DNA of 64,000 nt from positions 64,001 through 128,000 of IMG/VR virus record IMGVR_UViG_3300036399_001571; one strand, 5' to 3'. Of this stretch, positions 1 through 64,000 are shown piece by piece (position 1 is the stretch's first letter; each line of letters begins with the position of its first letter). The notes beneath the pieces are model-generated. The model did no database searches. It saw only the letters and a list, made by a program, of their open reading frames with translations, and was not told the DNA's origin. Source of the stretch: a virus. Both the position numbers and the translations under genes were made by a program.

Positions 1-591
1 AGACGCAGTCGAGTAGCTTCCAGTCCCAATTCCGTTTATTGCATTCACTCTGAATACATATGCAGTTCCGTTTGTCAAACCGGTAACCGTCACGGAAGTT
101 GCTGTCGACGCGGCACGGCTGAACGTCGTCCATGTCGAACCACTGTCTGACGAGTATTGAACTGTGTAGTCAGTAATCGAAGAGCCAACAGAGGCTGGCG
201 CAATCCAGGCTACAGAAGCCGTTGTATTTCCATAAGTGCTTGGAAGAGTTACTGTTGGTGTTGCTGGAGCGGAAGGTGCAGAACCAAGAACAAGTGGACT
301 AGAAGATGCTGACGCCACTGATTCAGTAGCACTTGTTGACTCAATCGCAACAGCAGAGAATGTGTAAGTTTCTCCCGGGGTGAGTCCGGCCAGCATGGAT
401 ACCGTTGTGGAACTAGTTGTTGCAGTTACTCCATTGCTCGCAGTTACGCGATATGTAACTATTCCAGACTTGCCCTTATATCCAGTATGGGTGATTGTTA
501 TGTCTGCTGTTCCGCCAGCACCTACAACACTAGTTACTTCGCTTGGTGGGTCGATAAACTTCCCACCACTTGCCTGATTGCCAGGAATCAT
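1..591 (-). CDS. Fibronectin type III repeat virion/tail protein (runs off the window edge)
   Basis: Own translation from ATG at 591 (ATGA overlap with the upstream stop), open to position 1: ...LTPGETYTFSAVA...ASVAWIAPASVGSSITDYTVQYSSDSGSTW...VTGLTNGTAYVFRVNAINGIG, typical FN3 motifs. Confidence 0.8.
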   Translation of the reverse strand, partial: MIPGNQASGGKFIDPPSEVTSVVGAGGTADITITHTGYKGKSGIVTYRVTASNGVTATTSSTTVSMLAGLTPGETYTFSAVAIESTSATESVASASSSPLVLGSAPSAPATPTVTLPSTYGNTTASVAWIAPASVGSSITDYTVQYSSDSGSTWTTFSRAASTATSVTVTGLTNGTAYVFRVNAINGIGTGSYSTAS

Positions 592-3500
592 GACGCCGCC
601 AAGTCACCTATAACAAACCATTCGTTTGCATTTTCTGTTTTGACCAATGTGCAAGATGAATAGCGTGCTCTTAGATAAACACCAGGTGTTGCAAGAAGTG
701 TCACTCCAGAGCCAGCAAGTATTCTTGTTTTACCGGTTCCTCTTTGAACAACGGTAATGCTTGTGCCAGTACCGAACGCAACAACTGAAGCGCTTGGAAC
801 AGTCAAGTCATTAGCAGAGCTCGAGTCCATAATGATGATTGTCTCTGCGGCATCTCCGGAAGCGAGCGTATAGTTGCCGGCCTTTGCACTGAGTGATTGA
901 ACACCCGTTGTTGAAACCGAAGCAGTAGAGCCTTCGCCCTGAGTGTGAGAGATAGCGATTCCAGTTCCAGCAGATACGTTGAGCATGTAGTCACCGACGG
1001 TATCTGTGCCAAGATTAATTGAATCGTTAACCCATACGGTTGATGCACTGTTGTAGCGCAAGAATTGACCGTCAGACACTCCATTGATTTTTACGTTGTG
1101 GAGTTCTTCTATCTCGTAACCGTTTTGACACTTGACATACATGATACCGTTTCCGGAGTTTGCCCTGGCCACCACTCCAACAAACACGGTATGAGCAGGA
1201 GCAACTGGCTTCGTTACGGTGAACGTTCCGGGAGTTGAACCCAGCCAGAGTGCGTCACCAGCAGTGTATGAACCCAATGCGATTCCACTTACATATCCAA
1301 GCGTTGTAACTGTTACATTTGCGCCTGAATCCGCGCCAACAGAAACAACACCGACAGTTTTGGATGATGTTGCCTCTGATGAATTAGATGCCCTCTTTAC
1401 TGAAGCCAAGTCCCCAGCAGCACCAAATAGGTAAACAACTTCTCCAACGCTAAGTGCGTTTGCTTCGGCATTTCTTGCATACGTTACCGTAGAAGCAAAT
1501 TCGTTGACCCAGTTTGTTCCGTCATAAACAAGAGACTGACGATTAAGCGGACTTGTAATGACTGTATCGTTGAGACTGTCTTGACCTATTTCTGACAGAA
1601 GCAGAACGTTGTTATAAGTAGTTCCGTCGTTGGTGAAGTCCCATCTATCTGCGGACTCGTTCCAGCGCATAACGACATTTGCGGAAGTTCCACGCTCTAC
1701 TTCAATTCCAGAGTTAAGTGTTGGTAACCCTGTGATTCCCGAATTCAAAACAACTATGTTGTCTTCGACTAATAACGTTTCGGTGTTTAATGTCGTGGTG
1801 GTTCCGTTTACAGTTAAGTCCCCACCGACAACGACATCACCAGATGTTTCAAGTCTTGCAAATGAAACAGACGAACTAGTTGCTACAGCTTGCCCAATTG
1901 CAATAGTTGCATTTGAGCCCTCACCTGGAGTATGTGTAATTGTTATGCCAGTGCCCTGGGTAAGGTCGGACATGTAGTTCCCGGTTGTGTCAGTTCCGAG
2001 CGCTATGGAACCAGCAAGCGCCACAGTTCCATCTGCATTGGGGAGTGTGATTGTCCTATCTGCAGTTGGGTCTGTTGCAACAAGGAATGTTTCGTAGTCG
2101 TTTGCGGTGGCTCCTTCAAAGACAACTCCGCCACCCACAGTGACGCTTCCGGCAACAGTTAGATGGCCTGGGTCGGAAATAGAAGAAGATGCAAGAATTT
2201 CAGCTGAGCCCTGTATCTCTGTCTTGCCACCACCAGCGGCGGCGTTTGAAGTCACTCGCACGAACCTGGTTGCCTCGTGGCTTATTAATTCAACGGTGCC
2301 GGTGTTTGGTGCAATAAACCTTATTCCGCTAGCTGTTCCTGCATTATCAGCTAAAAGCGCAGTTCTTGCTCTTCCGTCAGTGAAGTATAAATTTGTAGTT
2401 CCCTCTGTTACGTTGTCAGAGTTTCCAGTTGTATCTGTCCCAAGCGCTACGGAGTTTGGCTGAATTGTTGCAGTTATACTTACATCAGACGAACCATTGA
2501 ACGATACAGAACCAGTAACATCTCCACCTAAAGAGATTGTTCGTGCATTTTCAAGAGTTGTAGCAGTAGAGGAATTACCGATTAATGGTGCAGTGACTGC
2601 TGCGAACTGAACAGAAGATGAAGTTCCGACGGCCTGACCAATTGCCACGGTTGGGCTTGAGCCTTCACCAGGTGTATGAGTTATGGTGACACCAGTTCCA
2701 GCAGTCAGGTCGTTTACATAGTTTCCTGTTGTGTCGGTCCCAAGTGTAACGCTATTTGGTTGAATAGTCGTAGAAATATTTACGCTTGCAGAACTGTCAA
2801 ATAAAACAGAGCCAGACACATCTCCGCTTAATGCAATTATATGAGAACCGAGCAAATTTGAAACAGTGTCGTTGTACCAATCAAGACCATCAAATGCAAG
2901 AACGTCGCCAGTACTAGCTGTGCTGATGTATACGTTATTAAGCTCTTCGACTGTTGGGAATTCTGGTGTGAGCGTTACTTGAATCCAAGAACCTGAGTAA
3001 TAGGTATAAAGCTCAAGTTCGCTTGAGTTATACCAAAGGTCGCCGACTCTTATCTCGTCAGTAGGTTCCGTGTCCGAGACTGTAATGAAGTGGATTGTTT
3101 CGTTAATCCAAGCAGAAGCAGAGTTCTTGTAAACAAGGAAATCTCCCTCTTCTACATCACTGATTGTTACGTCGCCAATGTCGTTTAGGCTGTTGATTGT
3201 CGGGATTGATGCCCACTCGACTCCAGCGGATGCTGAGCTACTTGCTTTGAGGAAGTAGCCTTCTGCTCCAACACCCAAACGAAGAAGGTTGGTTCCATCA
3301 GTGACGAGTAAGTCACCTTTGGTGGTGAGTTTGCTTACAAGTTCATTGGCTTCATCTGCGTCGTTGGCGGTGAATACTGGGTAGATGACAGAGCCAATTT
3401 GGTGCTCTGAAGCGGTGGTGTCATCCTGAGCTCTAACGAGAGTGAGGGTTGAACCGGAAATCGTTGCCAGACACTTTTCTTCATAAATAGAAGATGGATT

Positions 3501-3647
3501 GATGACAACATAAAAAGGGATACCAGCAATTGATGGCCAGCCAGTGGTTGCTGCAATGTCAACAGTTGTTCCGACATTCGTCAAGAGTGTCGTCGTTGTC
3601 GTATTGCGAGCCGCGCCCGAATATTGTTTACGTGTATATGCTGCCAT
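588..3647 (-). CDS. Tail fibre-like virion protein, 1019 aa
   Basis: G/S/T-rich; repeated LGTDTTGNY...GTG(V/I)xI(T/S)HTxGEGS modules; KLTTKGDLLV, LNDIGDV and ELHNVKI fibre-type motifs; within a structural cluster. Confidence 0.7.
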   Translation of the reverse strand: MAAYTRKQYSGAARNTTTTTLLTNVGTTVDIAATTGWPSIAGIPFYVVINPSSIYEEKCLATISGSTLTLVRAQDDTTASEHQIGSVIYPVFTANDADEANELVSKLTTKGDLLVTDGTNLLRLGVGAEGYFLKASSSASAGVEWASIPTINSLNDIGDVTISDVEEGDFLVYKNSASAWINETIHFITVSDTEPTDEIRVGDLWYNSSELELYTYYSGSWIQVTLTPEFPTVEELNNVYISTASTGDVLAFDGLDWYNDTVSNLLGSHIIALSGDVSGSVLFDSSASVNISTTIQPNSVTLGTDTTGNYVNDLTAGTGVTITHTPGEGSSPTVAIGQAVGTSSSVQFAAVTAPLIGNSSTATTLENARTISLGGDVTGSVSFNGSSDVSITATIQPNSVALGTDTTGNSDNVTEGTTNLYFTDGRARTALLADNAGTASGIRFIAPNTGTVELISHEATRFVRVTSNAAAGGGKTEIQGSAEILASSSISDPGHLTVAGSVTVGGGVVFEGATANDYETFLVATDPTADRTITLPNADGTVALAGSIALGTDTTGNYMSDLTQGTGITITHTPGEGSNATIAIGQAVATSSSVSFARLETSGDVVVGGDLTVNGTTTTLNTETLLVEDNIVVLNSGITGLPTLNSGIEVERGTSANVVMRWNESADRWDFTNDGTTYNNVLLLSEIGQDSLNDTVITSPLNRQSLVYDGTNWVNEFASTVTYARNAEANALSVGEVVYLFGAAGDLASVKRASNSSEATSSKTVGVVSVGADSGANVTVTTLGYVSGIALGSYTAGDALWLGSTPGTFTVTKPVAPAHTVFVGVVARANSGNGIMYVKCQNGYEIEELHNVKINGVSDGQFLRYNSASTVWVNDSINLGTDTVGDYMLNVSAGTGIAISHTQGEGSTASVSTTGVQSLSAKAGNYTLASGDAAETIIIMDSSSANDLTVPSASVVAFGTGTSITVVQRGTGKTRILAGSGVTLLATPGVYLRARYSSCTLVKTENANEWFVIGDLAAS

Positions 3648-3670
3648 GATTACTCCTAGTTTACTTCATC

Positions 3671-6082
3671 TCAACTAACAAGGGCCTGAATACCCCAGTA
3701 CCCAGCAGTAATGCCTGATACTGGGTCTTGGTCATAAGTTGCAAATCCTCCGGATATACCAGTTCCACTTGCGGTTCTAGGCGCAGTGTGCAGACCAACT
3801 GCAGTATCTCCTGCAGTAGCTCCGCCGGTACCAGTTGCTGTAAGTGGAGTTGTTATTAGTTGAGTTGTTGACTGCGAACTTTGACCATGTGCTGATGCTG
3901 TTCTTAGGATTGTCAGCAATTGAACTAATGATGATGAACCATTTCCATTTCCATTTGCAGCTCTTGGTGCTGTGTGCAGACCTATCGCTATGTCCCCAAC
4001 GGTTGCGCCACCAGAAGCAGTTGCTGAACGCAAATTGCCATGAAGGGTTAGGTTGCTAGAGCCGCTAGTTCCTGTTCCAGTTGCGGTTCTTGGTGCTGTG
4101 TGCAATCCGACAGCAGTATCTCCTGCCGTAGCTCCGCCTGATGCAGTTGCCCCTCTCGGTGAAGTGTGCTTTCCGATTGCTGTTTGTGTCGCTGTTCCAG
4201 AAGATATTGATGTTCTATAAAGAATCTTGAATTCGTTAGTGCTTTGGCTTCCAGTTCCAGAACCAGTTGCACTTCTAGGAGCGATATGTAGACAAATCGC
4301 TTCATCTCCAGCTGTCGCTCCACCAGATGCAGTTGCGGAGCGGAGATTACTGTGAAGAGTCGTATTGCTTGACCCACCAGTTCCAAAACCTGATGCAGTG
4401 CGTGGAGCAGTATGCAATCCGATTGCAGTATCGCCAGCAGTCGCAGAGCCAGAGCCATATCCGGTTCGTAGATTCGAGTACAGAATTGTGTTATTCGAAG
4501 TTCCAGCACCAGAACCAGAAGCAGTTCTAATGAATGTTGTAATAATCGATGCTGAAGAATCACCAGTTCCAGAACCGTTTGCATCTCGTGGTGCAGTATG
4601 CAAACCAGTTGAATCCTCTGAACCCTGACCGGACGCGCCTCCTGTTCTGATTGGAGTCTTAAATGATGCAGTACTTTCTGAACCGACTCCATCTCCACTG
4701 GCTGAACGAGGTGCGGTATGGAGGCCAATCGCTTCGTCATTAACAGTTGCTCCACCATCACCGTATGCGGTTCTAATTTTTCCATATCTAAATGATGCAA
4801 GAGACCCAGACTGTCCTGATGCTGTTCCAGTTCTATAAACTGTGTGCAATTGCTCTGAAGTTGAAGAGCCGCTTCCATTAGCTGAAACAGTTCTAAAGAA
4901 TGTGCTCTTTTCTTCAGATGTCTCTGAACCTGTTCCACTTGCAGATGCTGTTCTAAGCGAAGAGTGAAGAATCGTTGCTTCATCACCAGCTGTAGCCGAA
5001 CCAGAACCATATCCAGTTCTGATATTTGAATACAGAACAGAGTTATTTGATGAACCAGTGCCCGATGCAGATGCCGTTCTCGGATGAGTGAACAGCTGAG
5101 AAACTGATGAATCTCCATCGCCAGAACCATTTGCTGTTCGTGGCGCTGTATGCAGACCATTTGAAGAATCAGAAGATTGTCCTGCTGCAGAACCTGTTCT
5201 GACTGGGGTCTTAAATGATGATGAACTTTCAGAACCGCTTCCAGAAGCACTTGCAGTTCTGAGACTTGAATGAAGGATTAATGCAGTGTCACCTGCAGTT
5301 GCGGAACCTGAACCTTGAGCGGTTCTAAGGTTCGAATGAACGATTGAGTTGTTTGATGTTCCAGAACCACTAGCTGAAGCAGTTCTAAGATGCGTGTGAA
5401 GGGCGGAAACAAATGAATCGCCATTTCCTGAACCGGTAACACTTCTTGGTGAAATGATAAGTCGTGTTGCAGACTCGCTTGACGTTCCATCTGCAGTTGC
5501 TGTTCTTGGGGATGTGTGCAGTCCAGTTGCAGTTGAACCACTTGTTGCTGAACCGGAAGCAGAAACAACAGCTGTTCTAACTCTTGTTGATGATTCACTG
5601 GACTGACCAGAACCAGTTGCCCCTCTAGGAGCTGTGTGAAGACCAATTGCTTCGTCACCAGCTGTCGCCCCACCTGATGCACTTGCAGCTCTAAGGAATG
5701 TTATTACTTCACTTAGATTGCTTGAAGAGCCGGTTCCGCTTCCGCTTGCTGTTCTTGGCGAGATATGCAAGCCAGTTGCAGAGCTGTTTCCGGCTGCAGA
5801 AGCAGAGGCTTGTCTTGGTGAGACGTGTAGACCAATTGCTTCGTCTCCCGCAGTTGCAGAACCAGAGCCAGTGGCCCCTCGTGGAGAAATATGTACCGAG
5901 ACAATAGCGTGGCTAGATGTAGCAGATGCTGAAGCGGTTCTTATCGCCGTATGAAGTTGCGATACGGACGAAGAACCGATTGCTGTAGCGGAGGCAGTCT
6001 CCGATACTGTTTTAAATCCTACATAGAACGACGACGTCCCTCGGAACGGCTCCGAGAAACTAATTATCTCTTGTTCATCCAT
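3671..6082 (-). CDS. S/G/A/T-rich tandem-repeat virion protein, 803 aa (20/22-aa repeats)
   Basis: Roughly 35-40 units of the form RTAxGSGxxxxxxxxLHTAP; own SD (aggggagtg); lies among structural genes. Confidence 0.65.
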   Translation of the reverse strand: MDEQEIISFSEPFRGTSSFYVGFKTVSETASATAIGSSSVSQLHTAIRTASASATSSHAIVSVHISPRGATGSGSATAGDEAIGLHVSPRQASASAAGNSSATGLHISPRTASGSGTGSSSNLSEVITFLRAASASGGATAGDEAIGLHTAPRGATGSGQSSESSTRVRTAVVSASGSATSGSTATGLHTSPRTATADGTSSESATRLIISPRSVTGSGNGDSFVSALHTHLRTASASGSGTSNNSIVHSNLRTAQGSGSATAGDTALILHSSLRTASASGSGSESSSSFKTPVRTGSAAGQSSDSSNGLHTAPRTANGSGDGDSSVSQLFTHPRTASASGTGSSNNSVLYSNIRTGYGSGSATAGDEATILHSSLRTASASGTGSETSEEKSTFFRTVSANGSGSSTSEQLHTVYRTGTASGQSGSLASFRYGKIRTAYGDGGATVNDEAIGLHTAPRSASGDGVGSESTASFKTPIRTGGASGQGSEDSTGLHTAPRDANGSGTGDSSASIITTFIRTASGSGAGTSNNTILYSNLRTGYGSGSATAGDTAIGLHTAPRTASGFGTGGSSNTTLHSNLRSATASGGATAGDEAICLHIAPRSATGSGTGSQSTNEFKILYRTSISSGTATQTAIGKHTSPRGATASGGATAGDTAVGLHTAPRTATGTGTSGSSNLTLHGNLRSATASGGATVGDIAIGLHTAPRAANGNGNGSSSLVQLLTILRTASAHGQSSQSTTQLITTPLTATGTGGATAGDTAVGLHTAPRTASGTGISGGFATYDQDPVSGITAGYWGIQALVS

Positions 6083-6104
6083 GAGGGGTCACTCCCCTTG
6101 TGGA

Positions 6105-6473
6105 TTAGTCGAGTGTTAGTGTAAGAGAAGTAATCTCGAAAGTGTCGCCTGCAGTAACTGAAGCGTTTGCAGAAAGAGCACCGTACCAGAGGCAGTTGCC
6201 AGCTGTTGAGTTGTCCCACATTGACCAGTGTGAGTATGTCTCTGTTGCAGCTACAAGTAACCACTCAACAGTTGCTGTTGAAGTCTTTGAACCGCCAGAT
6301 GCAGCGCCAAAAGCGACAGCCTTTCGGTCTGTTTCTACTGCAGGGTTGCCGGTTCCATTTTCGCCCGGGTCCCCAAGATGAAGCTTGAGATAAGTAGCAG
6401 AAGCCGAGTATGCCGAACCCGAACCATCCAAGGTATCGAGTAGCTCGTTTTCTAAGTAGTTTGAAATTGTCAT
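6105..6473 (-). CDS. Phage tail-associated structural protein
   Basis: MTISNYLENELLD...YLKLHLGDPG...GNCLWYGAL...AGDTFEI, a pattern common in small tail/fibre-associated proteins. Confidence 0.6.
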   Translation of the reverse strand: MTISNYLENELLDTLDGSGSAYSASATYLKLHLGDPGENGTGNPAVETDRKAVAFGAASGGSKTSTATVEWLLVAATETYSHWSMWDNSTAGNCLWYGALSANASVTAGDTFEITSLTLTLD

Positions 6474-6529
6474 GTGAATGATACCTTTTCGCTAGGGGCC
6501 GGTTAATACCGCTTGCTAATAGAATACAC

Positions 6530-6964
6530 CTATGGAGTGAACTCTATTTGAACAGTTAGGTCCATTCCTGGATTTAATGAACCAACAGTGTCAATATCAA
6601 CAGTTATGTAGTCACCTGCAGAAAACTCTTTGATATTCGGTGTAGACGTTGACACAAGAGTTTGACCAGCAAAAATTTTGGGCCTGTTTGCTTGGGTGGT
6701 GAAAACGGTTGTCCCATTTTTGTTCACATCTATGGTTATGTCCGCCCCTGTTGGCGCTGTACCAACAGATGCTCTGACGTTTCCGAGAGTAATTGGCCCC
6801 GGGATATAGAACTTTGCCCTACCTGTTCCCACGCTCAGGGTTCCAGGAACGGTAAAAACCTGCACCTGGTAAGTGAACTGCTGAACCCCAGGAGCACGCG
6901 TAGTTGTAACGAGAACCCTGTTAGGGGTTTCTGTCGTAATTACTTGGACAACATTCTGCGTCAT
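6530..6964 (-). CDS. Putative structural protein
   Basis: Beta-rich (VRASVGTAPTGADITIDVNKNG...GDYITVDIDTVGS); context. Confidence 0.5.
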   Translation of the reverse strand: MTQNVVQVITTETPNRVLVTTTRAPGVQQFTYQVQVFTVPGTLSVGTGRAKFYIPGPITLGNVRASVGTAPTGADITIDVNKNGTTVFTTQANRPKIFAGQTLVSTSTPNIKEFSAGDYITVDIDTVGSLNPGMDLTVQIEFTP

Positions 6965-7389
6965 CGCGTCACCTCTTTGGAGAGGATAAAGTCACCCTCA
7001 AGAATTCTGTCTACTTCATTTGAGGGCGAGATTATCTCAATGTCATAAACGCCGGATGTTGATATCGCCCTGGTGTCCTCGGCCCGTATAAAAAGATTTA
7101 TCGTTCCGTCATCTGGGTCTGCATTCCCAAGAATTATTCTAAATGTTGATATGTTCTCAGTTGTCAGGGTGGCAATTGGTGTTGCCGAATCAATGTACTT
7201 TCTAACCTGCATTCTTGCTGTGTATCCAGTTAAGTCCCAAATCAGGAATTCTGGGCAAACTTCTGGGTCTTCGCAATTCCCTGGATAATCCGGGTTCGTG
7301 TACTGCAGGGTCAGTTGGAGGTCAAAAGTTGACCCTTGCTGACAAGTTATATTGTATTTTCCCGCAACCATTGACACGGTTTTCTCCAA
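6961..7389 (-). CDS. Putative baseplate/tail structural protein (BppU-N-like)
   Basis: YNITCQQGSTFDL...WDLTGYTARMQVR...GVYDIEI...RILEGDF pattern; probable start at MVAG (~7370). Confidence 0.55.
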   Translation of the reverse strand: MEKTVSMVAGKYNITCQQGSTFDLQLTLQYTNPDYPGNCEDPEVCPEFLIWDLTGYTARMQVRKYIDSATPIATLTTENISTFRIILGNADPDDGTINLFIRAEDTRAISTSGVYDIEIISPSNEVDRILEGDFILSKEVTR

Positions 7390-7444
7390 TCATTGACCTA
7401 GAAGATTGTAGATTAGAACACGTCGACTTGGTCGGTAGTTAGCA

Positions 7445-7660
7445 TCAAATTGCTGAAGCAGAGTCCTTATTTGGTCCGACCTTCTTGAGACCCATTGACA
7501 TTGCCACTGAGAGAGCAACGGCTGTAACTCCAACTTTCAAATTGCTCTGGTTGACCAAACCATCAAAGTCGGCTCCAGTAGCAACCCATGCGGCAAGGTA
7601 GGCCTGAAGAAAAGTTCTGACTGCTCGCTCAACTGTGTCTTTAACAAATTTGCTTTCCAT
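7445..7660 (-). CDS. Holin (r1t-like)
   Basis: FVKDTVERAVRTFLQAYLA plus two hydrophobic segments; SD gaggag upstream of ATG 7660. Confidence 0.65.
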   Translation of the reverse strand: MESKFVKDTVERAVRTFLQAYLAAWVATGADFDGLVNQSNLKVGVTAVALSVAMSMGLKKVGPNKDSASAI

Positions 7661-7743
7661 ATCTATCTCCTCAATCTTTCGGTATACCCAATTTACCACA
7701 CCTGCCTACTCTGCAACTTTTTGGATTCTGCTAAAGTCTCGGC

Positions 7744-8841
7744 GTGGCTCCAAAAAAACGAAAACCAACAATCGGTTTCTTGACCAGCGACTGGTCATGG
7801 GGGACTGACCCACTTCAGCCAAACGGCTGTGCGTGGTATAGATGCAAACTGCCTTCTGACGAACTAAACAAAAGGGGCTGGTTCACTACCGTTGGTTTCC
7901 CTGGTTTCAATCCACAACGCGGATTTGGGATGGTTGTACCTGGAGACAAGGCTGTCCACGGCTGGGACATTATTGTTTTCAAGCTTTTAATGCAGCGTGC
8001 GGTTTTGGAGGCGATGCCGCGAGCCAAGGAGCTTGGTCAAAAAATAGTTGTCGACATAGATGACTGGTTCGATGGTTTGGCTGTAACCAATCGCGCACAT
8101 GCAGCAACTGACCCCAAAAACAATCCAGACAATAACCGTGAAATTTATGCTGAAATAATCATGCGGGCTGATGCGGTAATTACATCAACTCCGTTTCTTT
8201 TTGATTATTACGCAAAGAAGCGCGACAACGTATTCCTGGTTAGAAATGGGATTGATATTAATAGGTGGAGACCACGAACCCCAAGAATGAACCATCGGTT
8301 AAAACTTGGCTGGGTTGGTGCGACCCCGTGGCGTTCCAACGACCTGGAGACACTTTCGCCGTTTTTAGGTAAATACCTAGTGAGCAGAAAGATGGGTTTT
8401 CATCACTCTGGACACACATTAAACGGAGCTCCATTTGCCAATAAACAACTTGGGATACCAGACAACATAACAAGAACCTCTCCATTAGTTCCGATTATGT
8501 CTTATCCGAAACTGTTTGAGCCAATCGACATAGGGATGGTTCCACTTAGCAATGTCCCTTTTAATCATGCAAAGTCGTTCATTAAAGGTCTTGAGTACGC
8601 AGCTGCTGGGGTTCCCTTTATATCTTCTTACTCTCCTGAGTACAAATACCTAGCCGATAAGGGTATTGGCAGAGTTGCCTATACGGCAGATGACTGGATT
8701 TATCATTTTGATGAATTGAGGATAACTCAAATCAGAAGAGATGAAATAGAGCACAATTTAGAGATGCTGAAGGATTTTACGATAGACAAAAGAGGTGAAG
8801 ATTGGGATGCCACTTTTAGGGTGATTTTGGAAAAAATATAG
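7744..8841 (+). CDS. Glycosyltransferase, GT-B (GT4-like)
   Basis: VVDIDDW, LGWVG, DIGMVPL...FNHAKSFIKGLEYAAAGVPFISS. Confidence 0.8.
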   Translation: MAPKKRKPTIGFLTSDWSWGTDPLQPNGCAWYRCKLPSDELNKRGWFTTVGFPGFNPQRGFGMVVPGDKAVHGWDIIVFKLLMQRAVLEAMPRAKELGQKIVVDIDDWFDGLAVTNRAHAATDPKNNPDNNREIYAEIIMRADAVITSTPFLFDYYAKKRDNVFLVRNGIDINRWRPRTPRMNHRLKLGWVGATPWRSNDLETLSPFLGKYLVSRKMGFHHSGHTLNGAPFANKQLGIPDNITRTSPLVPIMSYPKLFEPIDIGMVPLSNVPFNHAKSFIKGLEYAAAGVPFISSYSPEYKYLADKGIGRVAYTADDWIYHFDELRITQIRRDEIEHNLEMLKDFTIDKRGEDWDATFRVILEKI

Positions 8842-8850
8842 GCCACCGTA

Positions 8851-9507
8851 ATGAGCGATATAGATTTTACATTTGGCATAATCACTGTCTACGAGGACAA
8901 GCAAAGACTTGACGAAATAATAGACAATATTCGAAGTTTAAAAATTCCAAGATTTGAAATACTTATTGTTGGTGGTGGTGATTCATCTGGTATTGATGGA
9001 CCAGACATTGTGAAAATTGACTTTGACGAATCAGTTAAACCAAAGTGGATTACAAGGAAGAAAAACATTCTTGTTCAGAATGCAAAGTACGAGAATATTG
9101 TGCTGATGCATGACTATCACGTATTTGACGCGAGCTGGTATGAGGAGTTCAAGAAGTTTGGTACAGACTGGGAAATCTGTTCGTGCCCCCAGTACCTAAT
9201 CAATGGCGACAGAAATCCAATGGATTGGTCACTTTGGGACAAGCCAGGACATGGGCGCGCCTGGTCGCTTGATTACAACGACTGGACGCAAACACAATAT
9301 ATGTACATATCTGGTGGATTCTTCATGATTAAAAAGCACGTCATGATTGAGGAACCTCTTGATGAATCGCGCGGGTGGAACGAAGAAGAAGACGTTGAGT
9401 GGTCAATGCGTGTGCGCAACAAATACGTAATGAAGTGCAACGGAAATAGTATTGTTCGTCACAACAAGTGGCACAGACATGCAGGGCCCAATCCAAATGA
9501 AAAATAA
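8851..9507 (+). CDS. Glycosyltransferase, GT-A (GT2-like)
   Basis: FTFGIIT, EILIVG, KKNILVQNAKYENIVLMHD (DxD-like), EEDVEWS. Confidence 0.7.
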   Translation: MSDIDFTFGIITVYEDKQRLDEIIDNIRSLKIPRFEILIVGGGDSSGIDGPDIVKIDFDESVKPKWITRKKNILVQNAKYENIVLMHDYHVFDASWYEEFKKFGTDWEICSCPQYLINGDRNPMDWSLWDKPGHGRAWSLDYNDWTQTQYMYISGGFFMIKKHVMIEEPLDESRGWNEEEDVEWSMRVRNKYVMKCNGNSIVRHNKWHRHAGPNPNEK

Positions 9508-10870
9508 CTTTCTTGTCATCTTCGACCTCGATGGGGTTCTGATTGAATCACGAGAAGTCCACTACGATTCGCTGAACATCGCTCTAAGTCGAATTGGACA
9601 AGAGTATGTTATTTCCGAAGAAGAGCACCTATCCAGATATGACGGCCTTGGAACAACAACAAAACTAAAGATGCTCACCGAGGAAAAGGGTTTACCAGAG
9701 TCAGCGCATCAGCAAGTCTGGGAAGACAAGCAAAAAGCTACTCTTCAAATACTTTCAGGTTTTCCCAAAAACTATATAGCCATTGACATAATGCAGACCC
9801 TTAAAGAAAAGGGTTGGCGAATAGCTGTTGCGTCAAACGCTATAAGAGACACTGTAATTACAGCACTAGATGCAATTGGCGTACTCAAATATGTCAGTTA
9901 CATAATGAGCAATGAAGATGTAAGGAACCACAAACCTCATCCTGAAATGTATTGGCAATGCATGGTCTCCCTTGATGCGACACCAGCAAATACTATAATT
10001 ATTGAGGATTCCCATATCGGCAGGGAAGGTGCGCTTAGTTCTGGGGCAAACCTACATGCAATAAAGAACGCCAGCGACTTAAGCAAAGAACGTTTAATGC
10101 GCTTTGTTGATGAAATAGAAACAAGAGGCAAGAAGCCTGTTGCGTGGAGGAATGAAAAAATGAATGTTTTAATACCAATGGCTGGAGCTGGTTCGCGTTT
10201 TGCGCAGGCTGGATATACGTTTCCAAAACCGCTAATCGAAGTTAACGGGAAGCCAATGATTCAAGTTGTTGTTGAGAACTTGAATATTGATGCTCACTTC
10301 ATATTCCTTGTTCAAAAAGAACATTACGAGAAATACAACCTAAAACAAGTATTAGGACTCATCAAGCCAGGTTGCGACATTGTTTTAGTTGATGGAATGA
10401 CCGAAGGTGCTGCATGCACGACGCTTTTGGCATCTGGTCTAATAGATAACGACGAACCATTATTGATGGCAAACTCCGACCAGATAGTGGACTGGAATAG
10501 CAACGAGTGCTTGTACGCATTTGGAGCAGAAGGTGTTGATGGTGGGATTCTTACATTTAAGGCAACTCATCCAAAGTGGTCATACGCGAAGCTTGGGGAT
10601 GACGGCCTTGTCGATGAGGTTGCAGAAAAGAACCCAATTTCAGATAATGCCACAGTTGGAATTTATTACTGGAAGCACGGCTCGGATTACGTGAAATACG
10701 CAAATCAAATGATTGAAAAAGACATCAGAACTAATAATGAGTTCTATGTTTGCCCAGTATTCAATGAAGCAATTCAAGATGGGAAAAAGATTCGGATAAA
10801 GGAAGTTCCAAAGATGTGGGGTATTGGAACACCGGAAGACCTCAATTACTACTTGGAGAACAACAAATGA
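9497..10870 (+). CDS. Fused HAD phosphatase + sugar-phosphate nucleotidyltransferase
   Basis: N-terminal IFDLDGVL, VASN, KPHP, IEDS (HAD); C-terminal LIPMAGAGSRF...PKPLI...NSDQ...GIGTPEDL (NTP transferase). Start ATG 9497 overlaps the upstream gene. Confidence 0.85.
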   Translation: MKNNFLVIFDLDGVLIESREVHYDSLNIALSRIGQEYVISEEEHLSRYDGLGTTTKLKMLTEEKGLPESAHQQVWEDKQKATLQILSGFPKNYIAIDIMQTLKEKGWRIAVASNAIRDTVITALDAIGVLKYVSYIMSNEDVRNHKPHPEMYWQCMVSLDATPANTIIIEDSHIGREGALSSGANLHAIKNASDLSKERLMRFVDEIETRGKKPVAWRNEKMNVLIPMAGAGSRFAQAGYTFPKPLIEVNGKPMIQVVVENLNIDAHFIFLVQKEHYEKYNLKQVLGLIKPGCDIVLVDGMTEGAACTTLLASGLIDNDEPLLMANSDQIVDWNSNECLYAFGAEGVDGGILTFKATHPKWSYAKLGDDGLVDEVAEKNPISDNATVGIYYWKHGSDYVKYANQMIEKDIRTNNEFYVCPVFNEAIQDGKKIRIKEVPKMWGIGTPEDLNYYLENNK

Positions 10871-11574
10871 GCAAAAGTAAAAAAGATTATCTAGCTATGC
10901 AAAATTCGTATTATGACGAATATGCATCAAAATGGTCGCTTGACTTCAGAGACCCAGTTGTTGGCTCGTACGACGCACACAATAACTGGTCAGACTATGA
11001 CAATTTCTTATTCAAGGACTTTGATACAAATGGTCTTGTAGCACTTGAATATGGATGCGGACCTGGGAGAAACTTGGTCAAGTTTGCAGACAGATTTGCT
11101 CGAGTTGACGGAATTGATATATCTGATGTAAATATAGAAAAAGCCAGAATCAATACAAAAGCAAATAATATTTCAGAGCCAAATCTCTATGTAACCAGCG
11201 GAGATAATCTTTCAGCAATTGAGGACGACATTTACGATGTTGTTTTTGCAGTTATTTGTTTTCAGCATATTTGCGTGCATGAAATCAGATTTAACATCCT
11301 TAAAGACATCTTCAGAGTCTTGAAGCCAGGTGGAAAGTTGTGTTTCCAGATGGGGTACGGCGGAAAAGGTGAAATACCGACTGCTGGCTATTACGACAAT
11401 AACTACGATGCTGGAAGCACTAATGGTCACTCGGATGTAAGCATCCAGGATGAGCAAACACTTTTTGATGACCTGGTTGGCAAAATTGGTTTCACGAACT
11501 TTAAATACGACATTAGGCCAACTGGCCCTGGTGATAACCACAAGAACTGGATATGGGTTCAGGTTGAAAAATGA
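10867..11574 (+). CDS. Class I SAM-dependent methyltransferase
   Basis: LEYGCGPGRN, GIDIS, YDVVF, FRVLKPGG; ATGA overlap start. Confidence 0.85.
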   Translation: MSKSKKDYLAMQNSYYDEYASKWSLDFRDPVVGSYDAHNNWSDYDNFLFKDFDTNGLVALEYGCGPGRNLVKFADRFARVDGIDISDVNIEKARINTKANNISEPNLYVTSGDNLSAIEDDIYDVVFAVICFQHICVHEIRFNILKDIFRVLKPGGKLCFQMGYGGKGEIPTAGYYDNNYDAGSTNGHSDVSIQDEQTLFDDLVGKIGFTNFKYDIRPTGPGDNHKNWIWVQVEK

Positions 11575-12845
11575 TTTACATATCTCACAGAGGAAACACA
11601 ACAGGTCCAAAACCAGAATTTGAGAATCATCCAGACTATGTGGAGGAAGCAATAGCAAATGGTTTTGACGTAGAAGTAGACCTTTGGGTTAACGAGTCTG
11701 GGATATTTCTTGGCCACGATAGCCCTCAATACTCAGTGCCTAAAGAATGGCTTATCGATAGGACGCATCAGTTATGGGTCCATTGCAAAAATCCAGAGGC
11801 TCTTAGCTTTTCACTGCATTATCAATTGCATTGTTTTTTCCACAATACGGACGATTACACAATTACAAGCAGGGGTTATGTTTGGGCATACCCAGGTAAA
11901 AAATCAACTTCAGATAAATGTATAAATGTTTTGCCAGAGCGTTCATGGTGGGAAATTGATTCCAATTGGAAAATAGGTTTTTCAGGTGTTTGTTCAGACT
12001 TTGTTGGGATGTTAAATAAACCACAAATCAAGATACCTGATGCTCCAGTATTCAAGCCAATTGACTATGACAAACATTTCGTAATTGGAACACCGCTTGT
12101 TGCCTGGAAATGTGACGCTAAAGAACACTTGAACTGGCTGTCAGACAGAGTTGAGATATGTCGAAAGTTCCCAAATGTGAAATGGTTTTCTGCATTCGAG
12201 GTTGACAACAGAGGGATAGAGCCTTTTGCAGAAGTAATTGAAGCTCTTCGTGAAGTAAATGGGGATTACTGGACATACTCCATAAACGACATGCAAGCCA
12301 AAGTGGATTCCGGAAACAGATGGATTCGCATAGAAACCGGCAGAAACCTAATAAGAGAATTTGCTCAAAGAAACAGAGTGACAAGCGGTCATCATTGGGG
12401 CGAAGATTGCACTGAATTGAATTATGGCGTAATTAATTACTCTGCAGTACTTTACATAGATTCTGACATGTCTCTTGATAGCAACGCTATTGAAAAAATG
12501 CTTGAAGTCAACAGGCCTCTAGTGGGTGTGGATGTTCCTGCCTACTGCCTGTCTGGTCCAATCATTAACCAGGAACCAAGAATTGAAGAGCACTGGAATA
12601 CCGCAGGAGCGCTTCTTGTTAATGCTCCGGCGTTCTATGACTTGCCATGGTCGCACAATGCTTATCTAAACCTGAGTGATGACCCGACGTTCCAGTCCAT
12701 GGCCGAGAGATTGTTGCGCAGAGAAGGTGCTGAGAATCTTGACACAACATACGGAATGACTTGGGTTAGAAAAGACGTGCAGGCAAAGCACGAAGGCAAG
12801 CTAGTGGCTGTTGAGCAAAGGAAGATAGCGGACAGAGCTATTTGA
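11571..12845 (+). CDS. PLC/GDPD-like phosphodiesterase (SHRGN) fused to a GT-A-like domain
   Basis: MIYISHRGN...GFDVEVDLW...LGHD...WVHCKN; C-terminal half with LYIDSD. Confidence 0.6.
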   Translation: MIYISHRGNTTGPKPEFENHPDYVEEAIANGFDVEVDLWVNESGIFLGHDSPQYSVPKEWLIDRTHQLWVHCKNPEALSFSLHYQLHCFFHNTDDYTITSRGYVWAYPGKKSTSDKCINVLPERSWWEIDSNWKIGFSGVCSDFVGMLNKPQIKIPDAPVFKPIDYDKHFVIGTPLVAWKCDAKEHLNWLSDRVEICRKFPNVKWFSAFEVDNRGIEPFAEVIEALREVNGDYWTYSINDMQAKVDSGNRWIRIETGRNLIREFAQRNRVTSGHHWGEDCTELNYGVINYSAVLYIDSDMSLDSNAIEKMLEVNRPLVGVDVPAYCLSGPIINQEPRIEEHWNTAGALLVNAPAFYDLPWSHNAYLNLSDDPTFQSMAERLLRREGAENLDTTYGMTWVRKDVQAKHEGKLVAVEQRKIADRAI

Positions 12846-13725
12846 TTTTTTGATTTAGATACTCATCAATATCTTCGCTAATTGACTTAAGCGAAAACTC
12901 AATCCCTTTTCTCTGTTCTTTTGTTGGCCAACTTGATTCCTGCTCATGGCTTGTTGGCTCCTGGTTCTCCTGTGGGGTCATGACTGGATTCCAATCACGT
13001 TTTCCATTTTCCTGATATCTCTCTTCAACCCATGGGAAAGCTATGCCAATATAATCTCTTTCTCCAAGCAGGAATCCATTTGCGTATCTTTTAACTTTTG
13101 TTCCAGTTCTATCAACTAAAAACTTTTCAAAATTTCCTCTTAGCGGGGGAAATGATTTTTTGTTTTCTGGGTTTAGCAGCTTGTAGTCCGACCAAGGGAC
13201 GTCCTCATCGTGGAACGGCAATCCGTTTTCATCCTTGTCAGCCTCATATGCACCAGTGAGATAATGCCAAAGTGTGTGTTGCTCTTGTTCTTTTACTTTT
13301 CCTGGGACAAAATCAGAGTCATATCGATGCTTGTCATATCTGCCATTAGTAAGTTCTGAAAACTCGTAAGTAACGTCAAAGTGGTCAACTGCATATTTTT
13401 GAGATACCTGCCCAGGAGTCAATTCAAGATTGTTAATTTCGATATATTTCTTAATCCCATCTTGAAATTCTGGATATCCGTGGCAGGTGAAGTCGTCTAC
13501 AACTACAGCAATTATTGAGAAGTCTTTTTCGTCTTTGTACTTTTGATTCAACTCCTCAATAACCGAGTGCTGTGGGATATTTCCACATCCTGCAGCAACG
13601 TTGAATATCAATGTGACTTTTCCTTTTTGGCTTGACAGGATGTCGCTCTTCTTGCCACCCGCAGACTGAAGCTCGATGTCGTATATCGAGATTGGGATAA
13701 TTTTTTCAAAATTGTTGTAAGCCAT
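12838..13725 (-). CDS. Glutathione peroxidase-like thioredoxin-fold peroxidase (Cys type)
   Basis: KGKVTLIFNVAAGCG...EELNQKY and GNFEKFLVDRTG match GPx signature regions. Confidence 0.75.
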   Translation of the reverse strand: MAYNNFEKIIPISIYDIELQSAGGKKSDILSSQKGKVTLIFNVAAGCGNIPQHSVIEELNQKYKDEKDFSIIAVVVDDFTCHGYPEFQDGIKKYIEINNLELTPGQVSQKYAVDHFDVTYEFSELTNGRYDKHRYDSDFVPGKVKEQEQHTLWHYLTGAYEADKDENGLPFHDEDVPWSDYKLLNPENKKSFPPLRGNFEKFLVDRTGTKVKRYANGFLLGERDYIGIAFPWVEERYQENGKRDWNPVMTPQENQEPTSHEQESSWPTKEQRKGIEFSLKSISEDIDEYLNQKIK

Positions 13726-13806
13726 ACGAACATGTTACATCACGAAAATTCATCAGTTTAATAATTTCTGAATGGTAGAATTGGAGGCTCTTTTAAAGGA
13801 GGCACC

Positions 13807-16800
13807 ATGTTCGTACGGCGTCGCCGCGTTAATAAGCCTGCATTGATAATGGCGGTTCCTTCGGTATTCCTTTTGTTGGTATCGATTTTCGGTTTTTCTG
13901 CGCCAGTCCAGGCTGATTCTTTCCCTGATGCTGGATTTGAGGATGGAACCTTTACGGGCTGGGAAAAGGGAAGCCAGTCAGGGAGCCTAGGAAGCACCAT
14001 TACTGGAAACGGAACTGGCGTAACTATATTTACTGGTTCTAGGACATTCACCCATAGTCAACATGGAGCAATGGGCAGCCCTACAAAACAAGATGGGTCA
14101 GCGAACCCATATTACGCTCCAGCGGTATCTGCTGGAAGTTGGACATTTGGGCCAAACAATGCAGCAAAAGCAGTCGCCCTGCAACCGATGGGACAAATTA
14201 CATTCTCTGACGCAATGACTGCGCTCGGATTGTCTGGGTCTCCGCAAACAGCAATACAGGCACAGTTGACAGCAGATAGAAATGCATCTGGGTTTGGGAG
14301 TCCTACGCCAACCAACGCGGCATGGATTACTAGAGAAGTACAACTAACTGCTGGCACTACCTACACAATGTCTTGGAACTACCTAGGAACGGACTATGTT
14401 CCTTATAACGATGGTTCCGTGACCGGCCTTGTGCCAGTAACTGTAACTGGAACTCCAGTTATAAGAGTGAACAATTACGTACAGTCGTATGCCCTTCTTG
14501 GATTCACCAACCCAGGAACTGGCGACTATTCAACGAATTCCTATGGTGCTACTGGTTGGCAAACATCTACATACAAAGTCGATATAACCGGAACATACAA
14601 ACTTGGTTTTGCTGTCTTTAACCTTGGGGACACCTCCCTCTCTCCAGTGCTGATGATTGACAGCGAGGCTGGCTCAACAGAGCGTTGCGTCTCTGGAACT
14701 TGCACTACATTCGGTGGAGTTGCTTCTAATAGCGAAACCGCACCAACGGTTCCCCCTACAACTACAACTACAACTACTGTTGCCCAAACTACTACTACCA
14801 GTAGCACAACTACCACAAGTACTACGACTACTACTATTCCTGCTGCAACATCGCTTGAAGTTACAAGTCTCTTGGATGATGGTTCAAGCGGAACTCTTCG
14901 CTGGGCAATCAATCAAGCCAACGCAAATGCTGGTGGGATTTACGATGCCATTGACATCACCACAGAAGGAACAATCACCCTCACTTCCGACTTGCCCAAC
15001 ATTACGGCTGGGGTGACAATCACCGGCACGGGAATGGCTACGACAATTATTGATGGCAATAATTTGTGGCGAGCCATTTACAACAATGGCTCAAGAACAA
15101 TTGTTATTGAAGACATCACATTCAAGCAAGGTAAAAATGTTTCATGGAACGGTGGGCTGATTTACAACGCCTCTGGAACAATGACGTTCAATCGGATAAA
15201 GATTTCCAATCATTCATCGTGGGCTTTCTACCAAGGCGGCGGTGGAGTTACCACATTCAATGATTCCCAATTCACCAATAATGGTTATGCAATTACCTCT
15301 GACCACGGCGGAACACCTACAGCCCTGAGCCTTACGGATACTGATTACTCAAATCGTATTTATGTAAACGATTCAACATTTACATCAAATACTTATGGCA
15401 TTCGTACCGAGCGCTTTGTCAAAATAAATAACAGTCAGTTCACAGGCAACACACAGGTTGGTGCGTATCTAGGAGGGCTCAACCGTCAGCAAGTTCTAAA
15501 TTCAACATTTACTTCAAACGGTGTTGGCGTGTACTTCTCGTCATGGATTCCGACAAGTTGGGCGGTTGGCGCTGGCAACCAAACGGTTTCAGGTAATACA
15601 TTCAACGGCAACACCACTGCTATTCAGTTTGCAAACAATTGGAATAACGGCTCTTCGGTGTACAACGGAGTAAGTGCGAACTCGTTCTCCACAGCCAGTG
15701 AAAACACCTTTGGCATTACTGCGCAAAACACAAACAATTTCTCGGGCTCTGGATATGTGGAGTCCAATAACACAATCACTGCGGCTTATCTGAATCCAGT
15801 CACAAACTTGACGGCTGTGGCAAACGCAGACGGAAGTGTTGACCTTGATTGGGATGCATCGGCGGCAAGTAATTGCGTCATCTACGGATACTCAGTAAGT
15901 TTCTACGACCTCACCGTAATTGGTGGAGCAACATCGGGTGGTTGGGGGGTTTGGACTAATCAAGGAACCAGCTACTCGTTAAGCACTGAAATGTTCTCTG
16001 GCAGTAATCCTGTCACGACTGGATACGGACCAGTTCGCTTTGGTATCAAAGCAATGACGGCTGGGTGTGCCGGAGTTGGAACTGGTAGTTGCACTTATGG
16101 TCCTGAAGTAACCGTTGATGCAACTGTTCTTGACCCGACAACCACTTCATCTACTACTACAACTACGACCAGTACGACTGTCGCTCCTGTCGTCGTGACT
16201 CCCCCATACGGTACAACAGTGCCACTCCCGCAATACCCAGAGCCTGAAACAGAATCCACAACGGTGCCGCTTCCCGTAGAAACAGGAATTGGAATCGAAT
16301 TGCCAACAGAGACAATTCCAGAATACTCAGAACCAATTGGAATAGACCCAACAGAAACCGAAACGGTAGTAGTAATAATTCCACCAGATGATTATACCGT
16401 CACAGACATAGAAGACAACGAGCCAATCACGACAGTCATATTGGACAATATCCTAGAAAATACGTTCACTACCGATATTGAGGCTGACGAGGTTGGTGCT
16501 GTTCTTGACACTCTCCTTGGCGCTGAACTTACCAACACCCAGTTTGACAATGTTCTAGAAGCCGTCTTTACCGAAGATGTTTCGGCAGATGTATTCACCG
16601 AGGCACTAACGACAATGCTGGATGCAGACATCACCAGCGCACAGTTGACGGCAGTTTTGGATTCAGCGTTCTCAGAAGATACTTCTGCTGAGAATATGGT
16701 GTCGGCTTTGGTGTCAATCTTTGATGGTCCGCTTAGTTCTGGCGACCTAGACACAGTTATGGCAGCCGTATTTGACGAAGATATATCGGTTGCGGACACT

Positions 16801-17814
16801 ATGACCGTACTTGGAGACTTGCTTGAAACAAACCTAAGCGCGTCAGAAACAGAAGCAATCTTTGACAGCGTGTTTGACAGTGACCTTTCCGACGCAGAAA
16901 CCATTGACCTCATCGTTGATGTGTTGGAGGACGAACTCACCTCAGAGTTGTTGAACACTGTTCTTGGTGCGGTCTTTGACGAAGAAGTAAGCAACGAGGT
17001 TTTGATTGAAACCTTCACCGCTGTCTTGGGTAATGAACTAGACGCTGAATCGGTCGGAGTAATCGTGGATGTGTTGGAATCCGACACAATTACGAGCGAG
17101 CAGGTTGGACAAGTCGTTACGTTGGTAATTGAGCAAGAGGGTGGCATCGAGTCTGGACAAGCAACCGAACTTGCAACAAGCTCCAAGGTTCTTGAAAGCA
17201 TTGACGGCGAACAAGCATCCGCAGTGTTTAACGCAATCGTTGTTGCTGAGGTTTCAGAAGAGGCTGGTGCTGCAATTTCAGAAGCACTCACCGAGGCACC
17301 AACCGATGTTAAGGAATCATTTGAAGAAGAAATCAACGTATTCGCCGGCGTGTTCGATACGTATACCGCATTAGGTTCTTCTATAGATGTTGGTACAAGA
17401 AGAAGCGTAATTGCGGTAAACTTGGTGACCAGTACTGTGGCTCTAGCCGCTGCTGCTGGTGGAATACCAACCCCAGGCTCTAGCCCATCTAACCCATCTG
17501 GCCCAAGACAAGACGTTGCGGTTCGCAGGGAAGATGAGGAAGCCGAGGAAGGTGGAGCCATTGAGGGCGAAGGTCCTGAATGGATTAAGCGGATATCTAT
17601 TTACAAATATGAAGATGGAGTGAGAGTTATGGACTGGAAGAACTTTACAAGAAAATTTGTTTACGGAGTTATGGCATCTGGTTTCACGCTTGCTGGAGCC
17701 ACGGTTATGTACTTCACTCTTTCTGGATTCACACAAAAGATTGCCCTCTGGGGAACGGTCTTGGCATTCACTGCATCGATGTATCTCCACATGAAGGAAC
17801 CAGACGGAGAGTAA
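13807..17814 (+). CDS. Large membrane-anchored surface protein, 1335 aa
   Basis: Signal peptide, carbohydrate-binding-like domain, poly-Thr linker, SGTLRWAINQAN beta-helix entry with N/T/G-rich repeats, FN3-like domain, second Thr/Pro linker, acidic repeats, two C-terminal TM helices. Confidence 0.7.
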   Translation: MFVRRRRVNKPALIMAVPSVFLLLVSIFGFSAPVQADSFPDAGFEDGTFTGWEKGSQSGSLGSTITGNGTGVTIFTGSRTFTHSQHGAMGSPTKQDGSANPYYAPAVSAGSWTFGPNNAAKAVALQPMGQITFSDAMTALGLSGSPQTAIQAQLTADRNASGFGSPTPTNAAWITREVQLTAGTTYTMSWNYLGTDYVPYNDGSVTGLVPVTVTGTPVIRVNNYVQSYALLGFTNPGTGDYSTNSYGATGWQTSTYKVDITGTYKLGFAVFNLGDTSLSPVLMIDSEAGSTERCVSGTCTTFGGVASNSETAPTVPPTTTTTTTVAQTTTTSSTTTTSTTTTTIPAATSLEVTSLLDDGSSGTLRWAINQANANAGGIYDAIDITTEGTITLTSDLPNITAGVTITGTGMATTIIDGNNLWRAIYNNGSRTIVIEDITFKQGKNVSWNGGLIYNASGTMTFNRIKISNHSSWAFYQGGGGVTTFNDSQFTNNGYAITSDHGGTPTALSLTDTDYSNRIYVNDSTFTSNTYGIRTERFVKINNSQFTGNTQVGAYLGGLNRQQVLNSTFTSNGVGVYFSSWIPTSWAVGAGNQTVSGNTFNGNTTAIQFANNWNNGSSVYNGVSANSFSTASENTFGITAQNTNNFSGSGYVESNNTITAAYLNPVTNLTAVANADGSVDLDWDASAASNCVIYGYSVSFYDLTVIGGATSGGWGVWTNQGTSYSLSTEMFSGSNPVTTGYGPVRFGIKAMTAGCAGVGTGSCTYGPEVTVDATVLDPTTTSSTTTTTTSTTVAPVVVTPPYGTTVPLPQYPEPETESTTVPLPVETGIGIELPTETIPEYSEPIGIDPTETETVVVIIPPDDYTVTDIEDNEPITTVILDNILENTFTTDIEADEVGAVLDTLLGAELTNTQFDNVLEAVFTEDVSADVFTEALTTMLDADITSAQLTAVLDSAFSEDTSAENMVSALVSIFDGPLSSGDLDTVMAAVFDEDISVADTMTVLGDLLETNLSASETEAIFDSVFDSDLSDAETIDLIVDVLEDELTSELLNTVLGAVFDEEVSNEVLIETFTAVLGNELDAESVGVIVDVLESDTITSEQVGQVVTLVIEQEGGIESGQATELATSSKVLESIDGEQASAVFNAIVVAEVSEEAGAAISEALTEAPTDVKESFEEEINVFAGVFDTYTALGSSIDVGTRRSVIAVNLVTSTVALAAAAGGIPTPGSSPSNPSGPRQDVAVRREDEEAEEGGAIEGEGPEWIKRISIYKYEDGVRVMDWKNFTRKFVYGVMASGFTLAGATVMYFTLSGFTQKIALWGTVLAFTASMYLHMKEPDGE

Positions 17815-17834
17815 TCCTGATATAGACTCTTTTC

Positions 17835-18704
17835 ATGTCTGGAAAAATTGATAAAAATCAGCTTTTATCCGACATATATGAAAAGAACTTTAGTCCTGGA
17901 GTATTAAAATTTTCTGCGCAAGCAGAGTTCCCTCCCAAAAGATACCCCTATGAGGAATCTGGTTATTCAGGTCCGGATATCCTTGCAAACTTATATCACC
18001 CAGATGTTCTTTACAGGCTAAATACCGATGGGTTCTTTGGTGATGACTTTATTAAAAACTCGGACATCATTGCGCTTGGGTGCTCTATAACAGCAGGCGT
18101 TGGAGTGCAAACGAAATACTCGTGGCCGCAGATAGTAAAAGAACGAACGGGGATGAGCGTAAATCACATAGGGTTGCTTGGTGGCTCAATACAACAACTG
18201 GTGACACTTGTTGTTGATTTTATGGCTATATATGGAAAACCCAAACATCTTCTATTCCTTGCACCAGATATGACTAGGCAGTGGGTTTTTGATTCTGTCT
18301 ATCCATTTAGACATAGATACGAATTCGACGAATCAATAGATGACTTTTTTTGCTTTGACAAAAAACCAACGATAAAAAAGAGTCTAAACGGATTGAATAT
18401 TGATATGAAATTGGTTGCCCAAAATTCATTTAACTCACTATCAATCCTGTCCAACCTGTGCCAACTGCTTGATATTAATTATGGGTTTTGCACATGGAGT
18501 CATAGCGACTCAAAGATATATGAGAATTTTAATGTGAAAAACTATATTCCAAATATCCCACAAGATGTTTTGAATAAGAAATTAAGCTCATACAAACCCA
18601 ACGATGAAAATTCCGCCTATTGGGATATTGGTACAGACAAAATGCACCAAGGAGTTCGTGGACATCTCTTTCATGCTGAAAGATTTATGACAATACTGGA
18701 CTAA
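17835..18704 (+). CDS. SGNH-hydrolase-like protein
   Basis: IALGCSITAG, WPQ, late D..H (DKMHQG). Confidence 0.45.
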   Translation: MSGKIDKNQLLSDIYEKNFSPGVLKFSAQAEFPPKRYPYEESGYSGPDILANLYHPDVLYRLNTDGFFGDDFIKNSDIIALGCSITAGVGVQTKYSWPQIVKERTGMSVNHIGLLGGSIQQLVTLVVDFMAIYGKPKHLLFLAPDMTRQWVFDSVYPFRHRYEFDESIDDFFCFDKKPTIKKSLNGLNIDMKLVAQNSFNSLSILSNLCQLLDINYGFCTWSHSDSKIYENFNVKNYIPNIPQDVLNKKLSSYKPNDENSAYWDIGTDKMHQGVRGHLFHAERFMTILD

Positions 18705-18805
18705 AAAACCATTTGATAATTAGTACATAATAATTGACCAACTATTGTTGTAAAATTGCAGCACGCCAACTTGGCGAATTGACACTTTTTACGAAATGAG
18801 TTGAC

Positions 18806-19576
18806 ATGAGCAAAGTTGCATGGAATTACATCGTCCCTGTAGTGCTTCCAAAAGACCTTAAAGGAATTGAGCCAGGGAAGCTTCCAGCCAACCTTTTGAG
18901 GGCTGTTCCCGGCGGCGGCAAGATGCATTGGATTGCTGCATCGGCATGGACTGCTATGGTCGAAAAGGCAAAGGCTGAAGGCGTTGAGCTAAAACCGACT
19001 TCCAGCGGCGACACATATAGAGATTACGAGACCCAGAAAAAAGGATTTCTCACCCGCTACACACTTGACAAAGTGGACGGAACCAGCACTAAAACCTTTG
19101 AAGGCAAGACTTGGTATCTCAAGAAAGGTATGGCGATGCTTGCCACGCCTGGTAAATCGCAGCATAACCTCGGTTTGGCCTGTGACGTTCATTCCGCGTC
19201 TGAGCCAAAGCGCCTCAACTGGCTTATTGCGAATGTCAAAGAGTTTGGCTTCTCATGGGAAGTAGTTCCATCTGAGCCATGGCATCTTCGCTATGTTTCC
19301 GGAGACAATGTTCCAGCCTCTGTAAAGGCATGGATGGACGCCAACGGAGTTACCGCACCAGCAGCAGGCGGAGCGCCAGTCGTAACACCTGCAGCAGGCG
19401 GCAATGACATCAGCAAGCTCCAAGAGGCACTTAAAGCTAAGGGTTTCTATAAAGGCGCTATCAATGGTCAAAAAGATGTCGCAACCGACGCTGCGGTAAA
19501 AGCTTTCAAAGTAGCAAACAAGCTTGCTGCTGACTCTGTAGTTGGTCCAAAAGTAAAAGAACTGCTCGGACTCTAA
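18806..19576 (+). CDS. Endolysin: M15B/VanY-type peptidase + peptidoglycan-binding domain
   Basis: TYR...PGKSQHNLGLACD...EPWH zinc motif; C-terminal LQEALKAKGF...AVKAFK...DSVVGPK. Confidence 0.85.
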   Translation: MSKVAWNYIVPVVLPKDLKGIEPGKLPANLLRAVPGGGKMHWIAASAWTAMVEKAKAEGVELKPTSSGDTYRDYETQKKGFLTRYTLDKVDGTSTKTFEGKTWYLKKGMAMLATPGKSQHNLGLACDVHSASEPKRLNWLIANVKEFGFSWEVVPSEPWHLRYVSGDNVPASVKAWMDANGVTAPAAGGAPVVTPAAGGNDISKLQEALKAKGFYKGAINGQKDVATDAAVKAFKVANKLAADSVVGPKVKELLGL

Positions 19577-19581
19577 TAGTC

Positions 19582-19830
19582 ATGACCGAGATAATCGTCG
19601 CCCTTGTTGGTGTTATTGGACTTATAGCCGTAGCGCTCATTGAAAAAGACCGTCGTTCATCAAAGATTATGTGGGAAGAAAACAAGGCAGACCATAACTA
19701 CGTTGTCGAGAAGATTGAAACTCTTGGCAAAAGTCTTGGACGCTCAATTGATAAAACCAATAAATCACTCGACAGGGTGGAAGACAAACTCGACACACAC
19801 ATTCGCGACCACGCAATAGGAGACCTCTAA
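19582..19830 (+). CDS. Small membrane protein with coiled coil (lysis region)
   Basis: N-terminal TM then LDRVEDKLDTHIRDH. Confidence 0.55.
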   Translation: MTEIIVALVGVIGLIAVALIEKDRRSSKIMWEENKADHNYVVEKIETLGKSLGRSIDKTNKSLDRVEDKLDTHIRDHAIGDL

Positions 19831-20063
19831 TGGCAAGTGGAAAGCCAGCTAAAAGAAACGTATCAAACACTGTCGTTTCAACACCAAAAATTGACGATGG
19901 CCAAAACGTACTTTACGTTGGCGCCGGTAAATCTGTGTTTCATAAATGCCCTGTTTGCAGTAAGTCAACAGGCAAGGGAATGGTGAGAGAATACAAAAGC
20001 GAACTTTTCTGCTCTCGCGGTTGTGTTGTCTCTCATAAATCAAAGACTGAAGTTTCCGTATGA
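19830..20063 (+). CDS. Small Zn-finger protein
   Basis: CPVC...FCSRGC; translationally coupled. Confidence 0.5.
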   Translation: MASGKPAKRNVSNTVVSTPKIDDGQNVLYVGAGKSVFHKCPVCSKSTGKGMVREYKSELFCSRGCVVSHKSKTEVSV

Positions 20064-20332
20064 AAAAGGACTTACTCGTAAATGTCTTACTTAGAATTCT
20101 TGCTACTTTCGCCGCATCTGGTCTTGGCGTTATCGGCGCAGGAACTATCGCTGGTGTTCCAGTACTCAAAGCTGTCTTCATGGCTGGAATTGCAGGGGTT
20201 GCAGTCGTAGTTGAAGGACTCTCACGCGCATTCCTCGAAGATGGAAAACTTTCAAGTTCTGAAATCAATGATGTGTTCAACAAGGTTGACAAAAAAGCAC
20301 CAGCGAAAGCAAAGGAAAATAATGCCCGGTAG
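20060..20332 (+). CDS. Two-TM holin-like membrane protein
   Basis: Two hydrophobic helices, charged C-terminus, close to the endolysin. Confidence 0.5.
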   Translation: MKKDLLVNVLLRILATFAASGLGVIGAGTIAGVPVLKAVFMAGIAGVAVVVEGLSRAFLEDGKLSSSEINDVFNKVDKKAPAKAKENNAR

Positions 20333-20425
20333 CCACGAAAAGTCTGAGTGCCAATGTGCACATTGCGGTTGTGAAACTTGGTGCATGAACGATTGTCCTT
20401 GCACCGAATTAATGGGTGCCAGTGC

Positions 20426-20659
20426 ATGCACAAGTCAACACGATTAATTAAACTGCTTCCAATCATGCTGATTGCAGTTTCAGCCTGCGGCTATGATGGA
20501 AAGTATCGTTATCCATGCCAAGACCCAGAAAATTGGGGCAAAAGTGAATGTGAGCCACCAGAATGCAAGGTAGATGGAGCGTGCACAGAGACGCTGCTTG
20601 GATGGGACCCAAGCGCAGAGGTAACAGAAACTACAACAGGAGAGGTAGTCGCCCCATGA
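20426..20659 (+). CDS. Small lipoprotein
   Basis: Lipobox AVSA-C, Cys-rich mature part. Confidence 0.55.
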   Translation: MHKSTRLIKLLPIMLIAVSACGYDGKYRYPCQDPENWGKSECEPPECKVDGACTETLLGWDPSAEVTETTTGEVVAP

Positions 20660-20937
20660 GACCACGCCTAACACCAGCCGAACTAGATGCTCGCCTTAAG
20701 TTTGTTATTGGCTGCATGCTTGGATTTGTTCTCCTCATAACAACCGTTGGAGTCCTCTGGGCACTTGTATTCGTGACACAGCCAATTGGTGCTCAAGCCG
20801 AAAACGACAAGATGTTCTTTGGGGTCCTGTCCTCGGTTGCAACATTTATCACCGGAACTTTGGCTGGATTGATGATTTCAACAGGTCGTAATGCAGAAGA
20901 CAAAAACGGTAACGGGATTCCAGACAGCGAAGAGTAA
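20656..20937 (+). CDS. Two-TM membrane protein
   Basis: MRPRLTPAELDARLKF start (ATGA overlap), two TM segments. Confidence 0.6.
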   Translation: MRPRLTPAELDARLKFVIGCMLGFVLLITTVGVLWALVFVTQPIGAQAENDKMFFGVLSSVATFITGTLAGLMISTGRNAEDKNGNGIPDSEE

Positions 20938-20940
20938 ATA

Positions 20941-21543
20941 GTGTCTTTACACGAATTGGGTCTGAAACATGGAACCGATAAATCGACGTTCCATAAGTAC
21001 ATGGAGTTCTACGAAAAGCACATTCCAAAGAATGAGATAAAAACATTCCTTGAGATAGGCGTCCAAGGTGGATTCTCGCTCCGCACATGGAGAGAGTGGT
21101 TTAATGATGATTGTGAAATTGAGGGTTGGGACATAAACCCTCTTATACACATACCTGGATGTACCGTAAAGATAGTCGACCAGGCTGAAAGAAAACAAAT
21201 AAAATCAAGTTCTAGAGATTTCTATGACCTCATTATTGATGATGGAGGTCATACCCCAGAACAGATGCAGACGTCATTTTCTGTCCTCTTCCCTAAATGT
21301 AAGTACTTCATAATTGAGGACCTCCACGCGCCTTGGTGTGGAAGCGAGTTCATGCCAGAAGGCGAAGAGAACACCGTCGACCTGATAGAACGGATACCAA
21401 TGTGGAGCTCCAAGCACTCAACCAAAGAAGAATCTGATTACATAAATCAGAATGCTGAAGTTGTTGAGCTGTATATCCAAGGGGAAAGACACCACCCACA
21501 ATCAATGACGGTATTCATAAAAAATAGACAAAACCTCGAATAG
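20941..21543 (+). CDS. SAM-dependent (sugar O-)methyltransferase
   Basis: GTDK..HKY, FLEIGVQGGFS, GWDI, LIIDDGGH, IIEDL. Confidence 0.8.
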   Translation: MSLHELGLKHGTDKSTFHKYMEFYEKHIPKNEIKTFLEIGVQGGFSLRTWREWFNDDCEIEGWDINPLIHIPGCTVKIVDQAERKQIKSSSRDFYDLIIDDGGHTPEQMQTSFSVLFPKCKYFIIEDLHAPWCGSEFMPEGEENTVDLIERIPMWSSKHSTKEESDYINQNAEVVELYIQGERHHPQSMTVFIKNRQNLE

Positions 21544-21846
21544 GGGCTAGGATAGACTTAGTCTTTAATAAAAGGGGGATAATGCCAGTAAAAGGTGGAT
21601 ATCAGGCTCGCAAGGACTATGAGCGAGAAAGAAAGAATCGTAAGCGCATAGAGGCCTACATGCTGCTCCCCGAGCCAGAGCGCTCCAAAAAGCTGGAGGC
21701 AAACGCCAGACGCAGAGCATACCAGATGAGATGGACTCAGGAAAAAACCTACTTTTAAGCCATACCCTACTCACCTGAAAATGGTGGTAATTTCTTTGTG
21801 TACACCACCTGCTTTGGGATGGGCGAGTTTTTTCAGATTTATCCAA

Positions 21847-22182
21847 ATGGCTTCAAACAATAACGCTGACATGCTCTGGCATGATGATGGGCACTCTATA
21901 GAGCTGCGCATAAACAGGTCAGAATTAGAAGTTCTTTCCATAAAGTGTCCAAAGACCGATGACCGCAAATGCGCATCAGAAGACCACGACTGCGTTGTTG
22001 AGTATTACATACAGCGATTTGGCATGGAATGCAATGCTGGGGTGTGTCCTGCTTCAGAGAACATCCCAATCTGCTGGACGCTTCTCGGAGACCAAAGAAA
22101 CCTTGACCTAGCTCAAGTCTGGTTCATGCCGAAAACTGACGAACTATTTTCCGCCTGGCTCATTGCCACAAAAAACCCTTAA
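21847..22182 (+). CDS. Hypothetical protein
   Basis: ORF from MASNNNADML. Confidence 0.5.
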   Translation: MASNNNADMLWHDDGHSIELRINRSELEVLSIKCPKTDDRKCASEDHDCVVEYYIQRFGMECNAGVCPASENIPICWTLLGDQRNLDLAQVWFMPKTDELFSAWLIATKNP

Positions 22183-22637
22183 AAAGGTTCGTCCTCTTTT
22201 TGCTCCGGAGCTGAGGCTTCCTTCTTTTTCGGCTTTCGAAGGGCCGATATTGCATCAAAAAACTTGCGTATATCAGGGTGTTTTAAGACCTCTTCTTCAT
22301 TGACTTTGTAAATATTTTGTCGGTTGACTTTTGTCTTTGTAATTAACCCTGATGCAATAAGGGATTTAACCGTTTTGTCAATCATTGTCTCACTCAGGTC
22401 AAGGTAAACGGAAATTGCTCGCTGAGTTAATTTTGGGTCTTCGCTTAATACAACGAGAACACGACCAGCCGTTGACAAGAGACTAATCACGTCGTCGTTG
22501 TGGTATCTGAACACTTTCTGTTTATCAAGGGCACGCATGACCGCTTCCACGGCATCTTCATCTGAATCAGATTGGTTCACGCCAAGGGCAGCTTGAATGG
22601 CCTTTTTGACCTCATCTGCCCGGTTGTCGTTTTTCAT
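22179..22637 (-). CDS. Winged-helix (MarR-like) DNA-binding protein
   Basis: LTQRAISVYLDLSETMIDKTVKSLIASGLITK. Confidence 0.7.
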   Translation of the reverse strand: MKNDNRADEVKKAIQAALGVNQSDSDEDAVEAVMRALDKQKVFRYHNDDVISLLSTAGRVLVVLSEDPKLTQRAISVYLDLSETMIDKTVKSLIASGLITKTKVNRQNIYKVNEEEVLKHPDIRKFFDAISALRKPKKKEASAPEQKEDEPF

Positions 22638-22769
22638 AAAATCTGCCTAGGTGTACCTGTTATTTAAATCACAATGGTGTAGTATCTCTGATGGGTCACT
22701 GATACCGCACTTGCGGTCTTGGTGAGCGGAACTCACAAGACCTACAACTTAGGAGATTAGCAGGTAAAT

Positions 22770-23048
22770 ATGCCACTCAAAGACACACTCAAATTAATCG
22801 CGGATAAATCCGGAATGGGCTCGATGTGCAAGTTTGGGAGGATTTACTCCGACATGGACGCAGAGACTAAAGACGCCCTACGCAGCGCCATGACGAGTAG
22901 CGCGTCGACTATGGATATCTGCAGAGCCCTAAATGATGACGGAATCAAAATCCGTAGAGAATTCTTAGGGGAGAAAAGAAAGTGCTTCTCATCAATTTCA
23001 GCAGCATCAAATTGTTGCCTCAACTCAGAAAGTAACGCACCAAAATGA
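22770..23048 (+). CDS. Hypothetical protein
   Basis: ORF coupled to the phosphoesterase gene. Confidence 0.5.
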   Translation: MPLKDTLKLIADKSGMGSMCKFGRIYSDMDAETKDALRSAMTSSASTMDICRALNDDGIKIRREFLGEKRKCFSSISAASNCCLNSESNAPK

Positions 23049-24259
23049 CAACAAAAAAGCCAAAATCGAGCATTGCAAAACTGGCTGAAACACAGCGAAA
23101 AAACGACTCAAATTCAGCCCTTGCTGCACAGTTGGCTGATTTGATAATGAAGAACAATATTGACCTTGATGAAATTGGCAATATTCAGAAAGTATCGATT
23201 AGGCACAATATCGGTCCTGACAAGAATGGCGTTCCACAGGGGAAGACAACTACAAGCATTCAGTTGTCACCAAAGTGGGATACTGGCCCAGAATGGCCTT
23301 TAATTACGCCAGCTCCAAGGCCTGCAAAACAACAACAAAAGTCAAATACAAAATCCAAGTCCATGAAGGGGTGGGAAACAGCTGTAATCGTCCCTGATAT
23401 ACAGTTCGGTTTCTACAAGACTGGAGTGGCTCATGATGCTCCAATTGCTGCAATTCATGATGACGAGGCTATCTCTGTAGCGCTTCAAGTAATCAAGGAT
23501 GTGAACCCTGACCAAGTCGTAATGGTTGGAGACAACCTAGATTTTGCTGAATTTGGCAAATATCTAACCGCACCTACGTTCAAGCAAATGATTCAGCCAG
23601 CAATCGATAGGGCTGCCCAGTTCCTTGAGGACCTGCGCGAAGCGGCACCAAATGCCAAAATCACATGGATTCAAGGCAATCACGAGAAGCGTCTGCCGAT
23701 GTATATACAGAGCAATGCCGAGGCTGCCTTTGGAATCACTAGAGGAAAGACCAAGCAATCTTCGCTCCGAGACAACTGGCCAGTGCTATCTCTCCCAGTT
23801 TTGCTTTGGATGGATGACCTTGACATTCAGTATCTGTCGGGTTATCCAGAAGCCGCCTATTACCTAAACTCAAATCTACGCATTGTCCACGGAGACAAGG
23901 TTGTTTCAAACGGAAGCACAACCAATAAATACCTGAACACAAACTCTGTTTCAGTGATTTACGGTCACATCCATAGAAATGAAATGGCATTTCAAACCAG
24001 AGAAACCGACCAGGGTCCACGAACAATCATGGCGGCAAGCCCTGGATGTTTGTGCCGTATCGATGGCGCCGTACCTTCAGTTAAATCAGGACTAGATGAA
24101 TTCGGTGTTCCTGTACTCCAAGGCGCAGAGAACTGGCAACAAGGCTTGGGTGTTGTCCAATACCAGCCAAGAGGCGTTGGAGGAGAGTACTTCAACTATG
24201 AGCCAATGTGGATTTTCAAGGGCAGAGGGGTATTCAGAGGCCAGGAGTACGTTGCATAA
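23045..24259 (+). CDS. Calcineurin-like metallophosphoesterase
   Basis: PDIQ, GDNLD, GNHE, VHGD, GHIHR motifs. Confidence 0.85.
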   Translation: MTTKKPKSSIAKLAETQRKNDSNSALAAQLADLIMKNNIDLDEIGNIQKVSIRHNIGPDKNGVPQGKTTTSIQLSPKWDTGPEWPLITPAPRPAKQQQKSNTKSKSMKGWETAVIVPDIQFGFYKTGVAHDAPIAAIHDDEAISVALQVIKDVNPDQVVMVGDNLDFAEFGKYLTAPTFKQMIQPAIDRAAQFLEDLREAAPNAKITWIQGNHEKRLPMYIQSNAEAAFGITRGKTKQSSLRDNWPVLSLPVLLWMDDLDIQYLSGYPEAAYYLNSNLRIVHGDKVVSNGSTTNKYLNTNSVSVIYGHIHRNEMAFQTRETDQGPRTIMAASPGCLCRIDGAVPSVKSGLDEFGVPVLQGAENWQQGLGVVQYQPRGVGGEYFNYEPMWIFKGRGVFRGQEYVA

Positions 24260-24474
24260 TGGACGAAGAGGAACTTCAACGTAAAGTAATTAGCGAAACT
24301 CTTGAAGAGTGCGTGAAGCTTGGGTTGGTTGAAGTCGTCGGAATCAATGAGGCCGGGGAATGGTTGTATGGTGCAACGGAAAAAGGAATCAGGGTTCTAA
24401 ACTCTGCTCAAGGATACAAGGCTGCCTATGAAGCAATTCTTGCCATGAGAGAAGATTACGAAGAAGAGGAATAA
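24259..24474 (+). CDS. Small hypothetical protein
   Basis: TAATG coupling; acidic 71 aa. Confidence 0.5.
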   Translation: MDEEELQRKVISETLEECVKLGLVEVVGINEAGEWLYGATEKGIRVLNSAQGYKAAYEAILAMREDYEEEE

Positions 24475-24479
24475 ACCCC

Positions 24480-25103
24480 ATGACAACGATTATCGGAATA
24501 CAGGGAGATGGTTTCGCATTTGCATGCGTCGACTCCCAGATTTCTGATGTTGATGACAATGGGTACGCAACGCAGATAGCCACTCTCAGAGAGTCTTCAT
24601 CAAAACTCAGCTACAACGGCAGGTACTTGCTTGGAGCCGCAGGGGATGTAAGAGCGATAAACATTCTCCACCATGCCTTCAACCCTCCAGTTTGTCCACC
24701 GACTTTAAAGGGAAAGAAGCTCGACCACTTCGTTACAGTTAAATTTATCCCAGCCTTAAGGGAATGTTTTGAAACCCACGGGTACAACTCGCCACAGAAC
24801 GAGAATTCCGAGCATGTTGCTGAACACGGTTCAGTCATTTTCATGGCTATCAATGGCGTGATATACGTAATCGACGGAGACTACTCATGGATGTCGGATA
24901 TGAATGGAGTCTATGCAATTGGGACTGGCGCGCAATATGCGCTAGGGGCGCTGCATGTCCTGATGCCAAAGACCAAGATGACTATGGCTGTCGCCAAGAA
25001 GATTGGAATCAAAGCCATAGTGACTGCCGCCAGGTTTGACCCATATACCGGCGCGCCGTACCACTCATTTACGACTGGGACCGAGAAGAAGCCAAGACCT
25101 TAG
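24480..25103 (+). CDS. Ntn-hydrolase, HslV/proteasome-beta-like peptidase
   Basis: MTTIIG N-terminal Thr nucleophile, DSQ, K, GAAG, AIGTGAQYALG, D.YTG. Confidence 0.75.
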   Translation: MTTIIGIQGDGFAFACVDSQISDVDDNGYATQIATLRESSSKLSYNGRYLLGAAGDVRAINILHHAFNPPVCPPTLKGKKLDHFVTVKFIPALRECFETHGYNSPQNENSEHVAEHGSVIFMAINGVIYVIDGDYSWMSDMNGVYAIGTGAQYALGALHVLMPKTKMTMAVAKKIGIKAIVTAARFDPYTGAPYHSFTTGTEKKPRP

Positions 25104-25506
25104 CACAGGCTTTACAGCCTCTATTAGGACGACCATTTCTCATTTTCACCCTGGTGTTCTCTGCGGTGAATTCATGTCCACGCTTGCAGTGGGTCAGATT
25201 AGCCAGTTGATTACTGCCCCTCTCTGACCTTTGAACCCCTGCAGTGCTTGGGTCTGTAGCCAGCAAGTGTTCAGGATTGAGGCAACCAACATCGCCGCAG
25301 GTTCTGTATATGTTGTGGGAGTAGTCGATATCCCCAACATGCATAAGGTACGAGAGTCTATGGGCATGCATAGATGTCCCTTTCCACATGAACTTAGGAT
25401 GTTCCTTGATTACATCTCCGTTTAGCTTCATGAAGTACCAACAAGAATCAGTTACTTTTATTCTCTTTTTGAACGCTGTCTGGATAGATTTATCCGGAGT
25501 TTTCAC
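25069..25506 (-). CDS. HNH endonuclease with C-terminal Zn-binding module
   Basis: CW...AHRLSY...C...CLNPEHL; THCKRGHEFTAENTR...CKAC. Confidence 0.75.
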   Translation of the reverse strand: MKTPDKSIQTAFKKRIKVTDSCWYFMKLNGDVIKEHPKFMWKGTSMHAHRLSYLMHVGDIDYSHNIYRTCGDVGCLNPEHLLATDPSTAGVQRSERGSNQLANLTHCKRGHEFTAENTRVKMRNGRPNRGCKACAKVLASSRSQS

Positions 25507-25509
25507 TGA

Positions 25510-25776
25510 CTAGCTCCGGCTCCTCATGATTTCGGCTCTTGTCATAGCGTCTCCGAATACACCATTACTCATAGCTGCTCTCATGCGGCTTCCGCTAGAG
25601 CGCTCGTAAGTAGTGCTTGCTTCAGAGCGAGTGCCAATCTCTCCAGGCTTGCACGTCAAGCACTGCTTGTACTTTCGACCACTTCCCTTATTTAGAATAC
25701 GAACATTGTCATCTGAAAGCTCATGTCCTAACTTGCAGTGAGTTCGTTCGGCTCGTTCCTTAATCTGTCGTCCCAT
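25510..25776 (-). CDS. Small protein with the HNH-associated THCKxGH...CxxC module
   Basis: THCKLGHELSDDNV...CLTC, paralogous to the C-terminus of the neighbour. Confidence 0.55.
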   Translation of the reverse strand: MGRQIKERAERTHCKLGHELSDDNVRILNKGSGRKYKQCLTCKPGEIGTRSEASTTYERSSGSRMRAAMSNGVFGDAMTRAEIMRSRS

Positions 25777-25992
25777 GTGATTTCCTTCCTTCGTAGGTAT
25801 GCATAGATTACACAAAGGAGAGGAACGAAGCAACAATTGGAGGAAAGAAACGCCGCTTAATTTGCTGCCACGGGGTTAGCAAAAGCTGGGTAGTCCACTA
25901 TACCTAGAAGGGAATAATAGATGTGCTTATATAGGGAGACGTAATTAATGAGAACTCAATAAAGGGTTCTTAAGAAAGATTGCCCAATTATA

Positions 25993-26325
25993 ATGCCCAA
26001 ACAAAAAAAGGTAAATAAAACTACCCAACCAACAGAATTACCGTATATCCAAAGATTCGGTTGGTTTGAACTAGCAGCCTGTAAGAATAAGACCGCACTT
26101 ATGTTTCCCAAAGAACATAAGGATATTACTTATATTGCCCAGGCTAGGGCTATCTGTAAAGGCTGTCCAGTGAAGAATCAGTGTTTGGAGTATGCACTAG
26201 AGTTCCCACCGGCAGATATGCATGGTGTATGGGCTGGACTCACTAGTAGACAACTAGCAGCAGAGCAAAGACGCAGGGGAGTAAAGCCAACAAGGCCGAC
26301 CCTTGCACAGATGTGGGGAAGCTAA
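25993..26325 (+). CDS. whiB: WhiB family transcription factor
   Basis: AAC...AICKGCPVKNQCLEYAL...GVWAGLT. Confidence 0.92.
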   Translation: MPKQKKVNKTTQPTELPYIQRFGWFELAACKNKTALMFPKEHKDITYIAQARAICKGCPVKNQCLEYALEFPPADMHGVWAGLTSRQLAAEQRRRGVKPTRPTLAQMWGS

Positions 26326-26410
26326 TGGAAGCAACCATCTGCTCCTGTATTAAGAGAAAGATACTCCCGACATACCCAATATGCGGAGAGAAGTTAGACG
26401 ACTTCGAAGA

Positions 26411-26755
26411 CTAGTTAACTCTTAGATTACAGGTCTTACAGAACTCCATACCTGATATGTCAGTAAGGTCCTGAACACATTCCTTTTGACCACAAGGCTG
26501 GAGAAGTCTTTCACCAGTGATGTACGAACGAATGACATCGTCAGCAGTGACTTTAGAGTACTGAGAAGGACCAGGCTCAGGGATTTTCTTTTCGTTCCGT
26601 ATGAACATAAGGGCTGCATAAGTAATCAGTTGATTGACCGAAACCCCTATTTCATCGGCATAGCGAACAATCTCATTCTTTTGAGCACCCGTAACGGACA
26701 GCGCAATGCCGTACTTACGGTTAGGGAATTTAGCTAACTCTCGCTTACGCACCAT
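26411..26755 (-). CDS. Ribbon-helix-helix-like protein with C-terminal CxxxxC..CxxC
   Basis: IALSVTGAQKNEIVRYADEIGVSVNQLI. Confidence 0.5.
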   Translation of the reverse strand: MVRKRELAKFPNRKYGIALSVTGAQKNEIVRYADEIGVSVNQLITYAALMFIRNEKKIPEPGPSQYSKVTADDVIRSYITGERLLQPCGQKECVQDLTDISGMEFCKTCNLRVN

Positions 26756-27249
26756 CCCGAATAACCAAAGCCTTTATATAGTCCGTAAGGGTAAGGTCGA
26801 CTGCTTCAGCCTGAATAATAAGGCGCTCTTTAAACTCTCTAGAGACTTTAAGAGTAACGGTCGTACTCTCTTTGACTGGGTGGACAACTGGACGCCCCTG
26901 ATTCCGTTTCATAGCCAGATGTTAGCGGATAACTAGGTTATGGATGAGCAGGGCTATATAGGTAACAGAAAGAGCACGAATCCAGAAGGAGGCACGGGAA
27001 TAGGAAATGATGAAAATAGCCGCCAGCCCTATAAGGAAGAAGGTGTATTCGATGATTGACATAGGTGGCCTTTCAGACTGCGAGGGTAACTAGGAGACGG
27101 ATTGCCCACCAGCATAGCCAGAGGTAGACGGAAATACCAGCAATCCAGAGAAAAGAAACGTATGTCCACTTCCAAAAGACTGAAAAAGAGGCAAAAAGCT
27201 TGCGTGCGTGCGGTTTTTTCGTTTCAAAATTTTTTTTGTCGGTGCTCAA

Positions 27250-27726
27250 CTACAAATCTTCCTTTTGTATGGCGTACTTGTCTTGCTCTAGCTTCTGGAC
27301 TACCTGCTCATACGTGCGTACGAATACTTCCCTATCGCCATTGGTGTGCATGTCGTATGAAACTTCCCCTAATTTATTTAGCGTAATTTTTAGTGCCTCG
27401 TCGAAAGGGGGTCTTTCTGTTTGGGCACCGGAATGTACCTCTTTTAATATCCCCTGAAAAATACCCCAAGCAGAATAGGCATCTAAAAATGGGGGTATTT
27501 TATTACGGGTATCTATTGCGGTGCGTCTTACGTCCCCAGGCCTGGGCATGAACTTGGCGTGTGTCGCTAGCTGGATGAAGGCCGACTTGACGTCCTCGTA
27601 CTCTAAGTCGCGCAGTAACTCGTACCAGGCGTTAAAGGTTGCCTTCTCATCTACTTTCAGTAACTGTTGATTGTAGGTGGCGTATGCCTGTCTTACTATC
27701 TCGACTGTCTGCTCTTTGGTTATCAG
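27250..27726 (-). CDS. Putative replicative helicase loader/inhibitor (G39P-like); probable CTG start
   Basis: Track ORF 27250-27549 extends in frame to CTG at 27726 (ITKEQTVEIVRQAYATY...WYELLRDLEYE...FMPRPGDV); GAGGA lies 6 nt upstream; CTGA overlap with the upstream stop. Confidence 0.5.
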   Translation of the reverse strand: MITKEQTVEIVRQAYATYNQQLLKVDEKATFNAWYELLRDLEYEDVKSAFIQLATHAKFMPRPGDVRRTAIDTRNKIPPFLDAYSAWGIFQGILKEVHSGAQTERPPFDEALKITLNKLGEVSYDMHTNGDREVFVRTYEQVVQKLEQDKYAIQKEDL

Positions 27727-28136
27727 AATGGTTCCTCGTTTGTGGTGTCGTCTGATACTAGGGCAAGAAAGCGCTCTATGTGCTCTGAGTCGCGCAGGAT
27801 GAGTTCTATCTCGTTATACACACGGTTGTTCTTGTTGCGCCCCATATGGAAGTCTGAGAGGGAACAGCCAGTGATTGCGTCCCTACAGGCGTCTAGTCCA
27901 TAGTCGTGTATTGCAGCTCCTATAGCTTGCCGGCGTTTCTCATCTAGGGCTACGCGCTTCTTATTGAACGTTAGGACCCAGAAGTCAAATACTTCTTTTA
28001 TTTGGTTCTGGTCTACAAGTAAGGATTTCTTGTTCTTACTGATTGTTGCAGCACGGGGGCGTTTCTGAGGTCCCCTTTTCTTAGCTGGTTCGGTCATTTC
28101 AAAAAGCCTTTCCACCACCGATATTTGTGAAGACAT
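27723..28136 (-). CDS. Putative replication initiator (phage replisome-organiser C-terminal type)
   Basis: EVFDFW...RRQAI..AIHDYG...AI.GC..SDFHMG...IELILRD..HIERFL; adjacent to a loader-like gene. Confidence 0.55.
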   Translation of the reverse strand: MSSQISVVERLFEMTEPAKKRGPQKRPRAATISKNKKSLLVDQNQIKEVFDFWVLTFNKKRVALDEKRRQAIGAAIHDYGLDACRDAITGCSLSDFHMGRNKNNRVYNEIELILRDSEHIERFLALVSDDTTNEEPF

Positions 28137-28723
28137 AGTTCTCCCCCTTGAAAGTTGAGTTTATAAGATTCGTAGGTGAATCTCTAACTTCTCTAAACCA
28201 AATTGTTTTTTCTTGGAAGAATGTTGCGACTCATAGTGAGTATGAGTTAACAACTAATTCCAAGGATAAAACTAATTGAATATAGAAAGACCTAATGACC
28301 CACTTTGGAAGGGGTCTGGGGAAACCTTTTTCTTCCGCAGACCCTATCGAGTACGTCGCCATGTAAGCCTTCTGAATATTTCAGAAAGTTAATCTAGGTG
28401 ATTTAGTTGTAGGCCTACGTATTTCACTGGGAGCTACCCAGCGGCATTCAAGTTAGCAGAGTCTTCCACCACCGTCAACCTCGAAACAGATATTTTTAAG
28501 ATTTTTTTTTCGGCTGTCTGGTTTGATTTATCCAGACCTGCGCACAGCTTGTGCACGGTTCCACAGCGGGGCTTTAACCTGTGATATATTTTACCCTCGA
28601 TGCCGGAAGGTCCCCCCTTTCTCCTTTCGGTGTCACTCGACCCCGGGGTTGAGATAAAGCGGGTTAGTAGGTGGCGCGCTTGGTCTCCTCCGGGGTCACT
28701 TTCTTTTGCCGGCCGGCAGCAAA

Positions 28724-29068
28724 CTATTGTTCTTTTTGTCTTTGTCGTTCTGCGTTTATGCGGTAAAGCTCGATGCTTTCTTCAAACTTTTGAATCCAAA
28801 CATCCCGGTCTTCGTAGAAGCTCCAATTTTCAAACAGCATCAACTCCGCTAGGACGACTTCCGAATTTAATGGGTATCCACTTAGCGCGCTAAACCATTC
28901 AACCTCGTATGCATTTGGTGTTCCGTATTGGTCCCTGCTAAAAACAGATTTAATGAATCCCTGGGTATTCACGTATCGGTGCTTTGGGTAGTATTCCAGG
29001 TATCCAGCTTCCAGGTGTTTGTGGACAAACCTGCCGACTAGACCTTCTGATGATTTTGTTTCTGTCAT
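28724..29068 (-). CDS. Hypothetical protein
   Basis: ORF with SD gagaaac. Confidence 0.5.
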   Translation of the reverse strand: MTETKSSEGLVGRFVHKHLEAGYLEYYPKHRYVNTQGFIKSVFSRDQYGTPNAYEVEWFSALSGYPLNSEVVLAELMLFENWSFYEDRDVWIQKFEESIELYRINAERQRQKEQ

Positions 29069-29125
29069 GTTTCTCTTCTTTCGTTTAATAACGGATGGTC
29101 TTCCACCACCGTCATGTAAGTGGGG

Positions 29126-29674
29126 TTATTTTTTCTTCTTTTTCTTCCGGCGCGCAGCTTCCACCTCGTGTGCTGCCTCGTGCGCGAGTGCGTTTTTGGA
29201 TTTGCTGCTCAGGTCGATATTCAGAAGAACTCTTTCGTATTCGTTGTTGAGGTCGGTACTCAGGAGAGCTTTCTGAATCTTTTTGATTCTTTTCCGGCGT
29301 CTTCTGGATGGCTTCTTCTTCGATATCTGGACCAGGGAGTACTTCCCGAATTCATTATCAATCAGCAGAGCGTCTGATTCGTTTACGTCCCAGACGGGTG
29401 GATAATTATCTAAATTTTGTGAGAGGAGGACATCGAGCGGGAAAGCTGCAGCGCCATCCATATTCTGGAATAATACGTACGGCCGCACGGTCTTCGAGTA
29501 TTCGTCGTGCGCGCCGGCAACACCCCAGCCAATAATCTGAAATTTATGATATGTGCATTTAATCTTCAGCTTGCCATCTTTAACCACATCACCCATAACC
29601 AGGATTAGGTAAGCATAAAGCGGAGTTAATTGTGGGGTGAGCTGGAGCTCAGAAGATTCGAAGTGGGAGGCCAT
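29126..29674 (-). CDS. Hypothetical protein with basic C-terminus
   Basis: ORF track; start uncertain. Confidence 0.45.
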   Translation of the reverse strand: MASHFESSELQLTPQLTPLYAYLILVMGDVVKDGKLKIKCTYHKFQIIGWGVAGAHDEYSKTVRPYVLFQNMDGAAAFPLDVLLSQNLDNYPPVWDVNESDALLIDNEFGKYSLVQISKKKPSRRRRKRIKKIQKALLSTDLNNEYERVLLNIDLSSKSKNALAHEAAHEVEAARRKKKKKK

Positions 29675-29769
29675 AGTAAATTTTCCTTTTTTAGTGTTTT
29701 CCCCTCGAGCTCAGAACGTTAGCTGAAGCTGAGCTCGAGAGAAATCTGTTAATTTTTTGATTTTTTTGA

Positions 29770-30393
29770 CTACTCAGCGGCCGGCGCCAGGGGAAGTAAA
29801 AACCAATTTCTTTCCCACATAATGCCGATTGACGCGTAACCGATGACATCGATGAAGTTATCCACCACCGATTCGTTTTCTGGGTTGGTTTCGTTCTGGA
29901 GGAGGTTCTCGAGTCGCGCAACTTTGTCATGCATTCTCACGAGTAGACCGGCGCGTCCGAATCGAGCAATGTTATGGTGCCCGTAATCGCGCTGCTTTCT
30001 AACCAAAATCTTCGAAATATCTTCTACGTGGCCGGCAAGCTCTTCGTCGATTTCTTTAAAAATTTCTTTCTTTTCTGCAACAACGGCGGCCGTCCGCCCA
30101 AGGATTGCCCAGTACTCAGCCGCCACATCTCCAGAAATATTCTTTTTTGACTCTGGTCCAATCTCGTCAATCAGGTAATCGAGATACTCCCTGACGTCTG
30201 ACAGCCGGTCCCACGTGTTGAAAGAATGATTAAAAATCTGAAAAACTGCACGGCGTGCCGCGTCGTCCCAGGTAGTGGGCGGCTTCTTTTTACCGTAGAC
30301 CCAGTCGACCATTTTGACCAGGTCAAGCTGACCATCAGTCATGGTTTCCACCACCGTCGAATTAATAGGGACATCGAACTTCGTTTGTTGCAT
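29770..30393 (-). CDS. Nucleotide-modification-associated domain 1 (DUF1599-like) protein
   Basis: KQRDYG..N...G...RMHDKVARLENL...ESVVDNFIDVIGYA. Confidence 0.75.
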   Translation of the reverse strand: MQQTKFDVPINSTVVETMTDGQLDLVKMVDWVYGKKKPPTTWDDAARRAVFQIFNHSFNTWDRLSDVREYLDYLIDEIGPESKKNISGDVAAEYWAILGRTAAVVAEKKEIFKEIDEELAGHVEDISKILVRKQRDYGHHNIARFGRAGLLVRMHDKVARLENLLQNETNPENESVVDNFIDVIGYASIGIMWERNWFLLPLAPAAE

Positions 30394-30833
30394 TACAGGT
30401 CCTTCCATGTGGGTGGGTGTGCTTCACACTCTAGCGTAATTTTGTCATTCAGCAACTCCAGGAACTCAATCCATGCATCATCGCGCAGCCCCGCTTCTAG
30501 TTCCTCGATGTAATCTATTTGAGCTTGGATGTACTCCTTGGAAAAAGCAGCGAGTATTACGTTTGGATTCGAGCACGGAAACAACACCGGTCCATTCACA
30601 TTGCCGATTGATGACTCTGGCACGTGGATTGCTTTGATGGCATAATGACCATCAGTCGCGACGAACATAACGTTGTGTTCCCGCTGTTCAGTTTCTTTAA
30701 GTTCCTCGAGCATGGCTGCGGCTACATCATCATTTATTCCGGACGCCGCGAGCGCTGCAGTTAACTCTTCTTTTCTTTCGAATGGGACCGATTTCTCGAA
30801 GTCATCAAATGGATTTTTCAATTGCACCTCCAT
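30393..30833 (-). CDS. Hypothetical protein
   Basis: ORF coupled by TAATG. Confidence 0.5.
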   Translation of the reverse strand: MEVQLKNPFDDFEKSVPFERKEELTAALAASGINDDVAAAMLEELKETEQREHNVMFVATDGHYAIKAIHVPESSIGNVNGPVLFPCSNPNVILAAFSKEYIQAQIDYIEELEAGLRDDAWIEFLELLNDKITLECEAHPPTWKDL

Positions 30834-30945
30834 GGGCTGAGCTAATTGTACACGCGCGCATCCCAGATGTTAAGTTTTGTTGTAATAAATAATTAAATGT
30901 CAACTGTTTCCGTGAGGCAGCGAATGCCGTACTAGTCTCTGGTTT

Positions 30946-31317
30946 ATGGATAACACGACAAGATTCAATACCTACATTAAAGCCCTTTCTCAGTTCGCCG
31001 CGCGCGAAGGACATTGCAATGTTCCAGCCATCCATACTGAAATTGTTGGAAATAATGATGTCACACTGGGAGCTTGGGTTGGCTATGTTCGCCAGAGACG
31101 CAGAAAAAATCAACTTTCTGAAGAGCGCGCATCGGCTATCCAGGCTGTTTCGGGTTGGCAATGGGGTCCACTGAAGCCTGGTCCTGCTACAGACGCTGAC
31201 AGAAATTCTGAAATTTTGCAAATGCGCGCGGCGGGTTCTTCGCTCCGCCAAATTGCAGATAAGTTTGATTTGAGCCGGCAGCGCGTTCATCAAATAGTTA
31301 AAAATATTTCTATTTAG
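30946..31317 (+). CDS. Helicase-associated (HA) domain fused to an HTH
   Basis: FAAREGHCNVP...LGAWVGYVRQ...LSEER (HA) and SLRQIADKFDLSRQRVHQI (HTH). Confidence 0.8.
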   Translation: MDNTTRFNTYIKALSQFAAREGHCNVPAIHTEIVGNNDVTLGAWVGYVRQRRRKNQLSEERASAIQAVSGWQWGPLKPGPATDADRNSEILQMRAAGSSLRQIADKFDLSRQRVHQIVKNISI

Positions 31318-31542
31318 CTCAGCACCGGGTCGATAGAAATAGTTTAAAAAAATCGTTTTTTTGCTCTGACTCTGGGGCCGGCGCGGGAAGAAAAAAACTT
31401 TAAAAATTATCATTTTTTATCCCTGGCTGCGGCCGGCTTTGATTGCAAAAAAAGTTGTAAATTTGATATCGGTATACCTGCACTTGAGCTTCGACGGATG
31501 GTTGCAAAAAAATCATTTTTTTGAGCCATACCAGAACGTGCT

Positions 31543-31872
31543 TTGGTCTTCTGGATAGGATTAGGAATCATGAAAAAGAAATCCTTTCCACCACCGTCAT
31601 ATAACGAACGACACGGGTACGACCTGTACGACGACACGGAAGACGATGACGACGAATCAAAAAAGAACATTGCTGGCGCGCTAGCCGTTGGGCTCATCGG
31701 GCACGCAGCGACAATCCTTTTGTACTCTGTCATCATCAACGGATTACTTTCAATAGCCCGAGAGTCCCGGGTATTCGATTGGCAAATTTCATTTCGCAAT
31801 TTAGTGACTGCAGTATTTCTAGTGCAGGCGTTGCGAATTTGGGACAGGGCTATTCGCTCTCGTCAACGATAG
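31543..31872 (+). CDS. Membrane protein
   Basis: Two hydrophobic segments; start uncertain (31570 possible). Confidence 0.45.
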   Translation: MVFWIGLGIMKKKSFPPPSYNERHGYDLYDDTEDDDDESKKNIAGALAVGLIGHAATILLYSVIINGLLSIARESRVFDWQISFRNLVTAVFLVQALRIWDRAIRSRQR

Positions 31873-32155
31873 TTAAGCGAGGCTGTCTGAACCCACTGGT
31901 TGGGTGATTGGACTTGGACATCTCTATGGAGTGAACCATCTCTGTGAGGCTCACCCATATGCCGTCCAGCGGTAAAGAGAATTTAATTCTTTCTTCCTCT
32001 GTAAAGCGCGTTGCGTGGCTGAGTCTCGTCCATCCAAGTTCGTTATTCCAGTACATGTCAGGAGAGTCGTCATCGTGCTCGCTGACACTAAGAATTACGA
32101 ATTCAAGAGGCTTGTCAATCGCCTTGTTCTGAATGAGGGTGAATTTATTCTGCAT
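31850..32155 (-). CDS. Hypothetical protein
   Basis: ORF from MQNKF; YWNNELGW motif. Confidence 0.5.
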   Translation of the reverse strand: MQNKFTLIQNKAIDKPLEFVILSVSEHDDDSPDMYWNNELGWTRLSHATRFTEEERIKFSLPLDGIWVSLTEMVHSIEMSKSNHPTSGFRQPRLTIVDESE

Positions 32156-32333
32156 TGAAAACTCCGTCGTTGTAATCCTGTACGAGTTCTGCCAGTAGAC
32201 CATCAACAAAGTTTTCTACTCTTCCCTCAATCTCACTTCCGACGTTCTTCCATTCTTCATCGGTGAGCGGACCTTCAATCCAGTGTTCAAAATCTTCTCT
32301 AGTAACTGGTTCAAACTTTACTTCTTTTTCCAT
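32145..32333 (-). CDS. Hypothetical protein
   Basis: SD aaggag and ACTACTAAC leader. Confidence 0.55.
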   Translation of the reverse strand: MEKEVKFEPVTREDFEHWIEGPLTDEEWKNVGSEIEGRVENFVDGLLAELVQDYNDGVFNAE

Positions 32334-32487
32334 GACTGCTCCTTGTTAGTAGTTGTTAGTAATTCTATATCGAATTTAGTGAATCCCCCCAGCGTTGAAA
32401 GGAGGGTAAGGACGCTGAGGGGATTACACCTGCGCTGATTAAAGCGCATGCCGTGGAGCGCAAGTCCGCACCCCACGGCACACCTCG

Positions 32488-34020
32488 TTAGATAAGTTCA
32501 GTTCCGTTCAGTTCCTTGTATGTTCGCTTAAACATTTCAGGATAGATACTCACTGCCTTATCGCCAGCCTTTAGTTTTTTCAGTTGGTCAATCGCTTCGT
32601 CAACATGAGGCACAACAACGATGTTGTTTTTCTTGCAGAAGTTAATGCACTGCATAGCAAGCACTGCTTCATAGTTGCCACCCGCACCGCACACTCCACC
32701 GTCAGTTACCCAAATAATTGGTGACTTAGAAGTTTGCTTCTGCTTCACGCCCCACTCAATCGCAGGGAAGTCAACTCCGTTGCCGTATCCAACGCTCGGA
32801 AGTTCATTAACCATTTTGCCTTTATGAGAAACAACCCAAAGGTTCGTTATGTTTGGGTCACCTTTATCGGTGTACACAGCCACAGTTGCACCCGGAGCAT
32901 GCTCAATGATTCTCGTAAGTTGTTCTCTGCTGAATGACATTGAACCACTTCCGTCAATGATTACAACTCCACCAGTGCCACGAATTACCTTGTCAAAGAT
33001 TCTCATCTGTGGGTCGGTAATCATTCGGTGCATTCGGCGTGGACGCATTCCCATATTGGAAGCAACACGTTTCTTGCCCAAGTTGCCTTTTGACAACACT
33101 GGCATTGGCAGAAACTCAATGTTCAGTTTTTGCCATGAAGCAACTCGGTATGTCGCATTGGAACTGGTGATTCCCTTGTATGGGTTTCCGTCCTCTTTGC
33201 CTTGGTCAGTTGGCTTGATTCCCTTGTTGGAGTGTTTGCCACTACCTTCACTGGTTTCGTCACCTTCCTCGCCCTCTGATTCCTCACCGTCTTGACCAAG
33301 AGCCTTGCGGAGTTTTGCTTCCTCACGCTCTCTGCGAGCCTTTTCTTTTTCCTCTGCTATCTGCTCGGGTGACTTTGCGCAAAGACGGTCAACCCATTCA
33401 GCCAGTCGTTCTGTGTGAACGAATCCCAAAGGGAATAGACCGCTAGTTGGGTCAACTTTTGTGGAAGCAAGGTTTGAATACTTGTCAGCCTTTTTCATTT
33501 CCTTGACTGCTCGCTTGGAGATATCAAGAAGTATCGCACCCCACTCTCGCTTGTGTCTGCGGATTCCGTTTAGCAATAGTTTGTTGGACGCAGTGCCAGC
33601 AGTAGCAACTGCCATTTGCACAGCACCAGCCCAATCCTCTGTCGCACCAAGTCGTTCACCGTCAGCCGTTTCTCCACCGTCTGCAAGGTCGTTCTTAACA
33701 TCAAAGCCAGCCTTTTGGCAAAGATAGTTAACACGCAATTCCTCAACCACAGTCATTGATTCTTGGGTTGCAATCTTGCGTTCAATCCATTTCGACCAAT
33801 CATCAGCAGGCGATACTTTTGCGTGAACCATTTCATGCGCACGAATTGCCCGAGCGAGTGAATCATCATCAGTAGGAACTTTCATTTCCCTTGTAACGAT
33901 GTTGGTGCAAGGTTCGCCACGAATTGCACGAACCTCGCCCACCGTCCACACGCCACCTTCCACATCGTTGCGTGAAAGAAACTCGGGTTCAGCCGAGATA
34001 CGTTTTTTCACAGTTTTCAT
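32488..34020 (-). CDS. vWA-domain protein with N-terminal HExxH motif (CobT-like MoxR partner)
   Basis: AHEMVH; IIDGSGSM MIDAS; WVTDG. Confidence 0.75.
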   Translation of the reverse strand: MKTVKKRISAEPEFLSRNDVEGGVWTVGEVRAIRGEPCTNIVTREMKVPTDDDSLARAIRAHEMVHAKVSPADDWSKWIERKIATQESMTVVEELRVNYLCQKAGFDVKNDLADGGETADGERLGATEDWAGAVQMAVATAGTASNKLLLNGIRRHKREWGAILLDISKRAVKEMKKADKYSNLASTKVDPTSGLFPLGFVHTERLAEWVDRLCAKSPEQIAEEKEKARREREEAKLRKALGQDGEESEGEEGDETSEGSGKHSNKGIKPTDQGKEDGNPYKGITSSNATYRVASWQKLNIEFLPMPVLSKGNLGKKRVASNMGMRPRRMHRMITDPQMRIFDKVIRGTGGVVIIDGSGSMSFSREQLTRIIEHAPGATVAVYTDKGDPNITNLWVVSHKGKMVNELPSVGYGNGVDFPAIEWGVKQKQTSKSPIIWVTDGGVCGAGGNYEAVLAMQCINFCKKNNIVVVPHVDEAIDQLKKLKAGDKAVSIYPEMFKRTYKELNGTELI

Positions 34021-34742
34021 CGTGCCAACTTCTCAATCGCAATAGCGTCAAGAATTGACTGCGCCCTGTCACCGAATGTCAACTGGCTTGCTCGCTCGTC
34101 ACCAAGACCCTTGCGGAGACTGTCGTAAGCGATGAATGCTCGCAGTGAGATACGGCGTTCGCCAGCGTCAGCCATACGAACTGCGAACTGGCGCAATTCA
34201 GGTGAGAGACGAAGCAAAGCGTCAGGGTGTGGTTCGTTGATACGAATCTTGATAGGGAATCGGTCAGTGAGAGCAGTTGGCAATTCGCCCATGTTCTCAA
34301 CATTGGTGGTCATAATTGCAGAGAAGCCTGCTTTTGGACGGTGGACACGGGCAGTGTCAGGGTGTTCAAACGAAGCCGATTCAGGTGAATCCAACATCGC
34401 CAAGAGCGTTGCATAAACATCGCCCGAAGCCTTGTCAATTTCGTCCACGATGAGACGACCACCTTTAATGCCGTTGCCTTCCCAAGCCTTTAAAGCCGAC
34501 CCGTCAAGCCACTTAGTGCCACCCTTACCGTCAGGTAGGAATGTTCCAGTAACATCCATATTGGTCATGTCCTCGGTGCATACCAATCGGAATGCGCCTG
34601 CTTCAACATCGCCGATAGTCATACCAGCGTATGTCTTGCCGATACCCGAAGGTCCGAAAAGGATTACTCGGTCAACACCGTTGTTGAGAGCGTCCTCTAG
34701 GTCTTGCCAGCACTGTGGCAATTTGGTTTGTGTAGTAGTCAT
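34017..34742 (-). CDS. MoxR/CobS-like AAA+ ATPase
   Basis: GPSGIGKT Walker A, IVDEID Walker B, TTN, ALTDRF. Confidence 0.85.
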   Translation of the reverse strand: MTTTQTKLPQCWQDLEDALNNGVDRVILFGPSGIGKTYAGMTIGDVEAGAFRLVCTEDMTNMDVTGTFLPDGKGGTKWLDGSALKAWEGNGIKGGRLIVDEIDKASGDVYATLLAMLDSPESASFEHPDTARVHRPKAGFSAIMTTNVENMGELPTALTDRFPIKIRINEPHPDALLRLSPELRQFAVRMADAGERRISLRAFIAYDSLRKGLGDERASQLTFGDRAQSILDAIAIEKLAR

Positions 34743-35026
34743 TTCTGTTTCCCTCCTTAAGGGTGTTTGGTTAGTTGTAGTTACCTTACAGCAGGCGATA
34801 TCAGATTTACAAAATCGCTTTACACCGTGAGGCAGTACCTACCCTAGGGCATGCGATATCAGATTTACAAAATCGATTTATCCCCACATTACCTATAGAG
34901 CAATTTTTTGATTTTTTTGCAGGGGTGTAACAGGGTTTCCCCGGGGCTATCAGCTCTTATTGTTAGGCATACCTAACAGGTTCGGCCGGGGCTCTAGGGT
35001 CGAGCGGCCGGCAAATGACCGGTGGG

Positions 35027-35209
35027 TTAGTTACAACCGCAACAGGCAGAGCAGAAAACTACTTCGCCATGTTCACCGCAGTCAGCGCGGCGCGACTCAC
35101 AAATAATGCAATTTTCTGCAGACATGGCAGCCTGCGCACGACGCTCCGCCTTTTTCTCTCCACGGTTCTTGCCTATCTTGTAGACAACATAACCACCGAG
35201 TAGACCCAC
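35027..35209 (-). CDS. Small Cys-rich protein
   Basis: CIIC...C..H..FCSACC; coupled to the upstream gene. Confidence 0.45.
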   Translation of the reverse strand: MGLLGGYVVYKIGKNRGEKKAERRAQAAMSAENCIICESRRADCGEHGEVVFCSACCGCN

Positions 35210-35715
35210 TAGATACCAGCCTGTCTGTCAGCCTTAGCGTCCCTGACTTCCCAAAGACCTTTCTTGACCTTACGGAAGGTTGGACTCTCTTGGACGTATT
35301 TCAGAGTGGTCGGGTAGGAGAAGCCACACTGCTCCATAAGTTGCTCTGTGGTGAACTGCTCAAAATGGTGCTGGTTCGCCCACTTCAGGAACGAGTCCCA
35401 CTTGTCAGCCCGCTTCTCGGTCTTGACCTCATCTACGACAGACTCCTCATCTACCTGAATACCGCAGTACTCACTAGATACCTCTGCGATTACAGCGTCA
35501 GGAAGCGAATAGGAGAGCATGGCACGGATAGGACTGCCCTTTGCTCCGTCACGATTCCACACTTGGAGAACATGTAATGCCCTTGTGTAGTCACTGATAC
35601 CTTGGGCGACTTCCCGTGGCACGGCGAACTTATCCCCGAACTCGTCAATGGCTTCAGCCCAACGAGAGGTGTGGATATCGGTAATGGTTGATTCGGTTAT
35701 TGACTTTTTCAACAT
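35209..35715 (-). CDS. Hypothetical protein with a C-terminal wHTH-like segment
   Basis: Directly downstream of promoter 35754; FTTEQLMEQCGFSYPTT...FRKVKKGLW. Confidence 0.55.
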   Translation of the reverse strand: MLKKSITESTITDIHTSRWAEAIDEFGDKFAVPREVAQGISDYTRALHVLQVWNRDGAKGSPIRAMLSYSLPDAVIAEVSSEYCGIQVDEESVVDEVKTEKRADKWDSFLKWANQHHFEQFTTEQLMEQCGFSYPTTLKYVQESPTFRKVKKGLWEVRDAKADRQAGI

Positions 35716-35902
35716 AGTAGATACTTCCTTTCACCACCCACCTTACAGGAGGCGATATCAGATTTACAAACAGACTCTTCCACCACCGTCAAGATAAGGC
35801 GGCCCCCGGAGGTCATCACATTTTTTGATTTTTTTGAAAATAAAGCTCCAGGCTCTTCGGCCGAACAGTGCTACTACCCACTATCCGGCCCGAGCCCCGG
35901 TC

Positions 35903-36181
35903 TTACCCTTTTGTTTTTTCGAAAGATTTGTTCCACGTGTGCGTGTAGTAGAAACTTGCAGTCGTCTTAAGCTTTCCCTCGATGTGGAATTTAACTCGAA
36001 GGTATTCAATAGCCGCCGCTACCTCTTCATCCGTGAAGTCGTTGTCCGTGTCGTTCTCCCAGTAGCCGTTTAAAAAATCGCTTTTTGCTGTCTCCACCGC
36101 ATCTTCACCGGTGGTGGACAGTGTGTAGTAATTCTCCTCAAGAATCTCTGCAATTTGGGCGAGCACATCCATGTCAATCAT
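35903..36181 (-). CDS. Hypothetical protein
   Basis: ATGA-coupled operon 37237 to 35903. Confidence 0.5.
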   Translation of the reverse strand: MIDMDVLAQIAEILEENYYTLSTTGEDAVETAKSDFLNGYWENDTDNDFTDEEVAAAIEYLRVKFHIEGKLKTTASFYYTHTWNKSFEKTKG

Positions 36182-36588
36182 TTCGCTTCGCCTTTCAACA
36201 TCGTGTAGAGGTCGTCTATGACGCCACTAATACTTTCTTCAACAGTTTCGTTGATGTTGTTTTCAATTTTCTCTTCAATCTTTCCCAAGCCGGCAACGAA
36301 TACATTCCACAGTTCCTCTAGTGATTCCTGCTCTTCATCCGTGAATTGGTCGCCCATGGGTATGAACCTGATTTCTACAATGCCATCAGAAAGTAAATCC
36401 ATAAGTTCTTCAGGGGTAATAGATTCACGGCGTTTAGCGGAATACATCCGTCCATCCTTGGTAAAAATACCAGTGGTCATTCGACGATTTGCGTCTCTGT
36501 AGATAGAGAGGGCTTCAACAATCAGGTTTATTTCATCGAGGGTGAAACGTTTGCTGATTTGTCCAGTTACTGCTTTTTTCTTAGCCAT
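36178..36588 (-). CDS. Hypothetical protein
   Basis: Coupled ORF. Confidence 0.55.
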   Translation of the reverse strand: MAKKKAVTGQISKRFTLDEINLIVEALSIYRDANRRMTTGIFTKDGRMYSAKRRESITPEELMDLLSDGIVEIRFIPMGDQFTDEEQESLEELWNVFVAGLGKIEEKIENNINETVEESISGVIDDLYTMLKGEAK

Positions 36589-36806
36589 TACAAGGTCCTT
36601 CCTGAGAATTCAAACCATTCATCATAGGTCATACCAATAGTTCCAACAAATTCTGCATTCTCATAGAAGTCCATGATAAAGCCCTCATGGGTGATTCCAA
36701 TGTTTATGAACTTGGCGTTGACCTCGTCATAGCCACTAGTAAAGACGGTTACATCCTTGCGTGAATGCTGATTGACATCAAATGTCATCTTCTCATTGTC
36801 GCTCAC
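36588..36806 (-). CDS. Hypothetical protein
   Basis: Coupled ORF. Confidence 0.5.
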   Translation of the reverse strand: MSDNEKMTFDVNQHSRKDVTVFTSGYDEVNAKFINIGITHEGFIMDFYENAEFVGTIGMTYDEWFEFSGRTL

Positions 36807-37207
36807 TTGTCACCTGCCTCGTCTAGGTGTCGCTTGATTGAAGCCATTTCAGCCAAGTACTCATCAAACGACATTGCGAACGGGAACTCAATCATGTTGA
36901 TGTTGTTCAGGAACAGCGAGTCCCTGAGGTCTAGTTGTTGCCAAAGGTCCAGCAGTTTGTATCCAGCACTCAGGTACTGGTCAAACGCAGTCATCCATTC
37001 CTCGGCAATGCCTACAGACACCCAAGAGTCCTCACCTTCCACCAAGGAGAGCGAACTGCCGTTGTCCCAATCAACACCGATACACATAGCGCCAGCATTA
37101 TCGTATGGCTCACGCGTAACGGTCCCTAGGTCACCCTTGCGAATCCGTGTATACGGGTCGCTAGTGCCGACTAGTTTGATTCTTTCTCCGACAAGTGTCT
37201 TTGTCAT
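36803..37207 (-). CDS. DUF4314-like domain protein
   Basis: VGERIKL...DPY...GDLGTV...IGVDWDNGSSLSL...ED; start MTKTL with SD aggag. Confidence 0.6.
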   Translation of the reverse strand: MTKTLVGERIKLVGTSDPYTRIRKGDLGTVTREPYDNAGAMCIGVDWDNGSSLSLVEGEDSWVSVGIAEEWMTAFDQYLSAGYKLLDLWQQLDLRDSLFLNNINMIEFPFAMSFDEYLAEMASIKRHLDEAGDK

Positions 37208-37259
37208 GATTTTCTCCTTAGTAGTAGTTGAGGACATCTTAGGGTATCCGATATCAGAT

Positions 37260-37541
37260 TTACAATTTTTTAGGCATCGGGTTGCTCTGACTCACATTGT
37301 AGAGCCAGTCATCTGATGTTGGTGCTGTTTCTTCCTTTAGCCTGCGTCCACTACTTTGTCCTTCAATGATTGTGATGCCGAGAGAATCTAGGTAGTCTCC
37401 AGCTTTCATGTGAATTTCGGTCATGAGGTTGTGAACCCCATCCTTTTCAACATCGTCGCTTTCAAACAGTTCTTTATCCAAAGCGAATGTAAAATTGACT
37501 TCGTAAAAAGGTGTATCTGCATCTATTTCTTTGCGTGTCAT
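37260..37541 (-). CDS. Hypothetical protein
   Basis: Ends in TTG-TAA, which is the -35 of the next promoter. Confidence 0.5.
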   Translation of the reverse strand: MTRKEIDADTPFYEVNFTFALDKELFESDDVEKDGVHNLMTEIHMKAGDYLDSLGITIIEGQSSGRRLKEETAPTSDDWLYNVSQSNPMPKKL

Positions 37542-37542
37542 T

Positions 37543-37761
37543 TCAGATGCCTTCTAGAACATCTGATGGCTTCACCTTGAGCGCTCCGCAGAGCAAGATG
37601 AGTGACTGAAGGCTAGGTGAGAAGTGTCCGTTCTCAATCCGGTTGATGGTCTTGCGCTCGAGCCCCGCCTTCTTTGCCAACGCATCTTGCGAGAGTTCTC
37701 GCTCAATACGCAAATCACGAAGTCTTGCACTAACCCGTGCTTCTTTCTTTTCGGTATTCAT
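37543..37761 (-). CDS. XRE/Cro-family HTH regulator
   Basis: LRDLRIERELSQDALAKKAGLERKTINRIENG..SPSLQSL. Confidence 0.9.
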   Translation of the reverse strand: MNTEKKEARVSARLRDLRIERELSQDALAKKAGLERKTINRIENGHFSPSLQSLILLCGALKVKPSDVLEGI

Positions 37762-37794
37762 GTTTCTCCTTGTTAGGTGTTTATTTGGTTTATT

Positions 37795-38460
37795 TCAGTT
37801 TGCACTGAAAATCTGTTGTGAGGTCATGGCTGTATCCATGCCTTCTGCAATCTCAAATGTGAGAGCGTCTTTCCATTCCGAATACTTTTCGTCAAAGTTC
37901 TCGTCGTCGTCGTCGTATTCAGGTTGTCCCTGCATTTCGTGTTCACCTTCTGCAACAATCTCTCCTTTGTGAAAGACCATGTAGCCAGCAAAGAAATCTG
38001 CTTCCTCTGTGAAGTGCATTCCGAATACAAGTTCAGGGAACTGTTCGGAGATGTTCCTCATAAGACCAACCGCAGGGCTCCAAGCACTTTCCCAGTACAG
38101 CGTTATTGAGTTGCTGTTCTCGTCAAATGTGTCCTCGTCAAAATCAACACGGCAAGCACCCCATTTAGTGTCCCAGTTAGCATTCGCCCAGTCGTACCAG
38201 TCCTTGTGACCGTACTTAGCGAGATTTGACTCTTGTTGCTTGCGGTGTTCTTCTGCCTTCTCTTCACCAACATATCCTGAAACTGTTTCGTGCAGTTCTG
38301 TTGGAATTGGGAATAGTTGGTTCATGTCCCATTCTGTTCTGTTCCATTCAGGAATTGCTTTCCACTCTTCAGTCTGCTCAATGCGAATAGCCTCAATGAA
38401 CCGCTTCAGTTCTTTGTTGCTTCCACGAACTTCTCCGTATTGGTTGCACCAGTTAGGCAT
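37795..38460 (-). CDS. YubB/Api92-like ferredoxin-like domain protein
   Basis: MPNWCNQ...WYDW..ANWDTKWG...ESAWSP. Confidence 0.8.
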   Translation of the reverse strand: MPNWCNQYGEVRGSNKELKRFIEAIRIEQTEEWKAIPEWNRTEWDMNQLFPIPTELHETVSGYVGEEKAEEHRKQQESNLAKYGHKDWYDWANANWDTKWGACRVDFDEDTFDENSNSITLYWESAWSPAVGLMRNISEQFPELVFGMHFTEEADFFAGYMVFHKGEIVAEGEHEMQGQPEYDDDDENFDEKYSEWKDALTFEIAEGMDTAMTSQQIFSAN

Positions 38461-38523
38461 TTCATTCTCCTTTTGTAGTAGTAGGTGATGTAACTATACA
38501 GGTACAAATATCAGATTTACAAA

Positions 38524-39021
38524 TTAGTACCATGCGTCAGACCCGTTACATTCATTGGCAACCCAGCGCAACCACCAAATGGCGTACTTGACTTCCTTGT
38601 CCAAGTTCTCACCGTCTTTGGTTACGGTTCCCATTTCGGTCATGCGGTTTTCCATGTCGTCTGCCAAAGCGAGGCATGATGATGGTGACTTGTATGTGCC
38701 ATCTTCGTTGTCGCCATAGAACGAATACTCAAAATCAGGAAGTTCCAGTGCTTCTATGAGGAAGTTGCCGTACTTACCCCTATACCAGCAGTCTGTTCCG
38801 AACATGCCAGTAACACTTCCTTCTTGCAAATCAGTCTTTGATACAGAGATGAGGTAAGGGCATTTGCCTTGTGCCTGCGTTTCTCTGCAGTCAATTCGCT
38901 TTTCAGATAATCCTGTTTCTTCGTCAACAATGGCTACGCCGTCTTTGTCAAGAATGTCAACTTTTACAGCAGTGCCAAGACGCTCGCAGGCGTATCGGTG
39001 TGGGATGTTGTCTAAGCCCAT
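38524..39021 (-). CDS. Hypothetical protein
   Basis: Downstream of promoter 39067. Confidence 0.6.
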   Translation of the reverse strand: MGLDNIPHRYACERLGTAVKVDILDKDGVAIVDEETGLSEKRIDCRETQAQGKCPYLISVSKTDLQEGSVTGMFGTDCWYRGKYGNFLIEALELPDFEYSFYGDNEDGTYKSPSSCLALADDMENRMTEMGTVTKDGENLDKEVKYAIWWLRWVANECNGSDAWY

Positions 39022-39236
39022 GTGGGAATCTCCTTAGTAGTAGGTGAGTACCACTGTAGCGACCCTGATATCAGATTTACAACTCTCTTCCGCCACCGTC
39101 ATGATAATAGAGGCGTATATGACCTACGGTTTTCCGGTGCGCAGGTCAGGCATCATGCCGGCATGAAAGCGAACACCTGTTCGCATAGCCCCGGTGACTC
39201 AGTGGCCGCCTTGTACACCGGGGCTTTACGAGATGA

Positions 39237-39548
39237 TTATTCGCTTTGAGCTATAACCAAACTTCCATCGAGAATTTGCCATCCGTCTTCATGGTCATTC
39301 CAAATGATGGAGACTACCTCTTTGATTCCGTCTAGGTAATAGAAGACATCATCATCCTGAACTCCGAAGTCATCCCACTGCAGGTAGACAGGGTCTTTAC
39401 TGAATGAGAGGTAGTAACTCCTTGTGTCAGAGTCATCATCCCATTGAACTAGTGCGTCCATGCCAACCAGGATTCCCTCTTTAGCAATTACATTTTTCAG
39501 GTATTCCTTCAGTAATCGGAGCGTGAGTAGTGCTTTTCTAATCATCAT
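39237..39548 (-). CDS. Hypothetical protein
   Basis: Coupled ORF. Confidence 0.45.
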   Translation of the reverse strand: MMIRKALLTLRLLKEYLKNVIAKEGILVGMDALVQWDDDSDTRSYYLSFSKDPVYLQWDDFGVQDDDVFYYLDGIKEVVSIIWNDHEDGWQILDGSLVIAQSE

Positions 39549-39862
39549 GCGCTCACTACATCTATAAGTTGTACGAATGAATCCAGTGGCTCGCTTGCGT
39601 CAGGGTACGCCCTCATTGCGTCATCAAGGAACAATTGGTAAGCACCCAAGTTGTCATGAAAGTAGCGATTCGCTCCGCCATCTCCATAATTTTCGACTCG
39701 GCAAACAGTAATCCCTTTTCTTTGAATTTCTGCAGTCCATACGATTCCTTTAGACGTTTCCATCTCGTGGATTATCTTGAAGTCGTACTGGCTAGCAATG
39801 TCGTCCACTGCTGGCTCTGTCACGAAGAGTTTTAGTGACGGTGGAAGTGTTGAATAAAGCAT
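39545..39862 (-). CDS. Hypothetical protein
   Basis: SD aggag; VENYGDGGAN motif. Confidence 0.55.
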   Translation of the reverse strand: MLYSTLPPSLKLFVTEPAVDDIASQYDFKIIHEMETSKGIVWTAEIQRKGITVCRVENYGDGGANRYFHDNLGAYQLFLDDAMRAYPDASEPLDSFVQLIDVVSA

Positions 39863-39899
39863 GATTTCTCCTTGTTAGTAGTTGTTTGAATTCTAGTCG

Positions 39900-40418
39900 T
39901 CAGCAGATTTGAAATCCACCGCAGTTCTCTAGGAACTCTGCGAACCGCTTGACATTCTCCACATCAAACGGGTAGGAAGTGAGCCACGATTCTTTAGTGC
40001 CGATTCCATCACAGGCATTACACCAGCCATAAGTGCGTCCAGTAAGAATCTGATTTTCAGGAGAGAGTTCTTTAGTGGGCATTCCCATTTCCACGCCTAC
40101 CTCGTCATTGCGAATGCCAGTGCATTCACAGAGTTGGCACGCTTCACGGGGAAGTGAGGAACGCCACTCATTGTAAGTCTTTGCGTACTTCTCAACCGTG
40201 CCATTTTCAAGGTCTATCTTGAGTGACCAAGCCAATGATTCAGCCAATGCTTCATCTAGCCCGTCACCGTCGTTTGAGTGCCAGTACTCGCAACCGCTAG
40301 CAATGTCGTCATAGTTGTTGCAGATAAAGTCTGCCAGTGGACGCCAGTACCACACATTGTTGCGGAAGTAACTGCCCGTTTCATTCTTTGGATTTACTCC
40401 AATGACATCCATTCCCAT
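39900..40418 (-). CDS. Hypothetical protein with CxxC pairs
   Basis: Downstream of promoter 40468; FRNNVWYWRPL, CQLC, CNAC. Confidence 0.6.
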   Translation of the reverse strand: MGMDVIGVNPKNETGSYFRNNVWYWRPLADFICNNYDDIASGCEYWHSNDGDGLDEALAESLAWSLKIDLENGTVEKYAKTYNEWRSSLPREACQLCECTGIRNDEVGVEMGMPTKELSPENQILTGRTYGWCNACDGIGTKESWLTSYPFDVENVKRFAEFLENCGGFQIC

Positions 40419-40506
40419 TTTCTTGCTCCTTGTTAGTAGTAGTAGGTAATGAAATCTTACAGTATCAAATATCAGATTTACAAAATCGAGCTAGAGCCCC
40501 GGGCTT

Positions 40507-40857
40507 CTAGTCGCTGTTCGCTTCTATGTACTGACGCACCGCTTCCCGTAGGGCAAAACTTCGTTCAATACATTTTGACATTGCTATTCGGTTCAGTTGT
40601 TCCAAGTCATTCTGCGATATCCTAAACACGCAAATTGGGTTTATTTTTCCTTGCTCTAAGTGCTCGTCGTGCGGCGGTAACAGATTGGCTTTTCGTGACG
40701 CCATTATCCGCTTGTTAGACGTAGATATAGAAACATTCATTCTCTGCGCAACATAGCGCTGTACTGGAATGCGCTTGCTTAGTGCTTCTCTATAAAGGTC
40801 TGCAACAACCTCTAGTTCTTCGTGTGTTGTTTTTCTACCTTTATGCGTTCCTATCAT
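40507..40857 (-). CDS. Putative DNA-binding protein (HTH + RHH-like)
   Basis: YVAQRMNVSISTSNKRI; VFRISQNDLEQL...LREAVRQYI. Confidence 0.5.
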   Translation of the reverse strand: MIGTHKGRKTTHEELEVVADLYREALSKRIPVQRYVAQRMNVSISTSNKRIMASRKANLLPPHDEHLEQGKINPICVFRISQNDLEQLNRIAMSKCIERSFALREAVRQYIEANSD

Positions 40858-41321
40858 ACGCTTGCTCCATCAAATGGACATTGAGCAACTTCACCGAATA
40901 CAGCCTCGTACAAGTTACGCCCGTCTTGCCACTCACTCCAGTCACCATCTGACGAGATAGAGACACAAGAGCCGTAGATTTCTTTCGCCCGAATAAGTAT
41001 CGCCGTAACTACAGCGTCATACGGTTTCATAGCAGTCTTGCAAAAATCAAAGATTTCAGGCTCATTTTTTCTCCACTCAACTTGAGTTGGCATTGCTTTC
41101 CAAGTAAAGGTTTCGTGAGACATATCATCTATGCCATTGAGACTGAACTCGCCTTCCGTGAATTGAGGTGAAGTTCCATTCTCTCCACTCCAGTCGCCTA
41201 GTTTTATGCCAATGGTGTATGCGTGTTCGCAAATAGCCTTAGCGTCTAGTGCAAGTTTGCCGTACATATAGGCAGACCCAGCGTTGTTTCGTGGTCGGTA
41301 GTTGTAATGCGTGTAACCCAT
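40854..41321 (-). CDS. Hypothetical protein
   Basis: MGYTHY...FCKT..KPYD..V; downstream of promoter 41366. Confidence 0.6.
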   Translation of the reverse strand: MGYTHYNYRPRNNAGSAYMYGKLALDAKAICEHAYTIGIKLGDWSGENGTSPQFTEGEFSLNGIDDMSHETFTWKAMPTQVEWRKNEPEIFDFCKTAMKPYDAVVTAILIRAKEIYGSCVSISSDGDWSEWQDGRNLYEAVFGEVAQCPFDGASV

Positions 41322-41581
41322 AGTTATTGCCTTTCGTTAGTAGGTGGTAGTACCTTATCAGACCCGATATCAGATTTACAATTGCTCATAAATCATCAGT
41401 TCTTCTTCATCAGAGAATGGATTTGAGTGCCGACCAATTCCAGTTACCCACATTTTTCGACCTTGCTGACCGCTGTCACCAATTGCGTCTTGCACCTGTG
41501 CTATCGCAAGCCCCGCTGCCGCTCCATCATCAACGCCTGTTACATCAAGCGTGACCATTACTGTCACTCGGTATGTATTCA

Positions 41582-41851
41582 TTAGTAAGTACTCCAATCG
41601 TAGTTGTCGTTTTTGTGTGCGATTTCCTCTGAACAAACTCCGATTACCTTTAGAGTTTCGCCGTCAATGATACGGCTACATTTCTCGCAAAGATAAACCT
41701 GCCCGTCCCAATCTCCATAGATAGTTGGCGAGACAATCTCTCCAGTCCTTAGGCAAGAGTAAAAGCCCTCGTAGTTTGGTTGGTTGCCACATAGGCACTG
41801 GAACCAATCAGTAGTGCCACCTATGAACTCCTCAAATAGTCGGTTGCTCAT
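41582..41851 (-). CDS. Cys-rich hypothetical protein
   Basis: CLC, CEKC; ATGA coupling. Confidence 0.5.
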   Translation of the reverse strand: MSNRLFEEFIGGTTDWFQCLCGNQPNYEGFYSCLRTGEIVSPTIYGDWDGQVYLCEKCSRIIDGETLKVIGVCSEEIAHKNDNYDWSTY

Positions 41852-42096
41852 TTGTCCACTCTCCCGTCCATAATCATTGCGTAGCGGATTAGTTCCTCAA
41901 CCAATTCCACACACTCCCAATCGTTCGCCTCTTGCCCGTCAATATCTTTCACGGCGAGAATACCGTCAAGGACAAACCCTGCATAGCCGTCCTGCATTTC
42001 GCTGGTTGGTTCCGCATTTGGGTCACTGGCGAGATTATAGAAAGGTTGTAGGTATCTGTCGTGCCACTCTTGCGCTGTTATCTTGTCTGTTTCCAT
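41848..42096 (-). CDS. Hypothetical protein, probably leaderless
   Basis: ATG (METDK) lies 7 nt after the -10 TATGAT of promoter 42118. Confidence 0.5.
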   Translation of the reverse strand: METDKITAQEWHDRYLQPFYNLASDPNAEPTSEMQDGYAGFVLDGILAVKDIDGQEANDWECVELVEELIRYAMIMDGRVDK

Positions 42097-42291
42097 AAGT
42101 ACCATCATAGGGAACCCGATATCAGATTTACAAACCACCTCTTCCGCCACCGTCAAGATAATAAGGGTGGGTAGGTAGTCGTTTTTTTGCAGAGCGATTT
42201 ATTTATTTTTTGCGATTTTTTTTATTTTTCTGGATAGCCCCGCAGCACATTCTGGGCCGTACTGAGGCCGGGGCTCCTGGTGGAAAATAGC

Positions 42292-42528
42292 TCACTCCCT
42301 CACCAATGGAGTTGCCCATCGGTCTTCGCTGTCGTAAAAACATGTATTGCAGACGAGACTATCTATGTCGTCATCCCAGACTGGCTCACTCCCGAAGGAA
42401 CGCACGGACATCTCCATTCCGCATGAGTCGCAATTACCACCGTCACCACGAATATGCACCGCTCCATGCACTAGTGGTAGTGCGTTTATTTTTGCGATAT
42501 ATGCCTCGCTCATGTCGTTCACTCCCAC
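42292..42528 (-). CDS. Small CxxC protein
   Basis: CDSC, CNTC. Confidence 0.45.
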   Translation of the reverse strand: MGVNDMSEAYIAKINALPLVHGAVHIRGDGGNCDSCGMEMSVRSFGSEPVWDDDIDSLVCNTCFYDSEDRWATPLVRE

Positions 42529-42788
42529 GCCCTATTGAGCAGTATGCCTGCGAACGGATTGGGATATCGCACTTCGTCATTGAGCCAACGCTCGCTATCG
42601 GAGTGTTGAGTCTCGCAGTCACGGAATGTCTTAGTAGCGAACGCCTTACCGTCCTTCATGAGGCGAACTAGCAACTTGCCAGTGCCGTCTTCCCATAGGT
42701 CCAGTTGGTAGGTAGCGTCAATGCCGCCGAACGGGTCAGTTTGTTCACCGAATACGGAGAGTTTGTGAGTCATTACTGCAGTGCTCAT
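42519..42788 (-). CDS. Hypothetical protein
   Basis: Start MSTAV coupled to the upstream TAA. Confidence 0.5.
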   Translation of the reverse strand: MSTAVMTHKLSVFGEQTDPFGGIDATYQLDLWEDGTGKLLVRLMKDGKAFATKTFRDCETQHSDSERWLNDEVRYPNPFAGILLNRAWE

Positions 42789-43078
42789 TACTTGCCACCT
42801 CTTTCGGAGTAGCAAGCAACGGCTTCGGTCAGTGTGGTGCAGTAGTCACCGCTATAACGCTCCCAGCCACTAGGGCGAGCCACAACGGTCCATACGGCGA
42901 ACTTGTGGAATGGGTTGCTTGGGTTATAGCAGACGGTAATCCACGAGGCGTATGAGTCGTCAATTTCACGGTCATTCTTTTTCGTAAGTGCCAAAACAAT
43001 TATGTCATTGGCAATTACTTCACCAAGTTTTAGTTCAGCGAATGTCAGGTCCACTGAATTGTCGGTTAGTAGGTACAA
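42788..43078 (-). CDS. Hypothetical protein (TTG start)
   Basis: SD gaaagg after promoter 43122. Confidence 0.5.
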   Translation of the reverse strand: MYLLTDNSVDLTFAELKLGEVIANDIIVLALTKKNDREIDDSYASWITVCYNPSNPFHKFAVWTVVARPSGWERYSGDYCTTLTEAVACYSERGGK

Positions 43079-43201
43079 GGTATTTCCTTTCGTAGTAGTT
43101 GAGATAGACACTACACGAGCCGATATCAGATTTACAAAATTGTTAGGAGCCCCGCTGGGTAGGTAGTCAGGCATCGAGGCGGGGCTTTTCACGCGCATAA
43201 G

Positions 43202-43237
43202 GAAGCCCTGCCCACCAGTTACGGCAGGCAGGGCTTC
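43202..43237 (-). terminator. GC-rich hairpin, probable intrinsic terminator
   Basis: GAAGCCCTGCC...GGCAGGGCTTC downstream of the 43269-43706 gene. Confidence 0.55.
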
Positions 43238-43268
43238 GGTTGTTCGTAGGGGTGAAAGGGGTAAAGCC

Positions 43269-43706
43269 CTAGAACAAGCCCATTATTGCGTCAGCGAGTG
43301 CGCCACGAGCATTACCGTCATCGGTAATCGTTTCGTCAGGTGTGTCCGAGAAGCGCATAACGCTAGCCCAACCGTCTTTGCCAGCAAACACCATTAGGCG
43401 TACACGCCTGCGCTGTGGGTGCTGTGAAGGTGCTACCTCGTTTTCAGGGTCATCGCTTTCGGTGATAGGTGAAGCCCAACCACAAGTGACGAGGGCAACA
43501 TAATCGCTCACCTTCGCTACTGCTCGGCTGTCATCGCTGTCAAGTAGGTCGTACACATCGCCGTGTTCGCCTGCCAAGACCATAGCCACGCCTTCATCGG
43601 TTTCGTTGATAGCAAAGAACAATGCCGTTTTCAGGTCAAAGCCCCCCTCTAATTGCTCGGAGATAAGCCTCTCGGCAAACTCCGCTTTATCCAGTACATC
43701 GCTCAT
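43269..43706 (-). CDS. Hypothetical protein
   Basis: Start MSDVL with SD gaaagg after promoter 43764. Confidence 0.6.
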   Translation of the reverse strand: MSDVLDKAEFAERLISEQLEGGFDLKTALFFAINETDEGVAMVLAGEHGDVYDLLDSDDSRAVAKVSDYVALVTCGWASPITESDDPENEVAPSQHPQRRRVRLMVFAGKDGWASVMRFSDTPDETITDDGNARGALADAIMGLF

Positions 43707-44034
43707 CGGTAGTTCCTTTCGGTAGTAGTTGATTAGATAAGCACTACTCACCTTAGCCAGCCCGATATCAGATTTACAAAACACGGGTAGCCGATATGAG
43801 AGCCCCGCTGGGCTAATCTCTTTGGGTGAACGAACTAGAGCAAGCAAGAAGCCGGGGCTTATCAAAAAGAATTGCCGAGTTCGATATCGAGTTGTACAAC
43901 CTTTGGATACAGATAAGAGCCGTAGAGGAAAGTAACGCCGAGTTCACTGCCGACAATTTGCGCAAAAGTTTCAGGGTAATAACAAAAGAGGGCTAGAGAT
44001 TTCTCTCTAACCCTCTTTCGGTAGGTGGATAGGA

Positions 44035-44433
44035 CTAGACCGCTTCGGCGGTTTCGGTTACTGCGCCTTTAGCAAGGTCACGGACAACGATACGAGTGTA
44101 AGCCGATGGCTTCACACACGCAGTTTCCACTTCCTCACTGATATCGCCAGCCTTACGAGCCTTATCAAACTCCTTGACCTCAACGGCAGTCTTGGTGACT
44201 GCGCTGAAAATCTTGGCATTGACAAGTTCCGAAAGTGTTGCGACATCAAAGTTGCGACGAATTGCCTCAACAAGTTGTACGCACTTGTCGTTCACTTCCC
44301 AAGAGTTCACGCCTGCTTCGGCGTACGCTTCTGAAAGCAATTCCTTCGCAACTGCGACGGCTTTCTCGGCAGAGGCGAGAGCCTCAACGGCACTCACATA
44401 CTGACGAGCAACGGCAGAAAGTTGCTTGGACAT
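44035..44433 (-). CDS. Hypothetical protein
   Basis: Start MSKQL after promoter 44488. Confidence 0.55.
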   Translation of the reverse strand: MSKQLSAVARQYVSAVEALASAEKAVAVAKELLSEAYAEAGVNSWEVNDKCVQLVEAIRRNFDVATLSELVNAKIFSAVTKTAVEVKEFDKARKAGDISEEVETACVKPSAYTRIVVRDLAKGAVTETAEAV

Positions 44434-44631
44434 ATTTTGTTCACCCCCTTCGGTGTCTGTAGTAGGTAGTACCACTATATACCACCCGATATCAGATTTA
44501 CAAAATCGCTTGACGAAGTACAGAGCCCCGTCTTTGCCTTTGTTTGGTTGGTTTGCGGGGCTTTTGGGCGCACGAAAAAAAAGAGGGGCAGGTTTCCCCA
44601 CCCCTCTCTCCTTTTCGGTAGCCAGTTGTGA

Positions 44632-45054
44632 CTAGAGGTACTCCGACACCGACTTGAGAGTAGATGCGCTCACATACTCTTGGTCAGTCATCTTGAGGAC
44701 ACGGATTGCCTGCTTGATTTCGTCAGTCTCGCGCTCGTACCTGTGTTCAGGGTATGTATCAACCTGTGTAGGTTCGGTTGGGAGTGCTGACTTTGGCAAC
44801 TCCATAGTGACGCTGAACTCCACCGTCTTGCTCTTGGAGTTGCTGGAATACCAACGCTGACGGCTTGCGTCAGTTATCACGCCCTTGCTCTTGACGAGTT
44901 TGAGGATAGCCAAGTTGTAGGCTTCCTTTTCCTTCTCAAAACGGGCTTCCTCTTTTTCTTGATTGGCGAAACGCTGTTGGCGCTCTACCAATGCTTTCTC
45001 TAGTGATGAGATGAGAGTACCCACCTTCACCTTGACGGATATTGACTTACTCAT
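44632..45054 (-). CDS. Hypothetical protein
   Basis: After promoter 45109; SD gaaagg. Confidence 0.6.
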   Translation of the reverse strand: MSKSISVKVKVGTLISSLEKALVERQQRFANQEKEEARFEKEKEAYNLAILKLVKSKGVITDASRQRWYSSNSKSKTVEFSVTMELPKSALPTEPTQVDTYPEHRYERETDEIKQAIRVLKMTDQEYVSASTLKSVSEYL

Positions 45055-45212
45055 TATGCCCTGCCTTTCGTAGTAGTTGATTGGGGCAGTAACGACATTA
45101 CAACACCCGATATCAGATTTACAAAGTGCTTTCCGCCACCGTCATCTAAACACCGATACTTGACAAGCCCTCTCACACCTGCTAGCGCACCAACTTTTTT
45201 CGGCTGGTTGGG

Positions 45213-45226
45213 CGAACATATGTTCG
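45213..45226. promoter_or_regulatory. LexA-like SOS box CGAACATATGTTCG
   Basis: Perfect CGAAC-N4-GTTCG, intergenic. Confidence 0.6.
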
Positions 45227-45316
45227 GTGAGCCCCGGTGGGTCAGCCCGCACGGCGGGGCTTATTCATAAAAAATGGCAGAGAGCTCGAAGCCCCCTGCC
45301 TAATTTTTATCGAGTG

Positions 45317-45721
45317 TCAGTCTCTCCACTCCGTGACCACTGGCGTCAAGTCCATGCTCTCTCTGCTGTTGTTTATCATGGTGCCCAACTCCAAGTCATG
45401 TGAAGCCTCTAGAGCCATGTTGGCAAAGTGTTCTGTCATGAAGTCGCTCGGAACGTCAGTGTCATAGCCTTCATCGTCAGCGATACCGACCAGCACAGCG
45501 TCACCAGCGAGAACCCTGCGGAACAACAAAGACGTGATGTTGTTTGTCGGCAGGTCAATGAGCAAGCCTTCGTCATGTACGTAGGCAGTAACGCCCATTT
45601 CCCAATCGTTCACACAGTCAAACCAGCCACCAACTAATTCGTGAATGACGGTATGCGCACCGTCACGTGGAATGTCAATAGCGGTTACTTCACCGCTTGT
45701 TTTCACGAGTACTGCTTTCAT
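45317..45721 (-). CDS. DUF3846-like protein
   Basis: IHELVGGWFDCV...YVHDEGLL..LP.N...LAGDAVLVG. Confidence 0.65.
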   Translation of the reverse strand: MKAVLVKTSGEVTAIDIPRDGAHTVIHELVGGWFDCVNDWEMGVTAYVHDEGLLIDLPTNNITSLLFRRVLAGDAVLVGIADDEGYDTDVPSDFMTEHFANMALEASHDLELGTMINNSRESMDLTPVVTEWRD

Positions 45722-45790
45722 TTTTTCCCTCTTTCGTAGTAGTTGATTAGAGATTACAGGAATAGATATCAGATTTACAAAACAATTTGA

Positions 45791-45955
45791 TTAGTGAACT
45801 AAATTACTTTCGGGAACGATTGCGAGTGGGTCAAACTTTCCTGAACCACTTACACGAACCAAGTAACGCAGGTGATTGTCGTAACCAACAACCACTCCAC
45901 TGATGATGTTCCCGTGATTGTCACGGTACGCCACCTGCGAACCCTCGTCTTTCAT
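45791..45955 (-). CDS. Small hypothetical protein
   Basis: Start MKDEG after promoter 45996. Confidence 0.45.
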   Translation of the reverse strand: MKDEGSQVAYRDNHGNIISGVVVGYDNHLRYLVRVSGSGKFDPLAIVPESNLVH

Positions 45956-46137
45956 AAGCACCCCTTTCGTTGAGTAGTAGTACCTTACAGGAACCGATAT
46001 CAGATTTACAAAAATACATAGCCCCGCTAGCTTTGCGACAGGTTGTACAGCGGGGCTTTCATAGCGGCAAATAGATTGCGCTGCGCACCCATTACTAGAA
46101 GTGGGTTCTGTTGCCAAGCCCCACTCGGCTCCGTTTG

Positions 46138-46380
46138 TTAGACAGTGATGGTTCCACCTTCCCAAATGCCTCGGGTGCGGTGTCCTACCAGTGGATACTC
46201 ATAGTTGAGGTATCCAAGTGGGTAGTCCGCAGCGAAGCGATTTGTTGCGATGACGGTCGCCATGTCAATGCCACAGCGCTCCAAGTCACGCACAAAGGAC
46301 AGAATCAGGTGTGTGTAAACCACACGCTGACGAATCATCTGTCCATCGTGGAACTGAAGAATGCTCTTTTTCATATTCAC
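46138..46380 (-). CDS. Hypothetical protein
   Basis: After promoter 46441. Confidence 0.45.
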   Translation of the reverse strand: MNMKKSILQFHDGQMIRQRVVYTHLILSFVRDLERCGIDMATVIATNRFAADYPLGYLNYEYPLVGHRTRGIWEGGTITV

Positions 46381-46820
46381 CCCCTTTCAAAGAAGTGTGG
46401 TTCGAGCGGTTCTCGAACGCAGTAGCACCTTAGTAAACCCGATATCAGATTTACAAAACAGCAAGGGCGCAAATAAGCCCCGGCACAACTCCTACCGCAT
46501 GCTCCCTGAATACATTCTGTCCTGAAGGTCTGCGAAGTGATAATCGCACAATGAAACGGTAATAACGCCACTCTCATACTGGCGCACAGTGCCACCGCAC
46601 ATATCTGCGCTATCGGCATTGGTGTCGTATTCTCGGCATTGTTGGTGTGTTTGGTTATTCATAGTGATATGACCTTATCAAACTAGATATCAGATTTCCA
46701 AATTGAACAATAAGCCCCGGCATTAGGAGAAAGCAATACCTCTAATGAGGCGGGGCTCCTGGCCAAATAAGTGACGCAGGTTTCCCCACGCCACCTAATC
46801 GGTTGAACTTGCTTCGCTGA

Positions 46821-47123
46821 TTATTCCTCGTAGCGAAGGTCGTAATCCTCAATGTCGTCACACCATGCGCCAAGGTGGTGAGATTCAATGATTGCCCATG
46901 CAGGCGCACTCGTCTTACCCTTCCACGACACACCTTCAGGCAATTCAATGAGTTCATCCCCACTGAAGTCTGCGTTGTAACTGTCAATTGCTTGAATGCA
47001 CACTGGCACCATTGACAATGGCACTGGCGGGTAGTGATTACTCCGCAGGTGGATTGCTAGGGCTGTATCCAGTGATAGGCCCATGTCGTTGTCGGCTAGT
47101 TCGCTTGCTAACTGATTACCCAT
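46821..47123 (-). CDS. Hypothetical protein
   Basis: SD aaggggg; HLRSNHYPPVP. Confidence 0.55.
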   Translation of the reverse strand: MGNQLASELADNDMGLSLDTALAIHLRSNHYPPVPLSMVPVCIQAIDSYNADFSGDELIELPEGVSWKGKTSAPAWAIIESHHLGAWCDDIEDYDLRYEE

Positions 47124-47412
47124 TATTTGCCCCCTTCAGGACTAGTAGTAGTGAAGTTGGTGGGAGCCTGTCGGGGGACATTTCCATCCCCCGATTAGCG
47201 TTATAGGACACTCTTCAGTCCCACCAACAGTAAACACTTTACGGTATGCGATATCAAATTTACAATTCACGACTGGCCACCCCTGCGCCTTCAGGAGCGT
47301 GGTTTGAGCCCCGCATACCAACTGTCTTGGGTGTTGGAGTGGCGGGGCTATAAAGCCAAAAAAGTCGAGCAACCTACTGGCTGCCCGACTTCTCGGAGGG
47401 TTTTACTGGCGC

Positions 47413-47652
47413 TTACTGGCGCTGGAGTTTGTACAACTCGTAAATCCAGCCAGTGCCACCGCCGTAGTGATACTTCTCACCAACAGTGTTCTTCATTTCG
47501 TACAGCGCGTCATCCAACATGTAGATGGCTCCCTCTCCTTCTTCGCTCTCGAGATTCCTGAGCATTTCAGTCATCTCATCGAGCAAGGTCCTAAGTTCTT
47601 GGGCGATTTCCCCAACACTCTTTACCTTTTCTTCTTCCAGTATTTCGTCTAT
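47413..47652 (-). CDS. Hypothetical protein with ATA at the start position; paralog of 48009-48257
   Basis: Own translation IDEILEEE...GEKYHYGGGTGWIYELYKLQRQ*; SD aaagggg 5-6 nt upstream; missing from the ORF track. Confidence 0.5.
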   Translation of the reverse strand: MDEILEEEKVKSVGEIAQELRTLLDEMTEMLRNLESEEGEGAIYMLDDALYEMKNTVGEKYHYGGGTGWIYELYKLQRQ

Positions 47653-47670
47653 GTCTTTCCCCTTTGTTCG

Positions 47671-47690
47671 AATGTTCCACGTGGAACATT
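47671..47690. promoter_or_regulatory. parS-like palindrome AATGTTCCACGTGGAACATT
   Basis: Fits the bacterial parS consensus TGTTNCACGTGNAACA. Confidence 0.65.
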
Positions 47691-47760
47691 TCCTTACAAG
47701 ACCAACTCTAGTACACCTGATATCAGATTTACAACTTCACTTTTTAGCCCCGTCTTGGGG

Positions 47761-47774
47761 CGAACATATGTTTG
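47761..47774. promoter_or_regulatory. LexA-like SOS box CGAACATATGTTTG
   Basis: One mismatch; inside an AGCCCCG/CGGGGCT loop. Confidence 0.5.
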
Positions 47775-48008
47775 CAGCCGTAGGCGGGGCTATAAAACTA
47801 AAATGTCGGGCAACCGATTTGGCTACCCGACACTTTCAGTCGATTTGGATTTTGTCAAACACTTCGGCTCGAGCATTGAGCATCGCCCAATGAAAAGCGT
47901 CCATGAAAATCTGCTGCTTCTCTGCCGACCTGAACTCTCGCTCGGCGTGGGCTCGAGCCTCGGCGGTCTTAACCGCCAAGAGCCCGACCCACCACTCGAC
48001 CTTCTCGT

Positions 48009-48257
48009 TCACCAGTTAGCCGAGTTAAACGGCTCTTTGTTTGGTTCTTTGAGCGCTCGCTCCCAGCCGTCGGCACTGCCGTACCAGTAACTTCCCTTGT
48101 AATCACTGACGATGTAGCCGAGTTTCCCTAGCACTGCTTCCTCGATTGTCTCGTCCTCGGGTTGGCTGTCGAGTATCTCGAGTAGTTCGAGTACCGCTTC
48201 CCTGATTTCATCAAGAGCCTTCGCTCCTGCTTTCCGCACCTCTACTTGACCTTCCAT
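48009..48257 (-). CDS. Hypothetical protein
   Basis: SD aagggg; KGSYWYGSADGW. Confidence 0.55.
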   Translation of the reverse strand: MEGQVEVRKAGAKALDEIREAVLELLEILDSQPEDETIEEAVLGKLGYIVSDYKGSYWYGSADGWERALKEPNKEPFNSANW

Positions 48258-48276
48258 TACTTTCCCCTTTTCTCGG

Positions 48277-48296
48277 AATGTTCCACGTGGAACATT
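48277..48296. promoter_or_regulatory. parS-like palindrome AATGTTCCACGTGGAACATT
   Basis: Second perfect copy. Confidence 0.65.
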
Positions 48297-48549
48297 CGGT
48301 TTTTCTTACAAGACCAACTCTAGTACACCCGAAAGAGAATTGCAACTTTTATTTATAGCCCCGCAGAAGTTTTTTTCATTTAACATACAGATGACATACA
48401 GGTAACATACAAATTTTCGTCAGCAGAAGGGCAGGCGGGGCTGTTTTGAGAAAAAAATAAGCCACACCAAAACTCAACGCAGGTTGAAAGGGGTAAAACG
48501 CGGAGTAATGGTGTGGCTATTTATTAGTAGGTATTGCTACCCACTAAAC

Positions 48550-48804
48550 CTAGTTTGACATTTCGTGAGTTTGCTCGTCAAACCTTCCAACTAAGTGAGG
48601 CTGTAATACCTCGTTGTATCCGTCTGCAATACTGCAAGCCTGCGAGTGAGAAACACAGGGCATTGAGTATTGTAGGAAGTCGCTACTGTCTCCAGTAGGT
48701 GACTGAATATGAAGCATTACTGCCCAAGTAGTAGAAACCCCATAAACCTGCATTGGGTCGTGGACTACTTGTGCGCTAACGATAGAACCTTTACCTGATT
48801 TCAT
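48550..48804 (-). CDS. Hypothetical protein
   Basis: Start MKSGK coupled to the upstream TAA. Confidence 0.45.
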   Translation of the reverse strand: MKSGKGSIVSAQVVHDPMQVYGVSTTWAVMLHIQSPTGDSSDFLQYSMPCVSHSQACSIADGYNEVLQPHLVGRFDEQTHEMSN

Positions 48805-49052
48805 TACTTGCCTACCTTTCCAGTAGTGAGTGTTTGCTCTAGGACTAGCCACGAGTGACCAGAACTTGTGTTTGCGTGGATTTGGAAACTGTAAGTGTTG
48901 TAGTCGCCTACACTCTCCCAGTATTCCGAAGCCTCGTCAGTTGCCAACCAAGCCTCACACTCTTTACGAGTGTCTGCCTCAAAGGCTGGCGTGTCGCTAT
49001 CTGGGAGACAGCCTGCGCTTGCCCACCAAACCTGATAAACGGTATGTTTCAT
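48804..49052 (-). CDS. Hypothetical protein
   Basis: After promoter 49116; AGCLPDSD. Confidence 0.55.
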   Translation of the reverse strand: MKHTVYQVWWASAGCLPDSDTPAFEADTRKECEAWLATDEASEYWESVGDYNTYSFQIHANTSSGHSWLVLEQTLTTGKVGK

Positions 49053-49384
49053 AATTTCCCCTTTCCGAGAAACTTACGGGGATACTTTCCCCGTTGAGAT
49101 AACAGTACAGGACTAGATATCAGATTTACAAAATTACTTATTGCGCTTTATTACTGCGTAGATATAGGTAAAGATAACGCCACTAAGAAACCCAATAATT
49201 AGCCCTTGTGTGTACATAACTGCTTGCACGATTTTTTCTTTCCGTTGTAGGTGATACTAAATTACAGGCTTGTAGTGATTATGTCAAGGATTTCGATATA
49301 GCCCCGCATATCGGGCTGAGCCCGTCTAATAGCCGGGGCTCCGGGAAAAATTTCAGCCGGGTGAACAGGCTGAAACTGGTGGGC

Positions 49385-49639
49385 TCACCAAGTCGAAAGG
49401 TCGACGCCCCCGTGTGGGAAGTTCTCGGCGAAGCCTGTCGTCCAAATCGAGTTGCCTGTTGGGCACCTGTAAGTGTCGTGCTCCCCGAGCTTGTCCAGTA
49501 TGTCCACGATGACTTCGTCACCAGCGACTGTCACCAGTATCACATGGCCCTCGTAGACCTTGTATGAGCTGTCGCCAGCGTTGATGTATGTACCAATGCG
49601 CAGCTTCTCTGCGTCTACGAGCTGTGGCGTGTAGTTCAT
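49385..49639 (-). CDS. Hypothetical protein
   Basis: Start MNYTPQ. Confidence 0.45.
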   Translation of the reverse strand: MNYTPQLVDAEKLRIGTYINAGDSSYKVYEGHVILVTVAGDEVIVDILDKLGEHDTYRCPTGNSIWTTGFAENFPHGGVDLSTW

Positions 49640-49854
49640 TCCCAATCCAACCCGTCTGTGAAGGCCTCGTTCTCTGCGTACCACGCAAGGTCGTCCTCTT
49701 GTACGAGGTGCCCGTCCAGTGTGTACTCCCCGTCATCCCACGGGTTGAATTCTGCTTTCATTTTGTGCCCCTTTCAGTTGGCCTTGCTTCCGTGCTCCAA
49801 ACATTACAACACGCGATATCAGATTTACAAAACGGGCGAACAGGCCAGCCCGGG

Positions 49855-49868
49855 CGAACATGTGTTCG
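49855..49868. promoter_or_regulatory. LexA-like SOS box CGAACATGTGTTCG
   Basis: Perfect CGAAC-N4-GTTCG, about 25 nt upstream of the -35 of promoter 49815. Confidence 0.6.
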
Positions 49869-49969
49869 TGCGCGACCCGGAGTCCCGGCTATCAGGCGCG
49901 AGCGCCGGGGCTCATGGAAAATTTTGGGGGTGTAACAAGGTTTTTATTCCCTGTCACACCCCCTCGGGT

Positions 49970-50287
49970 TTAGAACTCGTAGGAGTAGTAGTACCTGCGA
50001 CCGCTCAGGTGAAGCACAGCCCAACTATCCAACGAATCACCAATCTGAACCCACCTTCCGTTTTTGCGGAGTGTAAAGCAAGCGGTTGGGTTGTTTGGGT
50101 TTGGTGTAATTTCCCAGTCGTTGCTGTAAGGCTTCGCACCTTCGGCTGGCTTGACATCGTCTTGCTGAACGATAATCTTCTTGCCGTTTTCACTGACGAA
50201 AACAATCGTTACTGAGTGAGTGTCCACTCCGTTGCTTACGTGTGCGCCGTTTCCGACTACTGGCTTTATTCTTTCCTTGGTTTCCAT
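49970..50287 (-). CDS. Hypothetical protein
   Basis: After promoter 50337; FTLRKNGRW...GRRYYYSYEF. Confidence 0.6.
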   Translation of the reverse strand: METKERIKPVVGNGAHVSNGVDTHSVTIVFVSENGKKIIVQQDDVKPAEGAKPYSNDWEITPNPNNPTACFTLRKNGRWVQIGDSLDSWAVLHLSGRRYYYSYEF

Positions 50288-50454
50288 TGTGTCCCCTTTC
50301 GTGGAACTCGTTTACAAAATAAACTTTACAGTACGCGATATCAGATTTACAAAAATTGGAATTTTTTACATAGCCCCGCTGCCGGATTTTTTATTACTAT
50401 GCCGGGGCTAGCTAAGAAAAAAGAGCAGGCGCTTTCGCACCCACTCTCTCTCCG

Positions 50455-50646
50455 TTATCGGGTTGCGGACTGCACTCGGTCAGCGAGGTTCTTGATGGCG
50501 ATTTGCAGACTAATCGTTACCATGTAGAGGTAATGATTTTCAATTTTGTCCTTTTTGTAAATCTCTAGGATTTCTTCCCGTGTCTTGATGAGTGACAGGA
50601 TTTCGTCTGCGCATTCTGTAAGACTGAGTGTGTTGTCTGTTTCCAT
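50455..50646 (-). CDS. Small hypothetical protein
   Basis: After promoter 50700. Confidence 0.5.
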   Translation of the reverse strand: METDNTLSLTECADEILSLIKTREEILEIYKKDKIENHYLYMVTISLQIAIKNLADRVQSATR

Positions 50647-50718
50647 TTCGTGCCCCTTTCGTAAGGCTTGTTGTTGTTACTGATTACATTACAGCAAGCG
50701 ATATCAGATTTACAAAAG

Positions 50719-50732
50719 CGAACATGTGTTTG
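50719..50732. promoter_or_regulatory. LexA-like SOS box CGAACATGTGTTTG
   Basis: 3 nt upstream of the -35 of promoter 50700. Confidence 0.55.
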
Positions 50733-50824
50733 CCCAGCCCCGCTGCACCTTCGTGTAAAGAATTTATGCCGGGGCTTTCAGCAATGAATATCGTTGACTG
50801 AATAATTCATAAAGTGAAAACGCA

Positions 50825-50857
50825 ACCGGGGAGACTCGGTGGTGAAGTCTCCCCGGT
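50825..50857 (-). terminator. Intrinsic terminator hairpin
   Basis: ACCGGGGAGACT...AGTCTCCCCGGT 12-bp stem right after the stop of 50864-51151. Confidence 0.7.
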
Positions 50858-50863
50858 CAGGAT

Positions 50864-51151
50864 TTAGTAGACGACTACCGAGGCCTTCGTCCACTTGGTG
50901 AATGAGTGAGTGCTAGGCACTCCGTCAATGGTGAGCACTAGGAACTTTCCTGCGTTGCTCCACTTTTTATTCTCAGGTGCAATCTTTGAAATTGTTCCCG
51001 TTGCGTATCCCCACGCCTGTCGCTCACGGCGTGTGGTGTTCTTTCCGAACAGGCGAGCTTCAGTCTCGCCAGTCACCGTGTTGGTGATATAGCCAACCAG
51101 TATTTGGTCGCCGACTTCTAGGTCGCTTACTTTTACCCTTGTTGTTTCCAT
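50864..51151 (-). CDS. Hypothetical protein
   Basis: After promoter 51194. Confidence 0.55.
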   Translation of the reverse strand: METTRVKVSDLEVGDQILVGYITNTVTGETEARLFGKNTTRRERQAWGYATGTISKIAPENKKWSNAGKFLVLTIDGVPSTHSFTKWTKASVVVY

Positions 51152-51552
51152 TGCTATCCCCTTTCAGTTGGATAAATAAATCGTACAACAAGCGATATCA
51201 GATTTACAAAATACCCTCGAGCCCCGCAGTCGCGGTTACAGACGCGCTCTCTGCTGTCATCAAGTGAAGTCGTATGTCAAGAAGCAAGTCCTGCATTTCG
51301 CTTGAGGCTACGAGTTCACGGCTAGAGATATTGACTAGCGCCTTATCAAGAAGTGTGATTATTTCTTTTTCGTTCATTGTGGGCAGTCCTCGTATGGGTT
51401 GGGGTTTCCTTCATTGTCCTCGCAAGAACAGAAGCCGAATAATTCTACTTGAGTTTCGTGAGTGAGTTCAGTCAAGTCCTCGTATGACGGGGAGCCCCGT
51501 AGTTCCTCTATCACTAAACTCCAAAAATCCACAAAAAGTTTCTCTTGTGAGT

Positions 51553-51780
51553 TCACTTCTTGCCCCTCATCTCCAAGCCGATTAGTACTACGGCAACTCC
51601 GACTAACACTTGACTTACTCCTACCCACTGAAGGATAGAGGCGAGTTCGTTACCCGTGAGAGAGGCGTAGGCGTTCTCTTTCTGCCAGAACCAAGCACCG
51701 ATTAGTGCGCTTACTGAACCAAGTCCAATAATCCAGTCGGGCTTATTCATTACGCACTCCTCATTGGGCATACTTCCCAA
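51553..51780 (-). CDS. Two-TM membrane protein
   Basis: Hydrophobic segments. Confidence 0.5.
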   Translation of the reverse strand: MGSMPNEECVMNKPDWIIGLGSVSALIGAWFWQKENAYASLTGNELASILQWVGVSQVLVGVAVVLIGLEMRGKK

Positions 51781-52226
51781 AAAGCACGATAGAAATCACT
51801 TGCCGCGTCATTCACATCGGTTATGTAATTGTTCACCGATAGGTCACGCCTTTCTGATTCCCAATAAGCGTTGTAAGCGTCTAGATATTCATCTATGACA
51901 TTTACAAAAACACTTTGCTCAAAAGACACGGTTGGTATGTCAAGTGTTCTCACATACGAGCGAAGGTCTCGTAAGGCACTCACCTTCGCCTCATATTCAG
52001 ACCGACTTGGTATTCCTCCGTTGTCTGTTGCGTTTTCCCACGACGCTTCTACATCGTCTGCGAGTAGTGAGATTTTTTCAGCAACAACCTTATTGCAGTC
52101 TTTGCCATAACTAATTGTTGTAGTTGTCGCAATGGTTGTTTCCACTGCTACGGGCTCACTGTTGCCACAAGACGAAATACTCATTACGAGTATCGCCCCT
52201 AGTAATACTGTCTTTACTGCTTTCAT
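51750..52226 (-). CDS. Lipoprotein
   Basis: MKAVK...ISS-C lipobox, Thr-rich linker. Confidence 0.6.
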   Translation of the reverse strand: MKAVKTVLLGAILVMSISSCGNSEPVAVETTIATTTTISYGKDCNKVVAEKISLLADDVEASWENATDNGGIPSRSEYEAKVSALRDLRSYVRTLDIPTVSFEQSVFVNVIDEYLDAYNAYWESERRDLSVNNYITDVNDAASDFYRAFWEVCPMRSA

Positions 52227-52414
52227 TACTTCGCCCCCTTGACTTTGATAATGAGCGAGCAAACTCCATAAACCATTCCGAACCATAACGCTCCACCAAT
52301 CGCCATATCCAAAAAGACATATGGTGATGTTGTGTTTATGCTCCCAGCCGAAGCCGCTAACGCTCCGACTACTGCTCCAATGTTTGACGCTTTCTTTCGT
52401 GTTTCGTGTTTCAT
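52226..52414 (-). CDS. Two-TM membrane protein
   Basis: After promoter 52468. Confidence 0.5.
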   Translation of the reverse strand: MKHETRKKASNIGAVVGALAASAGSINTTSPYVFLDMAIGGALWFGMVYGVCSLIIKVKGAK

Positions 52415-52507
52415 TACTTATCCCCTTTCTAAGGGCTTGTTGTTGTTAGTAATAACTTAGGGCAACGGATATCAGATTTACAAATCCACTTATAGCCCCG
52501 GTGGATG

Positions 52508-52840
52508 TTATGCGCACTCTTCCATAACTTGACCACCATCAGTTATGCGCAACTCACAAGTGTTGTGTGTTGGTAGGTAAATTGTGTCGCCGATAGCGAG
52601 GTTTGTTCCGTACAACTTCACGAGCCTGTCCACTACTTCCATAGTGTTGCCCTCGCAGTTTGTTCGGGCTATCCAGTAAAGCGTGTCGCCCTCTTTGATA
52701 GTGACTGGTGTTCCGTCACAAAAGAACTCGCTGTCTTTTGTATTCAGTCTGTCCAAGTATCCAAATGCGAATACTGACGCAAGTGTTATTGCGATAGTGA
52801 TAAGCACTGTCTTTGCTGTTCGGTAGGTTTGTTCGTTCAT
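52508..52840 (-). CDS. Membrane-anchored LysM-domain protein
   Basis: N-terminal TM, VTIKEGDTLYWIARTNC...LAIGDTIYLP. Confidence 0.65.
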   Translation of the reverse strand: MNEQTYRTAKTVLITIAITLASVFAFGYLDRLNTKDSEFFCDGTPVTIKEGDTLYWIARTNCEGNTMEVVDRLVKLYGTNLAIGDTIYLPTHNTCELRITDGGQVMEECA

Positions 52841-53104
52841 TGCTCTCCCTTTCAGTAGGTAACTAAATCATATCCGAGCCGATATCAGAATTACAGGATA
52901 CCCGTGCGGGGCTATTTCGAGCCTTTATGGATTTGTAAATCTGATATTGGGGACTATATGCTTTACTTATCCACGAGAAAAGGGGAAAGAAATGAAAGTA
53001 TCATCACACACAAAAGCCAAGTGCCAAGAGTGCGAGCGAGTATTTGACTTGCTTGACGAGGAACAGGCAAATGAGTTTTTTCACGGTCACGATTGCGAGG
53101 GACA

Positions 53105-53272
53105 ATGAGCAAGAACATTATCTGCCCTACTTGTAGTGGCTTTATTCCTAACGGGCACACGCCAGGTTTATATCCAGGTGCTATCTCACGGAAAGACAAC
53201 AAAACAGAAATTTGTTCGCAATGCGGTGAAGACGAGGCAATGGAAGATTTCTTCCGTATGATGAAGAAATGA
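53105..53272 (+). CDS. Small Zn-finger protein (not in the ORF track)
   Basis: Own translation MSKNIICPTC...SRKDNKTEICSQCG...; ATGA-coupled on both sides. Confidence 0.55.
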   Translation: MSKNIICPTCSGFIPNGHTPGLYPGAISRKDNKTEICSQCGEDEAMEDFFRMMKK

Positions 53273-53643
53273 GCGACACACCGAAAAAGCCATTCAATGA
53301 TGTATTTGTTGGAAAAGAATACGAAGATTGGAAAGCAATTGGCGAACAGCGAGGCTGGGAGAGCGGGGCTAAAGCGCCCACTCGGCAAGAAATACAGGAA
53401 GCACTTGAGGCAGGTGACGAAACTACCTTGCTTATGGACGGGTTTGACGAAGCCTTTATCGGTTGGTCACGCCGTATCAACGAACCACTACTTGCCGTCT
53501 ACGACTATGACGCAATAATCAAGGTTTGTGTTGAGCGAGACGGTATGGATTTTGAGGAAGCCGTTGAGTATGTGGACTACAATGTCATAGGTGCTTGGGT
53601 TGGCGAACAGACACCAATAATCGTTATGCCGTTTATCCACTAA
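53269..53643 (+). CDS. Hypothetical protein
   Basis: MDGFDEAFIG...VYDYDAII...EAVEYVDYNVIGAWVGEQTP. Confidence 0.6.
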   Translation: MSDTPKKPFNDVFVGKEYEDWKAIGEQRGWESGAKAPTRQEIQEALEAGDETTLLMDGFDEAFIGWSRRINEPLLAVYDYDAIIKVCVERDGMDFEEAVEYVDYNVIGAWVGEQTPIIVMPFIH

Positions 53644-53660
53644 TTTACTATCGGAGAAAA

Positions 53661-53978
53661 ATGACAGCAGTAGCAGTAAGAGTGAGCGCACCACCGAGTG
53701 GCGATTTGCCTTGTACTGGCAGGCAGGATTTGTTTTATGGCAAGTACGCCGAAAGACCTGAAGCACGATTGCGCCGTGAAGAAAAAGCCAAAAAAGTTTG
53801 CGCTACTTGTTCACAGGCGACTATTTGCCGTGATTACGCCCGTAGTAATGGCGAAGTGTTTGGTATTTGGGGCGGAGAAACAGAAATGGAAAGATACAGC
53901 GCAGGATTTATGTTGTCAGTACCACCTCACTTGTCACGGAGAGTTGTTACTATGAAAGAAAGATATGGGAACTTATAA
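53661..53978 (+). CDS. whiB: WhiB family transcription factor (second copy)
   Basis: PC...AKKVCATCSQATICRDYA...FGIWGGETE; SD ggag. Confidence 0.88.
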   Translation: MTAVAVRVSAPPSGDLPCTGRQDLFYGKYAERPEARLRREEKAKKVCATCSQATICRDYARSNGEVFGIWGGETEMERYSAGFMLSVPPHLSRRVVTMKERYGNL

Positions 53979-54189
53979 CGATTTCCTCGCCACGATTTCT
54001 ATTTACTACGAGCGACAACTTGTAGCAGGTGGAGACTTGCGATACGGGCAAATGTATATGAACCACCTTTGGGAGATAAAGCCCCGCATAGCAGAGAAAC
54101 TAAATGGTTCGTTGCTTGACCCGTTTCATAGGGATAATTGCCCACCTAAAGTCCACGAGTTTGTAGAAAGACTTTGGTCTAGCGAATAG
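53965..54189 (+). CDS. Hypothetical protein
   Basis: LRYGQMYMNHL...DPFH. Confidence 0.5.
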   Translation: MGTYNDFLATISIYYERQLVAGGDLRYGQMYMNHLWEIKPRIAEKLNGSLLDPFHRDNCPPKVHEFVERLWSSE

Positions 54190-54744
54190 GACAGCAAGAC
54201 GAACGGCGAGGTTTCTGAATAACCCGTGAAGGCTTTGGTTCAGCCTCTTTTTTCTTCTTTTTTTCTTCGTCTGCCATACAACAAGAATACACCTTGCGTT
54301 TCGAGCTGAGCCCCGCTAACATCTCGGTATGAGTATGCCCCCGCTTTATACCTGTATTGTTTGCCAAAATGGAATTGACCCAAGCGCAGCGAGTTCTCTT
54401 AGGTTGGCAACCGTTTGGCTAAAGAGTAGCGGTAAGACAGTTCACGCCGTTGAGACCGAACTGTATCGCTATCGTCACAGTTTTTGTAGTCTTGACCCGA
54501 ACTTCCAGCAGGACAGTTTGTTCTAGCCAAGCCTCATTGCGCCAATTGTTGGGTTCATTTCTCCAAGCGTCTTGCCAGCCGTATTGTTCGTGACGGCAAC
54601 CCGAGCGTCAAGGTTGTTGAGTGCCACCTGAACTGCGTCAAGTTTCTTGTTTATTTCCTCAACCGAATTCATTACCGACTTCATTGCTTGTTCTAACGAG
54701 GCTTCTATTTCCATAACGCCAAGCATAGCAAGTATGATGAGCCA

Positions 54745-56667
54745 GTGAGACTTTATCTTGACCACGATTTACTAGCCCTTGACTTCCCGTATGACCCAGC
54801 ACAAGTTGCCGAAGTCAAGTCAATAGCCGGGGCTAGCTGGGACAAGGTGGACAAACTGTGGAAAGCACCCGTAGCCTCAATTGACGAGGTGCGAGCCTTT
54901 GCGATAAAGCACGATTTTGAGATAACAGACGAAGTACTTAGGTTCACTGCCCCAAAGAGAGCGTCACGAAAAGGTGTGTATCTCAAAGGTGACTGGACTT
55001 ATATCCAATTCCCCTATGACAAGGTTGTACTCAAAGCAGTAAAGCAAATAGCAGGGGTAACTTGGGATAACAAAGAGATGGCGTGGAGAGCGCCACTTAC
55101 CTCAACAGCCGAAGCAATAGCGTGGGCTAACTCATTTGGAGTACTTGTGTCGCCCGAAGTACACGGAGTATCTGCCTCAATGACTAAGAAGTTAGATGAA
55201 CTAAAGGAAGCCTCACGCTCAACCGACGCTGATATAGAAGTGCCTTCACTACAAGGAACGCTACTGCCTTACCAAAGAGCAGGCGTGGAGTATGCGTCTA
55301 AAGCCCGTAGAAGTTTTATCGCAGACGAAATGGGACTTGGAAAGACGATACAAGCGATAGCGACACTGGAATATTCGTCAAAAGATAGCGAAGTGTACCC
55401 AGCAGTAATCGTCTGCCCCCCTTCACTTGTACTGAACTGGAAGTCGGAGTGGAATAGGTGGTTGCCTGATAGACGAGTTGCCGTTGTAACCAACCGTAGA
55501 GAGATACCAGAGCCCCGTTCATATGATGTGCTCGTTGTCGGATACTCAAATATTTCTCACTGGGAAAAGCAACTACTTGCGCATAACTCTTATGTGTTTG
55601 ACGAGAGCCACTACGCCAAAAGCCCAACGGCACAGCGAACTAAGTCGGCTATAAAAATGGCAAAGAGTGCCCCTAAACACGGGATAGTCCTATGTCTTAC
55701 TGGAACACCCGTAACCAATAGACCAGCGGAGTACGCCAGCCAATTAGACATAATCGGAAAACTAAAAGAGTTTGGTGGCTTGTGGGGATTTTATAGACGG
55801 TATTGTTCAGCCTTCCAAGACAGGTTTGGTCAATGGAATATCAGCGGTCACTCGCACCTTGACGAACTCAACGACAGGCTTCGTGGTACTTGCTATATCA
55901 GACGAACCAAGTCGCAAGTGCTTACTGAACTGCCACCCGTGATACACAGCACCCTTGTAGTAGAGGGGACTGATGCGGGGCTCAAGGAGTATCGGAAGGC
56001 AGAAAAAGACATAATAAAGTACATAACCGATAGAGCAAAAGAGATAGCGATAGAACTCGGGGAAAGCCCGTACTCGGCTTCGGTTATTGCGAGAATAAAA
56101 GCAGAAAGCAACGAACATCTAGTAAAACTCTCGGTACTTAGACGGCTCGCTGCGAAAGCCAAAATGCCAATGGTTGAGGAGTGGGTACAGTCCCGCATTG
56201 ACGACGGAAAGAAAGTGGTAATCGCAGCGCACCATAGAGACGTGGTAGATGAACTCGCACGAAAGTTCGGCAACCTTCGTATTCAGGGTGGTATGTCGGT
56301 TGAGGAAGTGGAAGCACAAAAAGCACGATTTCAGAACGAACCCGTAGAGACTGCGCCAGTTATTGTGTTATCTATTCAGGCAGCGAAAACTGGTCACACG
56401 CTTACAGCCTCGCAAGACATACTCTTTGTAGAACTGCCATACACGCCAGCAGACCTAGACCAAACTTACTCACGCCTTCACCGAATTGGGCAGACAGGAA
56501 GCGTTACGACTACTTATATGCTCGTTGACGGGACTATTGACGAGGAAATCTATGCGCTCATAGAAAAGAAGCGCAAGGTAGTGAACGCTTCAGTTGAGGG
56601 TGGAGAGTTCGCTGAAGGTGGCAACGCTACGCAGTTGGTACTTGACTTACTCAACCGATATCGATAA
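54745..56667 (+). CDS. SNF2-family helicase, SMARCAL1/HARP-like
   Basis: ADEMGLGKT, VCP, FDESH, LTGTP, YIRRTK, QTYSRLHRIGQ; two N-terminal FPYD...W...W.AP repeats. Confidence 0.9.
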   Translation: MRLYLDHDLLALDFPYDPAQVAEVKSIAGASWDKVDKLWKAPVASIDEVRAFAIKHDFEITDEVLRFTAPKRASRKGVYLKGDWTYIQFPYDKVVLKAVKQIAGVTWDNKEMAWRAPLTSTAEAIAWANSFGVLVSPEVHGVSASMTKKLDELKEASRSTDADIEVPSLQGTLLPYQRAGVEYASKARRSFIADEMGLGKTIQAIATLEYSSKDSEVYPAVIVCPPSLVLNWKSEWNRWLPDRRVAVVTNRREIPEPRSYDVLVVGYSNISHWEKQLLAHNSYVFDESHYAKSPTAQRTKSAIKMAKSAPKHGIVLCLTGTPVTNRPAEYASQLDIIGKLKEFGGLWGFYRRYCSAFQDRFGQWNISGHSHLDELNDRLRGTCYIRRTKSQVLTELPPVIHSTLVVEGTDAGLKEYRKAEKDIIKYITDRAKEIAIELGESPYSASVIARIKAESNEHLVKLSVLRRLAAKAKMPMVEEWVQSRIDDGKKVVIAAHHRDVVDELARKFGNLRIQGGMSVEEVEAQKARFQNEPVETAPVIVLSIQAAKTGHTLTASQDILFVELPYTPADLDQTYSRLHRIGQTGSVTTTYMLVDGTIDEEIYALIEKKRKVVNASVEGGEFAEGGNATQLVLDLLNRYR

Positions 56668-56754
56668 GCCCCGCACTCGCTTCCGTTCTGTAAATCTGAT
56701 ATCGGGCTTACTAGGCTTACGTTGCCGTAAGGCAAACGAGCCCAATGAAAGGGG

Positions 56755-56940
56755 GTGAGCAAAATGGAACAGTGGCAAGAGGAGGGTTTCGCTTCAGAGG
56801 AGGAATTCTTTGAGTTACAGCGAAGCCTTTGCGAGGAGGAACAGCGGGCGGAATTCATTATGAGTTACGTCGCTGGTGGTGGCTTGTCAAGCGAGGCGCA
56901 AATCGCTTGGTTTCACCACAACCACTCGTGGGGCGAGTAA
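56755..56940 (+). CDS. Small acidic protein
   Basis: After plus-strand promoter 56689. Confidence 0.45.
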   Translation: MSKMEQWQEEGFASEEEFFELQRSLCEEEQRAEFIMSYVAGGGLSSEAQIAWFHHNHSWGE

Positions 56941-57001
56941 CCCACAGAGGCAGGGGCTGGGGCTGGCAACCCTTGTCCCTCGCCTGCGCGTGTGGCGGGG
57001 C

Positions 57002-57424
57002 TTACTCGGTTTCTTTGGTTGGAACTCTGCCCATAAGTTCGTCAGCAATTAGTTTTGCGTACTTTCTGCGCAGTTTCCATACTTTTTGGTTCATTTCAGC
57101 CATTGCGTCAGTGTTTCGTGCTTTCTTTATGCTGTCGCTGTCAAACACGCCGTACTTTCTGAACAAGATGTCGTCAATATCGTTGTTTTCTATCATTATG
57201 TCGGTAATCCAATGGCCCCGCTTGTCAATGCTAAGCAACAGTTCGCAAAGACCCTCAAATCCAAACTCGTTATAGACACGATTAGTCACTAAGTCACAAA
57301 AATGCGCACGATACATAGTCTCGGCTTCGGCAGTGTGCGTCATAAACTCACTCAGCCATACGGCGAGTTCTTCTTTTGACGGAATATCACCGTCTTCACT
57401 GTCAAACTCAAAGTCGTCTTCCAT
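57002..57424 (-). CDS. Hypothetical protein
   Basis: SD aggcagg. Confidence 0.5.
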   Translation of the reverse strand: MEDDFEFDSEDGDIPSKEELAVWLSEFMTHTAEAETMYRAHFCDLVTNRVYNEFGFEGLCELLLSIDKRGHWITDIMIENNDIDDILFRKYGVFDSDSIKKARNTDAMAEMNQKVWKLRRKYAKLIADELMGRVPTKETE

Positions 57425-57480
57425 TAGCCTGCCTTCCGTTGCGCCGGGGCTCTAGTAATCAATGATACTTGTGGCAACTG

Positions 57481-58506
57481 TCAAGCCAAAGACAGAATAA
57501 CTTCTTGCGCTAACACTTTCTTTTGTGTCACCCACGAGTTGTTGTTCATTGAGGCAAGCGCCCGTTCATCTGCTTTTGCGTCACGATAATGGTCAAGGTA
57601 TTCAGCAATAGCGTTGTAAGCACTCCACCCGTTATACCCGTAGCCACCTGCGTTGCGTTCGTTGTCATACACGCCACGAACTAATGCCACTACCCCGTCA
57701 CGGTTTTTCTTTTGTCTCTCCGTACCGTTCATTTCGTTCGGGAATACCTTGTCAAGTATCGTTGCGAGTTGCGCACTTCGTGGTGGAACGTTGATAGCAA
57801 GCAAGCGATTAGCCGTAAGTTGGAATGACTTCGCCCACTCCGTTGATATTTCTAGGACTTTTTGCGCTTCCTCAATAGCATTATCAGCGTTACGAGTGTG
57901 TCGTGCCGTGAATACCCGACGAGCCGACGACTGCCCTGCGATTACCGTGTTTTTACACACCGCACGAATTGAGGTATTGGCAAAGGTGATAGCCGTCTTA
58001 CCGTCGTGTCCGTTGCGAACTAGCAAGTAACGGTCTATCTTGTCGTTGATACCCGTAGGGTCTATGACGAGTTGCCCCAAGTCAAGCGAACTAAAGAACT
58101 CTCTACCTTCGTCAAGTACGCCACAAGTATCTACTACTGCGTCGCCCTTAGAAGCCCCGACTATTGCGAGGGCATACTCCAAGCACTCACGGTTTTGCTG
58201 TACGACATAGCGAGTGCCAACCGTAGCAAGTCCGTCAAAAGTGCCGTCGGGGTTCACTCTCACGGTTGCCCGACTGTCCTCAATAACGACTGGCGTATTA
58301 TCAGGATTTCTGATTAGGTTGCCCTCTGCGTCTACGACTGCGACTTTAGTAGTGACGACATCAAAGTCTGCTTGCGCCGCCTGAAGCATTGCCTCTGCTG
58401 TTTGTAGCCCCTTCATAGGCACTCCAAGCCTATGCCACGGGACTTCACGGTCTGCGTAAGCCATTTTCGCTACGCCCTTAGTGTCTACTTCTAGCATATG
58501 CGCCAT
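57481..58506 (-). CDS. DUF932/DUF945 phage/plasmid-like protein
   Basis: MAH....PWHRLG...RYVVQQN...DTCGVLDEGR...NGHDG...IRAVCKNT...RHT...WSAYNAIAEYLDH. Confidence 0.85.
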   Translation of the reverse strand: MAHMLEVDTKGVAKMAYADREVPWHRLGVPMKGLQTAEAMLQAAQADFDVVTTKVAVVDAEGNLIRNPDNTPVVIEDSRATVRVNPDGTFDGLATVGTRYVVQQNRECLEYALAIVGASKGDAVVDTCGVLDEGREFFSSLDLGQLVIDPTGINDKIDRYLLVRNGHDGKTAITFANTSIRAVCKNTVIAGQSSARRVFTARHTRNADNAIEEAQKVLEISTEWAKSFQLTANRLLAINVPPRSAQLATILDKVFPNEMNGTERQKKNRDGVVALVRGVYDNERNAGGYGYNGWSAYNAIAEYLDHYRDAKADERALASMNNNSWVTQKKVLAQEVILSLA

Positions 58507-58655
58507 AACTTCGTGCCTCTCGCTGTTACTTCTAGTTAGATTTATCTAAAGGCAAGCATACACTCGCCCCCTGCCTCACAGTGTATGCCGGGGCTATCTC
58601 GACATAACAAAAAGGGGGGCAGGCTGTGACACCTACCCCCTTCGCTTTCGTTTTG

Positions 58656-58880
58656 TTAGTTGTATTCGTTGGTTAGCCAGTCATCACTTGACTTAGTGAC
58701 TGGCGTAGCGAACTGACCAAATAACTGGCGAGCATATGGTGCGACAATTTCAGCGCCTCGCTTGACGGTCTGAAACTGCGTCACCTTTCTACCTGCCTTG
58801 TATCCAACGGCACTACCTAAGCCGAACGATACGACTGCTGTCATTGTTAGTAGTACGAGTACTGCGATTATTTCTATCAC
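58656..58880 (-). CDS. Small membrane protein
   Basis: N-terminal TM; TTGACA-N17-TATACT promoter upstream. Confidence 0.5.
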   Translation of the reverse strand: MIEIIAVLVLLTMTAVVSFGLGSAVGYKAGRKVTQFQTVKRGAEIVAPYARQLFGQFATPVTKSSDDWLTNEYN

Positions 58881-59051
58881 TTGCTTCCCCTTTGTTAGTA
58901 GTAACTTACCTACCTAAGTATAGGGATAGTCATAGTACTTGTCAAGTCACCCGTACGACACCCGTAGGCACTTGCGAACTTCACAGAAATACGACTTGTG
59001 CCGTGTTTGTGTGGTTGTATAGGTGGCGTGGTGGCTATAAGCCCCGGCTTT

Positions 59052-59330
59052 TCACTGCCTCTTGTCGTCTACGAACTCTGCGTATGCTTTCAGTGCTTCA
59101 TCAGGTGCGCCGTCTACTAGATATTGGTGCATAACGCCTGCGAGGTCACGCCACTTGCCGTCACTTAGTACCTTCTCGGTAATCGTGTAGCCTTCGTGTT
59201 CGGTTGCCCAACTTATTGAGTGGGGCTGTGCCTTGTGTAGATAAGCAACGGCTTCGTAGTAAGTGCCGAAACTCTCAAGCACTGCGCCGTCTCTCGCTAC
59301 TTCGTAACTAATCTGCGCTTCTGTGTTCAC
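59052..59330 (-). CDS. Hypothetical protein
   Basis: GTGA coupling. Confidence 0.5.
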   Translation of the reverse strand: MNTEAQISYEVARDGAVLESFGTYYEAVAYLHKAQPHSISWATEHEGYTITEKVLSDGKWRDLAGVMHQYLVDGAPDEALKAYAEFVDDKRQ

Positions 59331-59599
59331 TTGTCAAACCTCACTTCTTGAGACACTCGGATTACTTGTCCGTACTTCGCCACTAGGTCATCAGTCGCTT
59401 TCAGTGTGTTGCCGTGACACCACTTGACTGCTAAGCCACTTAGGGTATCGCCTTCCTGAACGATTACTCGGTCAATATCGCAACGATAATTTTCGTCGCC
59501 TCGCATTGAGATAATCATTGCGATAATCGTCACGAGGAATACGAGTGGGAGTGTAATCAGGTCACGCTTGCTTGGTCGGTTTGTGTAGTGGTTGTTCAT
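59327..59599 (-). CDS. Membrane-anchored LysM-like protein
   Basis: TM then VIVQEGDTLSGLAVKWCHGN. Confidence 0.6.
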   Translation of the reverse strand: MNNHYTNRPSKRDLITLPLVFLVTIIAMIISMRGDENYRCDIDRVIVQEGDTLSGLAVKWCHGNTLKATDDLVAKYGQVIRVSQEVRFDK

Positions 59600-59808
59600 T
59601 GTCTGCCCCTTTCAGTAGGTACTAATTACACTAGGGTAGTTTGTGACAAAGGTCAAGGATTTCCGAGCCTTATGGGCATTGGGTTATACCCGTAGGGCTA
59701 CCCGTAGGCACTGCGCCAACCTCATAGGGATTAGTAGGTGGCAGGGTGAGTGTGTTGCCACTACCTATGCCGGGGCTTCGAGCTTGCTGTTCGGTAATGG
59801 CAGGTGGA

Positions 59809-60591
59809 TTACTTAGTGACGGTGCGCTTCTTTGGTGACTTCTTAGTGACTTGCTTCTTTGGGGCGGTGCGCTTGCTCACTGTCACTGATTTGTTTGGCG
59901 TGGGTAGCACTGTCACGGTAATCGCTCTAGCACTCTCAACCACTAGCACTGTCGTTGTTGTCGTTGTCGTAGGTGCTTCGGTAATCACTGGCTCACTCTC
60001 AACCACTGTCACTGGCTCACTGTCTGCTACTGCTTCGGCTGTCTCGGATACAGGGACTGTCGTAGTCGTGGGTGCGATAGTCGTTGTCGTAGTCGTAGGG
60101 GCGAGGGTAGTCGTAGTCGTAGTCGTGGTCGTAGGTGCTTCGCTCACGGCTTCATTACAACTAACTGAACAGTCGCCATTGGTGACTACTGGATTACTAC
60201 TAGCACCAACCAACTGATAGACGGCACTACGAGCGAGGGCGGTATCTATTCCGTCACGCCATAGGGCGAGCATAAAGTTAGGGCGATAGCCGTTGCCACC
60301 TGAACCGTGACCAATACCAACTCCGACATATTCGCACACTGCGAACCATTGGTGCGCTTTCGCTATCGCCTTACCTAGTGCGCTATGACCACCATTGGAA
60401 TAGGTAACTAATCTCTCAAATGCTTCAGTGCCTATCTCGGTGTCAATAATCGTTATGACTGTCGGTTGCTGTGACGAGGGTGCTTCTCTCGGCTCACTAC
60501 ACTCACTTGCTCTCGCTTCGGTGATAGTGACAAGGGGTAGCGATAGCGATAGGGCTAGGGCTAATGCGATAAAGGTTCGTGCTTGCTTCAT
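59809..60591 (-). CDS. Secreted protein with poly-Thr linker and basic tail
   Basis: Signal peptide MKQARTFIALALAL; TTTTT runs; K-rich C-terminus. Confidence 0.55.
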   Translation of the reverse strand: MKQARTFIALALALSLSLPLVTITEARASECSEPREAPSSQQPTVITIIDTEIGTEAFERLVTYSNGGHSALGKAIAKAHQWFAVCEYVGVGIGHGSGGNGYRPNFMLALWRDGIDTALARSAVYQLVGASSNPVVTNGDCSVSCNEAVSEAPTTTTTTTTTLAPTTTTTTIAPTTTTVPVSETAEAVADSEPVTVVESEPVITEAPTTTTTTTVLVVESARAITVTVLPTPNKSVTVSKRTAPKKQVTKKSPKKRTVTK

Positions 60592-60649
60592 AGTAACTCT
60601 CTCTCGGTATGGGCTACCCGTAAGGCTACCCGTAGGCATTGGAATTTTT

Positions 60650-61006
60650 TCACTTTTTTTCGCTTATCCACTCACCACCACTGGCGAACACTGTCTCTCC
60701 CTCATTGGTGAAACTCCAAGCGTAATCGCAACAAGGCTTTTGCTCATAGGGGCTAGGGTGTGCGCCTTTCTCTAGCGACTTCGCTAGTAGTGGGAATGTC
60801 TCTAGTAACTTGACGATACAAGCGTGGCAGATATTCCACGACTTAGGTTCACTATCAGACATTAGAAACTCAAGGTTGTCGGTGAAACCACCATAGAAAC
60901 CAAATGCTTCATAGGGTAAGCACCAACCACTGTCTAGTGTTGTTGCTGTCGGGTGACTTACGAGCTTGACTTCATCACAAGCGTCACACTTCACTGCGTT
61001 GCTCAT
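60650..61006 (-). CDS. Cys-rich hypothetical protein
   Basis: CDAC, CHAC. Confidence 0.5.
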   Translation of the reverse strand: MSNAVKCDACDEVKLVSHPTATTLDSGWCLPYEAFGFYGGFTDNLEFLMSDSEPKSWNICHACIVKLLETFPLLAKSLEKGAHPSPYEQKPCCDYAWSFTNEGETVFASGGEWISEKK

Positions 61007-61296
61007 AGTGCGTACTCTCCACGCTTACGGCGATAGTGCGATACAAAGTCATCACTGTCGTAGTCACAAGGCGTCCACACTATGTCGGCTTCGCTAAAGG
61101 TATCGTCAAGGTGTAAGCGAACTACTACATAGTCAAATGCGTCATAGGCGTTGTATGCGATAAACCTCATACAGCCTACGAGGGTAGAACGGTGTTCGTA
61201 GTGACTAGGTAAGTCATAGCGACACATACTCCAAGCGTCACCATAAGAGGGACACTCAACCACTGCGTACCTGCGTCTATCTTTCTCAATAGTCAT
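61003..61296 (-). CDS. Hypothetical protein
   Basis: After promoter 61317; ATG lies close to the -10. Confidence 0.5.
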   Translation of the reverse strand: MTIEKDRRRYAVVECPSYGDAWSMCRYDLPSHYEHRSTLVGCMRFIAYNAYDAFDYVVVRLHLDDTFSEADIVWTPCDYDSDDFVSHYRRKRGEYAL

Positions 61297-61337
61297 AGTG
61301 TAAGCGTAGGGTAGGTGATATCAGAATTACTAAATGG

Positions 61338-61422
61338 GGTAAGCAAGTAGGTAAGAGTAAGCAACGAGGTAAGCGAGTAGGTAGGTAAGCGAGTAAGTAA
61401 GTAGGTAGGTAAGTAGGTAGGT
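61338..61422. repeat. Low-complexity GTAG/GTAA tetramer tract
   Basis: gtaagcaagtaggtaagagtaagc...gtaagtaagtaggtaggtaagtaggtaggt. Confidence 0.75.
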
Positions 61423-61538
61423 GTTACCCGTATGCTACCCGTGTGCCTTGCGTTAGTCATACTCTCTCAACTTCAGTGCGAAATAGATAAGGGCGATACT
61501 TGCTAGGCAGAATAACTCAAGCACTGTCTCACCACTCA

Positions 61539-61739
61539 TTAGTCATTGCCTTGCGTATCGTTGCTATCCACTGCGTAGTCACTGCTGTCAAGCGTGAACT
61601 TAGGCATAACGAATAGCGTGTTGCCTATGCTGTATGCGTTACGGCTTGCGTTGTAAATTGCGTCAGGGAATAAGCGAACTAAGTCAATTGCTTTCAGTGG
61701 CGTATCGCTTAGGTGAACTATGTTGCGTATTCGTGCCAT
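61539..61739 (-). CDS. Hypothetical protein
   Basis: Start MARIR. Confidence 0.4.
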   Translation of the reverse strand: MARIRNIVHLSDTPLKAIDLVRLFPDAIYNASRNAYSIGNTLFVMPKFTLDSSDYAVDSNDTQGND

Positions 61740-61752
61740 TGTCGTTGTCGCT

Positions 61753-61977
61753 TTACTTCGTACTAGCGACTGCGTGTGCGTAATAAATATCGTCACACCA
61801 CTCTGCCAACTTCACTAAGTCGGCGACTAACGAACCTTGCGAGTTGAGCAACCCACGCAACCCATCAGGCAATGTTTGTGAATTGCTGTCACCACTGCGT
61901 GTTGTGTTGTGTATCGCCGTGATTAGGTCGCTAGCAATTTTTGCTATGTCACCAAAGTCGTTTGCGTTGTATACCAT
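61753..61977 (-). CDS. Hypothetical protein
   Basis: Start MVYNA after promoter 62020. Confidence 0.5.
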   Translation of the reverse strand: MVYNANDFGDIAKIASDLITAIHNTTRSGDSNSQTLPDGLRGLLNSQGSLVADLVKLAEWCDDIYYAHAVASTK

Positions 61978-62066
61978 AATGCCCCCTTGTGTAGTAGTTA
62001 CGGTAAGCATAGCGTATGCGATATCAGATTTACAAAACGCCTTCCAGAGTGGTAGGCGGGGCTCTT

Positions 62067-62080
62067 CGAACACCTGTTCG
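62067..62080. promoter_or_regulatory. LexA-like SOS box (T)CGAACACCTGTTCG
   Basis: Perfect core, about 30 nt upstream of the -35 of promoter 62020. Confidence 0.6.
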
Positions 62081-62135
62081 CCCTTGGTGGGCACCCGTAT
62101 TCCAAATTTTTCACTTCACCGTATTTCAACTAGAT

Positions 62136-62768
62136 TTATCTAAAGCGGCTCTTAGAGGTCTTCTTCTTGCCTTTTGCTGCCTGGTAGGCCTCCATGTCGT
62201 CTATCGGCGTCACAAGCTCTCCTATGTTCGTCCAGTCCGCCTTCTCGCCTAAGTGCATGACCGCTGTCTTGACTTCCCAGCGCATCTCAGCATCGAATGC
62301 AATGTCTAATAGTTTGATATGCAGCTTGTTGAGGTCGTATATGGTCATCGGTGATGAGTCGCCATACCTGAAGTGTTCTCTGAGTGCTGCAGATAGCTCT
62401 GCGTAGTTTCCGTCAACATGAATGATGTCTTCAGGCTTTGTGATGTTTGTAGCTATGTAGCCATATGGCTCTTCCATCAAATTGAGAAACGTCCGCATGA
62501 GTTCTCTCATTTTTTGAGTCCCAAAACCGGCTTCTTCTAACTGTCCAAGGAGTAGAACAATGAAGCATCCTTCATAGGTGAAGCTTCTGTCATAGCCTGA
62601 GACACCTGTCTGTATGTAGGCGGGGGGGATAAACCCTTCTTTAATCCAGTTATCGAAAGTCTTGTACTGAGTTTCGGTGTAAAAGGAGAGCTCTTGCAGT
62701 GTGAGTGTAAGAGTTTGTTTCTTTTGTAGATGGAGAGCTTTGATTCTCTCTGTGTCCATAAGTGCCAT
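62136..62768 (-). CDS. MerR-like HTH regulator
   Basis: LTLQELSFYTETQYKTFDNWIKEGFIPP...RSFTY...LLGQLEEAGFG. Confidence 0.6.
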   Translation of the reverse strand: MALMDTERIKALHLQKKQTLTLTLQELSFYTETQYKTFDNWIKEGFIPPAYIQTGVSGYDRSFTYEGCFIVLLLGQLEEAGFGTQKMRELMRTFLNLMEEPYGYIATNITKPEDIIHVDGNYAELSAALREHFRYGDSSPMTIYDLNKLHIKLLDIAFDAEMRWEVKTAVMHLGEKADWTNIGELVTPIDDMEAYQAAKGKKKTSKSRFR

Positions 62769-62965
62769 TGTGTTGTTCCTCTAGGTGTAAATATAACAGA
62801 AGACGTGGCAAACCAGGATAAATTTAACTGAAAGTTGGCGCGCCGTTTTTCTCAGTTTCGTTATGCGTGGTAGCTACAAAATATATAACAGCTTGCTATT
62901 GCTGTTTAAATTTATCCAATAGAGGGCCAAAAATAAAAAAATCGCGGGGAAACCCGTCGCCTAGA

Positions 62966-63355
62966 TTACAAGTCCCCGCCGTTTCGTTTTAATTTATCCA
63001 GAACTCTGAACTCAGCAAGCGATTTTGACTTGTATCCATTTGCTGTCATTCTGGCGTTCATGGCGTCGTGTTCTTGTTTCTTTCTTGTTTGTCCTGTGAG
63101 CTGGAGAACGTGCTGTCCATAGAGCGTGATTCTGTATTTCTCTTGTCCTTTTGACCCTGTCTCTTCCAGACAGCCGCTTCTTGCCAGATGCTTGAAAGAC
63201 TCCTCAACATGATTGATGTAGTCCTTCCTGTTGAGTTGGAAGCTCCGGTAATCAGCACGAGTGAACCAGCCTTTTTTCATCTTTGCATAACACATGACAA
63301 CATAGGCCTGGCTGCCCTGTTTGATTGGCTTTCTATTTGGGATTTGATTTGTCAT
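62966..63355 (-). CDS. Hypothetical wHTH-like protein
   Basis: LARSGCLEE...YRITLYG. Confidence 0.5.
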   Translation of the reverse strand: MTNQIPNRKPIKQGSQAYVVMCYAKMKKGWFTRADYRSFQLNRKDYINHVEESFKHLARSGCLEETGSKGQEKYRITLYGQHVLQLTGQTRKKQEHDAMNARMTANGYKSKSLAEFRVLDKLKRNGGDL

Positions 63356-63357
63356 AT

Positions 63358-63669
63358 TTAGTCTTTTTTGGTTCCTTGCCAGCTCAGTGAGTTGATGATT
63401 CTCGACTCCTCATGCAGTGCCATTGCGTACTCCCCAATGACGGTGCCCGTAGAATCGTCCACAATCGCATTGTGGAGCCTTGTAGCGAGCCCTTTCCATA
63501 GTTCTATTAGTTCTGCCGCATTTGTGGCGTCATCATGCATTACGCACTTGCTCACAGGGTTTCGTATCTTCTCCAAAAACTCTGGGTAATCAACTTTTGC
63601 CTTTGGTTTTACCTTTTTTGCCATTCCGATTGACTTTCCGGTGGCTGTAACTACTTTTGGTTCCGTCAT
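63358..63669 (-). CDS. Hypothetical protein
   Basis: ORF track. Confidence 0.45.
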   Translation of the reverse strand: MTEPKVVTATGKSIGMAKKVKPKAKVDYPEFLEKIRNPVSKCVMHDDATNAAELIELWKGLATRLHNAIVDDSTGTVIGEYAMALHEESRIINSLSWQGTKKD

Positions 63670-63716
63670 GGACCAGAGCGTATCTATTTTTTGGTTTTTA
63701 ACAACCTAAATTTGAA

Positions 63717-64000
63717 TTAATCATACTTTGAGCCAGATTTCCGGTGCGCCCATAGGCCGTGGAAAAAGCGTTGTTCAGGCCTGAATCCGCCAAGTACGGC
63801 GTGTGCCATGAGGAACAGGTCAACAACGATTACATCGCCCTCATTCCACTCGTGAACCTGTCGAATATCCTCGTTGTTGTGTATTTGTTTTGTAAAGAAC
63901 AATGACAACTCAAGAAATCGTGCATCTTCGTAATCTGAAGGCCGCCTTCCATCAAAGCTGTGCAAGTAATAGGTCTCTCTATCGTATTTAAAAAGGGCGC
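63717..64000 (-). CDS. TauD/TfdA-like Fe(II)/2OG dioxygenase, C-terminal part (starts outside the window)
   Basis: HEWNEGDVIVVDLFLMAH matches the TauD H-x-W-x-x-G-D...D...H motif. Confidence 0.6.
   Translation of the reverse strand, partial: ALFKYDRETYYLHSFDGRRPSDYEDARFLELSLFFTKQIHNNEDIRQVHEWNEGDVIVVDLFLMAHAVLGGFRPEQRFFHGLWAHRKSGSKYD

Follow-up and report, generated by a model that had tools for sequence, protein, structure and literature searches.

The DNA analysed is a window of 64,000 nucleotides from an uncultured phage whose whole record comprises 172,519 bp. The phage infects Actinobacteria, as had been guessed correctly in the preliminary description: its genome contains three WhiB genes, and its closest capsid relatives are Gordonia phages.

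A search for the block TTGTAAATCTGATATC with at most two mismatches yielded 31 matches, 22 of them exact, with 28 located on the minus strand and three on the plus strand. Shuffled-sequence controls averaged 0.06 matches and never exceeded 1, so the promoter array noted previously is real. When the whole 172,519-bp record was scanned under the same mismatch limit, all 31 copies fell between positions 31455 and 62035 of the window (genome 95455-126035), and no copy was found elsewhere. The 24 occurrences of the 10-mer ATCTGATATC were likewise confined to the array. All coordinates are listed in Table 1.

The block copies share their orientation with the genes downstream. A single gene follows 17 of the 31 copies; the range of one to four genes claimed earlier held for 27 of 31, and copies 34797 and 61317 head operons of approximately 12 and 9 genes, respectively. 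The median gene length was 92 aa in the array compared to 177 aa in the rest of the genome. The promoter copies are thus concentrated in a 30-kb hyperplastic region of small orphan genes, where only 16-17 of the 68 array genes have counterparts in the relatives G003 or G004, and the description of a small-gene accessory region with promoter repeats was supported.

Table 1. Features of the promoter array, in window coordinates (block, 16-nt block; -10, TAnnnT-type box unless stated otherwise).
Position	Strand	Feature	Method
30946..31317	+	123-aa protein, helicase-associated (HA) domain and C-terminal sigma-4.2-like HTH	
31455..31484	+	Outlying block copy, 1 mismatch, poor -10 TGCACT, array left edge	motif scan
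34783..34812	-	Block + -10, proximal of tandem promoter pair; heads ~12-gene operon (AAA ATPase, others)	motif scan
34841..34870	-	Block + -10, distal of tandem pair, 58 nt upstream of partner	
35740..35769	-	Block + -10, pan-lineage GACGG element ahead	
37236..37265	-	Block + -10, homology breakpoint with G001 at upstream edge	
38493..38522	-	Block + -10, operon including 72-aa Cro/C1-type HTH gene	
39053..39082	-	Block + -10, GACGG element ahead	
39187..39225	-	Stem-loop, conserved base AGCCCCG...CGGGGCT, -27.4 kcal/mol, z -4.1	
40454..40483	-	Block + -10	
41352..41381	-	Block + -10	
42104..42133	-	Block + -10, ATG 7 nt past -10 (probably leaderless), GACGG element ahead	
42236..42275	-	Stem-loop, conserved base AGCCCCG...CGGGGCT	
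43108..43137	-	Block + -10	
43148..43186	-	Stem-loop, 11 nt upstream of promoter 43122	
43750..43779	-	Block + -10	
44474..44503	-	Block + -10	
44524..44562	-	Stem-loop upstream of promoter 44488	
45095..45124	-	Block + -10, GACGG element ahead	
45230..45261	-	Stem-loop	
45751..45780	-	Block + -10	
45982..46011	-	Block + -10	
46020..46057	-	Stem-loop upstream of promoter 45996	
46427..46456	-	Block + -10	
46672..46701	-	Block with G at position 4, + -10	
46713..46757	-	Stem-loop upstream of promoter 46686, z -3.5	
47236..47265	-	Block with T at position 9, + -10	
47307..47349	-	Stem-loop upstream of promoter 47250, z -4.6	
47705..47734	-	Block + -10, parS-like palindrome in leader	
47746..47791	-	Stem-loop upstream of promoter 47719, z -3.4	
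49102..49131	-	Block + -10	
49300..49340	-	Stem-loop	
49801..49830	-	Block + -10	
50323..50352	-	Block + -10, homology breakpoint at upstream edge	
50372..50409	-	Stem-loop upstream of promoter 50337	
50686..50715	-	Block + -10	
50736..50776	-	Stem-loop upstream of promoter 50700	
51180..51209	-	Block + -10	
52454..52483	-	Block + -10	
52867..52896	-	Block (2 mismatches) + -10, leftward half of divergent pair	
52933..52962	+	Block + -10, rightward half of divergent pair; heads operon with WhiB gene and SNF2-type helicase	
56688..56717	+	Block (1 mismatch) + -10, directly past helicase gene	
61303..61332	-	Block (2 mismatches) + -10, heads ~9-gene operon including DUF932	
62006..62035	-	Block + -10, rightmost copy	

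In a position matrix of the 31 copies, block positions 1-16 were almost invariant, with 17 deviations among 496 cells, restricted to positions 1, 2, 4, 7, 9 and 16. Downstream of the block, T was observed at +25 and +30 in all copies and A at +26 in 30 of 31. The claimed location of a -10 exactly 18 nt past TTGTAA was thereby borne out, the spacing being fixed in 31 of 31 even though copy 31455 carries TGCACT. The spacer was indeed conserved, as previously stated, but conservation extends beyond the spacer to the -35-like hexamer, so that the unit conserved is the full block of 16 nt. Similarly, the first ten spacer nucleotides are near-invariant, but the last eight are not entirely free, being weakly biased towards G17, S18, T20 (25 of 31), C22 and S24.

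At the sequence level, the array therefore contains a repeated early promoter of the host primary-sigma type, in 31 phased TTGnnn-N18-TAnnnT units. The repeats are very likely promoters with a TAnnnT -10, because relatives sharing this layout have ORFs of 30 codons or more that begin 6-7 nt past TAnnnT (36 of 49 copies in G003, 22 of 35 in G004 and 15 of 33 in G002). A start codon at this distance is, judged from sequence, a signature of leaderless mRNA.

Stem-loops and homology breakpoints

The heptamer forming the base of the stem-loops occurred in 56 copies compared to 13 expected, all located at 90-130 kb of the genome. Twelve heptamer pairs fold, with energies from -13 to -27 kcal/mol, and a U tract is lacking. 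The heptamer was found within 90 nt upstream of only 14 of the 31 promoters, and a stem-loop with the conserved base precedes between roughly one third and one half of them.

The preliminary description had suggested that the repeats may act as recombination points at which cassettes are gained, lost and duplicated, and had pointed to the PeSL elements of T4-type phages. Gene content between the copies was fluid, as 18 of 68 array genes had no homologue in a relative of 85-90% nucleotide identity. Among 38 HSP ends delimiting the homology, 13 fell in stem-loop and promoter elements, compared to 9.7% expected from coverage (P = 3.6e-5). When intergenic DNA alone was considered, 10 of 19 breakpoints fell in the elements versus 30% expected (P = 0.036), and the enrichment is then modest. 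The phage also encodes a Rad52-type recombinase.

The likeness to PeSL (promoter-early stem-loop) cassettes (Arbiol et al. 2010, PMC2839356; Comeau et al. 2014, PMC4122927) was judged apt. In each, a standard early promoter and a G/C-based stem-loop form a composite that is repeated, the copies are concentrated where small orphan genes make up a hyperplastic region, and the indels and replacements that distinguish close relatives have their ends in the elements. A further trait of the PeSL type is the excision of cassettes as mini-circles through recombination between elements. However, the phages belong to unrelated groups and infect hosts of unrelated phyla, sequence similarity is absent, and here the stem-loop accompanies only part of the promoters. 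PeSL promoters also match the host sigma-70 consensus, whereas the -35/spacer block described here is lineage-private and changes in concert. As one part of the preferred explanation, which is tentative as a whole, the stem-loop and promoter unit may mark points of cassette gain, loss and replacement between relatives in a PeSL-like manner.

Upstream blocks in related phages

The architecture and the -10 were kept by the relatives, while the invariant upstream block differed in each lineage. After alignment of the relatives on the -10, at least 10 block classes were distinguished, this count being a lower bound. The blocks are asymmetric in sequence. TTG is missing from the block in two classes (L132 and L116/L122).

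A detailed comparison was possible for 23 orthologous promoters of G000 and G001 (85-90% nucleotide identity). Block position 4 had switched in 100% of the pairs, position 9 in 83% and position 12 in 96%, and the remaining block positions were 99% identical. Identity was 59% in the proximal spacer and 54-57% in the upstream flank, and each promoter retained its own -10 and proximal spacer across the two genomes. In L091, mixed block variants were present within one genome; a single reader can evidently tolerate changes at positions 4, 9 and 12, so the switch between G000 and G001 need not mean a changed reader.

It had been suggested that a phage or host factor reads the spacer as a global switch. 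The strong selection and the concerted change between relatives fit a dedicated reader, one encoded by the phage rather than the host. The pattern suggests that each lineage has its own factor reading its block. That the phage encodes a reader of any kind is somewhat more likely than not.

An explanation with no dedicated reader would be that short-patch gene conversion among the 30 copies, perhaps favoured for allowing cassette shuffling between identical patches, keeps the block uniform, only TTG and TAnnnT being of importance for transcription. The recombinase and the enrichment of breakpoints at the elements are in line with it, as is the proposal that PeSLs work by homology alone (PMC2839356). 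The three-position switch has intermediates and mixtures in L091, and variants within a genome hit the same soft positions. Gene conversion would spread such variants, but it leaves unexplained 12 positions that are 99% identical at orthologous sites next to 59% identity just 1-8 nt away, as well as an invariant block of similar length and place in every lineage. This explanation is considered improbable.

Candidate readers and alternative explanations

The best leads for a reader are candidate modules of the sigma-region-4 HTH type. For a tandem HTH segment, the score with Pfam Sigma70_r4 was 38.8 bits (cut-off 24.1); searched as a profile, the segment matched RpoS region 4 among PDB entries (E = 1e-4). 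It belongs to a capsid polyprotein with the order Peptidase_S78 (prohead protease) first, then two sigma-4 modules, then ArdcN, MPTase-PolyVal and WYL. The WYL domain is marginal (21.0 bits by hmmscan versus a cut-off of 21.8; 26.6 bits in a six-frame search) and lies apart from the HTHs. The second recognition helix of the tandem module differs among the block variants G000, G001, G009 and G002, and the first helix is nearly constant. The module was not found in G003 (complete), G004 and G005, whose promoters are equally standardised.

The second lead, a 213-aa sigma-4/LuxR-type HTH protein, is encoded in the replication module. It occurs across all lineages, with 13 of 15 records containing it and G005 (74% complete) yielding no match. 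Its recognition helix is class-specific and identical where only soft positions differ; weak fold matches indicate that it may be a small terminase. All covariation between block and candidate readers is confounded with phylogeny.

Two further proteins were considered. The 123-aa HA/HTH protein was rejected as reader of the private block, its recognition helix being unchanged across lineages, and is instead a candidate reader of a pan-lineage element. The 72-aa Cro/C1-type HTH protein was rejected as a class-specific repressor, as it is unchanged across block classes and absent from G003-G005. No homologue of MotA, AsiA or PafBC was found.

A six-frame search of the genome revealed no sigma region 2, and no polymerase signature was found, which weighs against promoters that belong to the phage's own RNA polymerase or sigma factor, so divergent as to escape detection and possibly carried in the virion. 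Concerted promoter divergence is typical of phage-encoded polymerases, and several giant proteins without a detectable family (2632 and 1335 aa) are present. However, every lineage has the generic actinobacterial TAnnnT as its -10, normally spaced from a TTG, and this origin is highly unlikely.

A search for tyrosine and serine integrases found neither, which leaves the phage without any lysogenic immunity to uphold. This weighs against the possibility that the early promoters are used by SigA alone and that the block doubles as the operator of a phage repressor, which shuts or throttles the early array later and drifts together with its operator. In favour of it, TTG occupies the -35 in most classes at a normal spacing of 17-18 nt, and the location of the 213-aa HTH gene fits a regulator made later. 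A precedent is provided by the multi-copy, co-oriented, asymmetric stoperators of Cluster A mycobacteriophages, whose motifs vary by subcluster with the repressor (Mavrich and Hatfull 2019, PMC6550527; structure of the monomeric repressor, PMC9283540). These resemble the block in length (13-16 bp), in number (approximately 25-35 copies), in their single orientation relative to transcription and in varying among related actinophages along with the binding protein. However, stoperators are scattered over the entire genome, for the most part away from promoters, and stop elongation in lysogens of temperate phages with an immunity repressor, whereas the 31 copies lie within 30 kb, each phased with a -10. 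The sole Cro/C1-type HTH of the array is class-invariant and missing from three lineages, the TTG-less classes would be left without any -35, and repression does not need a strictly asymmetric, strictly phased block. Control by a repressor is considered unlikely, albeit less so than gene conversion.

Proposed mechanism and its relation to known systems

In the preferred explanation, which is tentative when taken together with positive control by a block-reading factor, the 31 repeats would form a single class of promoters that serve the early region of a lytic actinophage, where its accessory genes lie. The TAnnnT -10 would be recognised by the host RNA polymerase carrying its primary, SigA-type sigma factor, as suggested by the sequence and by the leaderless geometry of the relatives. 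A second, lineage-private recognition element would be the 16-nt block, which spans about -36 to -21 and comprises the -35-like hexamer and the upstream ten spacer nucleotides. Its proposed reader is an asymmetric DNA-binding factor, encoded by the phage and acting positively, which would presumably occupy the usual DNA contact of sigma region 4 and adapt the host holoenzyme to the "private" promoters. The candidate factors are the 213-aa HTH protein and the tandem sigma-4 pair; the latter is placed inside a protease-to-ArdC-like capsid polyprotein and therefore could be delivered with the DNA. The stem-loop and promoter units would be the places where cassettes swap between relatives.

A caution regarding the need for a reader is that, with TTG kept at -35 in most lineages, SigA region 4 may read these promoters unaided.

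A virion-borne "half sigma" is a bolder and quite unlikely proposal. The tandem sigma-region-4 module would be released by the protease from the giant capsid polyprotein, enter with the DNA and steer host RNA polymerase to some 30 immediate-early promoters. There the -10 would be read by the host sigma and the private block by the phage module, whose specificity would co-evolve with its promoters. In T4, gp33 is a sigma-4-like protein that binds the beta flap and acts with gp55. Both systems would involve a phage-encoded stand-alone module resembling sigma region 4, but here a predicted tandem pair resides in a capsid polyprotein and no sigma-2 partner is encoded.

The proposed factor would parallel two known systems. 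At T4 middle promoters, the MotA box and AsiA adapt the host holoenzyme. In mycobacteria, PafBC hybrid promoters combine a canonical -10 with the -26 element, located at -23 to -28, in a "sigma adaptation" (PMC8635444). The array shares with both a primary-sigma -10 and a specific element in the -36 to -21 zone, and with PafBC also the geometry of nine block bases, eight free nucleotides and TAnnnT. Sigma-adaptor promoters have no functional -35; in the present family TTG is retained in most classes and lacking in L132 and L116/L122. The element is also longer (16 nt), and an activator that would bind it together with sigma region 4 or the beta flap is hypothetical.

Standardised early promoters and promoter/stem-loop cassettes are already known from T4-like phages. 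What is new here is a lineage-specific block within a shared architecture and -10, rewritten in concert at dozens of orthologous promoters. In these phages, nature thus provides ten or more orthogonal promoter dialects sharing one -10, and PeSL-like modular gene exchange extends beyond T4-like phages. If a cognate reader exists, the series would provide a ready-made test bed for the co-evolution of promoter specificity and reader as well as orthogonal expression parts for Actinobacteria, and it might represent a new phage route to seizing host RNA polymerase at time zero.

Promoter copies and their genome

The 16-nt block TTGTAAATCTGATATC, made up of the TTGTAA -35-like hexamer and the first 10 nt of the spacer, was found in 31 copies at two or fewer mismatches (22 exact; 28 on the minus and 3 on the plus strand; 0.06 expected), all confined to one 30.6-kb stretch of the genome, with zero copies elsewhere. 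A matrix over the 31 aligned copies gave 16 near-invariant positions, 8 weakly biased ones and then T-A-n-n-n-T in fixed phase, with T in 31, A in 30 and T in 31 copies at the -10. The repeat of at least 30 copies with a fixed-phase -10 reported in the preliminary description was thereby borne out, as was the near-invariant start of its spacer, while the last 8 nt, described as free, proved to be weakly biased. The further statement that each copy heads one to four small genes held for 27 of the 31 copies, and 17 of the 31 headed a single gene.

The distance from the -10 to the start codon had a median of 35 nt in this genome, where leaders were the usual arrangement (3 of 30 copies leaderless). 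CTACTAC was present in 12 of the 31 leaders and a GAAAGG-type ribosome site in 15. A tandem promoter pair, 58 nt apart, was noted before a long AAA-ATPase operon, as was a divergent back-to-back pair with 36 nt between the blocks and one CGGGGCT inside. Two perfect copies of the parS-like 16-bp palindrome TGTTCCACGTGGAACA (0.02 expected) were also observed, the first within the 5' leader of the promoter at window 47719.

The SNF2-type helicase within the array served as bait for relatives, yielding 55 related IMG/VR loci of 58-99% identity, and four larger relatives were fetched whole (G001, 160 kb; G002, 90 kb; G003, 148 kb; G004, 118 kb). Each of them carried 30-50 units of the same architecture, located only in the equivalent region. 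ORFs of 30 or more codons began exactly 6-7 nt past TAnnnT in 36 of 49 units in G003, 22 of 35 in G004 and 15 of 33 in G002. Leaderless mRNAs, common among Actinobacteria, are recognised by a start codon at the expected transcription start, and this geometry identifies TAnnnT as the putative -10. The comparative data are independent support, at the level of sequence, for the claim that the repeats are promoters.

The IMG/VR virus record, of which the window covers bases 64001-128000, is 172,519 bp long, is rated 100% complete and has a G+C content of 45%. Its gene set is of myovirus type (terminase, portal, HK97-fold capsid, sheath-like proteins, baseplate J proteins). The major capsid protein shares about 48% identity with Gordonia phage counterparts and three WhiB genes indicate an actinobacterial host, both in agreement with the earlier assignment to the actinophages. 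Neither a tyrosine nor a serine integrase was found in the genome, and the phage is therefore probably lytic. A megablast search with 26 kb of the window gave no match and no close relative among 50,697 deposited phage records, and literature searches on this phage group returned nothing similar.

The record's final 100 nt recur at 1193-1292, and a copy of the polyprotein HTH is present at both ends. The record thus appears to overlap imperfectly at its ends over about 1.3 kb, through either terminal redundancy or an assembly artefact, despite its label 'linear, no end repeats'. One island outside the window contains thirteen 2OG-Fe(II) oxygenase genes together with Asp/Arg hydroxylase, TauD, DUF6065 and FN3 proteins. 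tRNA-like sequences were seen in upstream regions outside the window, and no tRNA was found in the window itself. A GTTGCA-type hexamer (AGTTGCA / TTTTGCA) recurs, by eye, upstream of structural operons and other non-array genes, and might belong to a class of late promoters.

Coordinates of the array, associated repeats and other features
Feature	Window	Genome	Strand
Array of block promoters	31455-62035	95455-126035
Tandem promoter pair	34783-34870
Divergent promoter pair	52867-52962
Palindrome TGTTCCACGTGGAACA, copy 1	47673-47688
Palindrome TGTTCCACGTGGAACA, copy 2	48279-48294
T-GACGGTGGYGGAA-R, copy 1	28464-28476		minus
T-GACGGTGGYGGAA-R, copy 2	29101-29113		minus
T-GACGGTGGYGGAA-R, copy 3	30346-30358		minus
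T-GACGGTGGYGGAA-R, copy 4	31586-31598		minus
T-GACGGTGGYGGAA-R, copy 5	35778-35790		minus
T-GACGGTGGYGGAA-R, copy 6	39088-39100		minus
T-GACGGTGGYGGAA-R, copy 7	42142-42154		minus
T-GACGGTGGYGGAA-R, copy 8	45131-45143		minus
Giant polyprotein ORF, spanning the record's ends (pieces L083, L077)	outside	166570-172519 and 2-5086
Oxygenase island	outside	34-56 kb
tRNA-like sequences	outside	132.5-132.9 kb and 145.6 kb
GTTGCA-type hexamers		15.9-20, 71.6, 82.8, 135.1 and 152.4 kb

Block classes and concerted change

When the relatives were aligned on the -10, at least ten classes of block were distinguished, including those of G001 (TTGGAAATTTGGTATC), the related record G009 (L101; TnGnAAATCTGAAGCAC), G002 (TTnGTATCTGnCCTGnG), G003 (TTGTCGGnnnnGGGTGGG) and G004 (GGTTGTnnTTACCnCTTACTACC). 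TTG was wholly missing from two classes, represented by the IMG/VR pieces L132 and L116/L122. The blocks are asymmetric, their orientation always matches transcription, and the TAnnnT -10 is unchanged across all classes. This universality disfavours transcription by a hidden phage polymerase or sigma factor, which was considered very improbable. Two giant proteins (1335 aa and 2632 aa), considered as a hidden polymerase, were without a sequence match, and a six-frame search for sigma region 2 (Sigma70_r2, sigma70-ECF) found none encoded, only region-4-like pieces.

Scanning IMG/VR for the exact 16-mer of this genome returned 68 contigs with one copy each, most of which look like chance matches, with one (L061) being a fragment of a near-identical relative. 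A dimeric operator, suggested by partial dyad symmetry around GATATC, was not favoured, as the symmetry was not repeated in other classes. The G003 block (TTGTCGG...) was compared with the mycobacterial RecA-NDp/PafBC motif, and the resemblance was rejected because of a position about 7 nt farther from the -10.

This genome and G001 are collinear, with shared DNA 85-90% identical, and 23 promoter pairs with orthologous downstream genes were compared. Block positions 4, 9 and 12 differed in 100%, 83% and 96% of the pairs, with the same change every time, so that over 20 loci have seen the block altered in parallel. The other block positions were 99% identical and the -10 T, A and T 100%, as against 59% for the 8-nt proximal spacer and 54% for the 40 nt upstream; the block is thus constrained far more strongly than its surroundings. 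Each promoter retained its individual -10 and proximal spacer.

In a third relative, L091, both block variants and intermediates were found within one genome, and the deviant copies of this genome vary at the same soft positions. A single reader, that is, a phage factor recognising the block, may therefore tolerate the three-position switch, whose spread may be due to short-patch conversion. Gene conversion alone, with no reader, accounts for the spread of variants and leaves the strong conservation of the block unexplained; it was judged improbable.

Stem-loops, cassette exchange and a second repeat

The heptamer AGCCCCG and its complement occurred 56 times (about 13 expected), all at genome 90-130 kb, in pairs 24-27 nt apart and typically 10-20 nt upstream of a promoter, although only 14 of the 31 promoters had a heptamer within 90 nt. 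Twelve of the pairs fold at -13 to -27 kcal/mol into stem-loops whose 7-9-bp base is conserved and whose interior varies, and no U tract was found at any of the twelve. The heptamer ranked with the top repeats of nearly every relative and is thus, unlike the block, common to the lineages.

The proposal that cassettes are shuffled at the motifs was checked through homology breakpoints. G001 lacked homologues of 18 of the 68 array genes, and only about one quarter of the 68 were shared with G003 or G004. Ends of homology between this genome and G001 fell inside stem-loop and promoter intervals in 13 of 38 cases, against 9.7% by chance (P = 3.6e-5), several of them within 2-5 nt of the upstream edge of the block. 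These results speak for shuffling, but with the comparison limited to intergenic DNA the excess was modest (10 of 19 vs 30%, P = 0.036). Breakpoints at such units resemble those at the PeSLs (promoter-early stem-loops) of T4-type phages.

The second repeat, T-GACGGTGGYGGAA-R, totals 43 copies over the five genomes compared, with 7-10 in each; it is identical in all five, unlike the block, and its orientation always follows early transcription. Of the eight copies here, four precede block promoters at a distance of 5-8 nt, and the remaining four are isolated to the left of the array, 16-45 nt ahead of start codons. Around the repeat, no conserved -10 or -35 was found. It might be an upstream activator site, a 5' leader or a processing signal, and proteins with unchanging recognition helices (HA + sigma-4.2-like, MarR-like) are candidate binders.

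Candidate readers and models of recognition

Because near-identical phages differ in their block, a host factor is unlikely to be the reader. Five phage DNA-binding proteins were rejected as readers of the private block, since their recognition helices are constant across block classes: a Cro/C1-type HTH protein (72 aa), a MarR-like winged HTH protein (152 aa), an HA + sigma-4.2-like protein (123 aa), a winged-helix-like protein (168 aa) and the helicase-adjacent WhiB. Conserved, fast-evolving early proteins of 142, 145 and 140 aa gave no family matches and no obvious DNA-binding motif. Two modules of sigma-region-4 type were left as candidates.

The first is a tandem HTH segment of the giant polyprotein (3567 aa in G001), which comprises, in order, a Peptidase_S78 prohead serine protease (E = 1e-10), many segments separated by [LF]SSG[KR], the tandem Sigma70_r4-type HTH, ArdcN and MPTase-PolyVal domains (ArdC-like antirestriction) and a marginal WYL domain. 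Against Sigma70_r4 (cut-off 24.1) the segment, at L083:7839-8396 on the minus strand, reached 38.8 bits; the match of its profile to RpoS region 4 in PDB had E = 1e-4, and its fold matches were mostly sigma factors. The polyprotein looks like a capsid-targeted protein with early-acting cargo, and this context, with the recurring [LF]SSG[KR] motif on both sides of the segment, suggests a protein housed in the capsid and delivered along with the DNA. Of the segment's two recognition helices, the second is different in every block variant available (this genome, G001, G009, G002) and the first is nearly constant, mirroring the variable 3' and constant 5' halves of class-1 blocks. As a whole the segment is fast-evolving (this genome and G001 share 72% identity in it), and it was absent from G003 (complete), G004 and the related record G005.

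The second candidate, a 213-aa protein encoded in the replication module at L081:10366-11004 on the minus strand, occurred in 13 of 15 records examined and was not found in G005 (74% complete). Its N-terminal HTH is clearly of sigma-4/LuxR/DeoR type (Z 6-8 over about 51 residues), and the fold outside it may be that of a small terminase or of a regulator. The recognition helix is its most variable part, specific to each block class and identical in this genome, G001, L088 and L091, whose blocks differ at soft positions only. For both candidates the covariation of block and helix is confounded with phylogeny, and binding to the block is putative.

A positive adaptor model was favoured, although tentatively. 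In this model, host SigA would read the TAnnnT -10, and a phage sigma-4-type factor would sit on the -36 to -21 zone and provide promoter specificity. It was preferred because the block is asymmetric and strictly phased, because two classes lack the -35 TTG, because sigma-4-type modules are unusually abundant in the phage, and because the block spans the zone used by T4 MotA and PafBC. The PafBC element lies at -23 to -28 (PMC8635444), within the zone covered here. The main rival, in which the SigA promoters are autonomous and the block is an overlaid shut-off operator, draws on analogy with the stoperators of Cluster A mycobacteriophages (PMC6550527, PMC9283540) and was regarded as rather unlikely.

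The concept of standard promoter/stem-loop cassettes is already known from the PeSLs (PMC2839356, PMC4122927); to it this phage family adds a lineage-private block that changes in concert, together with the sigma-4 leads.
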